A stretch of DNA of 64,000 nt, taken from IMG/VR virus record IMGVR_UViG_3300050336_000035, positions 1 to 64,000 of that record; one strand, given 5' to 3'. How positions within the stretch are numbered: position 1 is the first letter of the stretch; the number at the start of each line of letters is the position of its first letter. Both the position numbers and the translations under genes were made by a program. This stretch comes from a virus. Its lineage: Duplodnaviria > Caudoviricetes. Under the pieces are notes generated by a model, which worked only from the letters and a program-made list of their open reading frames with translations, had not been told where the DNA came from and ran no database searches. Below, in pieces: positions 1 to 64,000 of the stretch.

Positions 1-943
1 CAGCTATAGAATCTTTAACTGATGCTCCTTTAGTTTCTTTAAGTAGTGGTATTAAACCAATCATAACCTTTTGTGCTTGAAGCATATAAATATTTGTCTG
101 AAGTTTTCTAATTAAAGGTTTTAAAACTATATCACTAAATAGGGGGGAAAGAAAAGGAACTTTACTAACAACATCAGGATTAAATTTCCATGCCCATACA
201 TTATTTTCAGGAGAAGTTTGTCTCCAATAAACAAAAGAACCATTTCTTTTATTTAAACTGGCGGCAGGATTGTATCCTTTATTCTTTTGTTCGACCCAAT
301 CATAGTATAATTGTTTAAAATATGAAGGATACATATCTATTGATACTGATGGTTGAATAAACCAATATAAATCGAAATCAAATAAAAAACCATATTCCCA
401 TCTACCAGTTATTTTACAGTATTCTTGAGGAAGTTCTTGAAGTATATACTTATCTCCATCATCACGTAATACACAATAAAATACTTCTTGTCGAACTAAT
501 TGTCTTAATACTTTTTTAAATTCTTTTTTTATATCAAACTTATCAAGAAAATCATAAACTTCAACTAAATCTTTTTTATACTCTTTAGACTTATAATCAG
601 ATATTTCTGCATTCATACAAGTATATGTCAAATCAAATGACAACATATTGCCAAGATAATATATCATTCTCTTATACATCATGTCATTTAATTCAAAATA
701 TTGTGAATTTCCTATTAATACATCTTCACTATCTTTAGGATTCAATAATGCTTTTTCTATAGCATCCTGTGTAGAAGCCATAGGATTCATATTTATATCC
801 TGCATTCTTTGATTAACTAAATCAGGAGTAAAAACATTATTATAGTAAGGAGACATATTTTTTGCAAATTCTATGACATTCCAAACTTGTTCTTCAGTAA
901 GCATTTCTTGATTTTCTTTATTACTTTTTCTTCCACGAGCCAA
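1..943 (-). CDS. Probable portal protein (SPbeta YonE-like), runs off left edge
   Basis: Not in ORF track. TTG start at 943 after AAAGGAGG; reads MARGRKSNKENQEMLTEEQVW... with no stop seen in the part translated. Directly downstream of terminase large subunit, the usual portal position. Confidence 0.7.
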   Translation of the reverse strand, partial: MARGRKSNKENQEMLTEEQVWNVIEFAKNMSPYYNNVFTPDLVNQRMQDINMNPMASTQDAIEKALLNPKDSEDVLIGNSQYFELNDMMYKRMIYYLGNMLSFDLTYTCMNAEISDYKSKEYKKDLVEVYDFLDKFDIKKEFKKVLRQLVRQEVFYCVLRDDGDKYILQELPQEYCKITGRWEYGFLFDFDLYWFIQPSVSIDMYPSYFKQLYYDWVEQKNKGYNPAASLNKRNGSFVYWRQTSPENNVWAWKFNPDVVSKVPFLSPLFSDIVLKPLIRKLQTNIYMLQAQKVMIGLIPLLKETKGASVKDSIA

Positions 944-980
944 AGATATATACCTCCTTTCGTATAATTATATTATTATT

Positions 981-2729
981 TTAAAACATAGCATATTGAG
1001 CTAAGTACTCAAAATCATCAGTGTTATCTCTATAAATATTTTGTTTATTTTGCAATTCAATTTCATAAACATAAGATAAACCATACATTAAACTTGTTGC
1101 CCTATCTCTTTTTTTTGATTTTACAATCCTTGTATATGTTAAATTACCATTATCCGTAAAGCTTTGTTTAATATTACTTAGTTCACTTATTAAAATATCA
1201 TGTTCAATATGCTGTGCATACTCCGAAGGAGTCATAGAACCATCTTTATAAAATATATCTACTTCATTAGATGGTAATAATAATTCTATATTTCCATTTT
1301 CAAAACAGGACTTCATATATGGATAAAAATCAGAGTTAAAACTATTTGTTGCAGTTATTGCTTTTATTAACGGAATAGAATCTTTTAATCTTCTTCCATC
1401 TTCGTCATCTTCAGAAACAATAGGAGGAAATTCTATTACTTGTTTTGTTTTAGGGTCTGTATATTCCCAAGATTCATAAAACATTGAAGGTAAACCAGCA
1501 CCAGCACCCATTGTGTCTATAATTAATTTGATGGTATTTGGAAATTTAACATGTATTAACTCTCTTAAAAAATCCCTTTGTTCATTTAATGGTAATCCAT
1601 TTACAGTTCTACTAAAGACAATTTTCTTCTGAAATGTTCCATTTGCTTTTTCTTTTAACTTTATAACATGCGTACATGCATTATCAGAATTTTTTTGACT
1701 AGAAACTGCAACGTCATGAGTAATTACATATATAGAATTAGATTTTTTTGGTTGTTCAGTCTCACAACGTTCAATCTTTCTACATGGATTAGTTAATTCA
1801 TATGGATAATAACTTTCTCCACTTGAGCCTACAAACACCGCATTATATTCATAATCAAATTTATCTTTAGTCATTGTAGGTTTTTCTAATTCTTTAAGAA
1901 CATCATCTTCTTCAAATATTGCAGCTTGAACTCCAACTTGATAAGGAAGAGTACAAACATAATAATTCTTATCTCCCGACACCATTTTTTCATAATGATA
2001 CTTAAATCTTATAAATAAATCACTTGTTTTAAGGTATGCAGATGAAATAAAAATTACCTTTCCTTTTTCTGGTTGATTGTGATATATTGCTGCTTGTCTT
2101 TTTGTTTTAGTCATAGGGATTAATATTTCTTCTATTATATTATCTTTGACCAATCTAGCTTCATCAATCAATATACAATGAAATCTCCAAGACCTTGCAG
2201 AATCTCCACCTTTATCTTGAGCTAAAGTTATAGCACGAATTTCCGAACCGTTCTTAAATTGAACAACACAATCATCTGAACCTGTTTTGATTGGAAATTG
2301 AATTTCTCTTGCAATATTTTCATTTTTTATTAATTCGCCTTTTATTTTTTGAATGATAACATTTCGTGCTTGCTGTCCGTTTCCACTAGCAATTCCACAC
2401 TTAATATTAGGATAAAGTATAGACATACAAATAAAAAATACAGCTGTCAAATAAGATTTACCTAAACCACGACATGCTATAAACATACTATTTTGATATC
2501 TTGCCATAGCTCTTAAAATAAGTCGTTGAAAAGGATACAATTTTAAACCCAAAATATCACATGCAAACTCATCAATATAATATCTATAATAAGATATAAA
2601 TTTTACCCATTCTTCAATATTTATATTTTCTTCTTTTACAGGACTATAACTATCTGGACTATCATAATTTTCATAATTACCTTCTTTTATTTTTCTACTC
2701 TCTTTACTATAATTACTTCTGTTAGCCAT
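981..2729 (-). CDS. terL: Terminase large subunit (YonF-like)
   Basis: Walker A-like ACRGLGKS, Walker B ILIDEA, coupling motif ISSA, nuclease motifs THDVA and KKRDRATS; 582 aa. Confidence 0.92.
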   Translation of the reverse strand: MANRSNYSKESRKIKEGNYENYDSPDSYSPVKEENINIEEWVKFISYYRYYIDEFACDILGLKLYPFQRLILRAMARYQNSMFIACRGLGKSYLTAVFFICMSILYPNIKCGIASGNGQQARNVIIQKIKGELIKNENIAREIQFPIKTGSDDCVVQFKNGSEIRAITLAQDKGGDSARSWRFHCILIDEARLVKDNIIEEILIPMTKTKRQAAIYHNQPEKGKVIFISSAYLKTSDLFIRFKYHYEKMVSGDKNYYVCTLPYQVGVQAAIFEEDDVLKELEKPTMTKDKFDYEYNAVFVGSSGESYYPYELTNPCRKIERCETEQPKKSNSIYVITHDVAVSSQKNSDNACTHVIKLKEKANGTFQKKIVFSRTVNGLPLNEQRDFLRELIHVKFPNTIKLIIDTMGAGAGLPSMFYESWEYTDPKTKQVIEFPPIVSEDDEDGRRLKDSIPLIKAITATNSFNSDFYPYMKSCFENGNIELLLPSNEVDIFYKDGSMTPSEYAQHIEHDILISELSNIKQSFTDNGNLTYTRIVKSKKRDRATSLMYGLSYVYEIELQNKQNIYRDNTDDFEYLAQYAMF

Positions 2730-2737
2730 ATTATCAC

Positions 2738-3586
2738 CTATCCTATAGACTTATTAATAGATGTAAAATAATCTATTAATTTATCAATGTCATCTTTTTC
2801 TATAGGTGTATGAGTAGGAATCCATACCTTTTGTTCTACTTTTTCAAAGGTAACTCCATATCCACCCAAACTAACATCATTAATACCCCTAGTATTTTCA
2901 CTAAATTGTGCTGATTTAGATAAAGTATCAAATGTTTCCCTAGCATCTTTATATCTCTTATCGGCTCCAGATACTCCTTCAATCATTTCTTGAAAACATT
3001 TGTCCATATGTAAACTTGCTTTTGCAATTTTTTTAGCATAATCTTTATGATTTTCAGTTATAATTTTAAAATCATTATGTAATCCTTTAAGATAATTATC
3101 TAAATATTCAATATCTGTTTGGGAATAATTCCCTACCCATTTTTTACTATATACTAATTTATCATCACTATTATTTCCTTCAAATTCACTTTTACATTGT
3201 GGTTCAAAAATAGAATCCTTCCATCCATCGTTCCTATAATTTAACGCTATATTCTTCAAATATGTTCCAATAGTATCATTTTTATCTTCAGACGCACTTT
3301 TAAAATCTTCATATCTAAAAGGACGGTCTATAAGTTTAAGCATGTCTTTAACTTTGTTAATATTTATGTTGCCTTTTGAATCCAAACACATTGATTTCAA
3401 ACAAGACTTGCAATAAGGAAGCTTTCCTGTTTGATGAATAGGGTTAAAACTCGAATTAAATTCCGTTGCTCTTTTTGTATTTCCACACATCACACAAGTT
3501 AATTCTTTTATATTAACCTTTTTAGATTGTGACTTATTAGCCACATTTTTTGTTCTTGGCAATTTTGCCACACTCCTTTTATTCAA
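2738..3586 (-). CDS. Probable terminase small subunit / YonG-like Zn-finger protein
   Basis: CxxC...CxxC N-terminus, helical C-terminus, immediately upstream of terL. Confidence 0.55.
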   Translation of the reverse strand: MNKRSVAKLPRTKNVANKSQSKKVNIKELTCVMCGNTKRATEFNSSFNPIHQTGKLPYCKSCLKSMCLDSKGNININKVKDMLKLIDRPFRYEDFKSASEDKNDTIGTYLKNIALNYRNDGWKDSIFEPQCKSEFEGNNSDDKLVYSKKWVGNYSQTDIEYLDNYLKGLHNDFKIITENHKDYAKKIAKASLHMDKCFQEMIEGVSGADKRYKDARETFDTLSKSAQFSENTRGINDVSLGGYGVTFEKVEQKVWIPTHTPIEKDDIDKLIDYFTSINKSIG

Positions 3587-3610
3587 TAAATTATATAAAT
3601 ATTAAATTAT

Positions 3611-3922
3611 TTATTTTTTCATTCTTTTATATAATTTAATTTGATTATTTTCAATTTCAACCCAATTATCTTGAATTTCATTGTTTACATTAATAAAATC
3701 TATTAATTCCTTATTAATAATAAAGAATTCTCCTGTTTGCTTTAAATTATGAAATTTATTATGTAATTCTTTTTCATTTAATTTAGTACAATTACTTATA
3801 TATCCTAATAGAATTAAATCATTTCCATTGGCGGTCTGTAATTGTCTCTTTCTTTTATGAACATTTGTTGAAAATCCAATCTTAATCTTATCTTGACATC
3901 CTATAAAATAAACGTAACCCAA
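3611..3922 (-). CDS. GIY-YIG family (T5orf172/MUG113-like) protein
   Basis: GYVYFI...IKIGFS...R..QLQT...E.ELH..F...GEFF pattern. Confidence 0.8.
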   Translation of the reverse strand: MGYVYFIGCQDKIKIGFSTNVHKRKRQLQTANGNDLILLGYISNCTKLNEKELHNKFHNLKQTGEFFIINKELIDFINVNNEIQDNWVEIENNQIKLYKRMKK

Positions 3923-4136
3923 ATTTTCAACTCCTTAAATTAAAATAGAGTAGGGAAGAGACCCTACTCAAAATCAGAATAAAATCGTACATTTATGCTA
4001 ATAATACCCAAACAGTGCCGACGCTCTACACGTTTTCTCGTCAACGGACGGTTCGTGCGACAAGGTGGGTAATTTATAAGCATAATAATAGCCCTGAATA
4101 AATTCAGAGCCATTGGTTATACCTATAATAAAAATC

Positions 4137-4403
4137 TTATTCTTCATCAGAAAAACTTTCAACCATATCTATAAAATATCTTGTTAAAATCTCTTTAATA
4201 CAATGAGGACACATTACACCCTGTAATTCTTCTACATAGTCATCTGTTATTAAATCTTGTAAACTCTCTTCATCCTCACTAGACTCATTTTCCATTTCTT
4301 CAAAATATTCTTCAGCTTCTACTTCATGTCCATCAATTAAATATGTTTCAACCCATTCACTAGATTCTTTATCATACATTGATTCAGTTTCAAATACTCT
4401 CAT
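4137..4403 (-). CDS. Acidic hypothetical protein with CPHC
   Basis: ORF with AAGGAG RBS in the late-oriented gene run. Confidence 0.7.
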   Translation of the reverse strand: MRVFETESMYDKESSEWVETYLIDGHEVEAEEYFEEMENESSEDEESLQDLITDDYVEELQGVMCPHCIKEILTRYFIDMVESFSDEE

Positions 4404-4427
4404 TATTTATCTCCTTAAAATATATAT

Positions 4428-4712
4428 TTATTTTATTTTAAATCCAATCTTATTTTTACAATCTTCAATATCATCTTCTTCATAATATTCTTCAGGAGAT
4501 TCATATTGATATCCAATTACATTAGTTGATGTTTCTTCTTCCTCTGGATATTTTTTTTCATATTCTCTAGCCATGGTCTCCGCTTTTATTTTACTTGCAG
4601 TTGCAATCTCTGACATCTTATATGTATAAATTTCAAAAAGAGTATCAATAAAAGGGAATATATACATATGCATAACCAAGCCTAACAAAATACCAATAAA
4701 CAAGTATTGCAT
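4428..4712 (-). CDS. Hypothetical membrane-anchored protein
   Basis: N-terminal hydrophobic helix. Confidence 0.65.
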   Translation of the reverse strand: MQYLFIGILLGLVMHMYIFPFIDTLFEIYTYKMSEIATASKIKAETMAREYEKKYPEEEETSTNVIGYQYESPEEYYEEDDIEDCKNKIGFKIK

Positions 4713-4771
4713 AAAGCCACCATTCGCAGCCTTTCTGTTTTATTTTATTATAGAATTTGAGTTTTATTTTA

Positions 4772-6208
4772 TTAAAATACAATGTCAGCCATATATTTTC
4801 TGTTTCCATTTTCATATATGTACATTCTTTGACCTGCTTTTGAAGTTAATCTTTTACCCTTTGCATATGTATCCGTACCACAAAAACTTCTACAAACCAT
4901 AACTTCAACACTATGGAATTCATCTGATTTATTATGATGTACATGAGCCATATGTATTTCAGAAGGTTTTTCTATCATCATAGTTAAGTCACTAGCTACT
5001 TTATTAAATTGGTCTTCATGTCCATGAGTTTCAAATATGAGAACTCCACCAATTCTTTTTACTATAATGCCATCATCATAATAATTTTCTTCAAATTCAA
5101 TATTGTTTATTTCTGGGTTATTATTAATAATAAGTCTTAATCCCCAACCAATAAATTTTTCAAAGTTTTCTCTATCTAATGAAGCTTCTTTAGCAGGAAT
5201 TACTCTTCCATGATTACCCTCTAAGTCACTATATACAACCTTATTAAATTTTCTTGAAAAAGATATTAACATTTTTGCAATTGCAGTTGTAATTAATTTA
5301 ACTTGTTCAGTTACATCAATTTCAGACTCTAGTCTTATTGAATCATGAATGATACCAGCAATGCCATCTCCTAAAAAACTTACATGTAATTCAGAAATAT
5401 TATTTTCAATTCCTATTTCAATAACATCATGTGTTAATTTTTCAAATCTTTTATTAGCTTCATTAACAGAATATTTATTCCAATAATTAGTAGCTTTTAG
5501 TCCCATATGTATATCAGCCAAATCAAGCAAAGCCTGTCTATTACTAGGTATATATTGTCTTATCGGATAATTATTAATATCAATTTTTATAGTTGATAAA
5601 GCAGTGACAAGTTTATCATATATGTAGTCATTTTTACGATATTTATTCAACTCTTCTTTCATGAATTGAATCTCACGTTGCTGAAGTTTTATAAAATATT
5701 TTTCTTTTTTTCTTTCAAGAGTCTCATCTACTAATGAGTCAATATTATCATCATTATCTAATTCTTCATCCAAATAAGGGACATCATCATGAGTAATATT
5801 AAATGCACTTTTAACAAGCATAAAATCTCTACGAGGAATATCAACCCTCCTACATAATTCATTAATTGTTAACGGGTCATCATCACAGTATAAAAGTTTA
5901 ATCATTTTAACTTTTTCTTTAGTGATTTGAATTGACCTCGTTTTGGATGTAATTCTATAAAAATCCCCACAATCATCTATTTCAACTCTTTTAAATTCTT
6001 CTTCTCCAGATACATTTTCTGTTTTTGGTTGTTCTGATTTGTCTATAGTTTTATTTTGTTTTTTTAATTCTCTTCTAACGAAATTTCTCCACGCTTCACC
6101 ATTTTTAAATGGACAATTATATTTGTTATTAAGAGATTCCCAAGTTTCGCTAGGATACATACCTGCTCTAAAATTTATACCAATTTGAAGTAATTCTTCA
6201 TTACTCAA
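4772..6208 (-). CDS. Calcineurin-like metallophosphoesterase (YonJ-like)
   Basis: Motifs DIH, LGD, GNHG, THGH, AHVHH; position upstream of terminase genes as in SPbeta. Confidence 0.8.
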   Translation of the reverse strand: MSNEELLQIGINFRAGMYPSETWESLNNKYNCPFKNGEAWRNFVRRELKKQNKTIDKSEQPKTENVSGEEEFKRVEIDDCGDFYRITSKTRSIQITKEKVKMIKLLYCDDDPLTINELCRRVDIPRRDFMLVKSAFNITHDDVPYLDEELDNDDNIDSLVDETLERKKEKYFIKLQQREIQFMKEELNKYRKNDYIYDKLVTALSTIKIDINNYPIRQYIPSNRQALLDLADIHMGLKATNYWNKYSVNEANKRFEKLTHDVIEIGIENNISELHVSFLGDGIAGIIHDSIRLESEIDVTEQVKLITTAIAKMLISFSRKFNKVVYSDLEGNHGRVIPAKEASLDRENFEKFIGWGLRLIINNNPEINNIEFEENYYDDGIIVKRIGGVLIFETHGHEDQFNKVASDLTMMIEKPSEIHMAHVHHNKSDEFHSVEVMVCRSFCGTDTYAKGKRLTSKAGQRMYIYENGNRKYMADIVF

Positions 6209-6348
6209 TATTTTATACCTCGCAATATTTATTTTAATTTTAACTCTCGACCTTTAAAATTTAATAATGGAGCAGGGAAGAGACTTATACATCTAAACCC
6301 CACATATATAAAAGACACGTTTAAAGGTACGTGTCAGACCTTTTATGA

Positions 6349-6735
6349 TTAAATTTGTTCGATTTTTATTTTCTTTTTCTCAGGTTTGTTAAGTTTTAAA
6401 GAAATAAAAGTTAATCCATTTTTACTTGTTACCTGAATTTTTTCAATTTCATTCATTATGCTTTCTGCAATAGGTAATTCAAAAGAAGTGTCATATTTAT
6501 ATCCTTCAATTTCACTTGCTCCGCTTACTTTAATACCATAATCAGTTTCTTCAATTTTTACGTCTTCAGGATTAATACCAAGTGTCTTCACCGTGCATAA
6601 ATATGTATTTTCATCTTTCTTTACCCATCTACTAGGCAACATATCCTTCACATTTGAATTAAAAATTAATCTTCTTGGTTTTCCAAAACCTAGAGTAAAA
6701 AATTCATCAATTGCATCACTTAAAAAATCATTCAT
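6349..6735 (-). CDS. Hsp20/alpha-crystallin family protein
   Basis: LGINPEDVKI...IKVSG...KNGLTFISL small heat-shock pattern. Confidence 0.75.
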   Translation of the reverse strand: MNDFLSDAIDEFFTLGFGKPRRLIFNSNVKDMLPSRWVKKDENTYLCTVKTLGINPEDVKIEETDYGIKVSGASEIEGYKYDTSFELPIAESIMNEIEKIQVTSKNGLTFISLKLNKPEKKKIKIEQI

Positions 6736-6789
6736 AAAAAATACCTCCTATAAAATAGTAAAAAAATTATATTAATATCACTAAATCAA

Positions 6790-7050
6790 CCTCATGAAGT
6801 TAATTTAGTGGAGTATAAAGCACTTTCACGTTAGTGCCATACGGAGTATACTATAACCGATACCCTTGGTTTAAACTAAAACCAACAATTGCTATACAAA
6901 AGTCGGAGTCTCCTTCTACACATGGTAGATGAACTAAATCCTGCCACTACGGTTAATCCGCTAGACCACAGGATATTAATTATGTGTTAACCCATAATTA
7001 ACTTAAAGTGCAACATGGTACGCATAGCATAGAGGCGTGTTGGGTTCTTT
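6790..7050 (-). ncRNA. Putative structured RNA / leader upstream of Hsp20 gene
   Basis: No long ORF, GC above flanks, several hairpins (e.g. ATCCTG...CAGGAT about 6938-6974; GCACT-N8-AGTGC). Strand inferred from neighbours. Confidence 0.3.
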
Positions 7051-7160
7051 TAAATGTATAATCTTATTTTTTTAAATAAGACTGATAAATGTATAAAATT
7101 TCGTCTCAAATCAAACGTATGATAAGGACTGCATATGTATAAACTATCATTTCATTTATA

Positions 7161-7556
7161 TTATGAATTTGAATTAACTTTTTGTGATGCAACATTCTTC
7201 TCAATAAGATTTCTTATTAGCTCATCTACATCTCCATAAGCAGTTTTAAGTATTTCAAGTCCTGATTCACCAATAACATTTAATGTGTTTTTTACTGCCA
7301 TATCAAATGCTTCATTAGCAGCAGCAGTATCAAATTTACCATCAGCTTTTAATGCTTTAGTATAAGTTTCCGATATAGTTTTAACTACATTTTCAACTGT
7401 ATTTTCAAGCAAATTAGTATATTTAGTAACTTCTGCATTATTTATATTTGTGTTGATTTCAGCAGTCTTTTTACGTATAAGAGCAATAATGTATGTAGTT
7501 ATTACAGGTATTAAAGCCAAACAAACCGAAATCATTGCTTCTTGAAATTGTTCCAT
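7161..7556 (-). CDS. Holin, LL-H-like family
   Basis: Single N-terminal TM helix; VENVVKTISETY...K...G pattern; IEKNV C-terminus. Confidence 0.7.
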   Translation of the reverse strand: MEQFQEAMISVCLALIPVITTYIIALIRKKTAEINTNINNAEVTKYTNLLENTVENVVKTISETYTKALKADGKFDTAAANEAFDMAVKNTLNVIGESGLEILKTAYGDVDELIRNLIEKNVASQKVNSNS

Positions 7557-7598
7557 TTTTACATCCTTCTTTCATTATACAACTAATTATATTAATAT

Positions 7599-9029
7599 TT
7601 ATAAGTTAATAACTGTACTATTATTAACTATAGTTACTTTACTTGTCCTATTTTTTCTACTAATTTCTTCTTGTAAATCATGAGCAAATTCAATCTTATT
7701 TTTAAACTCTGAATGAACTAATGCTATTTTTTCACACTGAAATTCAGAATAATACTCTATTAAACTGTCTCTTTGCATATGCCCACTAAAGCTTAATAAA
7801 TCTACAATATCGCATCTATTTGGATATGCCTTATTGTCTATCGAAATAGTCTTTTGTTTATGACCATTTTTTATTTTACTTGCAAGAGTAGCCTGAGAAG
7901 AATATCCAACAAATAAAATTGTAGCATTAGAATCTGGTAAAACTACTTTTGCCCAATTATGAGAACGCCCCATGTCCATCATGCCACTTGCCGAAATTAC
8001 AAGTTTTTTACCTTTAGTAGCCATCAAAACTTTACTGTCTTCAGACTCCTTGATAAACTTTAAGTTTTTCCAATTTAATATATCATCTAGCAATAGTTTA
8101 TCTTTACCTTCACAAACTTTATGATAGAGTCGAGTAACTTCAATAGCCAATGGACTATCAAGATATATAGGAACATTAAAAGAATCTCTATGTCCATAAA
8201 TCTCATATAATAAAGCTAAAATACTTTGCGTTCTATCAAGTGAGAAACAGGGAATAAGGACAGTACTGTTTTTGTCAATACAACTTCTTTTTACTACCAT
8301 CTCTATTTTTTCAACATCTTTTAAACGCTTTTTATCTGTTGATGTGGTTGTATTTCCAGCATATGTACACTCACCAATAACCAAATCCGCCTTTTTACAA
8401 GATACGAATGGTTCTACAAATGGTTTGTTTGAAATAGAGATATTACCTAAATCCCCAGAAAAATAAATCTTTTTGTTATGGTTATTCTGTTTGATAAACA
8501 ATTCAATTTGTGCTGACCGTATTATGTGATAAGCAGGGAGAAAATTTATAGATATTTCATCATTCAATTGAATTAATTCATTAAAATTATGTTCTTCAAT
8601 ATAATTTAATGTATTATAAACATCTTCATCATAATATAAAGGTGAATATTTTATATCGGATTTCTTGTTTAAAAATTCACTATCTCTTTGCATTATAAAA
8701 GCACTATCTTTAAGCATACATTTTAAAAATAATGTACTATCTTTTGTACATATTATTTTAGCTTTACAACCTTCTCTATATAATCTCGGTATTAAAAAAG
8801 CGTGGTCAGCATGAAAATGTGAAATTAATATATAGTCTATTTCCGATACTTTAAATCCAAATTTACGACTATTAAATTTATAATCATTCTTAATATTATT
8901 TGTTTGAATTAAACCACAATCTAAAAGTATTTTATATTTATCAGTTTCAACTAGTATCATAGACCCAGTAACTCCCTCAGAATTTCCACCGATAAATTTT
9001 ACTTTTATATTATTTTTCTTTTTAGCCAT
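7599..9029 (-). CDS. MBL-fold/beta-CASP ribonuclease
   Basis: GVTGS, DCG, HFHADH, SGDLG, ECTY, ASGM, FSGH, VHSE motifs. Confidence 0.88.
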   Translation of the reverse strand: MAKKKNNIKVKFIGGNSEGVTGSMILVETDKYKILLDCGLIQTNNIKNDYKFNSRKFGFKVSEIDYILISHFHADHAFLIPRLYREGCKAKIICTKDSTLFLKCMLKDSAFIMQRDSEFLNKKSDIKYSPLYYDEDVYNTLNYIEEHNFNELIQLNDEISINFLPAYHIIRSAQIELFIKQNNHNKKIYFSGDLGNISISNKPFVEPFVSCKKADLVIGECTYAGNTTTSTDKKRLKDVEKIEMVVKRSCIDKNSTVLIPCFSLDRTQSILALLYEIYGHRDSFNVPIYLDSPLAIEVTRLYHKVCEGKDKLLLDDILNWKNLKFIKESEDSKVLMATKGKKLVISASGMMDMGRSHNWAKVVLPDSNATILFVGYSSQATLASKIKNGHKQKTISIDNKAYPNRCDIVDLLSFSGHMQRDSLIEYYSEFQCEKIALVHSEFKNKIEFAHDLQEEISRKNRTSKVTIVNNSTVINL

Positions 9030-9060
9030 AGGGCTATCAACCTTTCTATGGTTTATTTTT

Positions 9061-9246
9061 TTAAGGAGTAACTCTACCTTGAGTCCAATATTGGTTTATT
9101 TTTTCTTCTACATTATCTACTAAAAAGTGCTTTCTTACTGTTCCTTCCCATAGCTTATACATTTTATTACTGTGGTTATAAATTTTTAATAACTCTGGAT
9201 AAATTTCTTTAAATTGTTTTTTTGATACAGGTATCAACTGTGTCAC
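9061..9246 (-). CDS. Hypothetical protein
   Basis: Short ORF, co-oriented. Confidence 0.45.
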   Translation of the reverse strand: MTQLIPVSKKQFKEIYPELLKIYNHSNKMYKLWEGTVRKHFLVDNVEEKINQYWTQGRVTP

Positions 9247-9249
9247 TCC

Positions 9250-9860
9250 ATTCGTATTGTATAATTTGCTCCATCAACTTTTTCTCATCCTGTACTTTGG
9301 ATATCAGGCAATGGTAGTTTTAAGCAGGGAACACCAGCATTAGGCATCCCTTTTTATTACAAACTAGGAGAATAAAATGAATGTTTATAGTAAATCTAAC
9401 TCTAAGTTAGAATCATATTCATTTAACCCTGTAGCCCAAGGACGTACTTGGGGTTGCAACTTTACAGGGTTATAAGTACAATGAAATTCATTGTATATGT
9501 CGGCTCACAATTTGTGCATTGCTAAACAAGAGGCTAGTGAGAACTGTTTGGGTTAAAGAGTATAGGTATACCATTTCACTCTTTGCAGTTGCTATTACAC
9601 CTTATGAGTATAATAGTTAATTTGAAATTATTGGCGCATGTAATTTATACAAGACCTATCTTATTTTTACCACTGCTATTCAGCAAATACTTTTGTCTGT
9701 AATCCCACCACTTTACAAACCATAATTAGTTAGTAGAGTTCCAAGCTAATTATGCCAACTATATAATGCTTTCGACAAAACCTTACCACTCTACCAGAAG
9801 TAGCCTAATACATTATACGCAATCTCAACTCGCACATTAAGACTCATTTATTCTAAATGT
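9250..9860 (-). ncRNA. Putative large structured noncoding RNA
   Basis: About 600 nt without a long ORF, GC above flanks, nested hairpins (AACCCTGTA...TACAGGGTT enclosing CCCAAG/CTTGGG; AAAGAGT...ACTCTTT; CATAATTAG...CTAATTATG). Strand inferred from neighbours. Confidence 0.5.
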
Positions 9861-9903
9861 TATCATTAACCTACAAACAAAGTAGGCAAATATCTAAATA
9901 AAT

Positions 9904-10269
9904 TTACAGTTTTATTGCATTTTCTATATCAATCTTTCCATTGTTAACCTTACAAATTAAATATAATTCATCTTTATTTATTTCTGAATTTAGATAATTA
10001 TCTAATCCTTCAGTAGTCTTAAATGTTATATAATTTTTAATTTTTGGTTGAATAGCTAAATATGATTCATTTTTATTTCTAAAGTCAAAAACTCTACAAT
10101 TTGTAGATTTACCTATTTGAAAAAACAAGTTTAAAACAATATAACTAGATTCTTTTAATTTTTCATAATCTCTACTAGAAATATTCCAAATATCTTCTTT
10201 GAATTTCAGCATACTTTCATTAGTAATATAAGTTTTAATATCAATCTTTAAATCATTTTGTAAAGACAT
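9904..10269 (-). CDS. Hypothetical protein
   Basis: ORF with AAAGGAG RBS. Confidence 0.65.
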   Translation of the reverse strand: MSLQNDLKIDIKTYITNESMLKFKEDIWNISSRDYEKLKESSYIVLNLFFQIGKSTNCRVFDFRNKNESYLAIQPKIKNYITFKTTEGLDNYLNSEINKDELYLICKVNNGKIDIENAIKL

Positions 10270-10461
10270 AATATATTCTCCTTTCAGTGTTGGTCACAAC
10301 CCTTATTTTTTTTGATATAATACAAATAGGAATAGCAGAGGTGGTATCATCACGACACGACATGTTAATAAATTATATTTATATAATATACCATAATAGA
10401 AAAATTAATTATGTGCCTTGAAACCCACTATTGATGCACACTCCCAAAGATTTCTAACTGA

Positions 10462-11232
10462 TTACATTTTTGTTTTTTCCCTAAATTTAGCTACATTTTC
10501 TTTAACTTGTTCTTTTCTTAATTCTTTTTTACAGTTATTACAATATTTCTGTTTGTTACTTTTTAATCTTATAATTCTGTTACAGTTTGAACAATAACCA
10601 AATTTACTAGAATTAAAATATCTCTCATAATTCAAAACAAAATCTCTCATATCAGTTATTTCAAAAGCAATATCACCAGAATTACTAGAAAACAACACAT
10701 TAATATTAGTACAATCAATCTTCTTTGATGTCTTAACCAATTCTAAGTTTCTAAGATTATGTATCATTATATCTTGGTCAACTTTTTTAGCTGTCATTTT
10801 AGTATCACTAAAGATATCTTTTAGCGGTGAATTAACCCAATTAGATTCATTCTCATTCATAATATTAAATATCTTAGCATAAATTAATAAAGTAAAAGCT
10901 AGTTTTTCTAATCTAAGATTATTAATACTTTTGATTTTAATAACTTCATCCTTAAAAATTAATATTTTATCTACTACAAACAAGTCAAATTTTTTACTTT
11001 TATTAATGTCTGAAATAACCTTTTCTAATTTCTTTTGCCACTTAGCTTCAGCATACAAATACATATTTTCTTTTAAAAAACAATTAATAGAGTCATATAC
11101 TTGTTTTTTCTTTTGACCAACACTAAAATAATGCTTTGCTAATACTCTTATTGTCACCATAGGTTTTTTATGTATTTTCTTATTTGTTAAAGCCATATCC
11201 AAAATCTCTTGTTCATTCAATATAATCTTCAT
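10462..11232 (-). CDS. Hypothetical protein with C-terminal Zn ribbon, coupled to RNA polymerase gene
   Basis: Overlaps 3' end of RNAP gene; CSNC...CNNC. Confidence 0.75.
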   Translation of the reverse strand: MKIILNEQEILDMALTNKKIHKKPMVTIRVLAKHYFSVGQKKKQVYDSINCFLKENMYLYAEAKWQKKLEKVISDINKSKKFDLFVVDKILIFKDEVIKIKSINNLRLEKLAFTLLIYAKIFNIMNENESNWVNSPLKDIFSDTKMTAKKVDQDIMIHNLRNLELVKTSKKIDCTNINVLFSSNSGDIAFEITDMRDFVLNYERYFNSSKFGYCSNCNRIIRLKSNKQKYCNNCKKELRKEQVKENVAKFREKTKM

Positions 11233-13927
11233 TAACTACCTCCGTAATCATTCTAAATTTCTTTCCTGCATATTCAATGTCTCCATTTTCGTCTTCAATT
11301 GGATACGAAATTTTATAATCGCTTTTTTTTAATAAATTCTGAATTATTACATCACCACAGATATCCCATGCAAATTGTTTATTATCATTATTTTTGTAAC
11401 ATATATCTAAAACAATATTACATAATTCCTCTGAGTCATTACATTTTTCATATGCTTTAGCTTTAAATGATTCCTTAAAAATACTTCTCATTATTTGTTC
11501 TTCATCTGATGATTGTTTATAAAACAGTTGTTTTTGATTTTGTACCTTTTGTAGATAGTCGGTATAAATTTTATATATAGCCGAATATCTGCCTCTAGAA
11601 TATTTTTTATTTGATTTTAATATTGTATAATCGAACTTTGTATTATTAAACTTTGTTTTAATACCATTAAATTCATCTTCAATTTTCCAACAGATTTTAT
11701 TCATAACTGACGGACTTAAAGACACAGGCATCTTCAAATAGTAGTAATACAAATATTTTTCTTGTTCCTCAGATTTACTTTCTAAGCTTTCTAATTCATT
11801 TATACTCATACCATACGTAAATCTACAATGCCTATTTGCTTTATCTATGTACTTTTTATAGTCATTCATTTTATGCTTGTAATTATAAATAAAAAAGTAT
11901 GGATTTTTATTTGCTACAATCTTTTTACCAAAATCATTGCCTTTATTTGACCAATAATCATACCAACTTTTAGGCATTTCTTTACTTTGTATTCCTTTAA
12001 TCTTATCTATGGCATTTTGCTGATAATTTTGACCACACATTATTCTTTTCATAACTTCATTGTATTCTTTTGAACCTTCTTTAAAATTAGCAAGCACATC
12101 AAACATAGAAGTAATATGATTAGTAATTGTACCAATATCATCACCAAAACCATTTTTATTAGATTCAATAAAATCTTCTCTGGTTGGAATACATTTTTTA
12201 GCAGACTTTTGAACACATATAATTGCGTCTGTAGCTCTTATAGAATTTAAAATAACCTTGTTGTCTGTTAAATAGACTGCATCTGCATCATAATCTGCTC
12301 CGTTTAGTGCATGACTTGTAGTATCCCAAGAATTAAATATTGTTACTGTTGGCATATACTTATACCAATAATTAACTTCTTTATTATTTTTCAAATTAAG
12401 AATTCGGATATTATTATGACAAGTCATTGGTGCTCTAAAACAAGCAACCTTATTAACATTCAAATCATTCCAGTGTTTATTATAAAATTCACCCCTACCT
12501 AACAAACCTGTTACTTCCATGTTAAAAATACTTTGGCATAGGGAATAAGGGTCTCCTGAAATTGTGGAGTAGTTTGCTCTAGCATTTAGAACTCCTATTT
12601 TTGCTTCAGTAATTCTCTTTTTAATCATAAAATGAATTCTGTTTCTTACAAAAGGGTCTTTAATCATATCTTTATTAATCATTAAGGCTTTTATAAAATC
12701 ACATTCATCTTTATCAAAATTCATGTCATCTAAATGAATACCTTTTAAAAACAAGATACTTTTTCTATAATCTTCACCTAGAACTTCCTTTATCTCTTTT
12801 ACCGTAGGTTCAATTAGTTTATCTATATCATTATCGTTTAGATATAAAGATTGTATAAATTGATAATTTAAAGCACGTTCATTTTCTAGTTTTTCTGGAG
12901 TGTATTTTGTTATTGCAAAAGAGTAGCCATTTTTATTACAATTACTTAAATAATCATCTAAGCTATTATATGATTGCCAAAGTTTTAGCATTGATGCGGT
13001 TAATATTAATTCTACATCTCTTATATCAACTGTATTACCCCAAATATCTTTAACTTCATATTTTTTTGCAATATTATCCGAAAAATCTATAAAATCAAAT
13101 GTAAATATCATGCCTTTACAAAATGAATTTCTTATGCAAAATCCACTAGGAGTGTAATTTTCTTCTAATTCTTTACTCCATCTCTCACTTAATGATGGCA
13201 AACAAATTCCAAAACCATCGGTAGCATTTAGCTCTATTGGATAATTTTTAATAGGTGTTACTATAGGCTCATCAGACTCTGTATCATCTATCAAAACTAC
13301 ATTGTCTGTAAACTTTGTAATACAATCATCTACTACCAAAATCCCCTTGGGCATAGATACAGGTATACTTTGACTGCATGAAAGAGCTTTATATGATTCA
13401 AGTTTAGCAGGTACGAATTCAATATTAGGATTTCTGCCGTTATCAATTTTTGTATCAATAATATTATAAACTCTATCACTAATGTAAATTATTATATATT
13501 TTTTAATTCCACCAGAAGTACCTAAAAGATAGTTATAACGAATTCCATTAATAAAAAACGCCTTATCATTATTTAATCTGTCAAAATCTTTTTCTGAGTC
13601 AATTATGATTGCAACATAATCTTTGCAAAGTAATGTCTCTATTTTTTTTGAATAATGAGATTTAATCTTATCTCTATTTTCAATTGAAGTAAGTTCTTTT
13701 TTTATAGATTTAATTTCTTTTGTTAATGCTTTTATAGTTTCATAAATAGCATTAGAACTAGTATTATTCTCACTATCTATAAATCTTATAGTTTCACTTT
13801 CAGTAATAGAAACTATTTCATCATTTAATAAGGCTTCATTTACTGAAATATTTAAATTCCATCTAGCTTTTCTTAATCTACTTGAATCAATTTTATATAT
13901 GTAACGTTGTGGTGCTGTTTTATGCAA
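11213..13927 (-). CDS. yonO: YonO-like single-subunit RNA polymerase (double-psi barrel, cellular RdRP-related)
   Basis: TDGFG, CKG, RAP and GADYDAD (DxDxD) motifs; 904 aa; upstream of packaging genes as in SPbeta. Confidence 0.85.
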   Translation of the reverse strand: MHKTAPQRYIYKIDSSRLRKARWNLNISVNEALLNDEIVSITESETIRFIDSENNTSSNAIYETIKALTKEIKSIKKELTSIENRDKIKSHYSKKIETLLCKDYVAIIIDSEKDFDRLNNDKAFFINGIRYNYLLGTSGGIKKYIIIYISDRVYNIIDTKIDNGRNPNIEFVPAKLESYKALSCSQSIPVSMPKGILVVDDCITKFTDNVVLIDDTESDEPIVTPIKNYPIELNATDGFGICLPSLSERWSKELEENYTPSGFCIRNSFCKGMIFTFDFIDFSDNIAKKYEVKDIWGNTVDIRDVELILTASMLKLWQSYNSLDDYLSNCNKNGYSFAITKYTPEKLENERALNYQFIQSLYLNDNDIDKLIEPTVKEIKEVLGEDYRKSILFLKGIHLDDMNFDKDECDFIKALMINKDMIKDPFVRNRIHFMIKKRITEAKIGVLNARANYSTISGDPYSLCQSIFNMEVTGLLGRGEFYNKHWNDLNVNKVACFRAPMTCHNNIRILNLKNNKEVNYWYKYMPTVTIFNSWDTTSHALNGADYDADAVYLTDNKVILNSIRATDAIICVQKSAKKCIPTREDFIESNKNGFGDDIGTITNHITSMFDVLANFKEGSKEYNEVMKRIMCGQNYQQNAIDKIKGIQSKEMPKSWYDYWSNKGNDFGKKIVANKNPYFFIYNYKHKMNDYKKYIDKANRHCRFTYGMSINELESLESKSEEQEKYLYYYYLKMPVSLSPSVMNKICWKIEDEFNGIKTKFNNTKFDYTILKSNKKYSRGRYSAIYKIYTDYLQKVQNQKQLFYKQSSDEEQIMRSIFKESFKAKAYEKCNDSEELCNIVLDICYKNNDNKQFAWDICGDVIIQNLLKKSDYKISYPIEDENGDIEYAGKKFRMITEVVNEDYIE

Positions 13928-13984
13928 TATATTAATCCTCCTGTCTTATTAAATGGGGAATAGGGGAGTAGGTTATACTCCCTA

Positions 13985-14779
13985 TCAATCTTCAAAAAAC
14001 CAAGCATCAGCAGGGTCATTTGGGTCTAAACTATTTATGTATGCCATACCATCTAAATAATCTTGAACATAATCATCAAAATCATCATCAAATAATACGA
14101 TACAAGCATTTTTAATATCTTCATCATCACAAGAACTTGTAATTAAATCAATTAAATAATCGTTAGTAACATTTTCTTCAAGAAGTTCTTCATCATCAAT
14201 TTTTAAATATTCAACTAATTCAATCAAATCATCTGTAGAATAATATTCTTCCAAAAAATCACTAATATCAGGTTTATCTTCATCATAATCATCAAATTCA
14301 TATTCATCACCTAATATATCCATACAATGACTTTGATGACATTCTTCAGTACAATAATTAGAATCATCCCAATCAGAATGATAGACTTTATATGCACAAT
14401 CCCAACATACCCAATCACCACAATATGTACATTCAGATATTTCATTAGTAATTTCTCCACAAACACTACATATATGCCAACCATCATTTGGATAAGGTAT
14501 ACTGCTATTCCATTCAGCTTTAGCTATATTTTCCATAATAAAACATCCTAATTCAGAATAAGAACACTTATCTTTTTCAAATAAACTTATATTACTTTCT
14601 TTACCATCAGAATTTAATTCATAGACATCTTTCCATTCACCACTTGAAGTATTCTTAAACATAAATATATTTAAATTTTCACACTTCACCATTAAATCCT
14701 TAACTTTTCTGCTATCTGTATAAACTTGTGATTTATTATCATTCTTAAATATTACTAAATATGCAATTCTGTTTTTCAT
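13985..14779 (-). CDS. Acidic Cys-rich hypothetical protein
   Basis: Several CxxC motifs, D/E-rich tail. Confidence 0.7.
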   Translation of the reverse strand: MKNRIAYLVIFKNDNKSQVYTDSRKVKDLMVKCENLNIFMFKNTSSGEWKDVYELNSDGKESNISLFEKDKCSYSELGCFIMENIAKAEWNSSIPYPNDGWHICSVCGEITNEISECTYCGDWVCWDCAYKVYHSDWDDSNYCTEECHQSHCMDILGDEYEFDDYDEDKPDISDFLEEYYSTDDLIELVEYLKIDDEELLEENVTNDYLIDLITSSCDDEDIKNACIVLFDDDFDDYVQDYLDGMAYINSLDPNDPADAWFFED

Positions 14780-14812
14780 TTTAATCTCCTTTAAATAATT
14801 AAATTTATATTG

Positions 14813-15625
14813 TTATTGAAGAACTAATTCAAATTTCTTGTCTAAATATTCTTTTCTCTTTTCATAATTAAAAATATTTTGAACTTCAATTAAATCTGCA
14901 TCGTATTGTTCTAATATATGTACATATTCTAATTCTTTTTCTGTAAAACTATTTCTTATGGGATAATCCTTAGAAAATCCTTTTCTTCTACGATATTCAC
15001 TTGCAGTCATTCCAATAATAACTTCATTTAACAAACAAAACTCAGCAACAAATTTATTATTGTTAAAATATGTAGGAATGTTTTTAACTATGTCTTTATG
15101 ATACTTTATCAATGCTCTTTTAAGAGTTTTACATTTAATTAATGTTTCTTCTCTATCTAAATTCCAATAATACCTACCCTTAAATGCCTTTTCTATGTAT
15201 ATAAAATATTTTCTTGCCATTTTACTTCTTTCTTTTAATTCTTTACTTGTTCTACTACCTTTTGCACCTGCTATCATTGAAATCTCTTTTGCAGATTCTA
15301 CTGTTGTAATATAGTCTATTTTATTAAAACCTCCACGACCTGAAATTTTGCTCCCCTTTAAAGGGGAATAATCCTTATCAACTTCTAAATCCAATTCTTC
15401 AACTTGATTTTTAAACCAATCAGAAAAATCTTTATTTACTTTTAACTGTTCATGAAGAATTCTTGCATTAATCCAATCTCCATTGTCTTGTTGTAATATT
15501 GGTAATACTTCTTGATATTCTAAAATTGTATCTATTTCTTTTTCTTCTAATCCATACAATTTTAATTCTTCTCTTGTAAGTTTACCTTTCTTTAAATTTG
15601 AACTTTCTTTTTTATTATCTTTCAA
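14813..15625 (-). CDS. AntA/AntB antirepressor domain protein
   Basis: INARILHEQLKVNKDFSDWFK...DY...AKEISM...ARKYFI..EK. Confidence 0.82.
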   Translation of the reverse strand: MKDNKKESSNLKKGKLTREELKLYGLEEKEIDTILEYQEVLPILQQDNGDWINARILHEQLKVNKDFSDWFKNQVEELDLEVDKDYSPLKGSKISGRGGFNKIDYITTVESAKEISMIAGAKGSRTSKELKERSKMARKYFIYIEKAFKGRYYWNLDREETLIKCKTLKRALIKYHKDIVKNIPTYFNNNKFVAEFCLLNEVIIGMTASEYRRRKGFSKDYPIRNSFTEKELEYVHILEQYDADLIEVQNIFNYEKRKEYLDKKFELVLQ

Positions 15626-15807
15626 ATCAATTATCTCCTTTACAATATTTTTTTTCTTTATCTGTCATTTGTCTTGTAATACACTTACTAGTATTTTTAT
15701 AAGCATGAACCATATCTTTCACATGAAAATATAAACTCATCTTATCAGCTCCTATGTATAATCTTCTCATTAATTACCCTTTCAAAAAACATGATAAAAT
15801 ATGCTTT

Positions 15808-16101
15808 CTATGTATTATACAATTCCCATATAGCCCTAGAATCAGTTCCTTCATATGGTAGTTCCATAGTATCACCATCAGCTTCAATAATTTTTACATA
15901 TAATATGTCACCATCATATCTTGCAGTTGTTGGCTTTCTTAAATTTTCTGTACTAAAATATTCTTGATATAATATGTATTCTCTTCCTTTAGTCCCAAAA
16001 GATAAATTACTAAACTCTTCAAAACTTATATCATCTCTTAATTTTGCAATCATATTAAATTTAACCTCACATATTATTTTAATATCAATTAATCTTTCCA
16101 A
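15808..16101 (-). CDS. Hypothetical protein
   Basis: ORF in co-oriented run. Confidence 0.6.
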   Translation of the reverse strand: MERLIDIKIICEVKFNMIAKLRDDISFEEFSNLSFGTKGREYILYQEYFSTENLRKPTTARYDGDILYVKIIEADGDTMELPYEGTDSRAIWELYNT

Positions 16102-16331
16102 ATCTCACAATATTCAGCTTTCATATATTTTTTATTTTCTAATGTACACCAAGGATTCCTTATATCAGAAGTATACAGCAATCCATCTTTCATATATGTA
16201 TGTTTTTTATTTATTATACTTATAAATCCATTACAAAATATTTTATAACTATCTTTCGTTTCTTCCTCAATTAACCACTTATGTATTAATCCTTTGATAT
16301 CTCTAATCTGTATATGTTGTTCTGTTATCAT
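16089..16331 (-). CDS. Hypothetical protein
   Basis: Start moved to MITEQ after GGAGG. Confidence 0.55.
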   Translation of the reverse strand: MITEQHIQIRDIKGLIHKWLIEEETKDSYKIFCNGFISIINKKHTYMKDGLLYTSDIRNPWCTLENKKYMKAEYCEIWKD

Positions 16332-16332
16332 A

Positions 16333-16671
16333 TTATGAATTTTCCTCCATGTCTTCTTCGTCTGGTACTGTGTCAATTATGATAGTTAGTTTTCTCTTAG
16401 TATTATTCCAAAGCACATTACTAATGTCCTTACCATTTACCATAAGCACTTCACTTATTACTTCAACCTTACCAACTTCACAAAAAATATCTTTATCATA
16501 CTTATTAACTACCAACCCAATTCTTTTACCTTGATTATCTTTTAAAAACTTAGTTAAATCAAATTCATAACCTTCATTATCTCTATCATTTACAAGTATA
16601 TAGGGTATTTCATTGAATCTTGTTTCTGGCATAGTTAATATTCCACAATATTCTTTTATTCTTTCTTTCAT
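16333..16671 (-). CDS. Hypothetical protein
   Basis: AAAGGAG RBS. Confidence 0.7.
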   Translation of the reverse strand: MKERIKEYCGILTMPETRFNEIPYILVNDRDNEGYEFDLTKFLKDNQGKRIGLVVNKYDKDIFCEVGKVEVISEVLMVNGKDISNVLWNNTKRKLTIIIDTVPDEEDMEENS

Positions 16672-16835
16672 ATGTAATAATCTCCTTTTAATAAATATTA
16701 TTTTTATATCAATTATGTTTTATTAATTTATATTCTTATAAAATTAACACAATTTTGATGGTAAAACTTATTAATATTATCTTCATGGATAAATTTAAGG
16801 GTAAAATTTAAAATCGTTTTTTACACCTAATAATG

Positions 16836-17207
16836 TCATTTTTTACGAGAATTTTTTAAACGCTCTTTTATCACTTCTTTTTGCTCATCAGTTAAATCAC
16901 GCTTAATTCTCTTTTTAGCTTTAATAATATCAGCAATAATAGGGAAGTCAGATTCAGAAAACTTATATGTACTTTCATTATCCCCTATTTGAAATGATGT
17001 TAACTGTACCCCTAGTGCAGATAATTCTTTAATACGATTATTGGCTATACCAGTGGAATTAAATTGTACGGCTAACGTATTTTCATTATACCTATAAATC
17101 TGAATCCCATTCTTAGCTTTGATATAATTATCATCTTTGTTTGATGTATAATTACCATCACTATCTTTCTGCTTATATATGTAAAAATCTTCTTTATATT
17201 TATTCAA
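16836..17207 (-). CDS. Hypothetical protein
   Basis: Start moved to TTG after AAAGGAGG. Confidence 0.65.
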   Translation of the reverse strand: MNKYKEDFYIYKQKDSDGNYTSNKDDNYIKAKNGIQIYRYNENTLAVQFNSTGIANNRIKELSALGVQLTSFQIGDNESTYKFSESDFPIIADIIKAKKRIKRDLTDEQKEVIKERLKNSRKK

Positions 17208-17434
17208 ATTGTTATGTCCTCCTTTCATGAAATAATTAGAACTTATTGTGCAATTAAAATTTACAAAATAAATTATATTAATATAATTATACAATTTCAT
17301 ATTCACAATCCATTAAATTTAATAAGTATGCTTTTGACTTTAATTTTAAATCACCCTCCAATCTTTGTCTTTCTGATTTAAGTATACTACAACAATTACA
17401 ATTTGTCAAGTGCTATAAATTATTTTAATATTAA

Positions 17435-18328
17435 TTACTTTATAAACCACTTAATTACCTCATTTCTACCATTCTTTAATTTAAAATTTCCTCCATAAAA
17501 TACTTTGGGATTTACTATTATATATGATTTACCTTCATCATATTCTGTTCTGAAAAATCCTAATATGGCTTCATTATTATCTAGTCTGGTTGATAATAAT
17601 TCCTTTATGAATCCTCGAACTCCATTTCTATGATAACCAAGAATATCCTTTAACTCATTTACAGTCATAAGTTTAATATTTGAAATATCATCACTTGGAT
17701 TATGACATAATGTGTTTTGTTGTCTATGTATATACGGAATTAACTTAAAATAGTTACCTAATTGCTTTTGATTACGTTTGTCAACATTATTATATAAATA
17801 TCTAATAGTATCTATATAAACCCTAGTATAATCATAATATTGTTGAATTTCTTTATCAATTTCACCTTTACTGAAATATCTTTTATTTATTTTGATATTC
17901 TTACATTTGTCTACGGAGAATATACCAATCTTCTTCATTTTATTAAAAAATACATCAAATATATTAATTGATAATCCTAATATGTTTTGCATATTAGCTC
18001 TAGTCATATATTGACCATCATATACTAAATACCCATCATAATCTACATATGTAGCTAAATAGAATAATTTTGTTATATCTTCAGGTGTAATTTCTTTGTG
18101 TTGTTCTAATAAATTATTACAATACTTAAATAAGACAAAAACAAATCCACCAAGCTCTTCATTCCACTCTGAAACTTCTTCATTTAACTGTTTTGTTTCT
18201 AAAGATAATTTTATAGCTTCTTTTTGTTGTTCTCTTACTATTCTTAAAGAATCACCTTCGTATACTGTAATTACTTCTCCTGTTTCTTTATCTATTAATT
18301 CTCTTTCTATATTTCTATTTTCATCCAT
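17435..18328 (-). CDS. RepL-like winged-helix protein
   Basis: DKETGEV N-terminus and YIIVNPKVFYGG C-terminus, paralogous to 23453-23953; tandem repeats upstream. Confidence 0.55.
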   Translation of the reverse strand: MDENRNIERELIDKETGEVITVYEGDSLRIVREQQKEAIKLSLETKQLNEEVSEWNEELGGFVFVLFKYCNNLLEQHKEITPEDITKLFYLATYVDYDGYLVYDGQYMTRANMQNILGLSINIFDVFFNKMKKIGIFSVDKCKNIKINKRYFSKGEIDKEIQQYYDYTRVYIDTIRYLYNNVDKRNQKQLGNYFKLIPYIHRQQNTLCHNPSDDISNIKLMTVNELKDILGYHRNGVRGFIKELLSTRLDNNEAILGFFRTEYDEGKSYIIVNPKVFYGGNFKLKNGRNEVIKWFIK

Positions 18329-18412
18329 TTTTACTTAAATTCCTTTCATAATTATCCATTATTCAAAAATACAAAACCTAAAACCATTGATATCACTACA
18401 TTTCAAAATCAC

Positions 18413-18454
18413 TGCACAGTCGACAGGGGATTCTTGCACAGTCGACAGGGGATT
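18413..18454. repeat. Tandem 20-bp direct repeat TGCACAGTCGACAGGGGATT, 22-bp period (iteron-like)
   Basis: Two exact copies at 18413 and 18435. Confidence 0.9.
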
Positions 18455-18692
18455 TACATGCCTCAAACCTAGTCAGCTCTAGGCGCGTTACAATCTCTAA
18501 TCTCTTACAAGTAAATAGTGAAAATTATAATAATAAAACTAAAACAATCATATTTATAAAGTCATCTCTTAAATTAATTTTTGTTATTATTAATATATAG
18601 AAAATAAATATATATTATGCTGGGGTTTGGGGCGAGCTAAAATATATTGTGACGTAAGGAACAATATATTAAGCCCCAAGGTTTTAATATCT

Positions 18693-19526
18693 CTATTTCA
18701 ATAATTTAATTATTATATTATTATCTAATAACAAATTTTTTAAAAAATCATATCCATCCTCAGTTACCAATATAGTTTCAAGAGTATTCCCATTATCATA
18801 TGTAATAATTTCTGTTAAAAAATAAGTATTTAAATATTTTTTATTAGGTAAATTTCTTTTATCATCATTATAATAAAAAATATTAAGTTCCCTTAGATTT
18901 TTGAAAATAGTATTGTATGGACATTTTAATTTATATCCATTAGTTAATATATGACATACAGTATTTTTAACTGTTGAAGGAAATGTAATATTATTTACAA
19001 TATCATGTTTATATTCATTTTCTTTATTATTGTTTCTAGGTTTTTGGTTTTTGGTAAGAGTATTTGATTTGTTATATAATTTTTTATAAGTACCAGTTTT
19101 TTCAATATGTTTTTTAATAGTAATCAATGTATTTATATTTTTATCTGAAATTAATACATCATTAAACATAGACTTTTCTTTATTCAATACTTTTTCCAAT
19201 GTGTATTCTAAATTATATCCATTCTCAACGCTATCATATTCTTTAATATATTTATCTTCATATATTAACAAAATACATTGTTGAACTATAAGATAAAAAT
19301 CATTACTTATTTGTTCAATTATTTCAAAATTAAAATGTTCTTTTCCATATATGTTGTAGTCCTGTTGCAGTTTAAAAGAATGATGTGTATTATTATTTAA
19401 ATCTTCTTTATGTTTATCCCATCTTTCATAAATATCTAAACTTTCACCAATATATACTTTATTATTTATATTGTTTATAATTTTATATATTCCTGCAATC
19501 CTATTTTCTTTTTTTAATCTTGTCAT
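18693..19526 (-). CDS. GIY-YIG nuclease fused to KilA-C/ANT-like domain
   Basis: GIYKI...VYIGES...RW..H; C-terminal LP.KKY...T..VTEDG..FL. Confidence 0.75.
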   Translation of the reverse strand: MTRLKKENRIAGIYKIINNINNKVYIGESLDIYERWDKHKEDLNNNTHHSFKLQQDYNIYGKEHFNFEIIEQISNDFYLIVQQCILLIYEDKYIKEYDSVENGYNLEYTLEKVLNKEKSMFNDVLISDKNINTLITIKKHIEKTGTYKKLYNKSNTLTKNQKPRNNNKENEYKHDIVNNITFPSTVKNTVCHILTNGYKLKCPYNTIFKNLRELNIFYYNDDKRNLPNKKYLNTYFLTEIITYDNGNTLETILVTEDGYDFLKNLLLDNNIIIKLLK

Positions 19527-19805
19527 AAATTATATTATTCTCCTTTTAAATAAAAGCTGTATATTAGATTTATATTCATACAGTAAATATTATTCTTTTT
19601 CAGTCATATTTATCATCATCTCCTAATTTAATTATATCATACTTTATATTTATATGTCAAGTAATTATCAGTACATATTATATTAATAATCAATAATCTA
19701 GATTTATAATTTAAATTTTTATGGGTATACCTACCTCTAATATATCATTATTTGTTTATTCTATTTGTAAAAGTACGCCCCGTATACTCCCATATATGAT
19801 ATTTA

Positions 19806-20438
19806 TTAATATGTCAATGAACATACTAAATTATCTTCATCAGATTGTAATATTCCTATATATCTTAATGTTATTTCTGGAGAACTATGACCAAGTATTT
19901 TTTGTACCATTACTATATCTTTACTGTTTTCATATAGATGATATCCAAATGTTTTTCTTAATGTGTGTGTTGCTGTATCATATGATTCAATTTGCTTGAA
20001 AGCATCTTTTAATATTCTATATGCTTGAACTCTTCCAATAGGAGAGTTGGGTGATTCATTCTCTACATCTATATAGACTGTATTCATTTTGTTTGTTAAT
20101 GGGTTCTTTAATTTAGTTTTTTTCTTTACGGTTGAACTAAATTTTTTACTCGAAAATAAATATTCATTATCTTTCTTTCCCTTAATAAATAAATCAAGCT
20201 CATCTTTAAATGTTGGATGTATAATTACTTTTCTTTTCTTGCTTGTTTTATTTTCTGTTGTTTCAAAATAGTTTTTACCTTTAATATCAGATACTTTTAA
20301 TTTTATGATATCTGATATTCTATATCCTGAATATATACCAAGCTTAAATAAAATATAGTTTCTGTAATTTGATTTCTTTAGTATATCCTCTATTTTATGA
20401 ATCTGTGATATCTCTCTTATTGGTTGTACTGTGTTCAT
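19806..20438 (-). CDS. Tyrosine recombinase (catalytic domain only, MNTVQPIR type)
   Basis: Complete catalytic set: GYRISD, K, HTLRKT, LGHSS, LRYIG. Confidence 0.92.
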   Translation of the reverse strand: MNTVQPIREISQIHKIEDILKKSNYRNYILFKLGIYSGYRISDIIKLKVSDIKGKNYFETTENKTSKKRKVIIHPTFKDELDLFIKGKKDNEYLFSSKKFSSTVKKKTKLKNPLTNKMNTVYIDVENESPNSPIGRVQAYRILKDAFKQIESYDTATHTLRKTFGYHLYENSKDIVMVQKILGHSSPEITLRYIGILQSDEDNLVCSLTY

Positions 20439-21070
20439 ATGGTTTACACTCCTTTATTTTTATACTGTTAATATAATATATTTTAATTACAAATTTGTTT
20501 CTGTATATAATGTAACATAAATTGGATGATGTTGTCAATAGAAATATAAAAATAAATTTGTATACATAAGTGAGTATTATATTGCTTAAATTATCGAAAC
20601 TTTATTAAAATCGTTTGAATTATCTTAAAAACATTAATATTTTTGTGGCTTTTATTGAATTTTTTATGGTTAATTTTTATGTGTATTTTATTGAATAAAT
20701 GATAATCGGTTAATAGAGATATTTGAGATTAAAATATTGATACAAAGGTAGGAGTAAACGTATTGATATTATTGAGTTTGATGGTTGTTTATCATATAGA
20801 AAAATTAGATATAATCATAGTAATTGTAATAGGTATGATTGTTTGAGTGAAATTTTTAGATAGGTGAAATAAGCTTGATTAGTACATTGTAACGATAAAG
20901 TGTCGATATGAAAATTGATAATGTTTTGTGTTTTATAGTGAGTCGGTTTAAAAATTGAGTTTATTGTGTGAATAGAAGTGCTATGGGCAACCCATGCTCA
21001 AAAAATAAGCTGATTTTTGTAAAGTACCGCCCATCTATTTAATGTATATCCTAAAATAACGTATTTAAGC

Positions 21071-21112
21071 ATGTTACAAGGTTTAATGTTACACAATGTA
21101 ATTATGTTACAT
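21071..21112. repeat. Three ATGTTACA direct repeats (possible recombinase site); inverted copy at 20509-20520
   Basis: ATGTTACA at 21071, 21086, 21104. AATGTAACATAA (20509) is the reverse complement of TTATGTTACATT (21102). Confidence 0.55.
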
Positions 21113-21492
21113 TAGAATTTATGATGCATTTTAATTAATTGAATAGAGAATAATACCACTAAAAAGTAGCAATTAAGAGCCTATACAAGCGATACATTTA
21201 AAACCTTGTAATAGGCTTTATTACTGCGTTTAAAAGGTTATTTATCATCAATAATACACAGATATCTACTATATAATAATAACTCAGACGGTTTAAATTA
21301 AGCACACAAAATATTGATTTTATCCAATATGATAGGGAATAGCTGATATTGTGAGCCTATGAGTAAACTGTATTAGATACTTAATACAATTGGTTGCAAT
21401 TGCAACGTAATATAAATCGAGGGTAACATGAGCCGACACAGTGAAGACTTAATTAGTTAATTATATAAGTAACTAACTTAATATATTAAAAA

Positions 21493-21508
21493 TGTTTCAC
21501 GTGAAACA
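21493..21508. promoter_or_regulatory. parS: parS site (Spo0J/ParB)
   Basis: Perfect palindrome TGTTTCACGTGAAACA matching TGTTNCACGTGAAACA. Confidence 0.92.
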
Positions 21509-21627
21509 ATATAAATTATATTAATATTACATATACATTATAGTAACTCTGTATAACTCAATTTAACCTGTATATAATGCGTATAACTATGTGTAAAAGA
21601 ATACAAATATAATATAGAAAATTAGTA

Positions 21628-21656
21628 TTGACAATATATAATAATGAGAGTAAAAT
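21628..21656 (+). promoter_or_regulatory. sigmaA promoter, first of the early region
   Basis: TTGACA-17-TAAAAT. Similar promoters at 24187, 28011, 33391, 34707, 36066, 45305, 57228, 58328, 60477 and others. Confidence 0.8.
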
Positions 21657-21696
21657 ATATAGTGTAAGATAGTATTTAATCTAAGGAGGTTATCTA

Positions 21697-21948
21697 ATGG
21701 AATTAGAAAGATATCAAATAGCAGCAAGCAAAATTAGTGGTTTAGATGATGATATATCTAAGACCAAAGAAGAATTAATATATACTGCAAAAACTATATT
21801 AAATATGTATAATGAACCTGAAACATCATTTTATAATGATTTACATTGTGATTACAAAAGAAATAAATACACAACACCAGAACAAGTTAGGACATTAGCA
21901 AAAAAACATATATCACAATTAAAAGCATTTATAAAAAAGTATAGTTGA
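21697..21948 (+). CDS. Hypothetical protein
   Basis: AAGGAGG RBS after promoter. Confidence 0.7.
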   Translation: MELERYQIAASKISGLDDDISKTKEELIYTAKTILNMYNEPETSFYNDLHCDYKRNKYTTPEQVRTLAKKHISQLKAFIKKYS

Positions 21949-21998
21949 TGAAACATACAACAATGATATTGAATATTAATATAAAAGGAGACCAAACC

Positions 21999-22475
21999 AT
22001 GAAAACAAATAAAACTATTAAAGTAAATAAGAATCTAACCTTAAAACTACTAACCATCATAATAATAGTAATAACCATATTGTCAATAAACATTACCAAT
22101 GTATCAGCATCCACACAGACTAATACAATAGATACAACTAATACTATGCAATCTAATATATCAGATACCACAATAGCAGACAACAAACCATCAGGCTATT
22201 ATGGTTACTATGGAATAGTACAAGGAGACGGACACACAACAAAGATATATATCAAGATAAATGGAAACTGGGAACGATATATAATAAAATCCGACTATAT
22301 AGGCTATGAATGTAAGATAGTATCATTTGACCAGAAAATAACTTTGGACAACTATAAAACTGTAAGAGTTATAAATATAATAGATACAACTGATAAAGTA
22401 AAGACTGATAATACAATACATGATTATATGTTATTTAAGGTATTTAAAGAACCAACAAAAGGAGGAAAAAACTAA
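21999..22475 (+). CDS. Secreted/membrane-anchored hypothetical protein
   Basis: Start after AAAGGAG; signal-peptide-like hydrophobic stretch ending VSA. Confidence 0.65.
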   Translation: MKTNKTIKVNKNLTLKLLTIIIIVITILSINITNVSASTQTNTIDTTNTMQSNISDTTIADNKPSGYYGYYGIVQGDGHTTKIYIKINGNWERYIIKSDYIGYECKIVSFDQKITLDNYKTVRVINIIDTTDKVKTDNTIHDYMLFKVFKEPTKGGKN

Positions 22476-22636
22476 GCATATGATAGATTACATATTACTA
22501 GGCGTAATTATAATAGGTATAGCATATAAGGTAATACATAAAATAATAATAGAATAATAACAAAATATACAACACTGCAAGAGAGGTAATATATTTATCT
22601 CTCTATTATGCTATTTAGAAAGGAGCAACCAAACAA

Positions 22637-23134
22637 ATGACTAATACAAACAATAGAGTATTACATAATCCTTTAGAATTCATTCTGGCAGGTCAAGCAA
22701 AATTTAGCTGTACTAATGTTGAAACAAATAATACATATACATATAAAGTCACCAGAGCAAACCATACCAACAATACTAATGATAAATATTTATATTTTGT
22801 AAGTGTACAAATAGATAATCCGAATCCAGAAGCCTATAATCAATATACATATAAATATATAGGTACTATTCATTTAAACCAAAACAATAATAATGAACCT
22901 ATCTTTACATATGGCAATAAATCAAGCATCCCGAAAGACTCAGCAAGTGTAAAAGGTTTTGCTTATATCATAAAGCATCTAATCACAAACACATTACCAG
23001 AATATTATATAATAAAACACTATGGTAAATGTGGACGTTGTGGCAGAGCCTTAACGGATGAAAAAAGTATATTGTTAGGTTTAGGCAATGAATGTATAAA
23101 GATTATGAATAGAGAGAAAAAGAAAAATAAATAA
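22637..23134 (+). CDS. DUF6011-like protein
   Basis: C-terminal CGRCGRALTDEKSILLGLGNEC. Confidence 0.75.
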   Translation: MTNTNNRVLHNPLEFILAGQAKFSCTNVETNNTYTYKVTRANHTNNTNDKYLYFVSVQIDNPNPEAYNQYTYKYIGTIHLNQNNNNEPIFTYGNKSSIPKDSASVKGFAYIIKHLITNTLPEYYIIKHYGKCGRCGRALTDEKSILLGLGNECIKIMNREKKKNK

Positions 23135-23368
23135 ATGACTTAATGTCCTGCGGACGGCTTTTGCAATTTTCTTCGCTACGCTTGAAAATGTGCAAAGAAA
23201 TATATTTATTTATATTTTTAAATAATAAATAATTAATCAGTAGGAGGAATAAAAATAAAAAATTATAATAATACAAGTTAATATTAATATAATAATAGTA
23301 TATATTAAGATATAGATGTATTTTGCGACTGGAAGCCATTGATATAACTACATTTCGGAATAAATTAG

Positions 23369-23415
23369 CGACAGTTTTTGTCGTTTTTCTATTGATTTAC
23401 CGACAACTTTTGTCG
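23369..23415. repeat. Two palindromic CGACA-N5-TGTCG sites, 32-bp period
   Basis: CGACAGTTTTTGTCG (23369) and CGACAACTTTTGTCG (23401) upstream of a RepL-like gene. Confidence 0.8.
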
Positions 23416-23452
23416 GAAAAATATTTTATATAAGAAAGGATTTTTATACATA

Positions 23453-23953
23453 ATGGAAGATGAAAACAAAACATTAGTAATAGCAGACCCAACAACAGGA
23501 GAAATAATATCAGAATTAAACGAAGGTGATAGAATAGTAAGAAAAGCCTCTATTGATAAATACAATAGTACAATGTCATTTAACAAGGACGAGCCATTTG
23601 TTAAAGTATTTAGTAATGTACTTTTTGAATTATCGGATAAACTATCAGGAAAGGAAAGCTTATTTTTATACTATTTATTGCAATATGTTAATTTTGAAGA
23701 TGGTATACTTGAAAGAAATAAAGAAATACTTACAAAAGAAATGATAATTGAAGAAACAAAGCAATCCGAAAGAAATATTGAAAGATTAATTGCAGGATTA
23801 ATTGAAAAGGAAGTAATAGGAAAACATAGAACTGGAACAAAGAAAGTCGCATATACTATTAATCCTTTTATATTTATGAAGGGTAAAAGAATAGATTTAA
23901 CATTATATGAATTATATAAAAAATCAAAATGGGCGAAATTATATGAAGAATAA
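23453..23953 (+). CDS. RepL-like winged-helix protein
   Basis: DPTTGEI...PFVKVF...wHTH...YTINPFIFMKG. Confidence 0.65.
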   Translation: MEDENKTLVIADPTTGEIISELNEGDRIVRKASIDKYNSTMSFNKDEPFVKVFSNVLFELSDKLSGKESLFLYYLLQYVNFEDGILERNKEILTKEMIIEETKQSERNIERLIAGLIEKEVIGKHRTGTKKVAYTINPFIFMKGKRIDLTLYELYKKSKWAKLYEE

Positions 23954-24262
23954 CAAATAATAATTAAAAGGACTAAAAAGTCCTTTTCTTTTCTCTTTTT
24001 ATCGTTTATCAATAATCAGTCTTTTATAAGCCCGTACAATCAATTTTACTCTATCAACAACAAATTACATTACCATATGCAAAACAAACGTTTAAAACAA
24101 ATTCTACGAGGTCAAAAATATATAATATAAGCCTAAAGATTTTGTAAATATCAAAATAGTGAAACAAATTATTTTAATATTAGTTATTGACAGATAAATT
24201 TAAAAGGTATAAAATGTAATTAATTAATAGCTTACTGATAGTAAGCAGAAGGAAGGTATATT

Positions 24263-24619
24263 ATGAAAATAATGATTAAGGAAAAAAAACAAATAAGAGA
24301 GTTATCTATATATGGTACAAATGGGATAGAGTGGACAGCAGACCTGTTAGGGAATAATGATGCATTACAGTATGACCAAGAAAGAGAAATATATATAATG
24401 AGTCAATCAGACTATTTTTGGTGGTTAGAATATATCAATAACCATATTAATGATGAAAAAGAAATACAGGAACTAGCAGAAGAATTAGATATTGATATAT
24501 CAGAAATATATGAAAGAATAAGTCAATATAGTACATGTGATTTAGGAGACGAACACAATATAAAGCAAGCTGTACTAAAAGAAATAAAAAACGAAAATAA
24601 AAAAGTAAATATCAATTAA
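24263..24619 (+). CDS. Hypothetical protein
   Basis: Promoter, RBS and terminator bracket the ORF. Confidence 0.7.
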   Translation: MKIMIKEKKQIRELSIYGTNGIEWTADLLGNNDALQYDQEREIYIMSQSDYFWWLEYINNHINDEKEIQELAEELDIDISEIYERISQYSTCDLGDEHNIKQAVLKEIKNENKKVNIN

Positions 24620-24624
24620 TATTA

Positions 24625-24656
24625 AAAAGGACTAGCCGACAAAGCTAGTCTTTTTA
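24625..24656 (+). terminator. Intrinsic terminator
   Basis: GACTAGC/GCTAGTC stem plus T-tract. Confidence 0.75.
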
Positions 24657-25532
24657 TTTTTGTTATAAATGTCTATTAATAAAAGCCACAACAAAAAAAA
24701 CATAGTAATATAGTTATTAATACTATGCAAATACGATTAATAAATTTATATCATACTATATTGATATTATTAGTATGTATAAATACACTACATAAAATTT
24801 TAAGATATATCATTATGTATCAAATAAAGTACAATGTATAATATACATACAAATGTATAAATATAAATGAGAATTTGACATTAAACAATAAAATAATATT
24901 AACCTTATCTGTAAGGCTCTAAAATCGTTTTTAAGCCATTAATAATAAAATAATATACTTATAAGGATATGTCCTCAATAATCAATCCTGATGGATTCGA
25001 CATTATTAGACATGCAAATTGCCTCCACTTTGGTATTAAAAACAGGGTTAAAAATGGGACAGCTCACCACTTATATAATAGTAAATATATATAATGCAGT
25101 AATATCAAGGCACACAAGGTTATAGTAATTATAAAATGTATAAAAGTGCATAGGATATAAAAATAAAAAGTATTGACAAAAAGGGATTTTAAGTATTATA
25201 TTTATAGTAAGATATAAACTTAAAGATGGTAAGGAGGACAAGATAAATGAAGCAGTGGGAGATAGACGATTTAATTAAGGATATTGCAGGAGGGAAAAAA
25301 GAATGTTAAGATTAAGGCATATAATAAAAGGTACAAAGAGGTTAAATGTAAAAAGTACATATATGGAAGTATACAAAGGTAATAAGTACATAGGAATAGC
25401 GTTATTTAGATAAGTTATCAAATAAGCATTTTATGTTGTTTTAAAAATATTATAAAAAACTATTTACATTTATATTAATATCAATTATAATATAAATATG
25501 ATAGTTAATAAATATTTCGGAGGTTGATTTAT

Positions 25533-25781
25533 ATGATAATTAATACTGGAGATATAGTAAAATGTTTCGGGCAGTTTAGAATGAAATTAACTCCATACTT
25601 AGTAAAAGATAAAGATAATAATATAATAAAAGATGAAAGTAAAGCACAAATTACAATGTATGATATAAGCCAAAAATTTGATATATTATGGAGTACTACA
25701 ATGAAATTAAATGAAGCTCATGGAGCGTTAACAATGTTTGAAATGATAGGTTATTATAATGCACCAATAAATGTAAATTAG
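25533..25781 (+). CDS. Hypothetical protein
   Basis: GGAGG RBS; terminator follows. Confidence 0.65.
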   Translation: MIINTGDIVKCFGQFRMKLTPYLVKDKDNNIIKDESKAQITMYDISQKFDILWSTTMKLNEAHGALTMFEMIGYYNAPINVN

Positions 25782-25800
25782 AGCTGAAAAGCTCTTTTTT
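25780..25800 (+). terminator. Intrinsic terminator
   Basis: AGAGC/GCTCT stem plus T-tract. Confidence 0.65.
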
Positions 25801-26323
25801 ATTAGAAGGAGGTTAAAACTTGAAACATATATTTAAAATAAAGTTGTTAAACGATAAAGAATTTACTATAGAATCAGATACTAATAGTTTAAACGATATA
25901 TCATTAAAAATAATACAAATATGCGTTGAAAATAATAGTCAAGTTATTAGCTTAAATGAATTAACGGCATCTCATAGAAATATAAAATAATAAAATGAAA
26001 GGAACATATCTTATGATAGAACAATTAAAAAATATTAAATCCGAATTAGAACAAATTGCAGATGAATTATATCAGGATGAAAACAATATTGTTATATTAG
26101 CACATTTAGAACATGCTATTAATGATATCAGAAAAGCTTTTATAATATTAGCGGTAAGAGATAAATAATCAATATAGAATATAACTTTTATTTGGTTATT
26201 AGAGAGCCTGACAAGGTTCTCTTTTTGTTTGTTCAAAATTATCATGAAAATATAAAAATAATTGTTGACGAATAATATAGTGAGGGTGTATAATTATATT
26301 AAGATTTAAAGGAGGTTGATGAC

Positions 26324-26740
26324 ATGAAAGCTTTAAAACTATTGGAAGATATGAAAAATAAGAAATATACTACTATAGATAATATACTTGATGCTGAAAC
26401 AGATTTTTTTAGTATCAACAGAAACCAAAAAAATGTTATTGAAAATATCATATACCAGCAATTAAAACCTTTTTATTTTAATCCTATAGCTTTAGGCACA
26501 CAATTAAAAACTGGTGACACTTGGAGCAGTAAGGCACATACTGAGCATTTTAGAACTTTTGAAGGTTATACTTTAAAACTTTATGGTAATACCTTTAAAA
26601 TCAAAGATGAATTAAAAGCAAAGGGTTATAAATATGACAGTACAGTTAAAGCATGGTATAAAACCATAGAAACAATTGAAAATTTAATATCTGATGTTGA
26701 AACATATAAAAGTTATTGTACGGACATAAAGATAAATTGA
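26324..26740 (+). CDS. Hypothetical protein
   Basis: AAGGAGG RBS; GNTFKIKDELKAKGYKYD...AWYK phage motif. Confidence 0.75.
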   Translation: MKALKLLEDMKNKKYTTIDNILDAETDFFSINRNQKNVIENIIYQQLKPFYFNPIALGTQLKTGDTWSSKAHTEHFRTFEGYTLKLYGNTFKIKDELKAKGYKYDSTVKAWYKTIETIENLISDVETYKSYCTDIKIN

Positions 26741-26912
26741 GGTTAGAAATAACCTCTTTTTTGACCAAATGCACATTTTATTTTATTTGGTTAATGTAAT
26801 TGAATAATAATATAAAAATAATATCAAAAATCTATTGCAATATGTTATTTTATGATTTATAATAAAGATAGTTAATACACAACTTGCTAGTAGCAAGGGA
26901 AAGCGTGAGACT

Positions 26913-27248
26913 ATGAAAGCTAAAATAGATAACAAAATTTTAAATGTCAGAATAATAAATGCAAATTACAATGAGTATGCAGTAGAATGTGAAATTTTAG
27001 AAGGTAATTTCAAGGGTGCATATACAATTGTTGAAAATACTGATTTAATCAAAGAAAAGAAAAATTTTCGTTATTATGTACAGAGAACACAAGAACCAGA
27101 TTTAAATGAAAGACGTAAAACAACTACAAAAAGAAAATGCGAAACTTTAGAAGAAGCAAAAAAAGTTAAAAGCAAATATGTTGACTGCAATCATAGTAAT
27201 ATTTATAGCTACAAGATTCTTGATAGAATTACAGGTGAGTATCTATAA
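26913..27248 (+). CDS. Hypothetical protein
   Basis: Promoter, leader hairpin, RBS. Confidence 0.7.
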   Translation: MKAKIDNKILNVRIINANYNEYAVECEILEGNFKGAYTIVENTDLIKEKKNFRYYVQRTQEPDLNERRKTTTKRKCETLEEAKKVKSKYVDCNHSNIYSYKILDRITGEYL

Positions 27249-27272
27249 AACGGCAGAGCCGTAAAGAAGGGA

Positions 27273-27506
27273 ATGTGTATCATGAAATTATCAAGAAAGA
27301 TTCAGTTAATACCTAGAATATTTATAAAAATAGTAACAAATAATAATTATTATATTTGTGATAGCTGTCATAAGTTACATAAAAGAAAAGGGAAAGAATT
27401 TGATTTAAATTCTAAATGGGCAATAACCGTAAATTATGAATGCTCGAACAAATCTATTAATAAAGCAAAAAACTTGATTATTGATTCAATATTTCAAAAG
27501 GTATAA
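27273..27506 (+). CDS. Hypothetical protein
   Basis: ORF ending just before an 18-bp site. Confidence 0.6.
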   Translation: MCIMKLSRKIQLIPRIFIKIVTNNNYYICDSCHKLHKRKGKEFDLNSKWAITVNYECSNKSINKAKNLIIDSIFQKV

Positions 27507-27540
27507 TGCTAATGCAATGAATACTTGATTTTATGTGGTT

Positions 27541-27547
27541 TGTCGAA
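27541..27547 (+). promoter_or_regulatory. Spo0A box (TGTCGAA) upstream of promoter
   Basis: TTTGTCGAA upstream of a TTGCAA...TATAAT promoter. Confidence 0.5.
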
Positions 27548-27644
27548 TTTTGCGAAATGTTTCTCTTGCAATTATTATATTAATATCATATAATGTTAAT
27601 ATAAATTAAAGAGCCGAACATAATTGGCAGAAAGCAGGTACATT

Positions 27645-27923
27645 ATGAAACTTACATATGAAAGAGGAAATGTTAATTTAGTAGCAGAAGCTACAAAGTA
27701 TTCAGAGGAACAAACAACTGCTTGTTTTGATTTTTATTTAATGGATGGATATAGAGTTACTGGTGGAATGTTAGGATTATCAGACCGCAAATATAAAACT
27801 TTTAACGGTTGGTTAAAATCCGTATTAAAAGATTATCCAGAATTAACCGTTGATATGGATAAAGTTAAAGAAATGAAAGAGTTTGCTGAAGAAATTCGGA
27901 ATCAGGATGATGAAGAAGAATAA
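27645..27923 (+). CDS. Hypothetical protein
   Basis: Start moved to MKLT. Confidence 0.65.
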   Translation: MKLTYERGNVNLVAEATKYSEEQTTACFDFYLMDGYRVTGGMLGLSDRKYKTFNGWLKSVLKDYPELTVDMDKVKEMKEFAEEIRNQDDEEE

Positions 27924-28432
27924 AAACCAATAGAACTGGTATTTCATGTACTGTAATAATATGGTATATTTTATATATTTATTTTCCTTATAAAAATATC
28001 AATATAATTATTGACAGTATAATAAATAGTGTGCTATTATTAATTTATAAAATAATTATAGGAGGTTTTTATTATGACATTAAAGAATATATTAAACAGA
28101 ATGTGTGCAGTAATGACTGGAAAAGAATTTACAGAAAGGACTGGAGAAAGCTTATATAAAACTAATAAAACTATTACATTAGTAATAGGCGGTATAAATA
28201 AGACTTATCCAGTGGTTATTGATAATTATGAAAAATAAAAGTCCTTTTGATTCGGAGAAGTGTTTGGAATGTATATGGATGAGACAAGAAGAGCCTTTTC
28301 ATTGTCCTATATTTCATATAGATATTGATAATATAAACATAAAAAATTGTACAATTGGATTAATAAAAACATAGAAGGTTATATCTTCTATGTTTTTGCA
28401 ATTATAATTTAATTCAAGAAAGGAGGAATTGC

Positions 28433-28645
28433 ATGAAAGAATATGAGGAAAACTTAATAAAATATGATGGCGATAAAAACAAAGCGTTTATTATTACATT
28501 AATAGAAAATTCGTCAAAGTCATTATTAAATGTTATAAAGAAAAATAATTTTTGTATGGATGATATTGTTTTAAGTGTTAATATTGAAAGTAATTATTAT
28601 AATATTCATCATACTGAAACAATAGGAGGCTGCATATGCAAATAG
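28433..28645 (+). CDS. Hypothetical protein
   Basis: AGGAGG RBS. Confidence 0.6.
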   Translation: MKEYEENLIKYDGDKNKAFIITLIENSSKSLLNVIKKNNFCMDDIVLSVNIESNYYNIHHTETIGGCICK

Positions 28646-28863
28646 GAGATAAACAGCTACAAGAGCCTAAAACATTAGATGAAGCAAGAGAAGTATATAA
28701 TATTTTAGGTTTGAAATTTAGTGAGAATTCGCCTGAATGGTTAAACGAATATTATAATGCAAAGCAGCTTGTTAAAATGAATAACTATGTAAGAGAATTA
28801 AACAAACAATCAAATATAGCTATTCATGATTTATACAAAATATTAAAGGAGGCTACAAAGTGA
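28636..28863 (+). CDS. Hypothetical protein
   Basis: AGGAGG RBS, coupled. Confidence 0.6.
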   Translation: MQIGDKQLQEPKTLDEAREVYNILGLKFSENSPEWLNEYYNAKQLVKMNNYVRELNKQSNIAIHDLYKILKEATK

Positions 28864-29014
28864 CAAGAACTCCAAAATGTAAAGATTGTATGTTTGAAAT
28901 GAATACTGATTACGGGGATTCTATAGTTTATTGGTGTGATATTCATTATAAACAATTAGATAATATTGTTTATCTGGACAAAAAATGCGAGTATTATAGA
29001 AAGGATGAGTATAA

Positions 29015-29278
29015 ATGTTTGCAAGAGGACAAATAGTTAAGGTATTAGGGGAAGGTATATTAAAAGATACTGTAGGAACTTTTTATTCTGATTATGGGAA
29101 AACATATATAATACATATTTTAGAGCCAGAGCATTTAAAAGGAGAAGAATTATATATTCCAAAGTCAAAATATACACTTGAAATAATTACAGATGATAAT
29201 ATTGAACAATGGAAAAAGGATGTTATTTATAAGATATTAGATAAATTTGATAAAACAGGAGGAGCGTATAAAAGATAA
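29015..29278 (+). CDS. Hypothetical protein
   Basis: RBS AAGGA. Confidence 0.6.
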   Translation: MFARGQIVKVLGEGILKDTVGTFYSDYGKTYIIHILEPEHLKGEELYIPKSKYTLEIITDDNIEQWKKDVIYKILDKFDKTGGAYKR

Positions 29279-29571
29279 TGAGAGATTATAAGGTATTTGA
29301 GAAAATGGATAAAATAAATTTTAATGTTGGTGATATAGTATATTCTAGTTATTATCATAAATCTGGTGAAGTAGTAGCAATAAATGAAGATGATGCAGAA
29401 ACCTATTATACTATAGCATGGAATAAATGTCATGATGGTTTATGTTCTGCTGATGAATACGATGATTTTGATTTACCTATATATGACAATAGATATTATG
29501 GGACATATAGAAATGTTGATATAATAAAATACGGATTGAGAAAGAAGGATAAAAAACATGGTAGATTATGA
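29278..29571 (+). CDS. Hypothetical protein
   Basis: TAATG coupling. Confidence 0.6.
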   Translation: MRDYKVFEKMDKINFNVGDIVYSSYYHKSGEVVAINEDDAETYYTIAWNKCHDGLCSADEYDDFDLPIYDNRYYGTYRNVDIIKYGLRKKDKKHGRL

Positions 29572-29749
29572 GAAAAAACATAAAAGTTTAAATTGTCCTA
29601 TATGTAATAAACCATTAATTATATCAGAATCACACAATCAAGTTGCTTGTAGTGATATAAATTGTAAATTTAATAATAATATTGATATAGTTAATTATTG
29701 CATAAAATGACGATTTCATGGCTATTAATATAAGTTTGGAGGAATAATA

Positions 29750-30049
29750 ATGCAAAGAATATGGAGAGATTCAAAAACAAATAACTTTATGATTAACAGG
29801 CACTTGATGTATTCAGCAGAAATTTCAAAAGTTTTTATCTATGAATATGATGGAAGTTTATTAGAAATTACAGAAGATTTCAAAGCAATACAAGCTAATG
29901 AATTATATCTTCCAGTATTCTTGTATAGATTTCCTAGGTTTAAAGAGGGAACATGTTTTGTTGTTACTGATAAGCGAAAATTAATAGATGATAAACCAAA
30001 ATATGATTTATACATACATAAAGGTCAAACAATGAAAATAGGAGCGTGA
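29750..30049 (+). CDS. Hypothetical protein
   Basis: GGAGG RBS just after an 18-bp site. Confidence 0.65.
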   Translation: MQRIWRDSKTNNFMINRHLMYSAEISKVFIYEYDGSLLEITEDFKAIQANELYLPVFLYRFPRFKEGTCFVVTDKRKLIDDKPKYDLYIHKGQTMKIGA

Positions 30050-30050
30050 A

Positions 30051-30242
30051 TTGATTATGTCTTTACGTGACACCGTTGGAAAGCTATTACATATTAAAAC
30101 AAATAGAGTTGAATATATAGTTAAGGTATATGATAGTAATAAATATATGAATGTTTGTTATGCTCATATTGTTGCTATAATAAAAGGCAGTGCAAAAATA
30201 GGTAGCCGATGGATTGTAAAAGAGAACCAAGTAATAATATAA
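30051..30242 (+). CDS. Hypothetical protein
   Basis: AGGAG RBS. Confidence 0.55.
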   Translation: MIMSLRDTVGKLLHIKTNRVEYIVKVYDSNKYMNVCYAHIVAIIKGSAKIGSRWIVKENQVII

Positions 30243-30515
30243 AAACATGACCAAAAACAAATTTCATGAACTAATTAAACCCAATAGCAGGAGCGTAAAC
30301 CCTGCTATTTTTATTTGTAGCTGATTTATTCTCCAATATGGTATAATATGACTATTGGATAATTTGAACGCTTAAAACGGCTTATAAATGTTTAAAAATA
30401 GTTTAAAAATTATTTTAATATCCTATTGCATTCTGAATTAATGTGTGTTAGAATTTATATTGTAATCAAGTTAAACATTACATACGGTACTAAGTACCGA
30501 GAAGGAGCGTATATT

Positions 30516-30698
30516 ATGAAATTATTTTTAACTAATAATAATAAAAAAGAGGTTTATGTATCAAATAATATTGAAGACATAAAAACAGAGATTTTAAAAC
30601 AGAATGCTAATTTTAATATTGTAATACATGACGGATTTTTAGAGGCAAGTAACATAAATGATATTAATAAAGCAATAGAATTTGCAATAGTAGAATAA
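30516..30698 (+). CDS. Hypothetical protein
   Basis: Start moved to MKLF after AAGGAG. Confidence 0.55.
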   Translation: MKLFLTNNNKKEVYVSNNIEDIKTEILKQNANFNIVIHDGFLEASNINDINKAIEFAIVE

Positions 30699-31027
30699 TG
30701 TTGATGGGTTCGCCCGTAGTGGCGAATTAAAACGCAAGTTACGTCCAAAGCCGTAACGGAATAGGAGAATAAAAAATTATGATTAAATATCAAGAAAAGA
30801 AAACAGGTAGAAAGTATTTTGTAGAGTCTTTAGAAGTTAATGATTTAGGTTTAATTGTATTAATACCAGTCAGAGGTGCTGAAGGTATTGCAGTAACTCC
30901 AGAATCACTAGAAAAACGATTTAAAAAATGTGACCAAAAGTAAATTCTATCAAAAGTATTGACAATTATTTTTATATCTATTACAATGTAGATAGTTAAT
31001 AAAATAAATCTAGCGGAGGTTATCAAG

Positions 31028-31363
31028 ATGAGTTTATATGATGAATTATCAGAACTTTCAGGCAATGAATGGAATAACTTATTCCAGATGGCAATTGATG
31101 AAGGAAAGAAACAATTCAATTCAATGCCTAGCGATGTAACATATCAGTATTTAGGCGAACTTGATTCTCCAATGGATTGTATTGAAAAAGGAGTACCAAA
31201 GGAAATTGTTAAAAATCAATTTCATGGTAAATGTAATGTTTTTTCTGTAAGTAATGGAACATATGTATTCTGTAGTGATTTTCAAGCTGAAGCAATTTTT
31301 GAAAGTGGTAAATGTATATCACGTTTTGAGTGTGATTGGGATGAAGACGAGGACAAATATTAG
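31028..31363 (+). CDS. Hypothetical protein
   Basis: Own promoter, GGAGG RBS. Confidence 0.7.
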   Translation: MSLYDELSELSGNEWNNLFQMAIDEGKKQFNSMPSDVTYQYLGELDSPMDCIEKGVPKEIVKNQFHGKCNVFSVSNGTYVFCSDFQAEAIFESGKCISRFECDWDEDEDKY

Positions 31364-31407
31364 TTATTATATAGTTTGCCAGAGGGCAGACGGAAGGAAG
31401 GTTTATT

Positions 31408-31605
31408 ATGGATAGAAGAGATATAAACGAATTAATAGAAGATGCATTATTATTTTATAATGATGAAGAAGAAAATTCCTTACAGGGTGAGATTGAAAAA
31501 ATTAAGACATTCAGCAAAGCAGGATTATTGACCACAGATAATGGATTGGTTATTAAAATGAAAAATGGGGCAGAATTTCAAATAACAATTGTTCAAAGTA
31601 AATGA
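31408..31605 (+). CDS. Hypothetical protein
   Basis: TFSKAGLLTTDNGLVI...GAEFQITIVQS phage motif. Confidence 0.7.
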   Translation: MDRRDINELIEDALLFYNDEEENSLQGEIEKIKTFSKAGLLTTDNGLVIKMKNGAEFQITIVQSK

Positions 31606-31664
31606 TTCAATAAATAGCAAGTTTTATTGTAATGTTAAAATAATTTAATAGGAGTGTTGCAAAC

Positions 31665-31943
31665 ATGAGAACAAAAACTTTGAATAATGCAAAATTAGTT
31701 GTTACAGTAGAAAGTATAAAAGGACAACAAACAATTAATACAATGTCTGTTTTTGATAATCGTACAAATGAATTTTGGAACAATGAACGAATAAAAGAAA
31801 GAGGAATAACAAGCTTTTTAAATATAGATGATTTAAAAGAAACACTTAACTGGAATTTAAATGGTGACAGTTCAAAATATCAATTTAAGTGGGGTCAAAC
31901 TGGGAAAAATAGTTCAGATGGAATAGCGTATATTTTTCAATAA
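31665..31943 (+). CDS. Hypothetical protein
   Basis: Bracketed by 18-bp sites at 31610 and 31949. Confidence 0.7.
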   Translation: MRTKTLNNAKLVVTVESIKGQQTINTMSVFDNRTNEFWNNERIKERGITSFLNIDDLKETLNWNLNGDSSKYQFKWGQTGKNSSDGIAYIFQ

Positions 31944-32838
31944 AGCAAATGAAATCCTTAATTCATAAATTAAATTTTAGGAGGTTAAAAAAAATGAAAT
32001 CTTATAGTGTGAATAGTAGATTAATCTGGAAACATGAAAGTGGTTATATAGTTGAAGCAACACAAGGACAAATATTTAAAACCTTAAAGGATGCAAAACA
32101 AGCTGCTAAAACTCTACCATGGGAATAATAAAATTACCTAGTTTGCTGATATGAAGCAGACTACAAGCGTTATAATCTTAGCTTGTAAATATAAAAGATG
32201 TTGGAATAAAAAATACATAATAGGAGCGTGAGCAGATATGAGGAAATTACAAAGAAATTTAAATGATTTGCTTAATAAAATCTATCTGGAACAGGCAAAA
32301 GAAATACTAAACAAATATAATATTAAGGTAAGTAATAAATTATAGGACGGCTTAAAACCGTTCTATTTTCTTTTTATAGCCTTTTATTTAGGTCTGGTAT
32401 ATAATTACATTGTCGGGCATGGTAGAGCCTTAAAACGGATTTTAGAGCATCATTGTGATTATATATTATTTTTATATTTTATATTGACTTTTGGTAAACA
32501 CTTATGTTACTATTATATTGTGATTAATAGATAATATTTCTAAGCCAATTCTGGCAGATAAAATTTAATAATCTAGTGCAATGCTAGACAGTTTAGTTAA
32601 AATTATTACATAAGGCTTTGAGCCGATAGAATAGGAGTGTTGAAAATGAAGGAATGTACAATAATGTTTAGTGTAATGGTCAATAACTGGGTAATAGCAG
32701 AAGATGGACATTTTAACTATAAGGAAAATTTTGAGACAGCGGAACAGGCAGTAATTTCTGCTTATAGAAAAGGTTATACAACTATAAAAATTGAAACGAA
32801 ATAGTCTGTTTATAACATGTTTGGAGGTGTAAAACAAC

Positions 32839-33060
32839 ATGAAATTTAAAAGGCATAAACTTTTTGATACTGGTATAATAGTTTATGATGGCGAATATAG
32901 TAATATAAAATATAGAATCGTAAAAAGAGATAATGTATGGATACTCATGAGATTAAACAAAACTACCAATAAATATTATGATACTTTATGGTCATCAGCA
33001 GGAAAGTTGGCAGTATTTAAAAAATATATGATTGAATTAATTGCAAGTAATAAAATATAA
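32839..33060 (+). CDS. Hypothetical protein
   Basis: GGAGG RBS. Confidence 0.6.
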   Translation: MKFKRHKLFDTGIIVYDGEYSNIKYRIVKRDNVWILMRLNKTTNKYYDTLWSSAGKLAVFKKYMIELIASNKI

Positions 33061-33073
33061 TGGAGGTTTTAAA

Positions 33074-33223
33074 ATGAAAATTATAAAAGTATCTCAGAAT
33101 CCTTTTCGTAAGCATGAAGTTAAAAATCTGCCAAAAGACGCAGAATATAGACAACAAAGTATAAATGATAATGAAGTTTATTATAGTGAAACTAAACAAA
33201 GCTATTACGAAATAATAAAATAA
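33074..33223 (+). CDS. Hypothetical protein
   Basis: Start moved to MKII after GGAGG. Confidence 0.55.
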   Translation: MKIIKVSQNPFRKHEVKNLPKDAEYRQQSINDNEVYYSETKQSYYEIIK

Positions 33224-33451
33224 TATAAGTAAATAAAGAGGTATTTACTATGAATAAAGAAATTAAAAAGCTGATACTTGAAGGGGTTTTTATTACAGTA
33301 TGAACTATAATATGTATAATAGAATTTAATACATAGAATTCTGCTTTCATTTGGTTTTTTTAAATTTCTTGCGTGATATTAAAATAATAGTTGACAGCCA
33401 TTATTCTATCATGTTATAATGAATTATAAAATAATTTAAGGAGTGATTTAA

Positions 33452-33736
33452 ATGAATAAATCAACAGTACAAATTAATTATGAAAAGGCAAACATGGTAG
33501 TAAATGCAATAGTTGAATGTACTTCTAATCCTGAAAACATCCAAATGTACATAGTAAGAGAATTTTACAAAGCATTTAATAATGAAAATATAGACCTTGC
33601 CTATCAGATAATAAATGAAGCATTTAACAAAAATCAAGTAGCAGGATACAAATATTTAGAATGCTGTGAACGCTGCGATAGAAAAGGCGAATTTTACGAT
33701 ATAGCAATGAAAAATCCTTTAATGAATCTAAACTAA
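33452..33736 (+). CDS. Hypothetical protein
   Basis: Own TTGACA promoter, AAGGAG RBS. Confidence 0.7.
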   Translation: MNKSTVQINYEKANMVVNAIVECTSNPENIQMYIVREFYKAFNNENIDLAYQIINEAFNKNQVAGYKYLECCERCDRKGEFYDIAMKNPLMNLN

Positions 33737-33845
33737 TATAAATATAAATGTTACTGTTAAAATGCATTATAACAATTTATAGTGCATTTTATAGAGTAAC
33801 ATTGTATAATATTGTTACTACTTGAAAAATGGGAAGGTGTTAATA

Positions 33846-34259
33846 ATGAATTTGAAGACATATGAAAAGATGATGACCATTGAAGTAAAATCGACATTTG
33901 AAAAGAAAGCTATAAAAACAGAAACAACATTGAAAGCAGAACTGACTACTGATAATTTTAACTTTAAATCTATAATAGAATTTGAAAAAGAACGTCAAAA
34001 AATTGACCGTTTTATTAAAAGAATGATAAAGCAATGTCAGTATTTTGAAATGACTATAACTATATCTGAATATTCAAAGGATGAACAATACAATTGTAAA
34101 CAATTATCATTTAATCATTGGACATTTAACGGAATAGCTGATTATACTGAAAATGAGGAAGAAATGGGCGTTTATTTAAAGCCTGATATTAGATATACAC
34201 CAGAACATTTTGATGTATGGTATAATTTTACATTAGAATCTTTACCAGAAATAAATTAA
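33846..34259 (+). CDS. Hypothetical protein
   Basis: Start moved to MNLK; terminator follows. Confidence 0.65.
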   Translation: MNLKTYEKMMTIEVKSTFEKKAIKTETTLKAELTTDNFNFKSIIEFEKERQKIDRFIKRMIKQCQYFEMTITISEYSKDEQYNCKQLSFNHWTFNGIADYTENEEEMGVYLKPDIRYTPEHFDVWYNFTLESLPEIN

Positions 34260-34316
34260 TAAGAGGGTGAAATCCCTCTTTTGGTTTTGATGAAATCAGC
34301 CTTTTATGTTGAAATT

Positions 34317-34323
34317 TGTCGAA
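34317..34323 (+). promoter_or_regulatory. Spo0A box upstream of promoter
   Basis: TTTGTCGAA about 10 bp upstream of the -35. Confidence 0.55.
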
Positions 34324-34397
34324 CTGTTTTTCTTTACAAATTATATTTATAATGCTATAATTTATTCATAAAATAAATTAATAAAGGAGTAATTAAT

Positions 34398-34661
34398 ATG
34401 TTATATGTTTTAAATAATAAAACCAATAAAAATAATTTTGTTGATGAAAATAAAACAGTTGATGAATTTGGAATGGAATTAATAAGCGAGATAAGAAAAG
34501 ACAATTCAGAGCAGATGCTTTCTGTTAGTTTTGGATGGAATAATGTTCATATAGTCGCTCATGGAACAGATTTTGACACGTGGATATATAACGATAAACA
34601 TCCAGTATTCCAAAGAGCATTAAAAAATAGTAATATTGAAATGATTACAATTAATAAATAG
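34398..34661 (+). CDS. Hypothetical protein
   Basis: Promoter plus ORF between sites 34290 and 34664. Confidence 0.7.
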   Translation: MLYVLNNKTNKNNFVDENKTVDEFGMELISEIRKDNSEQMLSVSFGWNNVHIVAHGTDFDTWIYNDKHPVFQRALKNSNIEMITINK

Positions 34662-34690
34662 TGATAAAAGAAGGCTTTTATGTCATTTTT

Positions 34691-34735
34691 TGTCGAACAA
34701 TTTTTCTTGACATATTATATTTATAATGTTATACT
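34691..34735 (+). promoter_or_regulatory. Spo0A box plus sigmaA promoter
   Basis: TGTCGAA 34691-34697; TTGACA 34707, 17-bp spacer, TATACT 34730. Confidence 0.65.
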
Positions 34736-34769
34736 TAATTCATAAAATAACTTGTGGAGGTGCTTTAGT

Positions 34770-35033
34770 ATGGCATTAACTGGTGAAAATTTTTTAAGAA
34801 TAGACCGTCATAATTCTACTATAAATAACTTAAAAGGTAAAATTAATAAAGTAAAAAATGAATTTGATAGTTATATGAGAGTACAATATAATAAAGAAAT
34901 GGGTTATATAGATGGTGAGCCAGATACAGATATTTTTGTCAAATGTCATAAGTTTGAAAAAAGAATTGAGCGTTTAGAATACTTATTATATTGTGCAGAG
35001 TATGAAGAAAATAGAAGGAGAAACTGGAATTAA
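34770..35033 (+). CDS. Hypothetical protein
   Basis: Start moved to MALT after GGAGG. Confidence 0.65.
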   Translation: MALTGENFLRIDRHNSTINNLKGKINKVKNEFDSYMRVQYNKEMGYIDGEPDTDIFVKCHKFEKRIERLEYLLYCAEYEENRRRNWN

Positions 35034-35298
35034 TATACCTGAGCCTTGCAAGAGTATAAAACTTGTAAGGCTTATTTGATGTTAGAATAAATTGTTATTT
35101 ATATATTTACGATATCGGTTTGATATGGTAAAATTAATTATAGACTTCGGACGGAAGCGTGTGAGGAAACACTTAACCTGCCAATTTTTAAGTTATTTGA
35201 TATAAATATAATTATGAGATAATTACCTATTGAATTTAATAATATAATATGGTAATATATATACATGATAGTTAATACATATTTAGGAGGGTGAGAAC

Positions 35299-35568
35299 AT
35301 GCTAAAAGAATTAAAAGAAAAAACATATCAGAATTTTTATATCAATGAAGAAAATGAAATAGTTGGAATAGTTACACCAAAGGAAAAATGGAAAATCAAA
35401 GAACCAGCAGAATTGCAAGCATATTACATAGATAAAATATACAAACTAAAAAGCGGAATGCAAGTACAATTTGTATCTGAAAGAATAAGAAAGTTAGAAA
35501 AACAATTAACTCAGCTAACAAGAGAAATGAATAAAAGATGTACAATGAATGTTGAAGCCGTAAATTAA
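35299..35568 (+). CDS. Hypothetical protein
   Basis: AGGAGG RBS. Confidence 0.65.
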   Translation: MLKELKEKTYQNFYINEENEIVGIVTPKEKWKIKEPAELQAYYIDKIYKLKSGMQVQFVSERIRKLEKQLTQLTREMNKRCTMNVEAVN

Positions 35569-36170
35569 TATGGCTTTTCTTTTATCTTAAATATATCAAG
35601 TCCGTATAAGTCATTTTAAGCCATTATATTAATATCAGTAATATAATAAGCCTTGCGGAGTGCTAAAACGGTTTAAAAGGATTCTAGGCAGTATCTAATA
35701 TAAAAACCACATAAAATGTTGTTTTCAATCACAAATTAAGCTACCCTAAAAAACTGGGTAGCTTTTTTATTTTACATCAGCCGAGCGTATAAAATCAAAG
35801 TCACAGAATCGCTTTAAAACGATTTTTAGGGCATAGGTAATATAATTAGTATGCAGAGATTTTATAAACGCTTAAAAAGGCTAATAATACATTGTATTTA
35901 TTATTAATATTATTTTTGTAACATAGTTGTATTTTTCCAATAATAAGCATATAATATAAATGTATTTACAAATACAATTATTTCACGTTGGGGAAGCTGA
36001 AAAAGCAATAAAAACATAAGCAAATATAAATATAAAATAAATTTAGAAAAATATTAAAAATAGTATTGACATACTAAAAGAATGAGAGTATACTAAAAGA
36101 GTACCAGAGAGGTACACAAAATAAATTTTATAAATCCTCGTACTAAGTCGAGGTAGAAAGCGAGTACAAT

Positions 36171-36587
36171 ATGACAAATTCAAAAATCGAAAGTTTAGCA
36201 AGATTCTTAGAAGTAGAAACAGAAGAAATTTCACAAGGTTACAGCGAAAATATTTTTGAATATGGTAATCAAGAATATTTAATTCTTACAGAAGAAGAAG
36301 CAGATAATGCAGTAAAAGAAAATATAGAAGAATCTGTTTGGGCGTTTAACGCAAACTTTATTCTCGACCATACTAATATTGAATGGAATTCAAGAATAGA
36401 AAAATCATTAAAAAGAATGCAAGAAGAACTTTCCGAAGATGCCAACGACTTATTAAAAGCTATGATAACAGATTTTGACGAGTTCGTTGAAGATGCAATT
36501 TCAGCAGATGGCAGAGGACATTTTTTAGCTGGTTATGATGGAGAAGAAAACGAACAAGATGAATATTATATTTATAGGAATAACTAA
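36171..36587 (+). CDS. Acidic hypothetical protein
   Basis: Own promoter; very D/E-rich; DGRGHFLAGYDGEE. Confidence 0.75.
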   Translation: MTNSKIESLARFLEVETEEISQGYSENIFEYGNQEYLILTEEEADNAVKENIEESVWAFNANFILDHTNIEWNSRIEKSLKRMQEELSEDANDLLKAMITDFDEFVEDAISADGRGHFLAGYDGEENEQDEYYIYRNN

Positions 36588-36588
36588 A

Positions 36589-36654
36589 GTCGAAACTAGC
36601 CATAACAGGCTAGTATATACAAGATGGTAACTTGTATACTGATGAGACAAACCA
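36589..36654 (+). ncRNA. Hammerhead ribozyme, type II
   Basis: GTC-GAAA-[CTAGCC/GGCTAG]-TA-[TATACAAG/CTTGTATA]-CTGATGA-GAC; full core; loop TGGT can pair with ACCA at 36651. Confidence 0.9.
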
Positions 36655-36705
36655 AAATTTTATTAATCCTAGTATATTAAATCTAGGTAGAAAGTAGGTT
36701 ATAAA

Positions 36706-37104
36706 ATGAGTATATCAACAACGTTCAAACAGTTTGAGATTAAGGCAAGTTATAAAGGTGATAAAAAATGGAATGATGATACAAACAATTGGAATAATCA
36801 CATGATAAAAGTTACCAATACAGAAACAAAACAGAGTATAGCTTTTGAATTTTGGAGTAGTATTGTAAAACCTGAAATAACAGAAGAAAAAGAAGTATTA
36901 TTTGCTTTTGAATGTTTAATTTTAGATTCAATAGCAGGAGATAAATATTTTGAAGATTTTTGTTCTGAATTTGGATATGATACAGATAGTCGAAAAGCTG
37001 AAAAGATACACAAAAAATGTATTAAACAACTTGAAAAATTAAAAAAAATATATGATGGTGATATTTACGAGTTAGTTAATGAATTGCAGGAGGTAGCAGG
37101 ATAA
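36706..37104 (+). CDS. Hypothetical protein
   Basis: FEDFCSEFGYDTDSRKAEKI phage motif. Confidence 0.75.
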   Translation: MSISTTFKQFEIKASYKGDKKWNDDTNNWNNHMIKVTNTETKQSIAFEFWSSIVKPEITEEKEVLFAFECLILDSIAGDKYFEDFCSEFGYDTDSRKAEKIHKKCIKQLEKLKKIYDGDIYELVNELQEVAG

Positions 37105-37319
37105 TGAGCAGACCACAAGCATATCAACCAGAACAAGGTTATAAATATCAAATTTTAACACGTAACAGCCAATATTCAAGAGCCTTCGAGCATTGTGATT
37201 ATGCAAAAGATAATAAAGAAAAGAAATACTTAATTGAAAATTACCGTCAAGCCTATGGCATAGGGTGGGAATTTAAAAGTATAATGTTACCTGAAAAATA
37301 TTGGACAGAAAAACAATAA
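37104..37319 (+). CDS. Hypothetical protein
   Basis: Coupled, AGGAGG RBS. Confidence 0.7.
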   Translation: MSRPQAYQPEQGYKYQILTRNSQYSRAFEHCDYAKDNKEKKYLIENYRQAYGIGWEFKSIMLPEKYWTEKQ

Positions 37320-37431
37320 TATAAAAAGGCATAAATCAAAGTAACAGAATGTGTAAATCTTTGTAGCTGATAGAATAATCCTTAACAGGGTATTTTATCA
37401 GCTATTTTTATTTTTTGGAGGTAACATAGTA

Positions 37432-38223
37432 ATGAATATAATTAAGATATCAGAACAAGTTTTTGAGACTATACAAAACAATGATATATTACCAATAGAA
37501 AAAGAACATTTACCATATAACACAATATGCATTGCGTTTCCTTATTCTTTTTTACGCTCATCCGATGAAATGATAGATGATGCTATTAAAGAATTAAAAG
37601 TAAAAGCCAATCAACAGGGTATAGGATTAAAGAAAATGCTAGAAGATAGAAAGCAAGAAATTGAGGAACAACAAAGAAAGATAATTAATTACTGTAACAG
37701 TGACTTACATGTAATATTCAATATTAATAATTTTGAAATAACAGTAAAACACAGTAGACCGCAAATAATAGGAGTATCGGAGCAAGTTTTATTTCATGGT
37801 GTAAAGGCTTTTGAATTTGTGCCAATGATTAAAGTAAATCAAATGAGTGATAATGGTATATGGTTTTATAATACTATGGTTAAATTGGTATCTGGTGTAA
37901 TATATGCTATTAATAATATGAATATCGAGGTAACAGAGACTACAGAAAATATCAAGTCAAACAGTAACAGACCAACAAAAACCAATAATGAGAAAATACG
38001 TTATATTTCTAATATTAAATATCTTAATTCTACTATAACAGATGGACAAAGTACAAGCCATGAAAAACGTATATTCAATATGGAGGCATGGGAAGTTCGA
38101 GGACATTGGAGACATTATCAAAACGGAAGTAAAATTTGGGTTAATGCTTATGTCAAAGGAGATAAGGAAAAGCTACGTAACAGCGATAATATATATAAGC
38201 TGAATAAAATTGATATTGACTAG
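37432..38223 (+). CDS. Hypothetical protein with WEVRGHWR motif
   Basis: GGAGG RBS; C-terminal VRGHWRHY...KIWV..YVKG. Confidence 0.75.
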   Translation: MNIIKISEQVFETIQNNDILPIEKEHLPYNTICIAFPYSFLRSSDEMIDDAIKELKVKANQQGIGLKKMLEDRKQEIEEQQRKIINYCNSDLHVIFNINNFEITVKHSRPQIIGVSEQVLFHGVKAFEFVPMIKVNQMSDNGIWFYNTMVKLVSGVIYAINNMNIEVTETTENIKSNSNRPTKTNNEKIRYISNIKYLNSTITDGQSTSHEKRIFNMEAWEVRGHWRHYQNGSKIWVNAYVKGDKEKLRNSDNIYKLNKIDID

Positions 38224-38698
38224 GTAACAGCCGATATTTAATGATGCCGAGGTAACAGCACTAAATTTTTATTCCAAGGGTAACAGCGAGGTGAAATTAT
38301 ATGAAGCAATATTCACAGAAAGATATTGAAAATTTGATAAATCAGTATAACAGAACTGACAAGCAGATTATAAAAAAGAATACAGTTAGAATATTATCAG
38401 AATCAGGATATCAATATACAGATATAGCAAACAGGACAGGTATAGGAGTACAAACCCTTTACCAATATAACAAAGAGTATGTAACAAATTACCCTAACTT
38501 TTTAACAGCTTTGAAGATTGCTAATTTTTTGGAAATTGATATAACAGAATTCATTTTGAATAGCAAGGAAAATTTAATGATTAGAGGGTAACAGCACTTG
38601 ATTTTTATTGCATGAGATTTTTATAATTCTCTAGGTAACAGCAATGGTTTTGAGTTACGGAGGGTAACAGCAAGACTTTTAAATCACTAAGGTAACAG
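38223..38698 (+). repeat. GGTAACAG(C) direct-repeat array, about 28-bp period, flanking an HTH gene
   Basis: Copies at 38223, 38251, 38279, 38587, 38634, 38663, 38691. Confidence 0.9.
38301..38591 (+). CDS. XRE-family HTH protein
   Basis: YTDIANRTGIGVQTLYQY...PNFLTALKIANFLEIDITEF. Confidence 0.78.
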   Translation: MKQYSQKDIENLINQYNRTDKQIIKKNTVRILSESGYQYTDIANRTGIGVQTLYQYNKEYVTNYPNFLTALKIANFLEIDITEFILNSKENLMIRG

Positions 38699-38855
38699 AA
38701 CTTAAAAAATGTTTCAAGAAATATTTATGATTAGTATTGACAGACTATTATAACAGGTATATAATAGAATTATGGAATGTAAATTAATTATATTAATAAC
38801 AGAAAACAGAATGAAAGTTGAATTTGGTCATATTATGAAAGGATGGTAAAGTATT

Positions 38856-39182
38856 ATGATGAACACATTTGTTAGAGGAGAAGTTTATAACACAGTGAAT
38901 GGTATAGTTGTTGTTTTAAATGCAGAACTTAATTCAGATTATGCAATAGTAGCAAACGTAAAAGAAAGTATAAATGATGAAGTTCCTTATGTAAAAATGA
39001 TTGATTTTGATTCTAAAAAGTACTTAGAAATGGGAGCAAAACCTGTTAAGAAAAGCGATATAACTAATTTTTTAGGAATTGCGTCAAAATCAGTTGAAAA
39101 ATTAGAAAAGAAAATTACTAAATGGTTAGATAATAGACCCGAAAAAGTATGGAATGGTACTGAATGGGTAACAGTTCAATAG
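38856..39182 (+). CDS. Hypothetical protein
   Basis: Between sites 38811 and 39188. Confidence 0.7.
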   Translation: MMNTFVRGEVYNTVNGIVVVLNAELNSDYAIVANVKESINDEVPYVKMIDFDSKKYLEMGAKPVKKSDITNFLGIASKSVEKLEKKITKWLDNRPEKVWNGTEWVTVQ

Positions 39183-39248
39183 TTAAAATGAATATTACAA
39201 TTTATAACATATTTAATTGCTACAAAGTAGCAGAAAGAGAGTATTATT

Positions 39249-39497
39249 ATGATGAATATGGAAGTACTTAAAGGTTCTGGAGTTAATGCTGATACTATAG
39301 AGATTATAGTAAGACATGATTCATCCGAGATATTTAAAAAGAAATATTACTATGGATATAGTGTTAGTTATAAGGCTATATTTGCCACAAAAGATAAACC
39401 TCTTGACAAAGACCTCATACAAGATATTGCACAACAGTATAATATACCTTCTGAAAGTATTATATATGGTCAAGGAGTAAACGTATTCAAGGGTTAA
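39249..39497 (+). CDS. Hypothetical protein
   Basis: Between sites 39188 and 39503. Confidence 0.65.
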   Translation: MMNMEVLKGSGVNADTIEIIVRHDSSEIFKKKYYYGYSVSYKAIFATKDKPLDKDLIQDIAQQYNIPSESIIYGQGVNVFKG

Positions 39498-39549
39498 TTG
39501 TTATAGAAGGTGGATTTGGTCACATAACAAATTTAAGGAGTGCTTAACA

Positions 39550-39849
39550 ATGGAAATACCGAAATATATAATAGAACTGCTTGAACGTTCAAAATATTCA
39601 TATGATAAAAGTCTTTCCAAGAATGAAGATTATGCAGTAGGCTATACAATAGAAATACACAAAAGAACAGAATATGCATATGTATCTACATTAAATGAAG
39701 AAATTGAAAAATTACAAAAATTTGTAATTAAGAATAACAGTGACTGCAAAATATTATCTATACCTAAAGAGACACATTACAATGACCAGTATGCAGTAAT
39801 TACAATCTTTGACCCGATAATGAAACATTTAGAACAGTATATAAAATAA
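39550..39849 (+). CDS. Hypothetical protein
   Basis: Between sites 39503 and 39841. Confidence 0.7.
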   Translation: MEIPKYIIELLERSKYSYDKSLSKNEDYAVGYTIEIHKRTEYAYVSTLNEEIEKLQKFVIKNNSDCKILSIPKETHYNDQYAVITIFDPIMKHLEQYIK

Positions 39850-39883
39850 GATTTTTATTATATTAATAAAGGAGATTAAAAAT

Positions 39884-40156
39884 ATGTTTAAAATTGAAGT
39901 TGTTGCAAGGATTTATTATACTTGTAATTTATCAAATGAGGATGAGAAGAAAGTGATAAATTATATTAAAGAAAATTATGAAGAATTTAAATTTATGAGT
40001 GAAAAAGATAAAATACTTAAAGCTGTAGAAGAGTTATATTCAAATAACAAAATAGATGTATATAAAAATTCTACCGAAAGCGATATGTCTACAGAGGAAT
40101 TTAACTGGTCTGAGTTTGAAGAAAGAGACGCTGAGGATATTATATCTGGTAAATAA
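39884..40156 (+). CDS. Hypothetical protein
   Basis: Between sites 39841 and 40161. Confidence 0.7.
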   Translation: MFKIEVVARIYYTCNLSNEDEKKVINYIKENYEEFKFMSEKDKILKAVEELYSNNKIDVYKNSTESDMSTEEFNWSEFEERDAEDIISGK

Positions 40157-40200
40157 TTGCATAAAACAAGGTATTCATCCAGAAATTAAGGAGGTTTAAA

Positions 40201-40425
40201 ATGAATAAAGTTAAGACATCTAATGACTTTGAATTATTTACAAAAATTTATATTACAGGACATGATGGTGAATGTTCCATTAGTGAAACAATAAAAGATT
40301 TTGAATCACATAGAGAAGACTTTGAATTTAATTTTAACAACAACGACATAATTAATGTATTTAAGAACTTGGAGAGTAAAAAGCAGATTCAAAAAAGAAC
40401 GAATGATATTTATTATGTGTGGTAA
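40201..40425 (+). CDS. Hypothetical protein
   Basis: Between sites 40161 and 40433. Confidence 0.65.
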   Translation: MNKVKTSNDFELFTKIYITGHDGECSISETIKDFESHREDFEFNFNNNDIINVFKNLESKKQIQKRTNDIYYVW

Positions 40426-40540
40426 TAACATGATGAAAGTATAATTTCATTCAAAAATTATTTTAATATTTTATATTGACTTTATTAAAATAATTTGATA
40501 TTATATAAACATAAAATAATTCTAAAGGAGAGATTACATA

Positions 40541-41071
40541 ATGAAAAACTTACAAATTGTCACAGATGAGAGTGTTTTAAGAAAAGAGTGTACACCAATA
40601 GATAAGAATGATAATATAAAGGATTTACTTGAATCAGCAAATGGAATGTTAAAACTTATGCTTGAAAAAGAAGGAGTAGGGATAGCTGCTCCACAGGTAG
40701 GAATCAATAAAAGATTTTTTATTGCTTTTGTTGAAATAGAAGAAGGAAAGTTGTATCCTCAATTATTTATTAATCCAGTAATAACAAATAAGAGTGAAAA
40801 AATGAATGAAGGTTCGGAAGGTTGTTTGAGTATTCCTGATTGCTCTGGAATGGTTAGCAGACATGAATATATAACAGTAAAATATTATGATATTGCTACG
40901 GATAAGACAATTCAAAAAGAATTTACAGGTTTTAGTGCTACGGTAATTCAACATGAATATGACCATTTAGAAGGTATTTTATACACTGATAAGGCTGAAA
41001 ACATAATATCCACAAAACTTCTTAATGGACATGAAAGACATAATGCATTAAAGGAATTAGTTGCAAACTAA
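40541..41071 (+). CDS. def: Peptide deformylase
   Basis: GVGIAAPQVG, EGCLS, QHEYDHLEG motifs. Confidence 0.95.
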   Translation: MKNLQIVTDESVLRKECTPIDKNDNIKDLLESANGMLKLMLEKEGVGIAAPQVGINKRFFIAFVEIEEGKLYPQLFINPVITNKSEKMNEGSEGCLSIPDCSGMVSRHEYITVKYYDIATDKTIQKEFTGFSATVIQHEYDHLEGILYTDKAENIISTKLLNGHERHNALKELVAN

Positions 41072-41101
41072 ATAATATAAGTAAGTAAGGAAGGTGAAGA
41101 T

Positions 41102-42118
41102 GTGAAAAAATTAAATGTATCATGGACTGTAAAAAAAATAGTATATAATATTGATAAAGGAAATGTATTGTTTAACCATCCTATTCAACGTAAATCGGGA
41201 CAATGGTCAGATGAACAAAAAAGTTTATTAATACATAGTTTGTTATCAGATTATCCTGTACCGCCATTATATGCTGTACAAGACCAAAATGAAAATAGTA
41301 GTAAATATTCTGTTTTGGATGGAAAACAAAGACTTACTGTTTTACAGAATTATATTAAAGACGGATGGAAATTAATGAAAGAAATGCCGGAAGTAATAAT
41401 AAATGAAACTACATATGATATAAGTGGTTTAAAATTTTCACAACTTCCAGAAGATGCAAGAGAGGAATTGGAATCAGCAAATTTATTAATGTACATATTT
41501 GAGGATTGTTCAGATGATGAAATTGAAGAAATATTTTACCGTCTTAATAATGGAACAGCATTAACTAAAGACCAAAAAACTCGTATAAGATTAGGTGATA
41601 GGCTTGCTAGATTTATTGATGAAGTTTTAGAACTAGACTTCTTTAAGACTAAAGCATATTTTTCACCATATCAATTAAAAAGAGCTGAAGACCAAACATG
41701 TATATTACAAACATTAATGTTGCTTGTTGATTACAAATATAAAACATTTAATAATAGTGATGTTTTAGAATTTGCAGAATATTATCGAGAAAACTATAAA
41801 GAAGATGATTTGCAAGAATGTATTAAGCTATTTAGATTGCTTGATAACGCATTTACTGAAAAACATAAACAGATTAAAAAAATTAATATACCTATGTTTG
41901 TAATGGCATTAAAGGCAACATTAGATATGGATTCTTCCTTTGAATTATATTCTGGTTGGGTAAATAAATTTATTGATAGTTATAATCCAAAATGTGAATA
42001 TGCACAGTATTGTGGACAAGGAAGTACTCATAAAGATAAAATTTTAAAACGTCTTGATTTAACTTATAATGATTTAATAGATTATATTTCTGAAAAGGAG
42101 GTACACAATGAGTTTTAA
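41102..42118 (+). CDS. DUF262 (ParB/GmrSD-N-like) protein
   Basis: HPIQR...W...KSLLIHSLL...P..LY...LDGKQRLT...EIFYRLNNG. Confidence 0.85.
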   Translation: MKKLNVSWTVKKIVYNIDKGNVLFNHPIQRKSGQWSDEQKSLLIHSLLSDYPVPPLYAVQDQNENSSKYSVLDGKQRLTVLQNYIKDGWKLMKEMPEVIINETTYDISGLKFSQLPEDAREELESANLLMYIFEDCSDDEIEEIFYRLNNGTALTKDQKTRIRLGDRLARFIDEVLELDFFKTKAYFSPYQLKRAEDQTCILQTLMLLVDYKYKTFNNSDVLEFAEYYRENYKEDDLQECIKLFRLLDNAFTEKHKQIKKINIPMFVMALKATLDMDSSFELYSGWVNKFIDSYNPKCEYAQYCGQGSTHKDKILKRLDLTYNDLIDYISEKEVHNEF

Positions 42119-43250
42119 TATAGATATTAAAAAAATAAAACCTCATCCTAGAAATAAAGAAATTTATGGTGAGGAAAATATTAATGAACTTGCAGAACAA
42201 ATTATAAAAAGCAACTGGATAAATCCTATTCTTATTAATGATGATAATATAATTATTAGTGGACATAGACGTTATCTAGCATGTTTAATAATTGGTTTAT
42301 TAGAAATTCCTTGTGAACGTATTACATTTAAAGATAAAAACGATGAACTTGAAAGGCTTCTTCTTGAGAATCAATATAGAGAAAAAACAATCTATCAAAA
42401 AATGAAAGAATCAGAAGTTTGGCAAGAGATTGAACCAGAATTAGCTAAAAAAAGGAGATTAGCGAATTTAAAACAAAATTCCGATAAGGACAATTGTCCT
42501 ATTCGGCAAGATGGTCAAGTTCGCGATATTATTGCTGAGAAAGTAGGATTGGGTTCTGGACGTACATATGAAAGAGCAATGCCTGCTGTAAAGAAAATAG
42601 ATGAATTAAAATCACAAGGAAAAGAAAAAGATGCTGAATTTCTTACAGTTGTTTTAAATGGAAGTGTAAGAGGGGCAAAGGATTTGTCTGAAATAGAATC
42701 ATTTGATGAAATATCTAATGAGATTAAAGAAAAAGTAATTAATAAGGAAATTCCTGTGATAAATGCAGTAAAACAAATACGAAATGACTTAGGAATAATA
42801 ACTGATAATAAAAAACAAACAATAAAAAAGAATAGTGAAAAAATCAAGAAGACGAAAATTTGTAATAAATGTGGGGAAGAAAAATCAATATTAGAATTTT
42901 ATGAAGGTAAAAATTATTGTAGAGATTGTCAAAATTCTAATAGAACAAGACAGTTTAAAGATGTTCATGGTAATATTATTCCTACAGACAAAGAAAAATT
43001 AAAAGGAATAGATTTAGATGCTATAGAAGCTGATATAAAAGATACAAATAAAAGCGTTAAAAATAATGATTATGACACTATTACTATGGAAATACAAGCA
43101 AATATAAGTATTTTTATGAACTCAATAAGAAGAATTGTAGAAAGTGAAGATTCTTATGAGGAAATGGATATCTGTAATAAAAATAAGTTATTAGATGCTA
43201 TTAATATGGTGGAAGACACTATTAATATAATAAAAAATAAATTAATTTAA
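42108..43250 (+). CDS. ParB/Srx N-terminal domain protein with HTH and Zn finger
   Basis: PHPRN..IYG...IISGHRRY...EN; IAEKVGLGSGRTYER; CNKC...CRDC. Confidence 0.82.
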   Translation: MSFNIDIKKIKPHPRNKEIYGEENINELAEQIIKSNWINPILINDDNIIISGHRRYLACLIIGLLEIPCERITFKDKNDELERLLLENQYREKTIYQKMKESEVWQEIEPELAKKRRLANLKQNSDKDNCPIRQDGQVRDIIAEKVGLGSGRTYERAMPAVKKIDELKSQGKEKDAEFLTVVLNGSVRGAKDLSEIESFDEISNEIKEKVINKEIPVINAVKQIRNDLGIITDNKKQTIKKNSEKIKKTKICNKCGEEKSILEFYEGKNYCRDCQNSNRTRQFKDVHGNIIPTDKEKLKGIDLDAIEADIKDTNKSVKNNDYDTITMEIQANISIFMNSIRRIVESEDSYEEMDICNKNKLLDAINMVEDTINIIKNKLI

Positions 43251-43265
43251 AAGGAGATTACAATT

Positions 43266-44084
43266 ATGACAATGAGTAGTAATGTAGTAAAATTTAATGA
43301 AATGAATTTAGGAACAACAGTACAGGTTCAACCGATTTCAACAAAGAATTTAACTTCTGGTGCAAAGTATCAAAGAACAATAGACCATAAAAAGGTTGAG
43401 AAGATAGTGAGTACTTATGACCCTCATAAGGTTGGAGTTATTAAAGTAAGTTATAGAGACGATAATTACTGGGTATATGACGGTCAGCACAGATTAATGG
43501 CACTCAAGACAATAAATCATGGTAAAGATTGTATGGTACTATGTGAAGTACATTATGGGCTTACATATGAGGACGAGGCAAGATTATTTGCTGAACAATA
43601 TGATGGTGCTACAAAAGTAGATATAGTCTATCAAATGGGAGCATTACTAGAAGCAAAAGATGAGGACGTTGTTAAAATAAAAGATATTGTTGAATCTACT
43701 GGATTGCAAATACCGTTTACCAAGTCTAAAGGAAATGACAAAATAGTTGCTGTTAGTAAAATAAGAACTATTTATAAAGATTTACAAGAAGACGGATTAA
43801 GAAGAATATTAACTCTTATTAAACAAACATGGAATGGAACATCTTCATCACTTGATAAGTACGTATTAGGTGGTATGCATCAATTCTTAAAGACTTATAA
43901 GACAGAAATAAGTGACATTACATTTATAAAGAATCTAAGTAAGATTGAACCACTTATGATTAAAAGAGTGGGAGATAGTGATATGAGTGCAAAGGGAGAT
44001 TTAAAATATGCAAAAGTAATTCTTGATTATTATAATAAGGGGTTAACATCAAAAAGTAGACTAGAATATAACTTTAAAGGCTAA
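43266..44084 (+). CDS. DUF6551-like ParB-fold (DGQHR) protein
   Basis: YQR...V.KIV...VSYR...VYDGQHRL...GLTYEDEARLF. Confidence 0.78.
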   Translation: MTMSSNVVKFNEMNLGTTVQVQPISTKNLTSGAKYQRTIDHKKVEKIVSTYDPHKVGVIKVSYRDDNYWVYDGQHRLMALKTINHGKDCMVLCEVHYGLTYEDEARLFAEQYDGATKVDIVYQMGALLEAKDEDVVKIKDIVESTGLQIPFTKSKGNDKIVAVSKIRTIYKDLQEDGLRRILTLIKQTWNGTSSSLDKYVLGGMHQFLKTYKTEISDITFIKNLSKIEPLMIKRVGDSDMSAKGDLKYAKVILDYYNKGLTSKSRLEYNFKG

Positions 44085-44100
44085 TACATATTTTATTTAA

Positions 44101-44132
44101 AAGAGAACTTGCATATATCAAGTTCTCTTTTT
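44101..44132 (+). terminator. Intrinsic terminator
   Basis: AAGAGAACTTG/CAAGTTCTCTT stem plus T-tract. Confidence 0.8.
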
Positions 44133-44225
44133 GTTATAAATATAATTTTTAATGTTGACTTTATACATTTAATTTGTTATACTATATTTAAAGAAATTAA
44201 TATTACATATTGAAAGGGTGATTTT

Positions 44226-44579
44226 ATGACAGGTGGGATTGTAGCAATACGAAATATAGAAAACAACAAAGTACATATTGGTAGAACATGTAGCTTAATA
44301 AATACAAGAAACAATTTTGAAAGACATGTAAGAGGATTAAAATATCCTCCTAATCAAGATATTAGAGAAGATTGGAATAAATATGGTAGTAAGAAATTTA
44401 TACTTGAGATTGTAGAAGTTATAGAAGATTATACTTCTTCAAAAGGTGAAAGCAGAAAGAAATATTGGATAAGTAAGATTAATCCTGATATGCTATATAA
44501 CATTAAAGGTGTAATATATAGTGAATCAGAAGTTAATCTTCCACAATTCAATTTTGATGAAAGCATATATGCTTATTAA
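44226..44579 (+). CDS. Divergent GIY-YIG-like protein
   Basis: GGIVAIRN..NNKVHIG...DWNKYG...F..EIVE; GIY/YIG motifs degenerate. Confidence 0.6.
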   Translation: MTGGIVAIRNIENNKVHIGRTCSLINTRNNFERHVRGLKYPPNQDIREDWNKYGSKKFILEIVEVIEDYTSSKGESRKKYWISKINPDMLYNIKGVIYSESEVNLPQFNFDESIYAY

Positions 44580-45068
44580 TATAATTATATGATAGAACGA
44601 GTATTTTAATTAGTATTTTGTTATTAAAATAATTTATAATAACTATTGCATATTAGATTATTATTTGGTATAATATAGTAAAGAGATGAAAGGTGGTACA
44701 TAAATATGAAACTTTGCAAATTGTGTAGTAAAGATATAAGTGAAAGACATCATTCAGCAAAATATTGTGTAGAATGTGCTATAAAGAAGAATTTAGAAGA
44801 TACATATAATAGAAATTGTAAAGACTGTAAAACCAGATATTGTAAATAGAATTATGTTATGAAAGAACAGATTTATTCAAATATTTCTATTTGATTTGTG
44901 GTATCTCTAATTATTTAGGCTTAACCATAAGCATATAAATCAATGCTTAATGCTATTATAAATTCTTAATATAATGATTGTCAACTATTTGCTGAAATTT
45001 TTACCATCTTTAATAAAAGTACATAATACAGTATAATAGAAGCAATTAATTAGAGAGGTGGTAAATTA

Positions 45069-45269
45069 ATGGCAGTTAAAAATAGATTAAAAGAAATTAT
45101 AGATGAGCGAGGTATAAAGCAAGTCTGGCTTGCTGAACAAGTAGGTATATCATATAAAACACTATCTAATATAATAGGTGGAAGATATAACACTAGTTTA
45201 GATGTAGCATTAAAAATAGCAGATGTTTTAAACGTAAAGGTCGATGATATTTTTTATTTAGAAAAATAA
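45069..45269 (+). CDS. XRE/Cro-family HTH regulator
   Basis: NRLKEIIDERGIKQVWLAEQVGIS...SLDVALKIADVLNVKVDDIF. Confidence 0.9.
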   Translation: MAVKNRLKEIIDERGIKQVWLAEQVGISYKTLSNIIGGRYNTSLDVALKIADVLNVKVDDIFYLEK

Positions 45270-45304
45270 TGCTTAAATTTAGATATTATTTTTCATAAAA
45301 ACTC

Positions 45305-45352
45305 TTGACATGCAAGATAATTTCCTTTATACTTAAATTACAGGTTGCAACC
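45305..45352 (+). promoter_or_regulatory. sigmaA promoter with GGTTGCAACC palindrome near +1
   Basis: TTGACA-17-TATACT; palindrome at 45343-45352. Confidence 0.7.
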
Positions 45353-45381
45353 AAGTAGTTTAGTGTAAAGGAGAATTACAT

Positions 45382-45789
45382 ATGTATGATGAGTTACTAG
45401 AACAATTGAAAGTATTAGATAAATTTAATAAAGGCAAAGTATCAATCACCTTAAACTTTGGTAATTCCTGTATAACCTACACTTATATGAATTTCAGTTG
45501 GGATGAAGATGCAGGATACTTAGTCATGGGAGATAATGACACAATTCACGAAGATGCTACTAGTATAGATTTTGATGATATTTTAGAAGTTGATGAGATG
45601 AATGATGATTTAGTTGAATTGACACTGGAGAATGGAAAAGTAGTTATTATATTAGATACCGAATATTCACTATGCTTTAAATGCGGAGAAAAAAGACCTG
45701 TGTTCTATATGAGGGCTTATGGTGAAAATTCAGAAGAATATGATATAAGAGTATGTCAGGATTGTTTTAATAAGATGATTGAATGTTAA
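45382..45789 (+). CDS. Hypothetical protein with C-terminal Zn finger
   Basis: CFKC...CQDC; first gene of the TnpB-like transcript. Confidence 0.7.
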   Translation: MYDELLEQLKVLDKFNKGKVSITLNFGNSCITYTYMNFSWDEDAGYLVMGDNDTIHEDATSIDFDDILEVDEMNDDLVELTLENGKVVIILDTEYSLCFKCGEKRPVFYMRAYGENSEEYDIRVCQDCFNKMIEC

Positions 45790-45814
45790 ATATGAACGGA
45801 AAGGAGGAGTAATT

Positions 45815-47215
45815 ATGACTGTTGAAATGAGAACTATTAAATTTTATTCTAATAATAAGACAACTAAAGAAGATTTTGATAAAGGTATTAAATTTTTAAC
45901 TGAATGCCAGGAAGTTCAAAATAAGTTATTGGAATATTATTGGAACAATTTCAGTTTAGTAATTGATTCTAAAAGTTGGATTGATTTCTATAACACAAGA
46001 GTTATGATTACTGCTCCTTCTATTAAGTTTCAACACTATCAACAAATACTTCATATGGTTTATGGTACACTTAAATCTTTACAGGAGAATATTATTCAGA
46101 AAATTCACTTTAAATTTGAAGATAAATTACAACAACGTATTTATAACTATTGTAGTAAGTTTATTTTTGATTGGAATAGGCTTGAAATATATGTTAATAA
46201 ACAAGTTAAAGAGTATAAAAAGAAAGATAAGAAATACTATGAGTTTTTATTAGAAGTTAAAAACGTAATAGATAATGAACAATCTTTTTTGATGTTACAG
46301 CAGGATATAGAAAATAAGTTTTCGGAAATTAAAAATAAAATAAATTTACCACAAAAGAAAACTAAACAGATAATTGCAACTACTCTTCATACAATAGACA
46401 TTGAAAAATATGATAATTATTGGATATTTATAATTGATACTAATCATTTTATAAGTAAAAAGAAAATGGATAAATTCAAAATAGTAATTGATATATCAGA
46501 TTATCATAGAAATGTACTTGACAAATATTGTTTAAAGAATACTTTTACTATAAAACTAAATAATTATGGCAGGATTGAAATTACAGGAGCGTACGAAAAA
46601 GAAATAGATTATCCAGAATCTAACCCTAAATATATTATTGGAATTGATATAGGCTTAAAGAATTTAATTGTATCGTCTGATGGTGAATTTATTGAACAAA
46701 ATAAAACTATTGTAGAGAAAACTCAAAAGCTAATTAAAAATCAAGCTAATAGACAAAGCTTAGAAGCTCATATGAAAAAGAAACTTGATGATGAAAATTT
46801 TACTTTACCTGATAAAAACTATATGAAGAAACAAAATAAGCTTAGTAGATTCGTACAATGTGATAATCGTTACAAGGTTAAACAATTTCTAAAAGGTAGG
46901 GAAGACACTCATATCATTATGGAAGATTTACATTTAAATGATGCTAAGACATATAGCAAAGAAGTAAATTATATGCTGAGAAGAATGAGGATACAAGGCA
47001 TTAAGAATGATTTATTGAAGTACACAAAAGAGATGGGGATTAAAACAACACAAATAAATCCTAGATATACAAGTATTGATTGTCCAATTTGCGGAAATAG
47101 GGATAAATTAAATAGGCAGACACAGGAAACATTCAAATGCACTAAATGTGGTCATACAGATAATGCAGACCATAATGCTAGTGTGAATATTGAAAATAGG
47201 TATTTAAAGGTATAA
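45815..47215 (+). CDS. tnpB: TnpB/Cas12f-like RuvC nuclease (466 aa), no TnpA
   Basis: Start after AAAGGAGG; RuvC GIDIG, MEDL, NADHNA; CPIC/CTKC Zn ribbon. Confidence 0.85.
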   Translation: MTVEMRTIKFYSNNKTTKEDFDKGIKFLTECQEVQNKLLEYYWNNFSLVIDSKSWIDFYNTRVMITAPSIKFQHYQQILHMVYGTLKSLQENIIQKIHFKFEDKLQQRIYNYCSKFIFDWNRLEIYVNKQVKEYKKKDKKYYEFLLEVKNVIDNEQSFLMLQQDIENKFSEIKNKINLPQKKTKQIIATTLHTIDIEKYDNYWIFIIDTNHFISKKKMDKFKIVIDISDYHRNVLDKYCLKNTFTIKLNNYGRIEITGAYEKEIDYPESNPKYIIGIDIGLKNLIVSSDGEFIEQNKTIVEKTQKLIKNQANRQSLEAHMKKKLDDENFTLPDKNYMKKQNKLSRFVQCDNRYKVKQFLKGREDTHIIMEDLHLNDAKTYSKEVNYMLRRMRIQGIKNDLLKYTKEMGIKTTQINPRYTSIDCPICGNRDKLNRQTQETFKCTKCGHTDNADHNASVNIENRYLKV

Positions 47216-47856
47216 AATATATAAAAAGGCTTTGATTTAATGCCTGTGGTTAAGCGTACTTTAGTACAGATACCATTAATTGCTTTAAAAAGTGAATGAA
47301 TCAGTAGTTTTATTTCGTTAAAATAGTTAAAAGCAACCCATTGTGGTTGCAAAACACAATAGCAACCAAATATTATTGCGGAGGTGAATAATAATGAATA
47401 TCAATGAAAATAACTTGAAAAACTATGTTGGATTTTCTGATGAGCAATGGAAAGAAGCGAGACCTTTAATAATAGGTATAGCTAACAAATCAAATAAAAA
47501 TTATAGTGAAATATTAAAGATATTATTAGAAATTGCAAAAGCAATTAAAGGCGAAGAGATGTAAAAAGTTATTGATATTAATATAATAGTATGTTATAAT
47601 TGTATTATAAAATAAATTGAAAGAAGGTATTACATATGAAGGACGTTAAAAGTAGTTCATTAAAACCATTAGAAATTTGCGAATATGCTAGTACTTGTGA
47701 ACATACATGTAATGGTAAGAATGAACAGAGGGATTGTACCTTTAGTTGTGGATTAAGACGAGGTTTATTAATGTGTGACGGTTATGATATTAAATTTGGA
47801 TTACAATAGAAGAAAGGATTTATTCACTAATAAAATAAATTGGGAGGTACATAATA

Positions 47857-48420
47857 ATGTGTAAATTTAATAAGGCTTGGATAGGAATTTGTAATAAAGA
47901 AAATATAATTGGTGAAGAATATTGTGAAGAACATTTACAAATCAAATGTTCGGTTTGCGGAGAACAAGCTACACATGATTGCCATGAAACTAATCAGTTT
48001 GTATGTGGAACTCCTTTATGTGATAAACTTGATTGTAAGCTTATTCATTTTTATCAAAGTCATGGTTATGCTTTTGGAGAACTTGTTGAGTTAGAAAAAG
48101 AATTAAATATAACTCCATTTAAAATAATAGTTTCAAAAATTAATTATGGTATCGGAAAATTTGCAGAATGGTGCAATGAAAATTATAGAGACAGGTTAGA
48201 AGTTTTACTAATGACATATGATAAAAACAATAATGTAAAATTTTATAATGCTCAACATAGATATTATATTAAATTCAAAGAAGAAATTATCAAACTTTTT
48301 GAATATTCTTGGTATGAAGAAATAATAAAAGAAAAAGGTATTTATTATTCTGAAAACCCAATTTATATTCAGAATAAATATTTAACAGATATTATTGATA
48401 CTTTTGAAAAAGTATTATAA
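47857..48420 (+). CDS. Cys-rich hypothetical protein
   Basis: Between sites 47806 and 48427. Confidence 0.7.
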   Translation: MCKFNKAWIGICNKENIIGEEYCEEHLQIKCSVCGEQATHDCHETNQFVCGTPLCDKLDCKLIHFYQSHGYAFGELVELEKELNITPFKIIVSKINYGIGKFAEWCNENYRDRLEVLLMTYDKNNNVKFYNAQHRYYIKFKEEIIKLFEYSWYEEIIKEKGIYYSENPIYIQNKYLTDIIDTFEKVL

Positions 48421-48465
48421 TACACAATGAAAGATAGATTTGGTAACGAAAGGAGAATAAAATAA

Positions 48466-48903
48466 ATGTATACAGGATTTGAGCAGGATTTAATTCTTGC
48501 CTGTAAATGTCATTATGGTTCAAAAGGAATAGAAAAGGTTATTAGAGATTATATAGGATATGGTGAAAATCAAGAAATAAAACTAGATTCTAAATATCAT
48601 TTTATATCCGAGTTATTTTTGAAATTGTGTAATAATGGTCATCTAAAGTATATATATTTATTAGATAGATTATCACCTAGAAATATATATGACCAAAAAC
48701 ATATGGAATTCCCTTTAAGTAAAGTCAATTATAATTTATATGATTTACCTAGAATAGTATGTGACCATATGATTGGAGAAATTCAAGGAGTAAGAGTTAA
48801 GGATGGCAATAAAGTATTAATAGAATTGCATGAAAATAATAAAAAATACATTGAGGAAGAAAAGGATGAGAAAAATGAAATTTCTAAAGAAGTTATTTTG
48901 TAA
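48466..48903 (+). CDS. Hypothetical protein
   Basis: AAGGAG RBS after site. Confidence 0.7.
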   Translation: MYTGFEQDLILACKCHYGSKGIEKVIRDYIGYGENQEIKLDSKYHFISELFLKLCNNGHLKYIYLLDRLSPRNIYDQKHMEFPLSKVNYNLYDLPRIVCDHMIGEIQGVRVKDGNKVLIELHENNKKYIEEEKDEKNEISKEVIL

Positions 48904-49211
48904 ACATCAATATAAATACATGGGATTTTTAAATTATGAGGAAGGTACATTTCATACATTTTATTGTAAGAATTGTAACTATTTAAAATTAAGGAAAACA
49001 TTATAGAAACGATATTTTATCATGTTTGGAGGATAAGGAATGTTAGCTACTGAAGGAATTAAAATTGAAGGAAATAAAGTTATTATTAAGGACGAATTAA
49101 CTAAAACAGCTTATAGAGTTGATTTTGATTACTTGGTGGATATTATTCGTACTAAGGTTGCTAAAAATAAATTAGAGCCAACTATAGAAAAACAGAAAGG
49201 AATTCAATGGT

Positions 49212-49397
49212 ATGATTAATATGGATTTCGTAAAAAATGCAAATAAAGCAATTTGCATTGATAATACTGATACTCAATATTTAACATTAAATAAAAAGTA
49301 TTATGTACAAGAAACTTGTAATGGTAATTGCTTAACATATAATGATGAAGGAGTATTACATAATTATTGCATTGATAGATTTAAATTATTAGCTTAA
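49212..49397 (+). CDS. Hypothetical protein
   Basis: Stop codon overlaps site 49394. Confidence 0.6.
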   Translation: MINMDFVKNANKAICIDNTDTQYLTLNKKYYVQETCNGNCLTYNDEGVLHNYCIDRFKLLA

Positions 49398-49439
49398 AAT
49401 GGTTATTTGGTATTAATATAATTATAGGAGGAAAATAAC

Positions 49440-50123
49440 ATGTTACATGAAATTTATAATTCTGAAGAGGCTATCAAAAACTACATAAAAGATTTAACAA
49501 CATTACATGAAGTTTGCGACTTCAGACATGATAGAGGTTATCATAAAAATGAAAGAATGAAGGATGTGAAAGTTCTTGATGGTTTTATTTGGCTTGATAC
49601 ATGTGGGAATGCAATGGTGAAAATTAGTAAAGATGCTTATTCTCCAATTTGTTTGCCAAATAAGGATGATATTTGTCCTGTATGCGGAAAAGGATGGAGC
49701 ATATATACCATAGAAGATTATATAACAACATATGACTATAGTAATGAAAAAAGACAGTTTTATCATAAACAATGTAACTTCATAAATAATCTCAATATAG
49801 AGCAAAAACAATTTACAGAAATATTTGATATGGTATATCCAAAGGATTATTATTTAAAAATCACACCAAATGAATATTGTCAATGCAGTAAGTGTGCTCC
49901 ATGGTTTATTTTTACTGTACCTCATGGAGATATAAAAATAGGATGGAGAAAAAGAGTTATAAATATTGAATGGTTAAACAATTATAAACAGTTCTCAGAA
50001 AATTTTGAATCTGAAGATGTTACAAGGGGTTTTGGGAAATGGGGAGATGATAGATATATTCATGCTTGGGGAATAGAAAAGGCTATTGAATATATTAGTA
50101 AAGCAAAGGAATCTATTATATAA
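49440..50123 (+). CDS. Hypothetical protein
   Basis: PNEYC...PWF...GDIKIGWRKRVINIEW phage family pattern. Confidence 0.75.
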   Translation: MLHEIYNSEEAIKNYIKDLTTLHEVCDFRHDRGYHKNERMKDVKVLDGFIWLDTCGNAMVKISKDAYSPICLPNKDDICPVCGKGWSIYTIEDYITTYDYSNEKRQFYHKQCNFINNLNIEQKQFTEIFDMVYPKDYYLKITPNEYCQCSKCAPWFIFTVPHGDIKIGWRKRVINIEWLNNYKQFSENFESEDVTRGFGKWGDDRYIHAWGIEKAIEYISKAKESII

Positions 50124-50171
50124 TAGTGTTATGAAATGTGAAATTTATGAACAATTGGGAGGTATAGAATT

Positions 50172-50441
50172 ATGTTAGTTACTAATAATATAAAAGTTGG
50201 AGACAAAATGTATTTTAAAACAAGTAGAAATATAGGAACAATAAAAAATATTGAAATAGGAGAATGGGAGTCTCCTCATGGTTCATGTAGCATAATAGAA
50301 TATATTAAAAATTTTGAAGTAGATATAGATGGCAAAATCTTTAATATTAATCCAGATGATAGAGATATAATGTTTAAAAAAGATTTGGAATATGAAATAT
50401 CTAAACTTGAAAAATATAAAAAGATACTTGAAAAAATGTGA
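50172..50441 (+). CDS. Hypothetical protein
   Basis: Between sites 50131 and 50441. Confidence 0.65.
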   Translation: MLVTNNIKVGDKMYFKTSRNIGTIKNIEIGEWESPHGSCSIIEYIKNFEVDIDGKIFNINPDDRDIMFKKDLEYEISKLEKYKKILEKM

Positions 50442-50520
50442 CAAAAGACGGAATTTATCATGAAATTTACAAAGGTTTATGATATACTATTTCTATCTCA
50501 ATTATCAAGGAGTTAGTCCT

Positions 50521-50763
50521 ATGCCAAAATGTCAATTTTGCGGTAAGCAAATTAATTGGATAAAAACTAATACAGGTAAGTCAACTCCTGTGGAATTAGA
50601 GCCTATTAATGTTGTTGAAAATAAAAATGGTGATACTGTTATAGTTACTGATAAAGGACAAGTCATTAGAGGTAATATTGTTGGTGACGCTAATGAAGAA
50701 GGATATTATATAGGCTATGAAAGTCATATAGTTAAATCACCTTATTGTAAGAAACCTGATTAA
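50521..50763 (+). CDS. Zn-ribbon hypothetical protein
   Basis: Start moved to MPKC; CxxCG..I.W..T..GK..P. Confidence 0.65.
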   Translation: MPKCQFCGKQINWIKTNTGKSTPVELEPINVVENKNGDTVIVTDKGQVIRGNIVGDANEEGYYIGYESHIVKSPYCKKPD

Positions 50764-50877
50764 TGATTTTTAATTAAATAATTAAATACAAAAATAATTT
50801 ATTTTATATATTGACATACTTATTATAAGGTGCTATACTATAGATGTGGTAAGAAATTACAGATTGGAGTGTTAAAT

Positions 50878-51120
50878 ATGACTTATGATGAAGTTGAAAA
50901 GACAATTAATATCCTTAGAAATAAAGGAATGTTAATAGATATTAATCTTCCAATTAAAACATTAAAGTTGATAGCAGAAGCATATGATATTGGGATTGAA
51001 AGTATTAAAAAAGGAAATGATGGATATATTGATTTCGGTGGCGTAATTGGTATCAAACCAATTAAAATAGTTAATAAAAATGATAAATTTGGATATGTTG
51101 AAGTTAAAATAGAAGAGTGA
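50878..51120 (+). CDS. Hypothetical protein
   Basis: Start moved to MTYD. Confidence 0.6.
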   Translation: MTYDEVEKTINILRNKGMLIDINLPIKTLKLIAEAYDIGIESIKKGNDGYIDFGGVIGIKPIKIVNKNDKFGYVEVKIEE

Positions 51121-51509
51121 ATTTATTAACAAAATATGTGAGGTTTATTATGGATAATGAAATTAATATATATGATATAAAAGATTCTGCTGTATTTAAA
51201 TATAGACAACATGCAATCAAAAATGCAAATATTGATATTGACACTTTACAACGAAAATTAACAGCATTGATATTAAACGCCCAATTTAAAAAACAACTTA
51301 CAACTACTAGATGGTTATATAGATTTGGAGCATTCCAAATGTATACCAATGAAGATATTTTTGAAATAGAAGACATAAGTTGGATTGATGATACTCATGA
51401 AGGTTATCGTATAACAAATGAAATGCAAGCTAATTTACGGAATACATATATTCAATTAGGATTAAATAGTAAAGGAACAAGTATGTACGAAAATGTTATA
51501 AATAAGTAA
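51117..51509 (+). CDS. Hypothetical protein
   Basis: Coupled ORF. Confidence 0.6.
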   Translation: MNLLTKYVRFIMDNEINIYDIKDSAVFKYRQHAIKNANIDIDTLQRKLTALILNAQFKKQLTTTRWLYRFGAFQMYTNEDIFEIEDISWIDDTHEGYRITNEMQANLRNTYIQLGLNSKGTSMYENVINK

Positions 51510-51537
51510 ATCTATCACAAGTTCGAGGTGATTAAGT

Positions 51538-51741
51538 ATGAAAAAATACAAAACTATTACAATAGAAAAATATAATTGGTCTGGTTCTGAAATTCTCATA
51601 GTAGATTTTCAAACTAAAGAAGAAAAGGTATTAAAGGATACAGATTTAAAATCAGTTATAAATGATTTAAATCAAGATGGTTACGTTTTATGTGGTATTA
51701 ATGGTAGAGAATATTATATGACTAAAGAAATTAGCGGATAG
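51538..51741 (+). CDS. Hypothetical protein
   Basis: GAGGTG RBS; stop codon inside site 51738. Confidence 0.6.
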   Translation: MKKYKTITIEKYNWSGSEILIVDFQTKEEKVLKDTDLKSVINDLNQDGYVLCGINGREYYMTKEISG

Positions 51742-51786
51742 AAGTGCAGTTTGGTCACAAAGTATAATTATTTGGAGGATAATATT

Positions 51787-51936
51787 ATGAAGTATAAAAT
51801 TTGGGATAAAGTTAATAAAGAATATCTTGATTTAACTAAATATTGCGTCAATGGTTTTGGAAATGTAATAACTACAAATGGACTAGTAATGATTAATCAG
51901 AACGATTTTGAAATTCAAGTTGATTTAAGAAGTTGA
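51787..51936 (+). CDS. YopX-like small protein
   Basis: MKYKIWDKVNKEY start resembles the YopX N-terminus. Confidence 0.45.
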   Translation: MKYKIWDKVNKEYLDLTKYCVNGFGNVITTNGLVMINQNDFEIQVDLRS

Positions 51937-51974
51937 TACCAATCGAAGATTTTGTCATGAGATAGGAGTTATAT

Positions 51975-52268
51975 ATGGATAATAATTTTATGAACCAATA
52001 TTCAATATATCGTCCAGATTATAAACCTTGGAGTTTAGTTTATATCTATAATGATGGAAGAAAAGTTGCTCAATATAGGGCAAGTTTAGAAGATATTGAA
52101 GAAGGTAAAAAGGCAAGACCATATGGAATACAGAAAATTAAAGTAAGAAAACCATGGGAATGTGAGGTTTGTGAAAAGCAAATTCAAAAAGGTGAAGAAG
52201 CAATTGTATTTACAGGTAGATATGAGTATAAAACTTATGCTCATGTAAATTGCATTAATTTTTATTAA
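51975..52268 (+). CDS. Hypothetical protein, Zn ribbon
   Basis: RKPWECEVCEKQIQKGE...HVNC. Confidence 0.65.
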   Translation: MDNNFMNQYSIYRPDYKPWSLVYIYNDGRKVAQYRASLEDIEEGKKARPYGIQKIKVRKPWECEVCEKQIQKGEEAIVFTGRYEYKTYAHVNCINFY

Positions 52269-52306
52269 GATAAAACTTTGATTTTATTTAACTATAGAGG
52301 AAAAAT

Positions 52307-52756
52307 ATGAAACCTGAAAAATGTTTAGAAGATGGTTGTAATAGTAAATCAGGTATGAAAGGTTATTGTGACAAACATTACATTAGACTTACAACTATAA
52401 TTAATAATCTTACTGATAGTGAAGTGGAATTAAAAAACAAATTAATTCATAAGCTTAATATACTTGATGAAATGTATCCTAAAAAAGAAAAGAAACCAAT
52501 ACTACATAATATAAGAGAAAAATATTCTGCATTTTGTTGTGTAGATGGATGTAATAGACCCCATCATTCAAAAGGATATTGCGAAAGACATTCAAGGCAA
52601 ATTGAAAAATATGGGAGATTAACTCCTGAACTTGAAAGTAAAACATTAAGACCATTGAAATTATGCAGTGTAGAAGGTTGTAATAATATACATTTAGCAA
52701 AAGGTTATTGCAATAAGCACTATATAGAATTTAGGAGATATGGGAAAATATTATAA
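52307..52756 (+). CDS. Protein with three C-x3-GC-x6-KG-x-C-x2-H Zn-finger repeats
   Basis: CLEDGC..KGYCDKH, CVDGC..KGYCERH, CSVEGC..KGYCNKH. Confidence 0.7.
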   Translation: MKPEKCLEDGCNSKSGMKGYCDKHYIRLTTIINNLTDSEVELKNKLIHKLNILDEMYPKKEKKPILHNIREKYSAFCCVDGCNRPHHSKGYCERHSRQIEKYGRLTPELESKTLRPLKLCSVEGCNNIHLAKGYCNKHYIEFRRYGKIL

Positions 52757-52816
52757 ATTACTCATTTTATAGGGTATAATCAGTCTAATGTGTACCAAAT
52801 GAAAGGAAATGATATT

Positions 52817-53017
52817 GTGAGTACTGTTATAGAATGGAAAAGAATTGAAGCAGGAGAATATTGGTCAAAGGATGATAGATTTCATATCTTAAAGACTTGG
52901 GATAGAATATATAATTCACATTGGGAATTATATGACAGTATAAGTAAACAAGATTATCCTTGTAATAGCTTAAAAGAATGTAAACGGCGAGCAGAATTAA
53001 TAGTAGAACAAGCATGA
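52817..53017 (+). CDS. Hypothetical protein
   Basis: Probable GTG start after AAAGGA. Confidence 0.6.
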   Translation: MSTVIEWKRIEAGEYWSKDDRFHILKTWDRIYNSHWELYDSISKQDYPCNSLKECKRRAELIVEQA

Positions 53018-53096
53018 TTCATAGATGTAGTTATTTCGCCATTTGAATATACTGTGAATATTATAATTATTAATATAATAGGAGTGTGATATTATA

Positions 53097-53357
53097 ATGA
53101 AATGTCAAAATTGTAACTCAGCAGAATATCAAGATGCTTTTGATACTTGTATAGAGAATGGTCATAAGCATAGAGTTTATATATGCCCTATATGTGAAGA
53201 TATTTTTACTGAAAGGATTCTACCTAGACACAATAAATATAGGTTTAATAAAGCCAAATTAGTTGATTTTATAGGTATTACAAGTGCATCTATAACAATA
53301 TTCTTTATAACATACTATATACTTAATAATATAGGTAAATTTACAACAACTTTTTAA
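53097..53357 (+). CDS. Zn-ribbon protein with C-terminal TM helix
   Basis: CQNC...CPIC; hydrophobic tail. Confidence 0.6.
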   Translation: MKCQNCNSAEYQDAFDTCIENGHKHRVYICPICEDIFTERILPRHNKYRFNKAKLVDFIGITSASITIFFITYYILNNIGKFTTTF

Positions 53358-53905
53358 TGATATTAAAATAATTTTTTTAAAATTTTATTGACAAATAAAT
53401 GGTATAGTGGTAATATAATAACATAAAATATAAAAAAAAATAAACCAATTCACAAAGAACTATTACATAAAAAAAGAAAGGATGTGAATTGGTGAAAGAA
53501 GACAATATAAGTAAAGCTACAGTAATTCAAAAACTGTTAGAAAGCTTAGTCCAACAAAACCCAAAGTACAAGGAGAATACAGAAGGTATACTTTACCTCA
53601 AACTTTTAAGAAATAAATTATTAGAAGGGAGAGATAAAGAGTGCCAGTAGATGATTGGAGATTAGATATGTTGGCATATACAATTAAGAAAATGCTGAAT
53701 ACATATCATGATTGGAGACATACAAATAACGGTAAAAAGCTATTAAAAGAACATAAAAAGCTTAAAATTAAGCTTAGAAATCGTTTGACAGATAGTACAT
53801 ATTATATAGAGTAAAGCCCTTTTTCATGTGTCCTCCTTTAGCAGTTTGTGGGTATCTGTAAAAACCCTCACCTCCCTAATAAGAATGGAGAAAAATAATA
53901 GGAAT

Positions 53906-54058
53906 ATGTACATAAGTAGAGATTTTACAAAACGACCTGTAACAGATTTTATAAAGAATGTGAAACCTATTTTAAATGATAATTTAATAGCTGAAGAAGT
54001 ATATAATGATATGGGGTATTGTGTGGGCTGGAATATAAAAACGTTAGTAAACAAATGA
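53906..54058 (+). CDS. Hypothetical protein
   Basis: Probable start MYISR. Confidence 0.4.
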   Translation: MYISRDFTKRPVTDFIKNVKPILNDNLIAEEVYNDMGYCVGWNIKTLVNK

Positions 54059-54097
54059 AGTATTTAGTGTTAATATTCATTAAAGGAGATATATATT

Positions 54098-54316
54098 ATG
54101 AATAAATTTATGGTAAAAGTAACATTAAAACAAACAAACTTATCTGGTTATACATGGATTAATAATAAACCAAGTTGGGTAGATGCATATGTAGAAGTTG
54201 ACGCAGAAACATTAAACGATGCTATTGAATTAGTAAAAGAAACATATGGTGATGAAAATAAATATTGGATTAAATCATCTGAAAGTTATATGATGTTACC
54301 TCCAATTATAAAATAA
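54098..54316 (+). CDS. Hypothetical protein
   Basis: AAGGAG RBS. Confidence 0.65.
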   Translation: MNKFMVKVTLKQTNLSGYTWINNKPSWVDAYVEVDAETLNDAIELVKETYGDENKYWIKSSESYMMLPPIIK

Positions 54317-54364
54317 TAACACAAAATACTTGATTCATTTAAAAAAGAAAGGATATGAATTAAC

Positions 54365-54550
54365 ATGAAAACAGTTACAGTTATACCTGCAAAGAAAATT
54401 ACTTGGGAAAGAATTTATTCCGCTTTAGGTTTTTGGATGTATTATTCTTATGACAAAGATGGAAACAGAATTAAAACAATATATTGGTGTTGTTTGCCTT
54501 TTAAGTTTTTTAGAAAGTTTGATTTGTTTTCATACAAATGTAATCTATAA
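54365..54550 (+). CDS. Hypothetical protein
   Basis: Between sites 54321 and 54555. Confidence 0.55.
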   Translation: MKTVTVIPAKKITWERIYSALGFWMYYSYDKDGNRIKTIYWCCLPFKFFRKFDLFSYKCNL

Positions 54551-54610
54551 TATTACAGAATTCTGATTTCATAAAGATACCAAATAAATATTAATGAAAG
54601 GAGGTGTAAA

Positions 54611-55810
54611 ATGTTATATAAAACAATGATAGTTCCTGTTAATTGTAATAAATCAGATTATAATTATCTTATGCAATGTAATAAGTATTCAGGAATAGTT
54701 TGGAATACTATTGTAAAAATGGATAAAGAAAACAGAGAAAAGTATGGTAAGTCTTTAACTCGTTCAGAGTTACAACATAGTATGAAGAAAAGTGTACCAA
54801 TAATTATGGCTATAAGTATAAATTATGTAATATTGAAGTATATAACTGCTAGAGATGCTATGTTTAGGTCTATGAAAGCGAAGCATAAAAATAGTAATAC
54901 TGTTAGATTACCATATAAAGAAAAGAAATTTTATAATACAATTTGGAGTTATCAAAATTTTAAGATAAATATATCTAAAAATTATATTACACTAGGGAAA
55001 CCAATACTAGTAAATGATAATGGTAAAAATCGAAAACAAAAACCAATTAAATGTAATATAAAAAATATTCCAAACAATATAGTAGAGATTGAATTGATTT
55101 ATCGTAATGGTTTAAAATTAGCCATTAAATATAAAGAAGAAAATAATAATGTTTTAATTCAATCCAATAATGAAGCAGCTATAGACCTTGGTGAAATACA
55201 TAGTATTACTTCTATTGATAGTAATGGTAATGCAATTATAATCACTGGTAGAAAGATTAGAGCTATTAAACAATTGAGAAATAAAGAGTTAGCTAAACTA
55301 AAAAGTCGTAGAAGTAAATGTGCTAAAAGGAGTAAGCAGTATAAGAAATATAGTAAGGCAATTTATAATCTCAAATATAATACTGACAATAGGATATTAG
55401 ATTGTGTTCATAAGATTACAAAGCTATATTTAGATTATTGTTTACAAAATAATATTTCAAAAGTATACTATGGTGACTTAGACAATTGTACAAGAAGTAC
55501 AAAAGAAAATAATCAAGGCAATACAATGGTAAGACAAAAACTAAGTCAATGGTGTTACGGACTAATTATGTTACAACTACAAAATAAACTATCAAGATAT
55601 GGAATTGAATTAGTAAAAGTTAAAGAATATTATACTTCAAAGAAATGTCCTATTTGCAGTAAGTTAAATAAACCTAATGGTAGAAATTATGAATGTGAGT
55701 GTGGTTATAAAATGCATAGAGATGTCAATGGAGCTATAAATATTCTTAATGATAACAGTAATTGGTATGTAGATAGATATACTAATCTAAAGTATCTACG
55801 TATAGCGTAA
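54611..55810 (+). CDS. tnpB: TnpB family nuclease with rearranged RuvC-II, no TnpA
   Basis: AAIDLG, YYGDL (G at canonical E), VKEYYTSKKCPIC, HRDVNGAINIL. Confidence 0.88.
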   Translation: MLYKTMIVPVNCNKSDYNYLMQCNKYSGIVWNTIVKMDKENREKYGKSLTRSELQHSMKKSVPIIMAISINYVILKYITARDAMFRSMKAKHKNSNTVRLPYKEKKFYNTIWSYQNFKINISKNYITLGKPILVNDNGKNRKQKPIKCNIKNIPNNIVEIELIYRNGLKLAIKYKEENNNVLIQSNNEAAIDLGEIHSITSIDSNGNAIIITGRKIRAIKQLRNKELAKLKSRRSKCAKRSKQYKKYSKAIYNLKYNTDNRILDCVHKITKLYLDYCLQNNISKVYYGDLDNCTRSTKENNQGNTMVRQKLSQWCYGLIMLQLQNKLSRYGIELVKVKEYYTSKKCPICSKLNKPNGRNYECECGYKMHRDVNGAINILNDNSNWYVDRYTNLKYLRIA

Positions 55811-55900
55811 GCTGAAGTAGTAGATGTGAAGGTTACTCACCTAGTTAATGACTGGTAGCCTATAGATTTTATATAGGAAAGGTTAGATAAAAATATTTGA
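55790..55900 (+). ncRNA. Putative TnpB omega RNA
   Basis: Hairpins overlapping the tnpB 3' end: ATCTAC/GTAGAT, GTGA/TCAC, CCTATA/TATAGG. Confidence 0.45.
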
Positions 55901-55942
55901 CTTGTGACCAAAATCCTATTTTATTCTGATTTTGAGGTACAT

Positions 55943-56101
55943 ATGATAGGTAGATTTGATGGTATTTATTGTAATACTCCATGTTTAATTGAAATTACAG
56001 AAAACGAAATAACAATTACAGGAGTTGATTTAAATGAAAGATTAAGCCATGATAACTATTTAGAGTTAGTTAACAATGGTTTTATAGAAATAATATATTA
56101 A
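55943..56101 (+). CDS. Hypothetical protein
   Basis: Start moved to MIGR after GAGGT. Confidence 0.5.
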   Translation: MIGRFDGIYCNTPCLIEITENEITITGVDLNERLSHDNYLELVNNGFIEIIY

Positions 56102-56120
56102 ATAGAAAGGTCGTGTACAT

Positions 56121-56411
56121 ATGTCTAATACGGTTCTACAACAAGCTAAAAATAAGTATATTAAAACTAATAATATACATAGGTTTGGATGGCTAAATAT
56201 TAATGATATTGTTATTCCTCAGATTTTTATTGATGCAGGAGTCAATGATTACAAAATACAAAAGTGTATTGATTATTATAATAAAAATGGTCATATGGAT
56301 AAACCTGTTCAAGTTTGTGGAAGAGAACATTATTGTAGAGATGGTTTTAGTAGGTGGGTAGCTTCAATTTATCTTGGATTAGATAAGGTTTGGGTTGAAT
56401 ACATATTTTGA
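56121..56411 (+). CDS. Small degenerate ParB-like protein
   Basis: KPVQV...RDGFSRWVA...LGLDKVWV. Confidence 0.5.
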   Translation: MSNTVLQQAKNKYIKTNNIHRFGWLNINDIVIPQIFIDAGVNDYKIQKCIDYYNKNGHMDKPVQVCGREHYCRDGFSRWVASIYLGLDKVWVEYIF

Positions 56412-56607
56412 TTATTAATATAATACATAAAGGAGTATATTACATATGCAATTAAATGATATTGATAAGGGGTATGCTGAATTATTTGGTGCTATATGGA
56501 AACAAGCTGTTCAAGATGATTATAAAGAGAATAAAGACGTTCCATTGAAAATAATTCAAAAATGTGTACTATATGAAGCTAATAAGTGGAGAGTTAGGAG
56601 ATAATTA

Positions 56608-57219
56608 ATGGTAGAATTCATTCTAGGGACATTTATAGTAGTTTTAATTCGCAATAAGATAGTCAGTAATATAAACAGTAAGGCAGAAAAAGAATTGTAT
56701 TCTGTGTATCATTTTAAGCCTTTGTTTAAACATTGGAGTATTTATCCATCATTGATTTGTGTTATTATTTACTTATATTTAGAATATTGTGTTTTTAGAA
56801 GAAATTTTTGGTTTATTCCATATCAGCAATGGTTTAGAATAATTACTATTATGTCATATGTTCCATTAGTTTATAAATATAAGTTGCTTGAGAGTATATC
56901 CAAAAAGCATAAAAGCATCTGTTTTTCACCTTATTTAATTTCTCTTTATCTTATCCTTTTAGGTACAGGGTTAAATTTGATAGCTATGGCATATAACAAT
57001 TGGAAAATGCCTATATTTCCAACGATGACGTATTCCACAGGTTACGCGACTACTTTTATTGATAATAAGCATATTCTTGGAAACATGTATACAAAATTAA
57101 TTCCTTTGACTGATATATTTGATAGTGGATATATGTGTTTTAGCTTAGGTGATGTATTTTTTAGAATGTTTAGTTCTATTTTAATATTTTTTTCAATAAA
57201 AAAAATAAATAAATATTAA
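56608..57219 (+). CDS. DUF5317-like membrane protein
   Basis: G..LN.IA..YNNWKMP...H...TKL.PLTDIF...FSLGD. Confidence 0.78.
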   Translation: MVEFILGTFIVVLIRNKIVSNINSKAEKELYSVYHFKPLFKHWSIYPSLICVIIYLYLEYCVFRRNFWFIPYQQWFRIITIMSYVPLVYKYKLLESISKKHKSICFSPYLISLYLILLGTGLNLIAMAYNNWKMPIFPTMTYSTGYATTFIDNKHILGNMYTKLIPLTDIFDSGYMCFSLGDVFFRMFSSILIFFSIKKINKY

Positions 57220-57303
57220 AATAATTGTTGACTTATTTATGCAATGGTATTATACTATAAATGTACCAAATAAAACCACTACATAAGGAGTGAATAAAAT
57301 AAA

Positions 57304-58092
57304 ATGCAAAATTGGATTAACGCTTTATTGAATTGTTTATTAGTATCAATTCCAGAAGAAATAGTATGGGTTACATTAACTCTTGTTTTACTAAAAAGAT
57401 TTGATTTATTAGATTGGCGAAGATGGAAACGAAATATAAAGTGGTTAAGTATTCCAATTATACCTGTAGCAATTTCTATTAATATATTAAAATATATTTT
57501 TGTTATACCTAGACTAGTAATGAGTATTAGTACATTAATTATGTTAATTTTATTGATTATTTATATAGTTAAAAAAACTGATAAGCTTAAAAATACTAAA
57601 ATATACAAAGTTATATTATTTACATTGTTTGGAAGTTGCTTAATTGCTTTTACTGAGGCAATTTATATTCCTATTATACTATTTATGACAAATTTAAAAA
57701 TATCCCAAATAAATATAGATATTTTGAACAATTTTTTATTTTCATTACCAGAAAGAATAATTCAAATTTGTTTTATTTTATACATCATTTATGGCAAAAC
57801 ATATAAGTTAAAATATAACTATGGTTTTAAAATTTTTGAAAATAAACTTAATGTTTTTAGTTTATTTTCAATTATTATAATTTTAGTAGTATTTTGGTTA
57901 ATATCATTAAATGTTTTTTCTAATCAGGGTATATTTAGAGATTTCCCTATTAATTTAAAAATTTTATTAGGTACTGCAATGAATCTTATGCCAACTCTAT
58001 TTTTTGTAATAATGGTTATTAATAATTTAACTTTTATTCAAAAAAATATTCAAATAGAACAAAAATACTCAGATATGTTGGATGAAAAATAG
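57304..58092 (+). CDS. Polytopic membrane protein, possibly AgrC-sensor-like, no kinase domain
   Basis: About 7 hydrophobic helices; own promoter (57228); directly upstream of agrD. Confidence 0.6.
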   Translation: MQNWINALLNCLLVSIPEEIVWVTLTLVLLKRFDLLDWRRWKRNIKWLSIPIIPVAISINILKYIFVIPRLVMSISTLIMLILLIIYIVKKTDKLKNTKIYKVILFTLFGSCLIAFTEAIYIPIILFMTNLKISQINIDILNNFLFSLPERIIQICFILYIIYGKTYKLKYNYGFKIFENKLNVFSLFSIIIILVVFWLISLNVFSNQGIFRDFPINLKILLGTAMNLMPTLFFVIMVINNLTFIQKNIQIEQKYSDMLDEK

Positions 58093-58110
58093 AAAGTTGG
58101 GGTGTTTTAA

Positions 58111-58230
58111 ATGAAAAAATTGAGTGTTATTGTCAGCTTAGTTACACTTATAGGTATTATATGCTCAAATATGGTGGCTTCATGGTACTTGCTTAGTCAG
58201 CCAGAAACTCCATCAATACTTTCAAAGTAA
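58111..58230 (+). CDS. agrD: AgrD-type cyclic autoinducer peptide precursor (39 aa)
   Basis: Not in ORF track. MKKLSVIVSLVTLIGIICSNMVASWYLLSQPETPSILSK matches the clostridial AgrD pattern A-[C/S]xxxx-xQPExP; agrB 1.1 kb downstream. Confidence 0.85.
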   Translation: MKKLSVIVSLVTLIGIICSNMVASWYLLSQPETPSILSK

Positions 58231-58261
58231 TTTAGGTTACTAAAGAAAGTATTAATTATCT

Positions 58262-58305
58262 TTTATATCGTATAGGAAACTTATTAAAGCCCTATACGAT
58301 ATAAA
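58262..58305 (+). terminator. Long hairpin after agrD
   Basis: TTTATATCGTATAGG / CCTATACGATATAAA 15-bp perfect stem. Confidence 0.65.
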
Positions 58306-58394
58306 TATAATTATTTTAAAAAAACTATTGACAATGATTTGGTAATAATATAAAATAATTACATAAACGATATTACAAAAAGGAGTTTAAAAAA

Positions 58395-59273
58395 ATGTTA
58401 GAATTGTTTAGAAAATTTAATGTGAATGAGATTACCAATATACCAACAGAAATTGAAATAATAAATAAAAGATTATCGTATGAATTAGAAACTGTACTAC
58501 AAGATACAACAATAAATATGTTTGCTAGACGTTGCAACCTATTAAGTACGATTCAACTAGAAGATATTTTAAATTTAAAGCTTACTCAGAAACCATCAAG
58601 AGAGCTACTTAGAATTATAGCTAGTAACAGTAATGGAAATGTTACATATAGAAGGCTATATGAAATTTGCAATTATTCTGAATTTGATGAAGAAGAAGAC
58701 AAACGGTGGTTGGATTTTAAACCGAAAAGGGGTCAGATATATTATATAGATTTAGGATTTTCAATTGATAGTGAACAGAGTGGAGTAAGACCATGCTTAA
58801 TATTACAGAATGATGTTGGTAATGATCGAAGTACGACATTAGTGGTTCTCCCAATTTCGACACGATTAAAAAAATTCGGAAAAACACATGTAAGACTTAC
58901 TCGTGAAAACGGGTTAAGAGAAGAATCATATATATTAGCTGAACAAATACGTGTAGTAAGTAAACGTAGAATATATTATAGTGGTTGTGCAAATTTAATT
59001 ACAACTTTATCAGAAGAAAAAATGGAAGAAGTAAGAGTAGCTGTCGAGTTTGAATTAGGTCTTGAAGATTTATCATTTAATGAAGAAAAGGCTTATATAT
59101 TAGCTAATGCAGTAAGAACTTTAAAAAGAAATATTAAAGTAAAACAATCAAGAGATTTAATTGACATATATAAAGAAAAATATAATGAATTCATATCATA
59201 TTGTAAAAAGTTTAACAGAGACCCAGAGGTTGTTTATAGTAGCTATAAAACCTTAGATATTCAATATGCTTAA
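58395..59273 (+). CDS. mazF: XRE-like HTH fused to MazF/PemK endoribonuclease
   Basis: KRGQIYYIDL...SEQSGVRPCLILQNDVGN...PIST...THV...ILAEQIRVVSKRRI; N-terminal INMFARRC...KPSRELLRIIA...VTY..L; own promoter at 58328. Confidence 0.85.
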   Translation: MLELFRKFNVNEITNIPTEIEIINKRLSYELETVLQDTTINMFARRCNLLSTIQLEDILNLKLTQKPSRELLRIIASNSNGNVTYRRLYEICNYSEFDEEEDKRWLDFKPKRGQIYYIDLGFSIDSEQSGVRPCLILQNDVGNDRSTTLVVLPISTRLKKFGKTHVRLTRENGLREESYILAEQIRVVSKRRIYYSGCANLITTLSEEKMEEVRVAVEFELGLEDLSFNEEKAYILANAVRTLKRNIKVKQSRDLIDIYKEKYNEFISYCKKFNRDPEVVYSSYKTLDIQYA

Positions 59274-59294
59274 AAGAAGGAGATAGAATACAGA

Positions 59295-59948
59295 ATGCAA
59301 AATATATTTACATTTAAGTTTATAGATGCTTGGTCAATATATTGTGCAAAACGATTATATGAACCAATTAAAGATAAACCAGAAATACTTAGACAACTAA
59401 AAGTATTAATTGAAAATATAAAACATGTAACATATGATGACAATGAATTAAATGAACAAAGTTATATAGATATTTTTCAATATGCTTTTAAAGCGATTTA
59501 TGGTGCAATTATTAAGGGTGGACTGTTACTGCTGATAGCATCGTTATTGAATATATTAGTACCAACCTTGGTAGTAACAGCTTCCTTTGGTATAATTAGG
59601 GTGTTTGCAGGAGGGTTACATTTTAAAAGTTATACTCTATGCACATATGTGTCATTAATTTGTTTCCTTATTGGAGGGGTAATAGGAAGTGCCTTTAAAT
59701 ATAATTTATATATTAATATAATAGTATATATCTTTGCATTAACTAACTTTTTATTATATGCTCCAGTAGAAAATGAAAATCTCCCTATCAAACCCCACAA
59801 AAAAATAATATTTAAACGAATAGCTATAGTAAATACAACTATATTGTTACTCTTAAACACAATATTCTTATACAATATATCTATAACAGTTGGTGTTTTT
59901 ATAGCAGGATTAATTACTCTTCCTATTTTTAATAGTAAATTTAAATAA
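59295..59948 (+). CDS. agrB: AgrB peptide-processing membrane protease
   Basis: IRVFAGGLHFKSYTLC (catalytic H and C) and YAPVEN. Confidence 0.9.
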   Translation: MQNIFTFKFIDAWSIYCAKRLYEPIKDKPEILRQLKVLIENIKHVTYDDNELNEQSYIDIFQYAFKAIYGAIIKGGLLLLIASLLNILVPTLVVTASFGIIRVFAGGLHFKSYTLCTYVSLICFLIGGVIGSAFKYNLYINIIVYIFALTNFLLYAPVENENLPIKPHKKIIFKRIAIVNTTILLLLNTIFLYNISITVGVFIAGLITLPIFNSKFK

Positions 59949-60097
59949 AGTTTTGACAAAATAAATGACATATATGTTACATTTTCAACAATAATATAAA
60001 GTCTTATCTTATTTTGTCGATTTATAATATATAAGGTCGATATCTTATATTTGAAATGTCGAGAGATTAAGCGTATTATAATTTTTACATAGATATA

Positions 60098-60145
60098 TTG
60101 CAAACAGGGAAATTAACATTTATAATTGATTTAGAACATATGTTC
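60098..60145 (+). promoter_or_regulatory. sigmaA promoter with LexA/SOS box
   Basis: TTGCAA-17-TATAAT, then GAACATATGTTC (60134-60145), an exact GAAC-N4-GTTC. Confidence 0.8.
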
Positions 60146-60167
60146 TTTTTAAGGAGGGAAAAAGAAA

Positions 60168-60443
60168 ATGAATTATTGTATGCAAGATTGTGAAACAGGG
60201 AACTTTGTATCAAGTAATTCAATTTTAATTGACGGAGGTAAATTATATTATTCTACTTTTACAGGTAGAGACCTATGTGGAGGGTTAGAATATAATTTAA
60301 CACAAGAACAGGCAGAAAAAAAGATGAGCAATTTTATAAAAAAAATGAACAAATATGGATTACATAAAAATTTAAAAATTGTAGGTGTAGATATTACCGC
60401 TTTAAACATAGGAAATATATATACTGTTGAGTATGTAATATAA
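60168..60443 (+). CDS. Hypothetical protein, probably SOS-inducible
   Basis: AAGGAGG RBS directly after the SOS box. Confidence 0.7.
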   Translation: MNYCMQDCETGNFVSSNSILIDGGKLYYSTFTGRDLCGGLEYNLTQEQAEKKMSNFIKKMNKYGLHKNLKIVGVDITALNIGNIYTVEYVI

Positions 60444-60559
60444 TTGAATAAATCTTAAAATAATTTGTTTATTAGCTTGACTTTTTGTACATAATATAAT
60501 ACAATTCAATTATTATATTAGATATTTACAATTATCTATTGAAAGGTGTGTATTGAAGT

Positions 60560-61900
60560 ATGTACAAAGAGAAGCAAGAACAACTGTATTCAAGGATTAA
60601 TAGTATTATAGCTAATACTGATTATCGAATATTTAAAGAAGCTGTAGGAACTGAGTTGAGAAAAAGAGGTCTAGATTCTAGCATCATAATATTAGCATCT
60701 GAAATTATCATGAAAAATGCTAAAGTTGAGCAATTAGTTAATGAAGAAGATAATGATATAAAATTATTATTTTTCTTTGCTGATGCTCTTAATAAGGCTT
60801 TAAGTGATAATGAAGGTGCTATTATTATTTTAGAAAATTATTTTTTAAAAAGTGAAATAGAAGAATTAACGGATTATACAATTAAAGAAGGTAAAGAAAG
60901 TATTTTTCCACTTACAATTTATGATGTTACTCAGTTTAATGACCACCATTGGGAAGGGAGTATAACTGCTCAATATCAAGATAAGTGCAATAGTTATAGA
61001 GTACCTTATTATAATCCTAATACACAGCGTAACCCCAAGAGAACAAAGAAGGGTGATAAAATAAATGTTGACCCTAAAAAAGTACTTGCTATTAGAGATG
61101 AATTATTAAGTGGAGAGTACGAAACAGATTCAATTATCTGGAATATTTTAAAAACTGGAGATGAAAAGTTTACTTATAATCCTAAAAATAGAACATTAAC
61201 AATATTTGAAGGAAGTATTATTAATATAGTTGATGGACAACACCGAAAAGAAGCTAATTCTGCTGCTATAGCTATTAATCCTAATTTGGATTACAAATGG
61301 CCTCTTAGTATTTTTAATGTTAGTGAGATTAAGGCACATAGTATAATGGTTCAGAAAAACAAACAGACGAAAATGCCTGAAGAATGGATTCAAACAAAAG
61401 ATTATAGTAGATATGAAAATGATGTTATTAGTAAGATGAAAGATGAAAAATCTAACCTTTTTAAAATTATGGGTGAAGATGAAAAACAAATTGCCAACAA
61501 TCAATCTTTAGTTAAAAAATCTAATATAGCATTAGCTATTAAAGAAATTTATCAAGAAGAAATATCTGATAATGATGACAGAAGACAACTAGCTAGATGG
61601 TTGTCAGAATTCTTTGATTATATGATAAAACTATATTCTTATGAATTTATTGAGGAGTCTTTAAAAGTAAAAGAAGTTAGTTTTATAAATTGGAAAAATA
61701 TGTTTTTTGGCTATATAGCGTTATCGAGAGCTTTGAGAAATAAAGATAATTGGCGTGAAGTATTTAAAGAAAAAATGTCTTCTATAGATTTTAGTAATAC
61801 AAATCCATTATGGCAAACTTTTGGAATATTAAATACAAAAGATGCCAATGCAACTTTAAGGAAACATTTGTATAATTTATTTAAGGAAGGTGTTGAATAA
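60560..61900 (+). CDS. DGQHR/DndB-like ParB-fold protein (SPbeta YopQ/SroE-like)
   Basis: YNPNTQR...INIVDGQHR; upstream of and coupled to a recombinase-fold repressor. Confidence 0.7.
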   Translation: MYKEKQEQLYSRINSIIANTDYRIFKEAVGTELRKRGLDSSIIILASEIIMKNAKVEQLVNEEDNDIKLLFFFADALNKALSDNEGAIIILENYFLKSEIEELTDYTIKEGKESIFPLTIYDVTQFNDHHWEGSITAQYQDKCNSYRVPYYNPNTQRNPKRTKKGDKINVDPKKVLAIRDELLSGEYETDSIIWNILKTGDEKFTYNPKNRTLTIFEGSIINIVDGQHRKEANSAAIAINPNLDYKWPLSIFNVSEIKAHSIMVQKNKQTKMPEEWIQTKDYSRYENDVISKMKDEKSNLFKIMGEDEKQIANNQSLVKKSNIALAIKEIYQEEISDNDDRRQLARWLSEFFDYMIKLYSYEFIEESLKVKEVSFINWKNMFFGYIALSRALRNKDNWREVFKEKMSSIDFSNTNPLWQTFGILNTKDANATLRKHLYNLFKEGVE

Positions 61901-62937
61901 TGAGTTTTGAATATGTTAAATTTTCAAATATAGATGAATTAGTTTTTCAATATAACCAAGAATTGAAGAAAGAGTATTTAAGACAAAAACCATTAGAGAC
62001 AGCAAGAAGTGATTATAAAACTATGGTATCTGTTGATGAATATGAAACATTATTAAAAAAACCTGTATATGATTTTTCGCTAGTAGAACGAAATGAATTG
62101 ATGATGATGAAATTCAGAAATACTACTGTTCATGCAGTTCTTTCGACAGCTTCAAAGATTAAAGGATATATAGATTATTGTGTTAGAGCAGGTGAAGTAC
62201 CTCACAATCAAAATATTTTTGACACTTTTATTAAATCTGAAGCTATGAAATTTGTAAGTAAACATGCTACTGAATTTAGATATATAACTCCAGAACGGTT
62301 AAATGAATATATTCATATTTTAAAAAATTGGCAAGACAAATGTCTAATAAGATTAATAAATGAAGGGGTAAGGGGAAGAACGGTTAAAGGTGGAACATTA
62401 GAAGAAATTATTAATCTACAAATTAAACCTAATAGTGAAGACACAAAAAATTGTATTTTAAGATTAGTAGGTAATGATGGTTCTTTTCGAGAACTTCAAG
62501 TAACTCGTGAAGTAATGGATTTAGTTTTAATGACATATCAGTCAGAAGAATATTTACCAAATAACGGAATTGATGATAAATCTGTAGAAAAGAAAAAAGG
62601 CGCTAAAAAATATACAATTAATAGATATAAAAATTATGTATTTTGTGCTTTAGGAAATAGTAAATTTGGAACATTAAATCCAATAACAATAAATGCTAGA
62701 CTTCAAAAAATTCAGGAATATTGTGATAATCAATTTATTACTGTCTATAATTTATATATGAGTGGAATGATAACTAAAGCAATAGAAATTTACAAAGAAA
62801 AAGGTGAATTAACTTCACAAGATTATATAAATATTTGTTTTAAGTATAAATATGGTGGAGATACGCCTGAAAAATATATGTCTAAATTGAAATATGAAGT
62901 AGAAACCTATTTAAAAGGTGGTATTCAAGATGCTTGA
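61900..62937 (+). CDS. Degenerate tyrosine-recombinase-fold repressor (MrpR/YopR/SroF-like)
   Basis: SAM-like N-terminus (K.VYDFS..E...YIDYC), EGVRG...EIINL; HxxR box replaced by NLYMSG. Confidence 0.72.
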   Translation: MSFEYVKFSNIDELVFQYNQELKKEYLRQKPLETARSDYKTMVSVDEYETLLKKPVYDFSLVERNELMMMKFRNTTVHAVLSTASKIKGYIDYCVRAGEVPHNQNIFDTFIKSEAMKFVSKHATEFRYITPERLNEYIHILKNWQDKCLIRLINEGVRGRTVKGGTLEEIINLQIKPNSEDTKNCILRLVGNDGSFRELQVTREVMDLVLMTYQSEEYLPNNGIDDKSVEKKKGAKKYTINRYKNYVFCALGNSKFGTLNPITINARLQKIQEYCDNQFITVYNLYMSGMITKAIEIYKEKGELTSQDYINICFKYKYGGDTPEKYMSKLKYEVETYLKGGIQDA

Positions 62938-63379
62938 GTATTTAAATAGAAAAGAAAAGATTCTTGTTGGTCTAAAAAACGGATTGACTAACAAAGGATA
63001 TTCTTTTAAAACACTTGCAGGAATTAATGGTAAAATTGATTTATTACAAGAAATAAAAACAAATTATAACTATGAAGTTTTAAAGAATCTTATTGAAAGT
63101 ACAAATTACTCTATAATAAATCAAATCAAAGATGTAAAACATGGATTAGATAATGTTTCTATCATAAATGATAGGAAAAGTGATTTCTATTTATATGCTA
63201 TTAAAACAGATGATATTAAAGAAAAAGATAATGAAGTTTTAAGAGAATCTTTTCTAAGTGATAATACATTAATTTATATTGCTGAAAAAAGCATTGGAAA
63301 TTTTTATGTTATTTTTAGTAAAAAGAAATATGAAGGTAAACACGAATATATTGCTAATCGTTGGCAGCAAGGGAGATAA
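62930..63379 (+). CDS. Hypothetical protein
   Basis: Start moved to MLEY, overlapping previous stop. Confidence 0.6.
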   Translation: MLEYLNRKEKILVGLKNGLTNKGYSFKTLAGINGKIDLLQEIKTNYNYEVLKNLIESTNYSIINQIKDVKHGLDNVSIINDRKSDFYLYAIKTDDIKEKDNEVLRESFLSDNTLIYIAEKSIGNFYVIFSKKKYEGKHEYIANRWQQGR

Positions 63380-63383
63380 TACT

Positions 63384-63791
63384 ATGAATATAGGAGAAAA
63401 AATTCAAAAATTAAAAGAATCTATGAATTTTAAGGATTATCAAGAGTTTGGAAAAGCAGTAGGACTACCTGGAGATTGGATAAAAGATGCTTTATCAAAA
63501 AAAGAATCAATCACTACAGTTGATATTACTAGATTAATTAAAATTGCAGAATACTTTAATGTTACATTAGATTGGTTGTTAAAAGATAATAATGAATGGG
63601 TTATAAAGTATAAAGAAGGATTTAAAGAAGGACTTACATCTGATGATATAGGCATAATGCTGGATGAAATTGATAATAAATTATGTGAAACGAATAATAA
63701 ATTTTATGGCTATAATATGAATAAAGATACTATAATTTTATGTAAAGATGCTTTAGATGAAGTGAAAAAGTTAATTAAAGATAATTTATAA
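63384..63791 (+). CDS. XRE-family HTH repressor
   Basis: IGEKIQKLK...LIKIAEYFNVTLDWLL. Confidence 0.82.
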   Translation: MNIGEKIQKLKESMNFKDYQEFGKAVGLPGDWIKDALSKKESITTVDITRLIKIAEYFNVTLDWLLKDNNEWVIKYKEGFKEGLTSDDIGIMLDEIDNKLCETNNKFYGYNMNKDTIILCKDALDEVKKLIKDNL

Positions 63792-64000
63792 TAATATATA
63801 AGGGCTATAAGCCCTTATTACAAGATTAAGTGTAATAAATTTTCCTCTGACAATGATGTCATCTCTAAATACCTCTATTACATAAGAATTACTTAAGGGG
63901 ATGACAGAATGCAGTTTAGAAAAATAGAACAGAATAAAGTGTATGAAACATGGGAGTTTAGAAGTAAAAATGGATTAGTTGCATACATATTTAGAATGCC

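Follow-up and report, generated by a model that had tools for sequence, protein, structure and literature searches.

Symmetric repeats at the gene junctions of an SPbeta-like phage look like regulator docking sites that also mark points of gene exchange, and not like an integron

Results

The window, i.e. the whole stretch of 64,000 nucleotides analysed, belongs to the 167-kb genome of a large, SPbeta-like phage and carries numerous copies of a short inverted repeat, here called dyad (Table 1). The genome encodes four genes with a Phage_integrase domain, not counting an MrpR-like gene, and the latter adjoins a DndB-like gene whose product shares 27% identity with SPbeta YopQ. The recombinase described as intact in the initial annotation of the window retains the catalytic R, HxxR, H and Y in an alignment to XerA, but comprises the catalytic domain only, and a homologue is present in one of the four relatives compared.

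The repeated element is a two-fold symmetric 6-N6-6 palindrome, AYVRAA-N6-TTYBRT, with symmetric flanks to about 15 bp (base frequencies are symmetric out to +/-15 nt) and the extended consensus AAAA-CATG-ATRAAA-N6-TTTYAT-CATG-TTTT. All 36 copies listed in the initial annotation were recovered, three of them being weak members, and six good copies were missing from that list (Table 1). The inverted-arm site is thus real, although wider than the 5-N8-5 form originally given, because positions 5 and 12, on which no selection had been made, are A in 30 and T in 29 of the 36 copies. The array assigned to 25.4-55.9 kb is indeed found there, but about 77 intergenic copies extend from 25 to 124 kb of the genome. 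A proposed directionality, based on spacers ending in AT, does not hold: the motif is symmetric, the T is part of the right arm, and the spacer-final A is mirrored by a T at spacer position 1 (34/61 A vs 31/61 T).

Across the genome 61 strict matches (47 intergenic) occur at spacing 6, against 3-18 at each of the other spacings from 0 to 20, and in the intergenic DNA of the window 21 dyads have this spacing, against 0-2 at spacings 3-9. Enrichment over a resampled intergenic null was confirmed, with 15 wholly intergenic window sites observed and 0.69 +/- 0.83 expected (maximum 4) in 500 first-order Markov resamplings. No covariation between the arms was found (z about -1), so the symmetry is that of a consensus and not of base pairing, and the element is not a hairpin. 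The arms occur in several variants with the 6-bp spacing unchanged, while the spacers are all different and GC-richer than the surrounding DNA.

TAAAA-N6-TTTTA also occurs at gene junctions of related uncultured phages, of YonO-type prophages and of Bacillus phage SPbeta, where the consensus is TCTAGA-TAAAA-N6-TTTTA-TCTAGA and 34 dyads are found vs 1.7 expected. It occurs 60 times vs 6.6 expected in relative G001; the generic pattern occurs 59 times vs 4-10 in G002, and 72 YonO prophage loci hold 65 dyads vs about 22. The genome of Bacillus rugosus has 72 matches vs 40 in the control and, among the matches listed, these are densest on one contig (C66), probably the prophage contig. The element is real, symmetric, specific to the phages rather than to the host, and kept across very distant relatives, DnaE of the studied phage and of SPbeta being only 23% identical. 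On sequence comparison, the dyad appears to be common to SPbeta-like phages encoding a YonO-type RNA polymerase.

In accordance with the placement after stop codons noted initially, at 16 of the 25 strict sites in the window the dyad overlaps a stop codon or begins at most 15 nt after one, and in long spacers, too, the distance to a stop codon is about 10 nt or less. They flank canonical terminators, before or after, and are mostly upstream of sigma-A-type promoters. The suggested punctuation of gene or module boundaries is supported, as is the lack of dyads within the def-ParB block (40541-44084) and the agr/sro-like block (56-64 kb). In the early arm, which is transcribed by the host RNA polymerase, dyads mark where genes or modules end, and the lysogeny operon has none.

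The sites had been interpreted as a gene-cassette array, and the part of this proposal that stood is their association with mosaic joints, whereas integron-like capture did not. Between SPbeta and phi3T, homology breaks fall at 8 of 19 dyad-bearing junctions vs 12 of 117 others (OR 6.4, p=0.0015); in the comparison with Goe14 the association was weak and not significant (OR 2.4, p=0.12). Contrary to the expectation that breaks would lie inside the spacer, they scatter from -22 to +25 nt, at either arm. Three of four block ends between the studied phage and its relative L081 lie inside dyads, the ends of paralogous TnpB modules coincide exactly with arm/spacer edges, and a duplicated gene sits between dyads. 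Neither target-site duplications nor shared spacers were seen at the module ends, and no dyads are present at the ends of the documented gene replacement between phi3T and phi3Ts.

Table 1. Dyads and associated genes; for each dyad of the window the PWM score and the distance to gene features are given (strand '.' throughout)
Feature	Coordinates	Strand	Score	Context
YonO-like polymerase gene	11213-13927
Tyrosine-recombinase catalytic domain	19806..20438	-	Pfam Phage_integrase E 2.8e-23	210 aa, without core-binding domain
DndB/DGQHR (ParB-fold) protein, candidate binder	60560..61900	+	Pfam DndB E 2.9e-11	SPbeta YopQ/SroE homologue
MrpR/YopR/SroF-like protein, recombinase fold	61900..62937	+	PDB 8a0a E 1.5e-13	Pfam MrpR_N_CB, MrpR_C_cat
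XerC-like Phage_integrase-domain gene	128246-129154
YomM-like Phage_integrase-domain gene	151492-152646			conserved in G001, G002, SPbeta
dyad	3979..3996	.	19.0	stop codon 2 nt off; minus-strand gene block
dyad	4750..4767	.	14.6	stop 5 nt off
dyad, not initially listed	9898..9915	.	15.6	gene end overlapped
dyad	15794..15811	.	16.9	stop overlapped
dyad, not initially listed	21306..21323	.	14.5	intergenic
dyad	25417..25434	.	18.0	promoter at 25463 downstream
dyad	26174..26191	.	13.7	stop 6 nt before, terminator after
dyad	26764..26781	.	15.9	between terminator (directly 5') and promoter
dyad	27517..27534	.	17.9	stop 11 nt before
dyad	27930..27947	.	15.1	stop 7 nt before
dyad	29702..29719	.	17.8	stop overlapped
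dyad	30250..30267	.	16.5	stop 8 nt before, terminator after
dyad, weak	30933..30950	.	11.7	stop overlapped
dyad	31610..31627	.	13.0	stop 5 nt before
dyad	31949..31966	.	13.7	stop 6 nt before
dyad	33333..33350	.	13.8	promoter at 33391 downstream
dyad	34290..34307	.	17.4	terminator before; -35 box 25 nt downstream
dyad	34664..34681	.	16.9	stop 3 nt before; -35 box 25 nt downstream
dyad	38811..38828	.	16.4	between promoter at 38737 and gene at 38856
dyad, weak	39188..39205	.	10.2	stop 6 nt before
dyad	39503..39520	.	17.2	stop 6 nt before
dyad	39841..39858	.	13.4	stop overlapped
dyad	40161..40178	.	15.3	stop 5 nt before
dyad	40433..40450	.	16.8	def-ParB block left border; stop 8 nt before; -35 box 25 nt downstream
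dyad, not initially listed	44210..44227	.	15.1	def-ParB block right border
dyad	44592..44609	.	16.6	stop 13 nt before
dyad, not initially listed	44859..44876	.	15.4	TnpB module 1 left border
dyad, not initially listed	47296..47313	.	15.0	TnpB module 1 right border; inter-module homology ends at arm/spacer edge
dyad	47806..47823	.	15.9	stop overlapped; L081 homology ends at left arm/spacer
dyad	48427..48444	.	15.2	stop 7 nt before
dyad	49003..49020	.	18.5	start codon 20 nt downstream
dyad, weak	49394..49411	.	12.4	L081 homology starts at left arm; spacer identical
dyad	50131..50148	.	15.4	L081 homology stops 3 nt past right arm
dyad	50441..50458	.	19.5	adjoins stop
dyad, not initially listed	51109..51126	.	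15.4	gene overlap
dyad	51738..51755	.	12.9	stop overlapped
dyad	51938..51955	.	13.7	stop 2 nt before
dyad	52270..52287	.	14.1	stop 2 nt before
dyad	52753..52770	.	14.8	stop overlapped
dyad	54321..54338	.	13.4	stop 5 nt before
dyad	54555..54572	.	16.1	stop 5 nt before
dyad	55907..55924	.	19.2	downstream of TnpB gene 54611-55810

Discussion

The dyads look like docking sites of a regulator which also mark points of gene exchange, and not like an integron. We tentatively favor, at somewhat less than even chances, the hypothesis that they are operators, dispersed as an array and bound by a dimer which the phage encodes, with the DndB/ParB-fold protein as top candidate and gene shuffling as a by-product. 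Each half-site would be read by one subunit of the homodimer, and dimers on about 80 junctions would block read-through between neighboring units, working like the stoperators of mycobacteriophages; the early arm would be silent while the regulator is present. Exchanges between related phages would tend to resolve at the dyads, because these are the sole sequence common to otherwise unrelated neighboring genes, and the cassette-like look may arise in this way. Against a roadblock speaks the copy at 38811, which lies downstream of a promoter, and the GC-rich, all-different spacers are not predicted by a simple operator model.

We consider it unlikely that the dyads are integron- or pdif-like joints, paired by a tyrosine recombinase that exchanges or captures single genes and using the 6-bp spacer as crossover region and slot address. 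A 6-bp spacer between arms of 11-15 bp does fit the core-site geometry of such enzymes, Phage_integrase-domain genes are at hand, including the XerC-like and the conserved YomM-like ones, and the distinct, GC-rich spacers, the break enrichment between SPbeta and phi3T, the L081 block ends, the TnpB module edges and the duplicated gene are in agreement with this view. Nevertheless, the breaks lie off the spacer, the enrichment is not significant against Goe14, the phi3T/phi3Ts replacement lends no support, and the module ends lack duplications and shared spacers. Moreover, with a junction length of only about 45 nt, a break would fall within a dyad by chance in about 50% of cases, 15 of 16 joints in laboratory hybrids lie in ordinary homology regions (bioRxiv 10.1101/2020.05.06.055103), and the recombinases are only candidates for acting on the dyads. 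In contrast to integron attC sites, the dyads measure 18-30 bp and display neither arm covariation nor a hairpin.

The initial annotation offered operators of the MrpR-like repressor as an alternative, which was right in kind but probably named the wrong protein, as SPbeta MrpR acts on the element SPBRE; that the MrpR/SroF-like protein binds the dyads as two head-to-head monomers seems quite unlikely. Homology of the protein to MrpR is clear, recombinase folds have a natural target in inverted arms that enclose a 6-8 bp spacer, repressors of this type have multiple sites across the phage genome, and the phi3T SroF box holds the hexamer TTTTAT twice on the published strand (complement ATAAAA). 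However, ChAP-seq of SPbeta MrpR yielded 10 peaks, all at SPBRE and at promoters (PMC10516654), and SPBRE, located as CAAATACAAAWAATATGTATATAAT at exactly the MrpR-peak genes, differs from the dyad. SroF is a monomer on its box, which is asymmetric and 26 bp long, and about 10 sites per genome are known, at promoters, vs about 80 at gene ends here. Identity of the dyad with SPBRE is ruled out by their different sequences in SPbeta.

Very unlikely, in our opinion, are passive linkers without a dedicated binder, kept for module swaps by homology or microhomology. The enrichment of breaks at dyad-bearing junctions and their scatter around the dyads would fit, and the PeSLs of T4-type phages provide a precedent (PMC2839356), but 16-30 bp of degenerate AT-rich sequence are a poor substrate for homologous recombination. 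Furthermore, the strict 6-bp spacing and two-fold symmetry are kept across phages as distant as their DnaE proteins indicate, which points to recognition by a protein, and in the studied phage the arms drifted with the spacing intact. Finally, it is highly improbable that the dyads are phage-specific promoters or terminators read directly by RNA polymerase: in compact junctions dyads lie 20-40 nt upstream of start codons, and a YonO-like polymerase is encoded, but in long spacers the dyads hug the upstream stop and adjoin canonical terminators and sigma-A-type promoters, no sigma-70 family gene was found in four genomes, YonO of SPbeta uses a single promoter to start the late operon and is required by only 37 late genes (PMC5467207), and the element is symmetric and lacks a stable hairpin.

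Regarding the proposed operator array, we infer by analogy that the DndB/ParB-fold protein may be its binder. DndB of Salmonella binds TACG-N10-CGTA palindromes (PMC4507180), although the 10-bp spacer of that site, vs 6 bp here, counts against a DndB-type binder. In SPbeta, yopQ belongs to the conserved core genes and is transcribed while the prophage is dormant, but its deletion causes translucent growth only and no prophage induction (bioRxiv 10.1101/2021.11.22.469490), which counts against the SroE/YopQ reading; SroE is described as a second repressor, needed for the establishment of lysogeny, whose place in the induction model is unclear (bioRxiv 10.1101/2025.11.27.690993). YopQ-like genes were found in SPbeta, phi3T, Goe14, G001, G002, G004 and L081. 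G003 and G005, both incomplete records, display a weak spacing spike with no DndB-like gene detected, and G004 has two such genes yet only a weak spike; co-occurrence is uninformative as to the binder. The sites of SroE and SroF may already have been mapped (Brady et al. 2023, Cell Host Microbe 31:2023). The predicted homodimer of the DndB-like protein supports its dimerization, as distinct from DNA binding, with a score of 0.43 (best of three controls 0.00), a value attained by 20 of 30 proteins whose solved structure is a pair of one chain and by 1 of 23 whose solved structure is a single chain; the model has a symmetric interface and a partner pLDDT of 80 or more, and the runs have at least 60% of contacts in common.

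Results

The record (G000), of which the window forms the first 64 kb, is 167,493 bp long with a G+C content of about 26%, and its genes lie on the minus strand at 1-21 kb and 129-167 kb, whereas the stretch between about 21.7 and 126 kb is encoded on the plus strand. The gene set includes a DnaE-type polymerase, an NAD ligase, a RecD2-like helicase and an anaerobic NrdD, as well as a homologue of the YonO RNA polymerase and a lysogeny block in which a DndB/DGQHR gene is followed by an MrpR/YopR-like gene, the same order as yopQ-yopR in SPbeta. Based on the gene content, the YonO homologue and this shared gene order, we regard the virus as a distant SPbeta-like phage, and its host is probably an anaerobic Firmicute. 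The GenBank phage collection returned zero matches to segments of the window by megablast and blastn, and among viral contigs no relatives were found with an accessory-protein query or an MrpR-like-protein query; a DnaE query did retrieve relatives. Positions 1-127 are repeated exactly at 167367-167493, an overlap labelled 'direct terminal repeat', which may not be a true terminal repeat, because circular assemblies that close on themselves typically give an overlap of this length.

Positions of the features named in the text, in coordinates of G000
Feature	Position	Strand	Remarks
YonO homologue, single-chain RNA polymerase, 904 aa	11213-13927	minus	26% identity to SPbeta YonO, 51% to the counterpart in the related phage G001; no Pfam family
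Recombinase of the initial annotation	19806-20438		210-aa catalytic domain
AgrB			lysogeny block
HTH-MazF protein			lysogeny block
DndB/DGQHR protein	60560-61900		lysogeny block; homologue of SPbeta YopQ/SroE; candidate binder
MrpR/YopR-like recombinase-fold protein	61900-62937		lysogeny block; other candidate binder
XerC-like protein	128246-129154		other candidate binder
YomM-like protein	151492-152646		other candidate binder; homologous to SPbeta YomM
TnpB (OrfB_IS605/Cas12f-like) modules, three	44859-47313; 79397-82195; 106003-108573		inverted ends TCACTTTTTAAAAGTGA plus ATGAAT
Solo TnpB ends	near 64633/65060, 83562, 103220, 121543, 122603		at dyads
Duplicated gene	78497-79312; 122653-123456		between dyads
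Operon of peptide deformylase, GmrSD_N (DUF262), ParB_N and DUF6551 proteins	40541-44084		dyads at both borders (40433, 44210), none within
TTTGTCGAA / TGTCGA boxes	27535-27560; 34310-34330; 34685-34700; 23380-23440; 59990-60090		directly upstream of several sigma-A-type promoters
GGTAACAGC (RGGTAACAGM) repeats, at least six copies	38223-38780		flank the small gene 38301-38591, directly upstream of a strong promoter (38737)

The initial annotation had described 36 copies of an integron-like 5-N8-5 site closing off genes of the accessory region. Every listed copy was found at its place, and the observation of a repeated site is confirmed and extended; the unit itself had to be redrawn as a wider 6-N6-6 dyad, AYVRAA-N6-TTYBRT, because columns outside the original selection are also conserved. 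In a spacing test that used no hand-picked sites, spacing 6 gave 61 matches genome-wide, 47 of them intergenic, against 3-18 at each other spacing from 0 to 20, and direct-repeat and everted control patterns displayed no such spike across the genome. Since the spike occurs at spacing 6 only, chance matches in AT-rich DNA do not account for the dyad. Within the intergenic DNA of the window, 21 matches were obtained at spacing 6 and 0-2 at spacings 3-9, and 15 wholly intergenic sites were observed where a Markov null predicts 0.69 +/- 0.83. A position matrix recovered about 77 copies in the intergenic DNA of the 25-124 kb region, and consequently the array, previously taken to end at 55.9 kb, runs 70 kb further. 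The placement after stop codons also held, 16 of the 25 strict sites of the window (matches to the consensus) overlapping a stop codon or beginning at most 15 nt after it (-18 to +15 nt). In long intergenic spacers the dyad keeps beside the upstream stop; a canonical terminator precedes or follows it, and the next sigma-A-type promoter lies downstream. A 9-mer census of intergenic DNA brought up only ribosome-binding sites, -35 boxes and TnpB-end repeats. An operon with a peptide deformylase gene is bordered by dyads on both sides.

When the copies were aligned in gene orientation, mirror symmetry was found to extend to about +/-15 nt (A-run, CATG/GTGA, ATRAAA, N6, TTTYAT, CATG/TCAC, T-run) and to include the ends of the spacer, which has a T at its first position and an A at its sixth. 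The sites had been considered directional on account of their spacer ends; this argument fails because those ends are symmetric, as are the base frequencies throughout, flanks included. The two arms do not covary (4.49 paired positions of 6 observed vs 4.57 in the null, z about -1), which means that the symmetry comes from reading one consensus twice and not from a hairpin. Such symmetry is in keeping with recognition by a dimeric DNA-binding protein and speaks against RNA structure and folded sites of the attC type; the hairpin reading was accordingly rejected. The spacers are all distinct (61/61), and their G+C content is 39-45%, compared with 24% in intergenic DNA.

The dyad is also present in related phages. 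In G001, a complete record, TAAAA-N6-TTTTA occurs 60 times against 6.6 at other spacings. Nearly all of these copies sit where a gene ends, and roughly one in four has the TAA stop as part of its left arm. The provirus G002 carries 59 matches to the generic pattern (4-10 at other spacings), and SPbeta 34 copies (against 1.7), with arms that lengthen to TCTAGA-TAAAA-N6-TTTTA-TCTAGA and positions mostly at gene ends of the early region, 69-133 kb. Across 72 prophage loci found through YonO in Bacillus, Paenibacillus, Lachnospiraceae and others, matches at spacing 6 amount in aggregate to 65 vs about 22. The genome of Bacillus rugosus holds 72 matches vs 40 in the control, and among the matches listed these are densest on contig C66, which is probably a prophage contig. 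On this distribution a host regulon was rejected, and the element appears to belong to the phage. When substitution rates of arms, spacers and flanks were compared between SPbeta and phi3T, arms and spacers displayed 0 changes, in a sample of only 7 dyads well inside homology blocks. A description of the dyad was not found in the literature searched, which did not include Lazarevic et al. 1999 (SPbeta genome) and Brady et al. 2023 (sro operon). We are dealing with an orphan element of tens of copies per genome, kept at early-gene junctions from Bacillus phages to AT-rich phages of anaerobes. Brady et al. 2023 are said to have mapped the binding sites of SroE and SroF.

As to the relation of the dyads to gene exchange, homology between SPbeta and phi3T breaks at 8 of 19 strict-dyad junctions and at 12 of 117 others (OR 6.4, p=0.0015; P=0.0025 against a length-weighted intergenic null). 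The comparison of SPbeta with Goe14, which is not independent of the former, displayed a weaker trend (6/19 vs 19/117, p=0.12). The breaks had been expected to fall inside the spacer; they were found at either arm or up to 25 nt off (-22 to +25 nt), and not in the spacer. At the ends of the published phi3T/phi3Ts replacement dyads are absent. L081, a 154-kb relative, has two array genes in common with this phage, and three of the four block ends lie in dyads (47806, 49394, 50131), which is weak evidence because the junctions are only about 45 nt long. One gene lying between dyads is duplicated within the genome. Homology among the three TnpB modules stops exactly at the arm/spacer edge of the flanking dyads, and the outermost 6 nt of each TnpB end therefore constitute one half-site; TnpB elements seem to target or to mimic the dyads. 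Solo TnpB ends also occur at dyads, and a decayed copy likewise.

Discussion

We tentatively favor, at somewhat less than an even chance, the view that the dyads are operators, dispersed as an array and bound by a dimer that the phage encodes, most likely its SroE/YopQ-like protein. Such a dimer would bind dyads across the early arm, the bound dyads would act as stoperator-like roadblocks on early-arm transcription, and gene shuffling at dyads would be a by-product. For arbitrium signalling, SPbeta and phi3T serve as the model phages, and knowledge of their repression system is still incomplete; the proposal links an orphan element to an orphan repressor. yopQ belongs to the conserved core genes and is transcribed from the prophage while it is dormant; deletion of yopQ leads to translucent growth without full induction (bioRxiv 10.1101/2021.11.22.469490), and SroE (YopQ) has been called a second repressor required to establish lysogeny, with an unclear place in the induction model (bioRxiv 10.1101/2025.11.27.690993). 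Folded in two copies, the DndB/DGQHR protein is predicted to form a symmetric homodimer with a score of 0.43 (best of three controls 0.00), a value reached by 20 of 30 proteins solved as same-chain pairs and by 1 of 23 solved as single chains. At least 60% of contacts are common to the runs, and pLDDT is at least 80. The model supports dimerization of this product, not DNA binding. In Salmonella, DndB binds TACG-N10-CGTA palindromes (PMC4507180), and the operator of the dnd operon resembles the dyad in its short inverted arms and free spacer; it is bound by a protein of the DndB/DGQHR family, of which a member is encoded here beside the MrpR homologue. It differs in that a single promoter carries two copies with a 10-bp spacer, whereas here there are about 80 dispersed copies with a 6-bp spacer and a DndB-family protein that is a predicted dimer and a candidate binder. 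When DndB-like genes were compared with the strength of the spacing spike across six genomes, G004 had two such genes and a weak spike, and the incomplete records G003 and G005 had a weak spike with no DndB-like gene detected.

A close parallel in arrangement is found in the stoperators of the cluster A mycobacteriophages L5 and Bxb1, which are likewise present in dozens of copies across the genome, in short gaps between genes and frequently in contact with a start or stop codon, and at which the bound immunity repressor stops elongating RNA polymerase (PMC9283540). The numerous intergenic copies of the dyad near stop codons agree with this pattern. Nevertheless, stoperators are 13-bp asymmetric sites in a single orientation to transcription, bound by a monomeric repressor, whereas the dyad is two-fold symmetric, does not point one way and has a candidate binder only.

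Other proteins were considered as binders, and those retained are the MrpR-like, YomM-like and XerC-like proteins. An HU/TF1-like binder was rejected, as a Bac_DNA_binding gene is found only in G001 among four relatives, and YonR was set aside since phi3T-type phages are reported without it and yet carry dyads. Among ten small proteins encoded beside dyads or promoters, none passed a curated Pfam cutoff, with one sub-threshold match to DUF5623 (E 0.009).

A different reading takes the dyads as address-coded recombination joints, at which a phage recombinase-fold protein would exchange the gene between two joints in co-infecting relatives via the shared 6-bp core. The pairing protein would be YomM-like, XerC-like or a partner of the MrpR-like protein, and the spacers, being distinct and GC-enriched, would keep a single genome from undergoing deletions. 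The enrichment of breaks and the module ends indicate that dyads do mark module borders and joints, but their pattern is unlike precise site-specific recombination, and we consider this reading unlikely. If true, it would represent slot-by-slot gene exchange borne by phages and distinct from integrons, and dyads acting as recombinase targets would define a new kind of phage gene-exchange system. In either case, dyads mark where these very large temperate phages swap genes, a point of relevance to the assembly of their accessory gene sets.

Of the integron-like capture first proposed, the link to gene exchange stands, given the breaks enriched at dyad junctions, and attC resembles the dyad in directly following the stop codons of cassette-like genes; as a mechanism it is not supported, and the breaks, although enriched at dyad junctions, do not keep to the spacer. 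attC sites measure 57-141 bp and are recognized as folded single strands with pairing halves, whereas the dyad spans 18-30 bp and its symmetric arms are unpaired. No attI-like array head or IntI/attI/Pc platform was seen in the array, which, in place of promoterless cassettes fed from one promoter, contains many sigma-A-type promoters and terminators of its own. The recombinase first proposed for the sites lies far from the array and matches IntI4 weakly (E 5.5e-4); its catalytic residues are kept, the core-binding domain is absent, and only one relative has a homologue. The pdif modules of plasmids share with the dyad inverted arms around a 6-bp center, the 11-6-11 geometry of dif being matched by a spacing of exactly 6 and arms of 11-15 bp. 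Unlike pdif, however, which has distinct XerC and XerD arms and depends on host Xer, the dyad has equivalent arms and spacers that all differ, and its excess appears to be linked to the prophage and not host-wide.

The alternative offered initially was an operator of the MrpR-like repressor, but the dyad is not SPBRE, the operator known for MrpR. SPbeta and phi3T belong to the same lineage as this phage and possess a repeated operator read by an sro-operon repressor (MrpR, also YopR or SroF) with a homologue in the window. In SPbeta, SPBRE is CAAATACAAAWAATATGTATATAAT, found precisely at the ten genes for which ChAP-seq gave peaks (PMC10516654); its sequence is not that of the dyad, and about 10 copies overlap early promoters, whereas dyads number from 34 to about 80 and lie where genes end. 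The phi3T repressor binds as a monomer to an asymmetric 26-bp box (bioRxiv 10.1101/2025.11.27.690993). Eight near-copies of this SroF box (AGAATAAAAATAAAATTA, gene strand) were observed in SPbeta at 73654, 90632, 113678, 119404, 120654, 128330, 129175 and 132761; where examined, they lie directly upstream of a ribosome-binding site, and two abut a dyad. SPbeta's own MrpR uses another box.

The promoter-early stem-loops (PeSLs) of T4-type phages, likewise a repeated regulatory element, are found in plastic parts of the genome between small genes that are not essential, and they form the end points of insertions, deletions and replacements (PMC2839356). A PeSL joins a strong sigma-70 promoter to a terminator hairpin; the dyad includes neither, and promoters and terminators stand separately beside it. 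A YonO promoter was rejected because in SPbeta YonO initiates the late operon from a single site and is required by only 37 late genes (PMC5467207), and a phage sigma factor because a sigma-70 family gene is absent in the four genomes checked.

Two further repeats were observed near promoters of the window. The TTTGTCGAA / TGTCGA boxes resemble Spo0A boxes (TGTCGAA); should they be such boxes, the host would form spores and some phage promoters would respond to Spo0A. The GGTAACAGC copies form a repeat family of their own, which could represent iterons or the sites of a regulator.

Follow-up and report, generated by a model that had tools for sequence, protein, structure and literature searches.

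A conserved, kinase-free Agr-type peptide cassette with a phage-encoded HTH-MazF beside the repressor region of an SPbeta-like phage: a candidate phage communication system

In an SPbeta-like phage of 167 kb and anaerobic digester origin, represented by a complete virus record of 167,493 bp with direct terminal repeats, we identified a gene cassette that is a strong candidate for a phage communication system of a second type, distinct from arbitrium. From its genes we infer a phage-owned, kinase-free signalling by an Agr-type lactone peptide that feeds an SPbeta-type lysis-lysogeny switch through an HTH-MazF protein, a function to which we give about an even chance. The window analysed here is the first 64 kb of the record and encodes DUF5317, Mem262, agrD, HTH-MazF and agrB, followed by a LexA-boxed gene of 91 aa, YopQ (SroE), MrpR (SroF), an ORF and an XRE protein, in this order and all on the plus strand. 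A sequence-only reading had listed these genes, and each was found where it had been placed, on the plus strand:

56608..57219, plus strand: DUF5317 membrane protein, 203 aa, first cassette gene (Pfam PF17248, E 7e-12)
57304..58092, plus strand: Mem262, 262 aa, 7-TM, without kinase domain; candidate peptide sensor or transducer
58111..58230, plus strand: agrD, 39-aa propeptide; predicted ring Ser-Trp-Tyr-Leu-Leu (lactone), then SQPETPSILSK
58262..58305, plus strand: hairpin with 15-bp stem, directly 3' of agrD (dG -18.6 kcal/mol)
58328..58356, plus strand: promoter-like site TTGACA-17-TAAAAT ahead of HTH-MazF; best match of the region, 11 of 12
58395..59273, plus strand: HTH-MazF; XRE-type HTH (about residues 15-95), MazF/PemK RNase core (107-225), helical C-terminal tail (226-292)
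59295..59948, plus strand: AgrB peptidase/cyclase, 217 aa (PF04647, E 1.9e-29)
60134..60145, no strand assigned: LexA (Cheo) box GAACATATGTTC, over a promoter-like site (60098-60126)
60168..60443, plus strand: 91-aa ORF under the LexA box, with a strong RBS
60560..61900, plus strand: YopQ/SroE homologue, DGQHR/DndB-like, 446 aa (PF14072, E 2.9e-11; phrog_5732, E 2.9e-60)
61900..62937, plus strand: MrpR/SroF/YopR homologue, integrase-fold master repressor, 345 aa (MrpR_N_CB, E 8e-10; MrpR_C_cat, E 1e-7)
62918..63379, plus strand: 153-aa ORF without a known family; conserved downstream of the repressor gene
63384..63791 (longest ORF from 63279), plus strand: XRE-family HTH protein, about 135 aa (weak HTH_3/HTH_19 matches; RstR-like; phrog_8, phrog_4)

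The statement that neither a kinase nor AgrA occurs in the window could be extended to the complete phage genome, since no HATPase_c_5 domain (AgrC-type kinase) and no LytTR domain (AgrA-type) was found in the whole 167-kb record. Neither a match to SPbeta AimR nor an AbrB-type MazE was identified in the whole phage genome, in which PemK is present as a single copy (HTH-MazF) and the AgrD motif occurs once. The cassette appears to consist of two units, DUF5317-Mem262-agrD and HTH-MazF-agrB, with the hairpin and the promoter-like site between them. A hairpin was found at the same place in 17 of 17 loci (dG -17 to -24), with stem sequences that differ, and is probably a terminator or attenuator that divides two transcription units. 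The TTGACA-17-TAAAAT motif recurs at the same place in three related loci (L002, L003 and L005), but promoter-like sites are no commoner than in shuffles and the site ahead of HTH-MazF is therefore suggestive only.

The match of agrD to TIGR04223 (E 0.014) is below the cut-off; the architecture recurs in 17 different orthologues. In all 17 peptides the ring consists of an invariant Ser and four hypervariable residues, ahead of a fixed [NSHY][QE]PxxP tail, such that 17 different rings are presented on a constant scaffold, a pattern like that of specificity diversification in AIP groups and AimP. All 7 AgrB orthologues compared have His109 and Cys116, with the seven-residue spacing of His77 and Cys84 in S. 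aureus AgrB, and judged by these conserved residues the enzyme is catalytically intact. Given the invariant Ser nucleophile in AgrD, the AgrB/AgrD pair should make a five-residue lactone, and the predicted product should be a cyclo-SWYLL lactone with an N-terminal tail.

We compared the neighbourhood across related phages. About 20 distinct contigs, from phages of 135-230 kb, share the order DUF5317-Mem262-AgrD-HTH-MazF-AgrB-...-YopQ-MrpR, with the cassette always upstream of yopQ/yopR in the contigs found and with conservation down to 27-40% protein identity, so that the genes do co-occur in relatives, as the proposal of a linked system had demanded. With this conservation the arrangement goes far beyond chance, and the cassette is old and conserved within the phage lineage. 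Where Mem262 and AgrD are present, a DUF5317 orthologue occupies the same position in 15 of 17 loci, and every sampled close relative of Mem262 sits in the cassette. In the L008-L010 group, HTH-MazF and AgrB have been kept, while the sampled 3.4-5.2 kb lack DUF5317, Mem262 and AgrD. The AgrB of this phage gave no tblastn match at E 1e-5 in 50,697 deposited phage genomes. In one MAG (G002), a chromosomal DUF5317 gene comes after a gene for an HD-GYP membrane protein, which shows that the DUF5317 family is not agr-specific.

The RNase core of HTH-MazF matches PemK with an E value of 6.6e-25 over residues 111-217, and is 39-42% identical to MazF of B. subtilis and S. aureus (Z 19.2, rmsd 1.7). 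The catalytic Arg132 is invariant across homologues, and Ser/Thr155, which aligns with Thr48 of B. subtilis MazF, is kept in all of them. The N-terminus has an XRE-type fold (2ofy_B, Z 9.5, rmsd 3.2, 76 aligned residues), with many further XRE regulators at Z 6-8. These features would also suit a self-contained, auto-inhibited RNase, a fusion of an antitoxin-like HTH and a toxin, that the prophage keeps to exclude superinfecting phages, to abort infections or to stabilise itself, with agrBD as a separate, linked moron. The core is close to the housekeeping MazF of Firmicutes and looks catalytically competent, HigA-type antitoxins are among the XRE proteins that the HTH fold resembles, and the genome holds no separate antitoxin. 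Furthermore, extra stand-alone PemK genes lie near the loci of relatives, and PemK genes without HTH lie near yopQ/yopR in phage c-st and in L005; in c-st the gene precedes yopQ/yopR without agr genes, so that the link of MazF to the repressor region does not need the peptide. However, in every locus HTH-MazF is the direct neighbour of agrB and the two genes seem to share a transcript, agrD and Mem262 directly precede them in 17 of 18 lineages, and agrBD was found apart from HTH-MazF in none of the sampled loci of this phage group. The place within the lysis-lysogeny control region, and not among morons, also favours a regulatory role, and we regard the toxin-antitoxin explanation as unlikely.

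The downstream pair had been assigned to SPbeta yopQ/yopR, and both profile and tblastn matches bear this out. The YopQ homologue is 27% identical to SPbeta yopQ over 83% (E 1e-22; tblastn against SPbeta and phi3T, E 1e-22 to 6e-24), the MrpR_N_CB and MrpR_C_cat matches both exceed their own cut-offs, and the MrpR homologue has a phmmer match to SPbeta yopR (L014). Orthologues of the 153-aa ORF were identified in L003, L006, L011, L019, L021, L045, L046 and L053. The true start of the XRE protein is probably the ATG at 63384; its orthologues in relatives are 129-143 aa long. GAAC-N4-GTTC occurs without mismatch only once in the 64-kb window, as the LexA box directly 5' of the RBS of the 91-aa ORF. 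Of 18 related loci, 13 likewise have their single perfect LexA box in the gap between AgrB and YopQ. The 91-aa ORF, which has no sequence match to solved structures, YopT included, is by analogy to Sar a candidate SOS-induced antirepressor. Relatives have small ORFs of 71-88 aa at this position, which are too diverged to match one another.

No Pfam or NCBIfam family was matched by Mem262. Its AF2 model (pLDDT 84, pTM 0.75) has seven long helices and a C-terminal helix, and the C-terminus forms a conserved acidic cytoplasmic tail. All of its 117 relatives are 250-326 aa long and none is fused to a kinase. Residues N10, P17, E18, D34, D37 and P230 are near-invariant, and the conserved charged residues E18, E118 and R151 lie inside the membrane, a feature also compatible with an enzyme or transporter function. 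A second Mem262 paralogue is present 3' of agrB in some relatives. Kinship to AgrC cannot be shown: hhalign against AgrC sensor domains gave non-significant probabilities of 0.3-2%, and a structural similarity of the Atlas model to a HATPase_c_5 kinase (TM 0.61) was not reproduced with a better model.

The suggested co-variation of the AgrD ring with the 262-aa protein was borne out. Ring distance follows Mem262 distance (Spearman 0.46; partial Mantel r 0.35-0.53, p <= 0.0006, controlling for YopQ, MazF or AgrB), a correlation that could be explained by linkage in mosaic phage genomes, as agrD starts 18 bp after Mem262. The correlation of the ring with AgrB and with MazF disappears when Mem262 is controlled for, and ring distance does not correlate with YopQ distance. 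Toxin/immunity pairs typically combine a hypervariable peptide with a polytopic membrane protein that diverges along with it, and the paralogue after agrB in some relatives fits such a pair as well, so the lactone might be a bacteriocin-like weapon or kin-discrimination factor, with Mem262 and DUF5317 as lysogen immunity proteins. We consider this very unlikely, because the predicted peptide has only about 5-9 residues, the linkage to HTH-MazF and the position at the repressor are left unexplained, and the products of AgrB/AgrD are to our knowledge established as signals, not toxins.

Complex prediction, another check that had been proposed, gave a score of 0.45 for Mem262 with HTH-MazF against 0.00 for the best control, with at least 64% of contacts in agreement between runs and a partner pLDDT of at least 75. 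Of 80 solved complexes 58 attained the mark, as did 2 of 110 mismatched pairs, and scores of up to 0.60 include 7 of the 80 solved complexes at the mark together with both passing mismatches. The score of the pair falls in a range in which most passes are false, and lends weak support to a complex.

In the reading that we prefer, the secreted peptide would signal how dense a population carrying, or infected by, the same type of phage has become, and would be read at the membrane by the 7-TM Mem262, possibly with DUF5317. Since no kinase is present, Mem262 would signal by direct binding, and may hold or release cytoplasmic HTH-MazF through a conserved cytoplasmic loop and the acidic tail. HTH-MazF would be the output, by operator binding through the XRE domain, by RNA cleavage through the MazF core, or by both. 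In phi3T, arbitrium works through MazF, the activity of which promotes lysogeny (PMC10769878); high peptide would therefore bias the phage towards lysogeny, or may hold the prophage in its silent state even when the SOS response has induced the small antirepressor.

The peptide might instead be directed at the host, as an AIP-like lactone that serves as a ligand or as an inhibitor of AgrC-type kinases of the host and shifts quorum-sensing outputs (sporulation, biofilm, metabolism) to the benefit of the phage. In that case, Mem262 and DUF5317 would have a part in peptide export, in processing of the leader or in immunity of the producer, and HTH-MazF would be an unrelated neighbour. Two MAGs with binned related phage contigs carry several agrB genes that adjoin HATPase_c_5 kinases, and one host AgrD in these MAGs also appears to be Ser-based, which makes host receptors a viable alternative; a 170-kb phage contig binned into a MAG is, however, weak evidence of a host. 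The intramembrane charges of Mem262 and its lack of detectable homology to AgrC agree with such a role, but it lacks both the motifs of the CPBP/Abi peptidases that, like MroQ, process AgrD leaders and a Pfam match to them. Precedent comes from phiCDHM1, the agr genes of which are thought to act on host signalling (PMC3901668). The strict association of the cassette with HTH-MazF and the repressor region in about 20 lineages argues against host manipulation, and a ring that differs in every phage is hard to square with a match to host receptors. On balance, we consider this explanation rather unlikely.

Finally, we compared the kinase-free signalling proposed here to known systems. As a working analogy, we use SdpC-SdpI-SdpR of B. 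subtilis, in which a kinase-less polytopic membrane protein relays a peptide signal through its binding to an HTH protein in the cytoplasm: SdpI sequesters the repressor SdpR at the membrane when triggered by the peptide. SdpR is of the ArsR type and without RNase domain, and we claim no sequence or fold kinship. The MazF fold with its conserved catalytic Arg and Ser/Thr is shared with MazEF (EndoA/YdcE-YdcD in B. subtilis), whereas in the phage MazE is absent, the core is flanked by a fused XRE HTH at its N-terminus and a helical tail at its C-terminus, and the gene is placed within an agr cassette.

The agr systems of S. aureus and C. perfringens (agrBDCA; agrBD with VirSR) have the same catalytic His and Cys in AgrB, and the C. 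perfringens AgrD has the same hydrophobic leader, five-residue ring and xQPxxP tail; its sequence there, CLWFT-HQPEEP, is closely similar in the tail. In contrast to these systems, AgrC kinase and AgrA/LytTR are both absent from the phage genome as a whole, Ser serves as the ring nucleophile throughout and gives a lactone, agrD is upstream of agrB with a terminator, a promoter and the HTH-MazF gene between them, and the genes are phage-borne at a lysogeny switch. The AIPs of the S. intermedius group are also lactones.

The C. difficile phage phiCDHM1 had been named as a precedent with a kinase, and its agr3 locus indeed consists of agrB, agrD and agrC without agrA (PMC3901668). Both phages have agrB and agrD without agrA, in Clostridia hosts, but phiCDHM1 keeps the AgrC histidine kinase and its genes look recently host-derived, whereas our phage has Mem262, DUF5317 and HTH-MazF instead.

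The positional analogy to aimR-aimP-aimX is upheld by SPbeta, which has yopK-yopL-...-yopQ-yopR in the same order. As in the arbitrium system of SPbeta and phi3T, a peptide gene with a hairpin is located just upstream of a yopQ/yopR-type pair in a large SPbeta-like temperate phage, the peptide varies between related phages, and there is a functional link to MazF (PMC10769878). The LexA-boxed small gene beside the repressor recalls the sroA-F (yopN-yopR) operon and the LexA-controlled antirepressor Sar (bioRxiv 10.1101/2025.11.27.690993), although it lies upstream of yopQ here and downstream of yopR in SPbeta and phi3T. The arbitrium peptide is a linear hexapeptide cut from a Sec-exported propeptide, whereas a cyclic lactone made by AgrB is predicted here. 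The candidate receptor is a membrane protein, with no match to SPbeta AimR, so that sensing, unlike in arbitrium, would be extracellular. While arbitrium uses the MazF of the host, the MazF of this system is phage-encoded and fused to an HTH domain.

The virus record is complete (167,493 bp with direct terminal repeats; GC approximately 26%) and encodes a large terminase, an integrase and numerous small ORFs. It originates from an anaerobic digester metagenome; the sequencing runs listed as containing the phage comprise one DNA run from an anaerobic digester metagenome, which is probably the source, and no RNA run. ORF calls combined with Pfam, NCBIfam and PHROG-type matches reproduced exactly the gene order that the sequence-only reading had given for positions 56608-63791:

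56608-57219, plus strand: DUF5317 protein (Pfam E 7e-12)
57304-58092, plus strand: membrane protein of 262 aa that belongs to no family, here called Mem262
58111-58230, plus strand: AgrD-like ORF of 39 aa (see the AgrD comparison)
58395-59273, plus strand: HTH-MazF, 292 aa (PemK/MazF core, E 6.6e-25)
59295-59948, plus strand: AgrB (PF04647, E 1.9e-29, above the cut-off)
Between AgrB and the YopQ homologue, plus strand: ORF of 91 aa with a LexA box upstream
Upstream of the MrpR homologue, plus strand: DndB/DGQHR protein, a YopQ (SroE) homologue (domain match and tblastn)
Directly after the YopQ homologue, plus strand: MrpR (SroF, YopR) homologue with both MrpR domains
End of the 56608-63791 stretch, plus strand: ORF of 153 aa, then an XRE HTH protein (ORF calls, domain matches)

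The PemK gene and the AgrD motif each occur once in the whole genome. The absence of an AgrC kinase and of AgrA, asserted previously for the window, extends to the complete 167-kb genome, in which neither PF14501 (HATPase_c_5) nor PF04397 (LytTR) gave a match while the controls did. SPbeta YopK (AimR), used as a single query with no positive control, had no match in the genome at E <= 1. Our overall reading, which we regard as an even call, is that a phage lactone peptide is sensed by Mem262 and that the signal is passed to HTH-MazF, biasing the SroE/SroF switch.

Several other genes were recorded in the window:

7599-9029, minus strand: beta-CASP/metallo-beta-lactamase RNase-like protein, 476 aa
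18693-19526, minus strand: GIY-YIG nuclease, 277 aa, in the same minus-strand arm as the RNase-like gene
19806-20438: short Phage_integrase-family protein, 210 aa
41102-43250: adjacent GmrSD_N-domain (338 aa) and ParB_N-domain (380 aa) proteins, which may be a DNA-modification-dependent nuclease or an anti-defence pair
45779-47215 and 54611-55810: two TnpB-type genes of the early region (Cas12f1-like_TNB/OrfB_IS605; phrog_506 transposase), with no TnpA among the ORFs scanned

We collected related contigs via the HTH-MazF protein, via AgrB and via Mem262, and all three routes led to the same arrangement in approximately 20 different contigs, often 135-230 kb in length, so that the neighbourhood is conserved as anticipated. 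The shared order is DUF5317, Mem262, AgrD, HTH-MazF, AgrB, a small ORF, YopQ and MrpR, to which some contigs add a stand-alone PemK gene at the front or a second Mem262 paralogue after AgrB, and one subfamily an ORF of ~100 aa before AgrB. Identities of the proteins to those of the window go down to 27-40%. In one group of retrieved loci (L008-L010), no DUF5317, Mem262 or AgrD gene was seen within the 3.4-5.2 kb sampled. A stable hairpin (dG -17 to -24 kcal/mol) is located directly 3' of agrD in 17 of 17 loci, with stems that differ in sequence. Immediately past this hairpin, position 58328 carries TTGACA-17-TAAAAT, the best promoter-like match of the region, and the three closest relatives share such a site. 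Neither the whole region (blastn) nor AgrB (tblastn) had a match in 50,697 deposited phage genomes, and the cassette is therefore in no isolate phage of that collection. A scan of genome contigs with the AgrB alignment recovered only two contigs, both from metagenome-assembled genomes (MAGs) and both themselves phage genomes, and no cultured host.

Three accessory genes were seen in the related loci (L numbers):

L006 8895-9203, L008 2068-2373, L011 6378-6701, L019 7639-7938, L020 7522-7995: soluble protein of ~100-160 aa
L047 9746-10597, L050 9611-10432, L053 9824-10687, L057 7478-8287: second Mem262 paralogue, 269-283 aa
L044 1524-1928, L048 6483-6884, L049 5845-6231, L020 2697-3119, L057 2151-2525: stand-alone MazF/PemK, 124-140 aa

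The soluble protein is conserved, belongs to no Pfam family and has the motif PLDSWxI...LLHKNKxGRxNKxHIQ; in the subfamily that is more distant, its gene is inserted after HTH-MazF and ahead of AgrB. The window phage lacks it, and it may be an antitoxin or act as a co-regulator. The second Mem262 paralogue follows agrB immediately in several relatives and may serve as another receptor or as an immunity-like copy. The stand-alone MazF/PemK is located a short way upstream of the cassette in many relatives; the window phage has the fused form only.

His109 and Cys116 of AgrB are invariant in seven orthologues, and their spacing of 7 residues is that of the catalytic His77 and Cys84 of S. aureus AgrB. 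The match of AgrD to TIGR04223 (E 0.014, 15.6 bits) falls below the cut-off of 19, and its identity therefore rests on the comparison of orthologues. All 17 different orthologues have a hydrophobic leader, an invariant Ser, four hypervariable residues (WYLL, WLML, WYLF, WLFY, IGWF, IAWF, HTLF, FMGL, AAWL, WLFS, WLFT, WFFA, LMWL, WFWL, MFFS, WLGA and WAFS) and a constant [NSHY][QE]PxxP tail. The ring and tail align with CLWFT-HQPEEP of C. perfringens. An upstream Cys (ICSNM; 6-7 residues before the Ser) was considered as the ring nucleophile and rejected; because it is missing from 10 of the 17 orthologues and the Ser is invariant, the ring predicted from these sequences should be a Ser lactone.

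The MazF core of HTH-MazF is 39-42% identical to the B. subtilis and S. aureus MazF proteins (Foldseek E ~3e-10; fold match VIA Z 19.2, rmsd 1.7, 113 aligned). Among the orthologues, the catalytic Arg (R132) is invariant and the position aligned with Thr48 of BsMazF is always Ser or Thr. Residues 15-95 have an XRE-type HTH fold with 2ofy_B as the top match (Z 9.5), followed at Z 6.3-7.8 by CapH, C.BclI, SinR, ImmR, the 434 and P22 repressors and HigA antitoxins; Pfam searches with the isolated N-terminal and C-terminal parts found nothing, and the HTH is thus known from its fold alone. Residues 226-292 form a helical tail, shorter in one subfamily, that matches generic helical hairpins only (e.g., NS1 RBD, Z 8.0). 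Another explanation, and one that we consider quite unlikely, is a toxin-antitoxin fusion or a module for defence or exclusion, to which agrBD would be linked as a moron. No AbrB-type MazE (PF04014) was found in the genome, and the ORF calls place no small ORF next to the HTH-MazF gene.

The AF2 model of Mem262 (pLDDT 84, pTM 0.75) contains seven long helices and a C-terminal cytoplasmic helix, and the family conserves N10, P17, E18, D34, D37 and P230, a KRFDLLD cytoplasmic loop and an acidic IQxxYxNMxDD tail. The loop covers residues 30-46 and the tail residues 243-262. Close relatives were found in the cassette only, and distant relatives of ~300 aa are chromosomal and not linked to agr. One of the latter, of 309 aa (chromosomal locus L015, 6001-6930), is located downstream of the spore-germination genes sleB (Hydrolase_2) and ypeB, with no agr genes nearby. 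An hhalign comparison of the family profile with three AgrC-type kinases from MAGs was not significant (probabilities 0.3-2%), and profile searches together with an exhaustive phmmer search revealed no kinase-fused or longer relatives. For these reasons, and because the distant relatives are unlinked to agr, Mem262 is a new family. The label "kinase-less AgrC" names the proposed role of the protein; homology to AgrC is not established. An earlier Atlas model had matched a HATPase_c_5 kinase (TM 0.61), which stays an unconfirmed lead because the AF2 model recovered only its own viral clusters in the Atlas search. Against 48,161 PDB representatives, the AF2 model gave a top Z of 7.3, with helical fragments only and none covering the domain. 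A CPBP/MroQ-type leader peptidase was also considered for Mem262 and rejected, as there is no Pfam match and the His motifs are absent.

Mem262 is the only polytopic protein, besides DUF5317, that always accompanies AgrD. The predicted co-variation of ring and membrane protein was recovered: AgrD ring distances correlate best with Mem262 distances, and this persists when YopQ, MazF or AgrB is partialled out (partial r 0.35-0.53, p <= 0.0006), and the ring correlations with AgrB and MazF vanish once Mem262 is controlled. Since agrD starts 18 bp past the Mem262 gene, this co-divergence may reflect mere linkage. That the peptide is a weapon and Mem262 its immunity protein seems to us very improbable. 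The predicted complex of Mem262 and HTH-MazF scored 0.45, as compared to 0.00 for the best control, which weakly favours the proposed contact and lies in an unreliable band: in the calibration, 58 of 80 solved complexes reached the mark, as did 2 of 110 mismatched pairs, but only 7 of those 80, and both passing mismatches, did so with a score <= 0.60. The runs agreed in at least 64% of contacts, with a partner pLDDT of at least 75. The receptor role proposed for Mem262 is the weakest link of the overall reading. Another explanation is that the phage manipulates its host through host AgrC-type kinases, and G001 and G002, the MAGs containing related phage contigs, do encode several agrB-kinase pairs; we nevertheless judge it unlikely. 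A chromosomal DUF5317 gene in G002 (L038, 93-2010) nearly abuts a preceding gene for a membrane-anchored HD-GYP domain protein, which hints at a general role of DUF5317 proteins as partners for signalling proteins of the membrane.

The MrpR homologue matches PF22822 (N-terminal core-binding, 39.7 bits) and PF22823 (C-terminal integrase-like, 32.3 bits), both above the cut-off of 27. The DGQHR protein is homologous to YopQ of SPbeta/phi3T (tblastn, 27% identity over 83-87% of the length, E 1e-22 to 6e-24), and the two genes abut, with that for the YopQ homologue upstream. The order in SPbeta is yopK(aimR)-yopL(aimP)-yopM-N-O-P-yopQ-yopR, with the arbitrium genes upstream of yopQ-yopR, and the cassette therefore holds the place of arbitrium, in agreement with the sequence-only reading. 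A PemK gene also precedes the repressor genes in the BoNT/C-converting phage c-st (L013, AP008983.1):

L013 4829-5491: CST027, PemK protein with a C-terminal extension and no HTH
L013 5702-6358: CST028, 218 aa, no family, following CST027

Both c-st genes are directly upstream of yopQ/yopR homologues and no agr genes are present, so the linkage of MazF to the repressor is wider than the agr cassette.

The LexA box GAAC-N4-GTTC has one perfect match in the 64-kb window; in 13 of 18 loci such a match is the sole one of the locus, always within the AgrB-YopQ gap, and is accompanied by a small ORF. Putative promoters lie at about 60098 and about 60477. In SPbeta and phi3T, SroF is inactivated by Sar (YopT), a small antirepressor under LexA control, and induction is overridden when arbitrium is high (bioRxiv 10.1101/2025.11.27.690993). 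The 91-aa ORF would be a positional and regulatory analogue of Sar: it too is small and has a LexA box, whereas Sar is encoded downstream of the repressor and the 91-aa ORF upstream of the repressor pair. Neither YopT nor any other solved PDB chain matched the 91-aa protein in sequence.

The sequences show the identities of the genes, the conserved residues, the synteny and the non-coding features, from which we infer each functional step. AgrB would convert AgrD into a phage-specific lactone peptide, the level of which would rise with the number of phage-carrying cells. Mem262, perhaps together with DUF5317, would detect the peptide and, there being no kinase, hand the signal to HTH-MazF by direct protein contact. 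The output of HTH-MazF (operator binding, RNA cleavage or both) would bias the SroE/SroF switch, and the SOS arm would act separately via the LexA-boxed small gene. MazF activity favours lysogeny in phi3T at high AimP (PMC10769878); that phage manipulates the host MazF, whereas MazF is phage-borne here. We are more doubtful of the stronger proposal of a second, mechanistically distinct phage-to-phage system. In it, kinase-free 7-TM receptors of a new family would detect the peptide extracellularly and would directly capture or release a bifunctional HTH-MazF (operator-binding regulator and RNase), lysis-lysogeny would be set by the phage MazF, and each phage lineage would have a private channel of its own through the hypervariable rings.

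Our full-text literature searches returned no description of this cassette and no mention of DUF5317; the nearest system is agrBDC of phiCDHM1, which includes a kinase (PMC3901668), and the remainder are general reviews (PMC11945551). Agr-type peptide signalling and phage peptide communication are already known in kind. Should Mem262 prove to be a receptor that acts on HTH-MazF without a kinase, the mode of transduction would itself be new. If the overall reading holds, an AIP signal would be transduced without a kinase, the phages would form a natural collection of 17 or more orthogonal peptide/receptor pairs, and MazF activity as a general lever on lysogeny could be tested independently. Through its analogy to Sar, the conserved small gene with the LexA box would carry the induction logic lately described for Sar-SroF beyond Bacillus.

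The cassette shares features with known systems. The MazF/PemK fold and the catalytic Arg and Thr/Ser are those of MazEF type II toxin-antitoxin systems, but an adjacent MazE gene was not found. AgrB with its His/Cys pair and the AgrD architecture are common to agrBDCA, but AgrC and AgrA are not in the phage genome. Among peptide systems with which phages gauge their own recent infections, arbitrium is the best characterised, and it is known only from Bacillus-group elements. Its signal, AimP, is a linear peptide matured from a secreted propeptide, whereas the only peptide gene of the present module is agrD, accompanied by agrB. The cassette suggests that large SPbeta-like phages of anaerobic Clostridia have solved the same problem with different parts, namely AgrB/AgrD cyclic-peptide chemistry, a membrane protein of a new family and a MazF of their own.

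Follow-up and report, generated by a model that had tools for sequence, protein, structure and literature searches.

A MazF-type ribonuclease with a predicted XRE-like domain, encoded within an agr-type signalling module beside an SPbeta-type repressor operon in a large uncultured phage

The window analyzed here is a stretch of 64,000 nucleotides from the complete, 167,493-bp genome of a large uncultured phage of low-GC bacteria, whose host is likewise uncultured. A MazF-family gene with unusual extensions lies among genes of two further kinds, for peptide signalling and for phage repression, with the following arrangement:

56608 to 57219, plus strand: DUF5317 membrane protein, first gene of the module (Pfam DUF5317, E 7e-12)
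57304 to 58092, plus strand: polytopic membrane protein of 262 aa, candidate kinase-less AgrC-like sensor
58111 to 58230, plus strand: AgrD-like propeptide of 39 aa, predicted ring SWYLL closed through Ser
58262 to 58305, plus strand: terminator-like stable hairpin after agrD (-18.6 kcal/mol, z -6.3)
58328 to 58356, plus strand: promoter-like site of the HTH-mazF-agrB unit (TTGACA-17-TAAAAT, 11/12, the best match in the region)
58360 to 58365, plus strand: TACATA hexamer 3 nt past the -10 box, within the leader or at its start
58395 to 59273, plus strand: HTH-MazF-tail gene, an ORF of 292 aa
58437 to 58691, plus strand: N-terminal five-helix domain, predicted XRE-like fold (aa 15-99; AF2 pLDDT 85-92)
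58668 to 58724, plus strand: acidic linker SEFDEEEDKRW (aa 92-110; pLDDT dips to 68-73)
58716 to 59069, plus strand: MazF/PemK endoribonuclease core (aa 108-225; Foldseek matches to solved MazF)
59070 to 59270, plus strand: C-terminal three-helix tail (aa 226-292; YCxK motif, [YF]-A end)
59295 to 59948, plus strand: AgrB-like peptide-processing membrane protease (Pfam AgrB, PF04647, E 1.9e-29)
60098 to 60126: p91 promoter-like site
60133 to 60146, plus strand: palindrome AGAACATATGTTCT, LexA-box-like as read from the sequence, over the start of the p91 promoter
60168 to 60443, plus strand: 91-aa protein (p91), candidate SOS-controlled antirepressor, with homologues upstream of the DndB-like gene
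60560 to 61900, plus strand: YopQ/SroE homologue, DndB-like (Pfam DndB, E 2.9e-11)
61900 to 62937, plus strand: YopR/MrpR/SroF homologue of master-repressor type and recombinase fold (Pfam MrpR_N_CB and MrpR_C_cat, PF22822 and PF22823)
62918 to 63791, plus strand: two further genes, of 153 aa and 170 aa (HTH), inside the TACATA-free span

The central ORF is exactly as it was first described, and its product has three parts: a domain of predicted XRE-like fold, a MazF/PemK core and a three-helix tail. The extensions on either side of the core, which the preliminary description put at about 105 and 65 aa, come to ~108 and ~67 aa, and both are kept in 12 close and ~19 more distant full-length relatives. 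Such fusions are rare (3 of ~185,000 reference genomes); megablast of the region against GenBank phages gave no match, and a PADLOC scan matched no defence-system family except DndB, for the neighboring gene.

That the core is an orphan MazF, as had been proposed, is well supported. Pfam PemK_toxin (PF02452) covers aa 111-217 (E 6.6e-25, 87.9 bits against a cut-off of 23.1), PHROG 1936 matches at E 1.8e-26 and PHROG 35650 matches too. The AF2 model of the core has the SH3-like barrel fold of MazF and finds, with Foldseek, the MazF proteins of B. subtilis, B. anthracis, B. cereus and S. aureus at 39-42% identity and TM by target 0.88-0.93 (structures 4hke, 1ne8, 4mdx and 4mzm; VIA Z 19.5, rmsd 1.7). 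The motifs first picked out by eye (SEQSGVRP, PIST, EQIR) are all present, aligned to B. subtilis MazF/EndoA (PDB 4MDX/1NE8) at E 6e-18. R132, which aligns with the GVRP Arg of the B. subtilis protein, is invariant in 31/31 relatives, and all 31 have Thr or Ser at position 155 (here S155, aligned with the AAIT Thr); the catalytic Arg and Thr of the B. subtilis enzyme we take to be R25 and T48 (numbering after Simanshu 2013). The SEQ, THV and EQ motifs are kept along with these residues across the 31 relatives. Given how strongly Pfam, the fold and the sequence match MazF proteins of solved structure, and given that the Arg, the Thr/Ser and these motifs are conserved, the phage RNase is probably active. 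It has in common with B. subtilis MazF (EndoA/NdoA; 4MDX, 1NE8, 4ME7) and S. aureus MazF the fold, the catalytic Arg and Thr/Ser and the SEQ/THV/EQIR motifs; unlike them it is phage-encoded, carries the ~108 aa N-terminal and 67 aa C-terminal additions and has no mazE gene. MazF of B. subtilis, Listeria and S. aureus cuts at U^ACAUA (10.64898/2026.08.06.743204), and the phage enzyme may do the same; a point on the other side is that its core is 39-42% identical to the enzymes of known site.

Structure prediction, a check that the preliminary description had proposed, models all three parts, with an XRE-like fold, a MazF barrel and a helical tail. The suggestion of an N-terminal XRE-like HTH stands as far as the predicted fold goes, but sequence models do not recognize it. 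The non-MazF structural matches of aa 15-99 are all XRE-type HTH proteins, including 2ofy (Z 9.8), the CapH N-domain (7t5u, Z 8.1, rmsd 1.9) and ~25 more at Z 6.4-8, and SinR, the 434 repressor, HigA and HipB are among the matches, with the proviso that Z values this high can arise by chance for helical domains. HTH sequence models gave no match to the 292-aa protein, and only one of 31 relatives matches HTH_3, at E 0.07; an N-domain profile found nothing significant in PDB or against YopO, and homology to SPbeta YopO (SroC) was rejected, as no similarity was found. The domain is acidic, with a net charge of -4, so DNA binding is unproven. In its predicted five-helix form it resembles the XRE-type antitoxins (HigA, HipB, MqsA) and CapH (Z 6.5-8.1 to HigA, HipB and CapH), and it is followed, as in many antitoxins, by an acidic, poorly ordered segment; unlike these it is covalently joined to the toxin, net negative and without a sequence-level match. 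In this linker D98, D102 and W105 are invariant in the close family, and the segment may serve to neutralize the toxin.

The helical C-terminal tail that had been anticipated takes the form of three helices in the AF2 model (230-250, 253-272 and 277-291; pLDDT ~90). Its structural matches are generic helical ones only, and no sequence relatives were found in PDB, Pfam or PHROGs; it is kept in most relatives and shorter in four (L015-L018). A role as an acidic RNA mimic was rejected on its net charge (+4 here, mean +0.7 in the family) and the lack of such relatives. As the tail is not acidic and the N-domain has a net charge of -4, neither part cleanly fits a textbook role. A 92-aa match (P0170) was considered as a stand-alone, split-off antitoxin version of the tail and set aside: with its start right at a contig edge (938 bp in all), it is most probably a fragment.

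The reported lack of a small antitoxin ORF beside the gene is borne out: the 39-aa ORF upstream is AgrD-like, the gene downstream is agrB, and neither flank has an antitoxin-sized ORF. The absence of MazE extends to the whole 167,493-bp genome, which has no MazE/AbrB-type (PF04014) match and a single ribbon-helix-helix match, weak and below cut-off, at 151.4 kb, 92 kb away. In six related loci (L004, L007, L011-L014) an ORF of ~100 aa follows HTH-MazF; it was rejected as the missing antitoxin, having no homologue in the source genome.

The consensus promoter ascribed to the gene corresponds to the promoter-like site, which is conserved in four related phages with a block of 17 bp around the -10 box, TGGTAATAATATAAAAT. 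Hairpins of differing sequence lie at the place equivalent to that of the hairpin after agrD in L001, L003, L004 and L005. Since agrB starts 21 nt past the HTH-mazF stop codon and no terminator is predicted between them, the two are inferred to be co-transcribed. The leader TACATA is found 28-42 nt upstream of the start codon in 7/18 loci, and at -59 in an eighth. These copies could not be taken as proven cleavage sites, since many fall within the promoter spacer or 2-5 nt past the -10 box and so may not be transcribed whole.

The remaining genes of the module point to agr-type signalling. A DUF5317 gene is at the equivalent position in most related loci. The 262-aa membrane protein has no Pfam or NCBIfam family, and its ESM Atlas model resembles (TM 0.61 over 205 residues) a cluster of AgrC-type histidine kinases, 98% of whose members have HATPase_c_5; on the strength of this model it is a candidate for the sensor half of AgrC. 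Its sequence relatives are all 262-286 aa and lack the kinase domain, and a search for kinase-bearing relatives gave none at 137-489 aa or 490-2000 aa. The gene is conserved beside HTH-MazF in 16 loci. Its cytoplasmic tail (aa 231-262) has a conserved motif, I-x3-[YH]-x-x-M-L-D-[DE], that is loosely reminiscent of a helix, M-x3-Y-x-E-M, in MazE and AimX; a complex prediction of this tail with two HTH-MazF copies gave no verdict (score 0.00). The AgrD-like ORF falls below the cut-off of TIGR04223 (E 0.014, 15.6 bits against 19 bits). Its form, A-S-x4-[NHSY]-[QE]-P-x-x-P-x-x-[LM]-x-K, recurs in all 17 related loci, with the ring Ser conserved (Cys in L008) and the other four ring residues hypervariable. 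The genome has one AgrB copy only, and searches of it for an AgrC kinase (HATPase_c_5) and an AgrA LytTR regulator (PF04397) gave no match.

In 17/17 loci whose MazF relative bears the HTH-like domain (29-83% identity) the genes stand in the order sensor, AgrD, HTH-MazF, AgrB, DndB-like, MrpR-like, amid neighbors that vary, and the module recurs in additional loci reached by way of the DndB-like gene. HTH-MazF is not a stray toxin, because it holds one module position in all 17 loci; the link to agr genes that had been claimed is thereby confirmed, with an AgrD-like peptide upstream and AgrB immediately downstream. The preliminary description had named three findings that would speak against it (an N-terminus that is not an HTH, an ordinary antitoxin encoded elsewhere, no link to agr genes); each was looked for, and what was found is an XRE-like fold in the model, a genome without a recognizable MazE and a fixed agr neighborhood. 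In 35 phage loci MazF is plain and the module is missing. MazF relatives lacking the N-domain hold the equivalent position in L019, L139 and L144, and in the latter two the plain MazF is directly upstream of the SroE/SroF-like operon, so that the link between MazF and SroE-SroF does not depend on the fusion.

The two genes beyond agrB and p91 are homologues of the repressor pair of SPbeta. The DndB-like protein is 27% identical to SPbeta YopQ over 398 aa (BLASTP, E 1e-29); for the MrpR-like protein, tblastn aligns 84% of the query with yopR of SPbeta-like phages at 26% identity. The DndB-like gene is directly upstream of the MrpR-like one, as in the sro operon. The 170-aa protein that follows has PHROG transcriptional-regulator matches. 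Homologues of p91 are immediately 5' of the DndB-like gene in L003, L010 and L139; by analogy p91 may be the counterpart of phi3T Sar, which is LexA-controlled (10.1101/2025.11.27.690993).

What is new here is the strand-specific absence of TACATA, the DNA form of the published Bacillus-type MazF site, from the SroE/SroF-like genes across diverged loci. On the sense strand of the DndB-like and MrpR-like genes it occurs 0 times in 26/26 diverged loci (59,028 bp), against 15.2 +/- 3.3 expected from within-gene synonymous shuffles (minimum 7 in 300). A ranking of 640 hexamers by depletion in the first 15 loci puts it on top, with no copy where flanking sequence predicts 45; ranks two and three go to hexamers that overlap it. 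Because the antisense strand keeps 31 copies, the loss acts at the RNA level. In the source genome neither gene has TACATA or even TACAT on its sense strand, and the TACATA-free span runs from 60488 to 63879, ending at the operon borders; within this genome alone it ranks only fourth longest, the signal stemming from the cross-locus comparison. In the genes for the sensor, HTH-MazF and AgrB the motif is instead overrepresented (32 observed, 21.6 +/- 3.4 expected from synonymous shuffling), and it is enriched 11-fold from Shine-Dalgarno sequence to start codon (16 genes). The possibility that TACATA is part of a longer DNA operator was rejected, because only a single strand is depleted and the sequence around the intergenic copies shows no common consensus.

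Among the nearest known systems is the arbitrium-MazEF circuit of phi3T and SPbeta (AimR-AimP-AimX, SroA-F). The arbitrium of phi3T acts through host MazF (PMC10769878; 10.1101/2023.04.27.537455), and MazF is said to break down the majority of phage mRNAs but not the operon holding sroF (10.1101/2025.11.27.690993). As there, the SroE/SroF homologues follow a module for peptide signalling, an RNase of the MazF family is linked to the decision and the repressor genes are without the MazF site; in SPbeta, aimR-aimP-aimX-yopMNOP takes the equivalent position upstream of yopQ-yopR. Unlike phi3T and SPbeta, the source phage has no AimR homologue (a genome search with SPbeta AimR, which a distant homologue would escape, gave no match), its signal genes are AgrB, AgrD and a kinase-less membrane protein, its MazF is phage-encoded and fused, and equivalents of yopM-P are not recognized. 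The C. difficile phage phiCDHM1 reportedly has a full agrC kinase gene, unlike the source phage. Like the source phage it carries agrB and agrD homologues (PMC3901668).

The context, an SPbeta-type lysis-lysogeny module with strand-specific loss of the cut site, points to an active RNase acting on phage RNA, and the loss of UACAUA from the adjacent operon gives indirect support to sequence-specific cleavage. The reading we prefer, for and against which we find ourselves about evenly balanced, is that a phage-borne MazF pushes the phage to lysogeny by cutting phage transcripts and sparing the repressor operon. HTH-MazF would be an active Bacillus-type, U^ACAUA-specific endoribonuclease built into an SPbeta-type switch: it would cut site-rich phage transcripts, its own mRNA and those from the signalling module among them, the SroE-SroF operon, purged of the site, would be spared, and the cell would tip to lysogeny, much as host MazF reportedly brings about for phi3T. 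The protein has the layout of a single-chain toxin-antitoxin, with a domain of predicted XRE fold and an acidic linker that contains a conserved Trp, as type II antitoxins are usually built, then MazF, then a helical tail, and one of the flanking parts probably restrains the RNase until a signal or proteolysis frees it. In the single-chain toxin-antitoxins CapRel-SJ46 and EzeT, toxin and neutralizing part share one polypeptide and there is no separate antitoxin gene; the layout is alike, the toxin family is different and the cis-inhibition is here putative. An extended version would make this a complete circuit with RNA cleavage as output: a phage-made AgrB/AgrD cyclic lactone would be sensed by a kinase-less AgrC-like membrane receptor, which would in turn gate the single-chain MazF toxin-antitoxin directly, and the freed RNase would erase UACAUA-bearing lytic and signalling transcripts, the site-free SroE-SroF operon surviving. 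Taken as a whole, this circuit is unlikely. The preliminary description had offered an auto-inhibited RNase, a MazE titrator and a DNA-tethered regulator; its anatomy is borne out, and the data do not discriminate between these three.

Another possibility, rather improbable in all its parts together, is that the MazF domain binds host MazE and frees host MazF, its own RNase activity being secondary, so that a MazF fold does what the helical YopM/YopN (SroA/SroB) do in SPbeta phages. For this there are precedents: phi3T_93 binds MazE and releases MazF (PMC10769878), and YopM is stated to bind MazE (PMC10516654). From agrB to the DndB-like gene the source phage has no yopM/yopN-sized genes save p91. 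The motif is also lost in three loci without a MazF within 8 kb upstream (L148, L152, L153) and from SPbeta yopQ-yopR (0 TACATA in 2.4 kb), so host MazF could be the selecting agent, and the phage copy could be doing something else; motif loss driven by host MazF fits these loci without a phage MazF. A pure decoy, however, would not need the catalytic Arg, Thr/Ser and substrate-contact motifs that are strictly conserved in 31/31 relatives. Decoy and RNase switch are compatible with each other.

It is rather improbable that the gene is an ordinary phage toxin (a “moron”) for superinfection exclusion, abortive infection or prophage/plasmid addiction, its position incidental and the motif loss the work of host MazF alone. 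Phages commonly carry MazF-like growth inhibitors (69 of their records match, as do the two PHROGs), PemK-like proteins extended to 200-260 aa are present in BFVD, one of them from accession Q332J9, and some related phages (L005, L007) have a second PemK gene elsewhere. Incidental placement is hard to square with a synteny fixed down to 29% identity while surrounding genes change, or with the transcription unit that HTH-mazF and agrB apparently share, and addiction needs an antitoxin gene, of which none was found in the genome.

Quite improbable, taken as one reading, is a transcription factor that replaces the missing AgrA as agr output, its MazF domain a dimerization or signal-sensing module and its XRE-fold domain binding the conserved 17-bp block (a candidate site) at its own promoter and perhaps others: the predicted fold and the lack of a LytTR regulator and an agr-type kinase in the whole genome are in its favor, but the N-domain is net acidic in the clade and unrecognized by HTH sequence models, relatives without it hold the equivalent position, and the catalytic residues are conserved.

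In phi3T and SPbeta, a phage peptide signal has been shown to steer lysis or lysogeny via host MazF. Here a separate lineage of large uncultured phages has kept the SPbeta repressor pair, swapped arbitrium for agr-type signalling and carries a MazF of its own. The parts (a peptide, a sensor without kinase and a fused RNase) are compact enough for the coupling of signal to RNase to be approachable in a heterologous host, and strand-specific UACAUA avoidance offers a simple, computable signature for phage transcripts that are protected from MazF or targeted by it. The MazF site has been purged from the repressor operon in every member examined, an independent, sequence-level argument that selective RNA cleavage sparing the repressor is a conserved logic of the switch.

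An ORF is indeed present at 58395-59273; its 292-aa product (HTH-MazF) is encoded within the following gene order:

DUF5317 membrane protein
57304..58092, polytopic membrane protein, 262 aa
58111-58230, AgrD-like peptide, 39 aa
58262-58305, strong hairpin
near-consensus promoter
58395-59273, + strand, HTH-MazF, 292 aa
AgrB, starting 21 nt past the HTH-MazF stop codon
60168-60443, 91-aa gene with a LexA-box-like palindrome ahead of it
60560..61900, DndB-like gene
61900..62937, MrpR-type gene
two more genes

The promoter is directly ahead of HTH-MazF, as the preliminary description had it, and the proposed agr link is borne out by the AgrD-like peptide upstream and AgrB downstream. The DndB-like protein is homologous to SPbeta YopQ/SroE (E 1e-29), and the protein after it is a homologue of YopR/MrpR/SroF. 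In SPbeta, yopQ-yopR is preceded by aimR-aimP-(aimX)-yopMNOP; the place that arbitrium has in SPbeta is thus filled here by agr-type genes plus the MazF fusion. The hairpin after agrD is stable here and at the same place in related loci L001, L003, L004 and L005 (z -2.3 to -8.0); its sequence differs between loci, its position is just ahead of the HTH-mazF promoter, and the layout is reminiscent of the aimP-aimX arrangement with its intervening terminator. The 91-aa gene, just ahead of the repressor operon (the DndB-like and MrpR-type pair), has homologues in the corresponding position in L003, L010 and L139, and a perfect LexA-box-like palindrome (60133-60146, AGAACATATGTTCT) overlaps the start of its near-consensus promoter. 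By analogy, it is a candidate counterpart of phi3T Sar, an SOS-controlled antirepressor. Just upstream of the module is a TnpB-like gene (54611-55810) with OrfB_IS605 and Cas12f1-like TNB domains.

The AgrD-like identity of the 39-aa peptide is convincing when loci are compared by its motif, A-S-x4-[NHSY]-[QE]-P-x-x-P-x-x-[LM]-x-K, which occurs in all 17 related loci. The ring position is conserved as Ser (Cys once), and the four hypervariable ring residues form a pattern resembling specificity groups; ring sequences in the window and the 17 related loci include SWYLL, SWLML, SWYLF, SIGWF, SHSML and SFWIF. Family searches assigned no family to the 262-aa membrane protein, the putative sensor, whose predicted structure (Atlas model) resembles the membrane half of AgrC-type kinases (TM 0.61); every sequence relative is kinase-less. 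Its cytoplasmic C-terminal tail carries a motif conserved in most relatives, I-x3-[YH]-x-x-M-L-D-[DE] (aa 248-262; window 58045-58089), which bears a loose likeness to M-x3-Y-x-E-M, the helix by which MazE and AimX bind MazF.

An AlphaFold2 model of HTH-MazF, built from 31 relatives (mean pLDDT 86.8), shows the three-part layout with a helical C-terminal tail that had been suggested:

aa 19-91, N-domain, five helices
aa 108-225, MazF barrel
aa 230-291, tail, three long helices

The MazF core is evident in sequence: Pfam assigns aa 111-217 to PemK/MazF (E 6.6e-25), and phmmer against solved structures pairs B. subtilis MazF/EndoA with aa 111-225 (E 6e-18), an alignment that includes the Arg of GVRP, the position of the Thr/Ser, and the SEQ, THV and EQIR motifs. 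The modeled barrel matches MazF at Z 19.5, with 39-42% identity and TM by target of about 0.9 to the B. anthracis, B. subtilis, B. cereus and S. aureus proteins. Non-MazF structural matches to residues 15-99 are all XRE-type helix-turn-helix proteins, the best being 2ofy (Z 9.8) and the CapH N-domain (Z 8.1, rmsd 1.9), with SinR, the 434 repressor, ImmR, HigA and HipB also matching. The XRE-like N-terminus of the preliminary description thus holds for the fold, as predicted by the model, but not at the sequence level, since none of the sequence models searched detects an HTH. The structure search with the tail gives generic helical bundles only. Joining N-domain and barrel is an acidic stretch, SEFDEEEDKRW, modeled with lower confidence, in which the Asp residues and one Trp are invariant; net charge is -4 for the N-domain and +4 for the tail. 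In type II antitoxins a flexible acidic segment usually comes after the DNA-binding domain, and because the N-domain and acidic stretch match this build, HTH-MazF may be an antitoxin-toxin fusion. At the C-terminus (window 59250-59270), nearly all relatives have an aromatic residue then Ala, 0-3 residues from the end (QYA, YAM, VFA, AYAR, YAV); this ending could be a degradation tag or docking peptide.

Twelve full-length relatives share 42-83% identity with HTH-MazF, and a further set of about 19 shares 27-48%. All 17 loci with an HTH-bearing relative contain the same module, which is absent from 35 plain-MazF phage loci. A search seeded with the DndB-like gene added 11 loci, most again with sensor, HTH-MazF and AgrB. 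Two others, L139 and L144, have a plain MazF of 134-138 aa immediately ahead of a counterpart of the 91-aa gene and the DndB-like gene, one has a 117-aa MazF adjoining DUF5317, and three lack MazF within 8 kb. Given these HTH-MazF and plain-MazF neighbors, a MazF-family gene, fused or plain, is a recurrent neighbor of the repressor pair. In one subclade a ~100-aa protein family, without a copy in the present phage genome, lies directly 3' of HTH-MazF (L004:6895-7200, L007:5952-6263, also L011, L012 and L013/L014), and another ORF, distinct from these and 117 aa long, overlaps the 3' end of MazF in L008. Such proteins are possible trans-acting partners in the phages that have them. A second PemK/MazF gene occurs a few kb from the fusion at L005:10848-11501 (217 aa) and L007:1911-2360 (149 aa).

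The window covers the opening 64 kb of a virus record that is complete at 167,493 bp, carries direct terminal repeats, and has a GC content of about 26% and four tyrosine-integrase matches. The whole genome has no LytTR regulator, AgrC-type kinase domain or AimR homologue. The reported lack of MazE also holds genome-wide: no AbrB-type MazE was found, and the single ribbon-helix-helix match is sub-threshold and 92 kb from HTH-MazF. Only three of ~185,000 reference genomes contain full-length relatives, two of them on contigs of phage size (170-176 kb); going by the labels, candidate hosts are Bacillota or Clostridium.

The DNA form of the published Bacillus-type MazF site, TACATA, counted on the sense strand, is absent from 34.5 kb of DndB-like and MrpR-like genes at 15 loci; its density in the adjoining plus-strand DNA is 1.31 per kb, and 15 copies lie antisense in those same genes. 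Of 640 hexamers none is more depleted (0 vs 45 expected; the next two overlap it), and expectation is 13.0 +/- 3.0 with codons resampled and proteins kept, or 9.5 +/- 2.8 by within-gene synonymous shuffling. Extension to 26 loci (59,028 bp) gave 0 vs 15.2 +/- 3.3 expected (minimum 7 in 300 shuffles), against 32 vs 21.6 +/- 3.4 in the sensor, HTH-MazF and AgrB genes. The borders of the repressor operon are the ends of the TACATA-free span, and SPbeta yopQ-yopR has none in 2.4 kb. Because the depletion is one-strand only and exceeds codon-usage effects, it is taken to reflect RNA-level selection by a UACAUA-specific nuclease. The loss extends to loci that have no phage MazF, so host MazF could be that nuclease. 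Across the 167-kb genome there are 172 sense vs 97 antisense copies. Between Shine-Dalgarno and start codon, TACATA is 11-fold above genome frequency (16 genes), with 7-fold enrichment in related loci and none in unrelated phage loci. In those 16 genes it lies 5-9 bases before the start codon, second in count among hexamers there (e.g., 56116, ORF 56121; 56441, ORF 56446; 40535; 45377; 47848). Intergenic copies have no longer DNA consensus in common.

Coupling of MazF to arbitrium has precedent in Bacillus phages, agr genes are known from phages (phiCDHM1, PMC3901668), and phage databases hold unstudied extended PemK-like proteins. Full-text literature searches found no phage-encoded HTH-MazF fusion in a lysogeny module, no agr-for-arbitrium swap beside SroE/SroF, and no loss of MazF sites from a repressor operon across a phage lineage. 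Among other roles for HTH-MazF, that of a MazE decoy is unlikely, and would be compatible with the main reading; that of an ordinary exclusion or addiction toxin is slightly more doubtful, and that of a transcription factor is the least probable. The most economical account is phage-supplied MazF cleavage as lysis-lysogeny effector. Arbitrium is tied to host MazF (PMC10769878), and MazF sites are reported to be abundant in phi3T and SPbeta transcripts (10.1101/2023.04.27.537455). In the present phages, as in phi3T, MazF cleavage would carry out the lysis-lysogeny choice, with the RNase, unlike in phi3T, supplied by the phages themselves; judged only from its contact motifs, which are conserved, and from 40% identity, their enzyme would be UACAUA-specific. 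The repressor operon would be shielded, having no sites for MazF, and the mRNA of the RNase, as part of the signalling unit, would be open to cleavage like the rest of that unit, giving negative feedback. A UACAUA cut before AUG would part the ribosome-binding site from the ORF.
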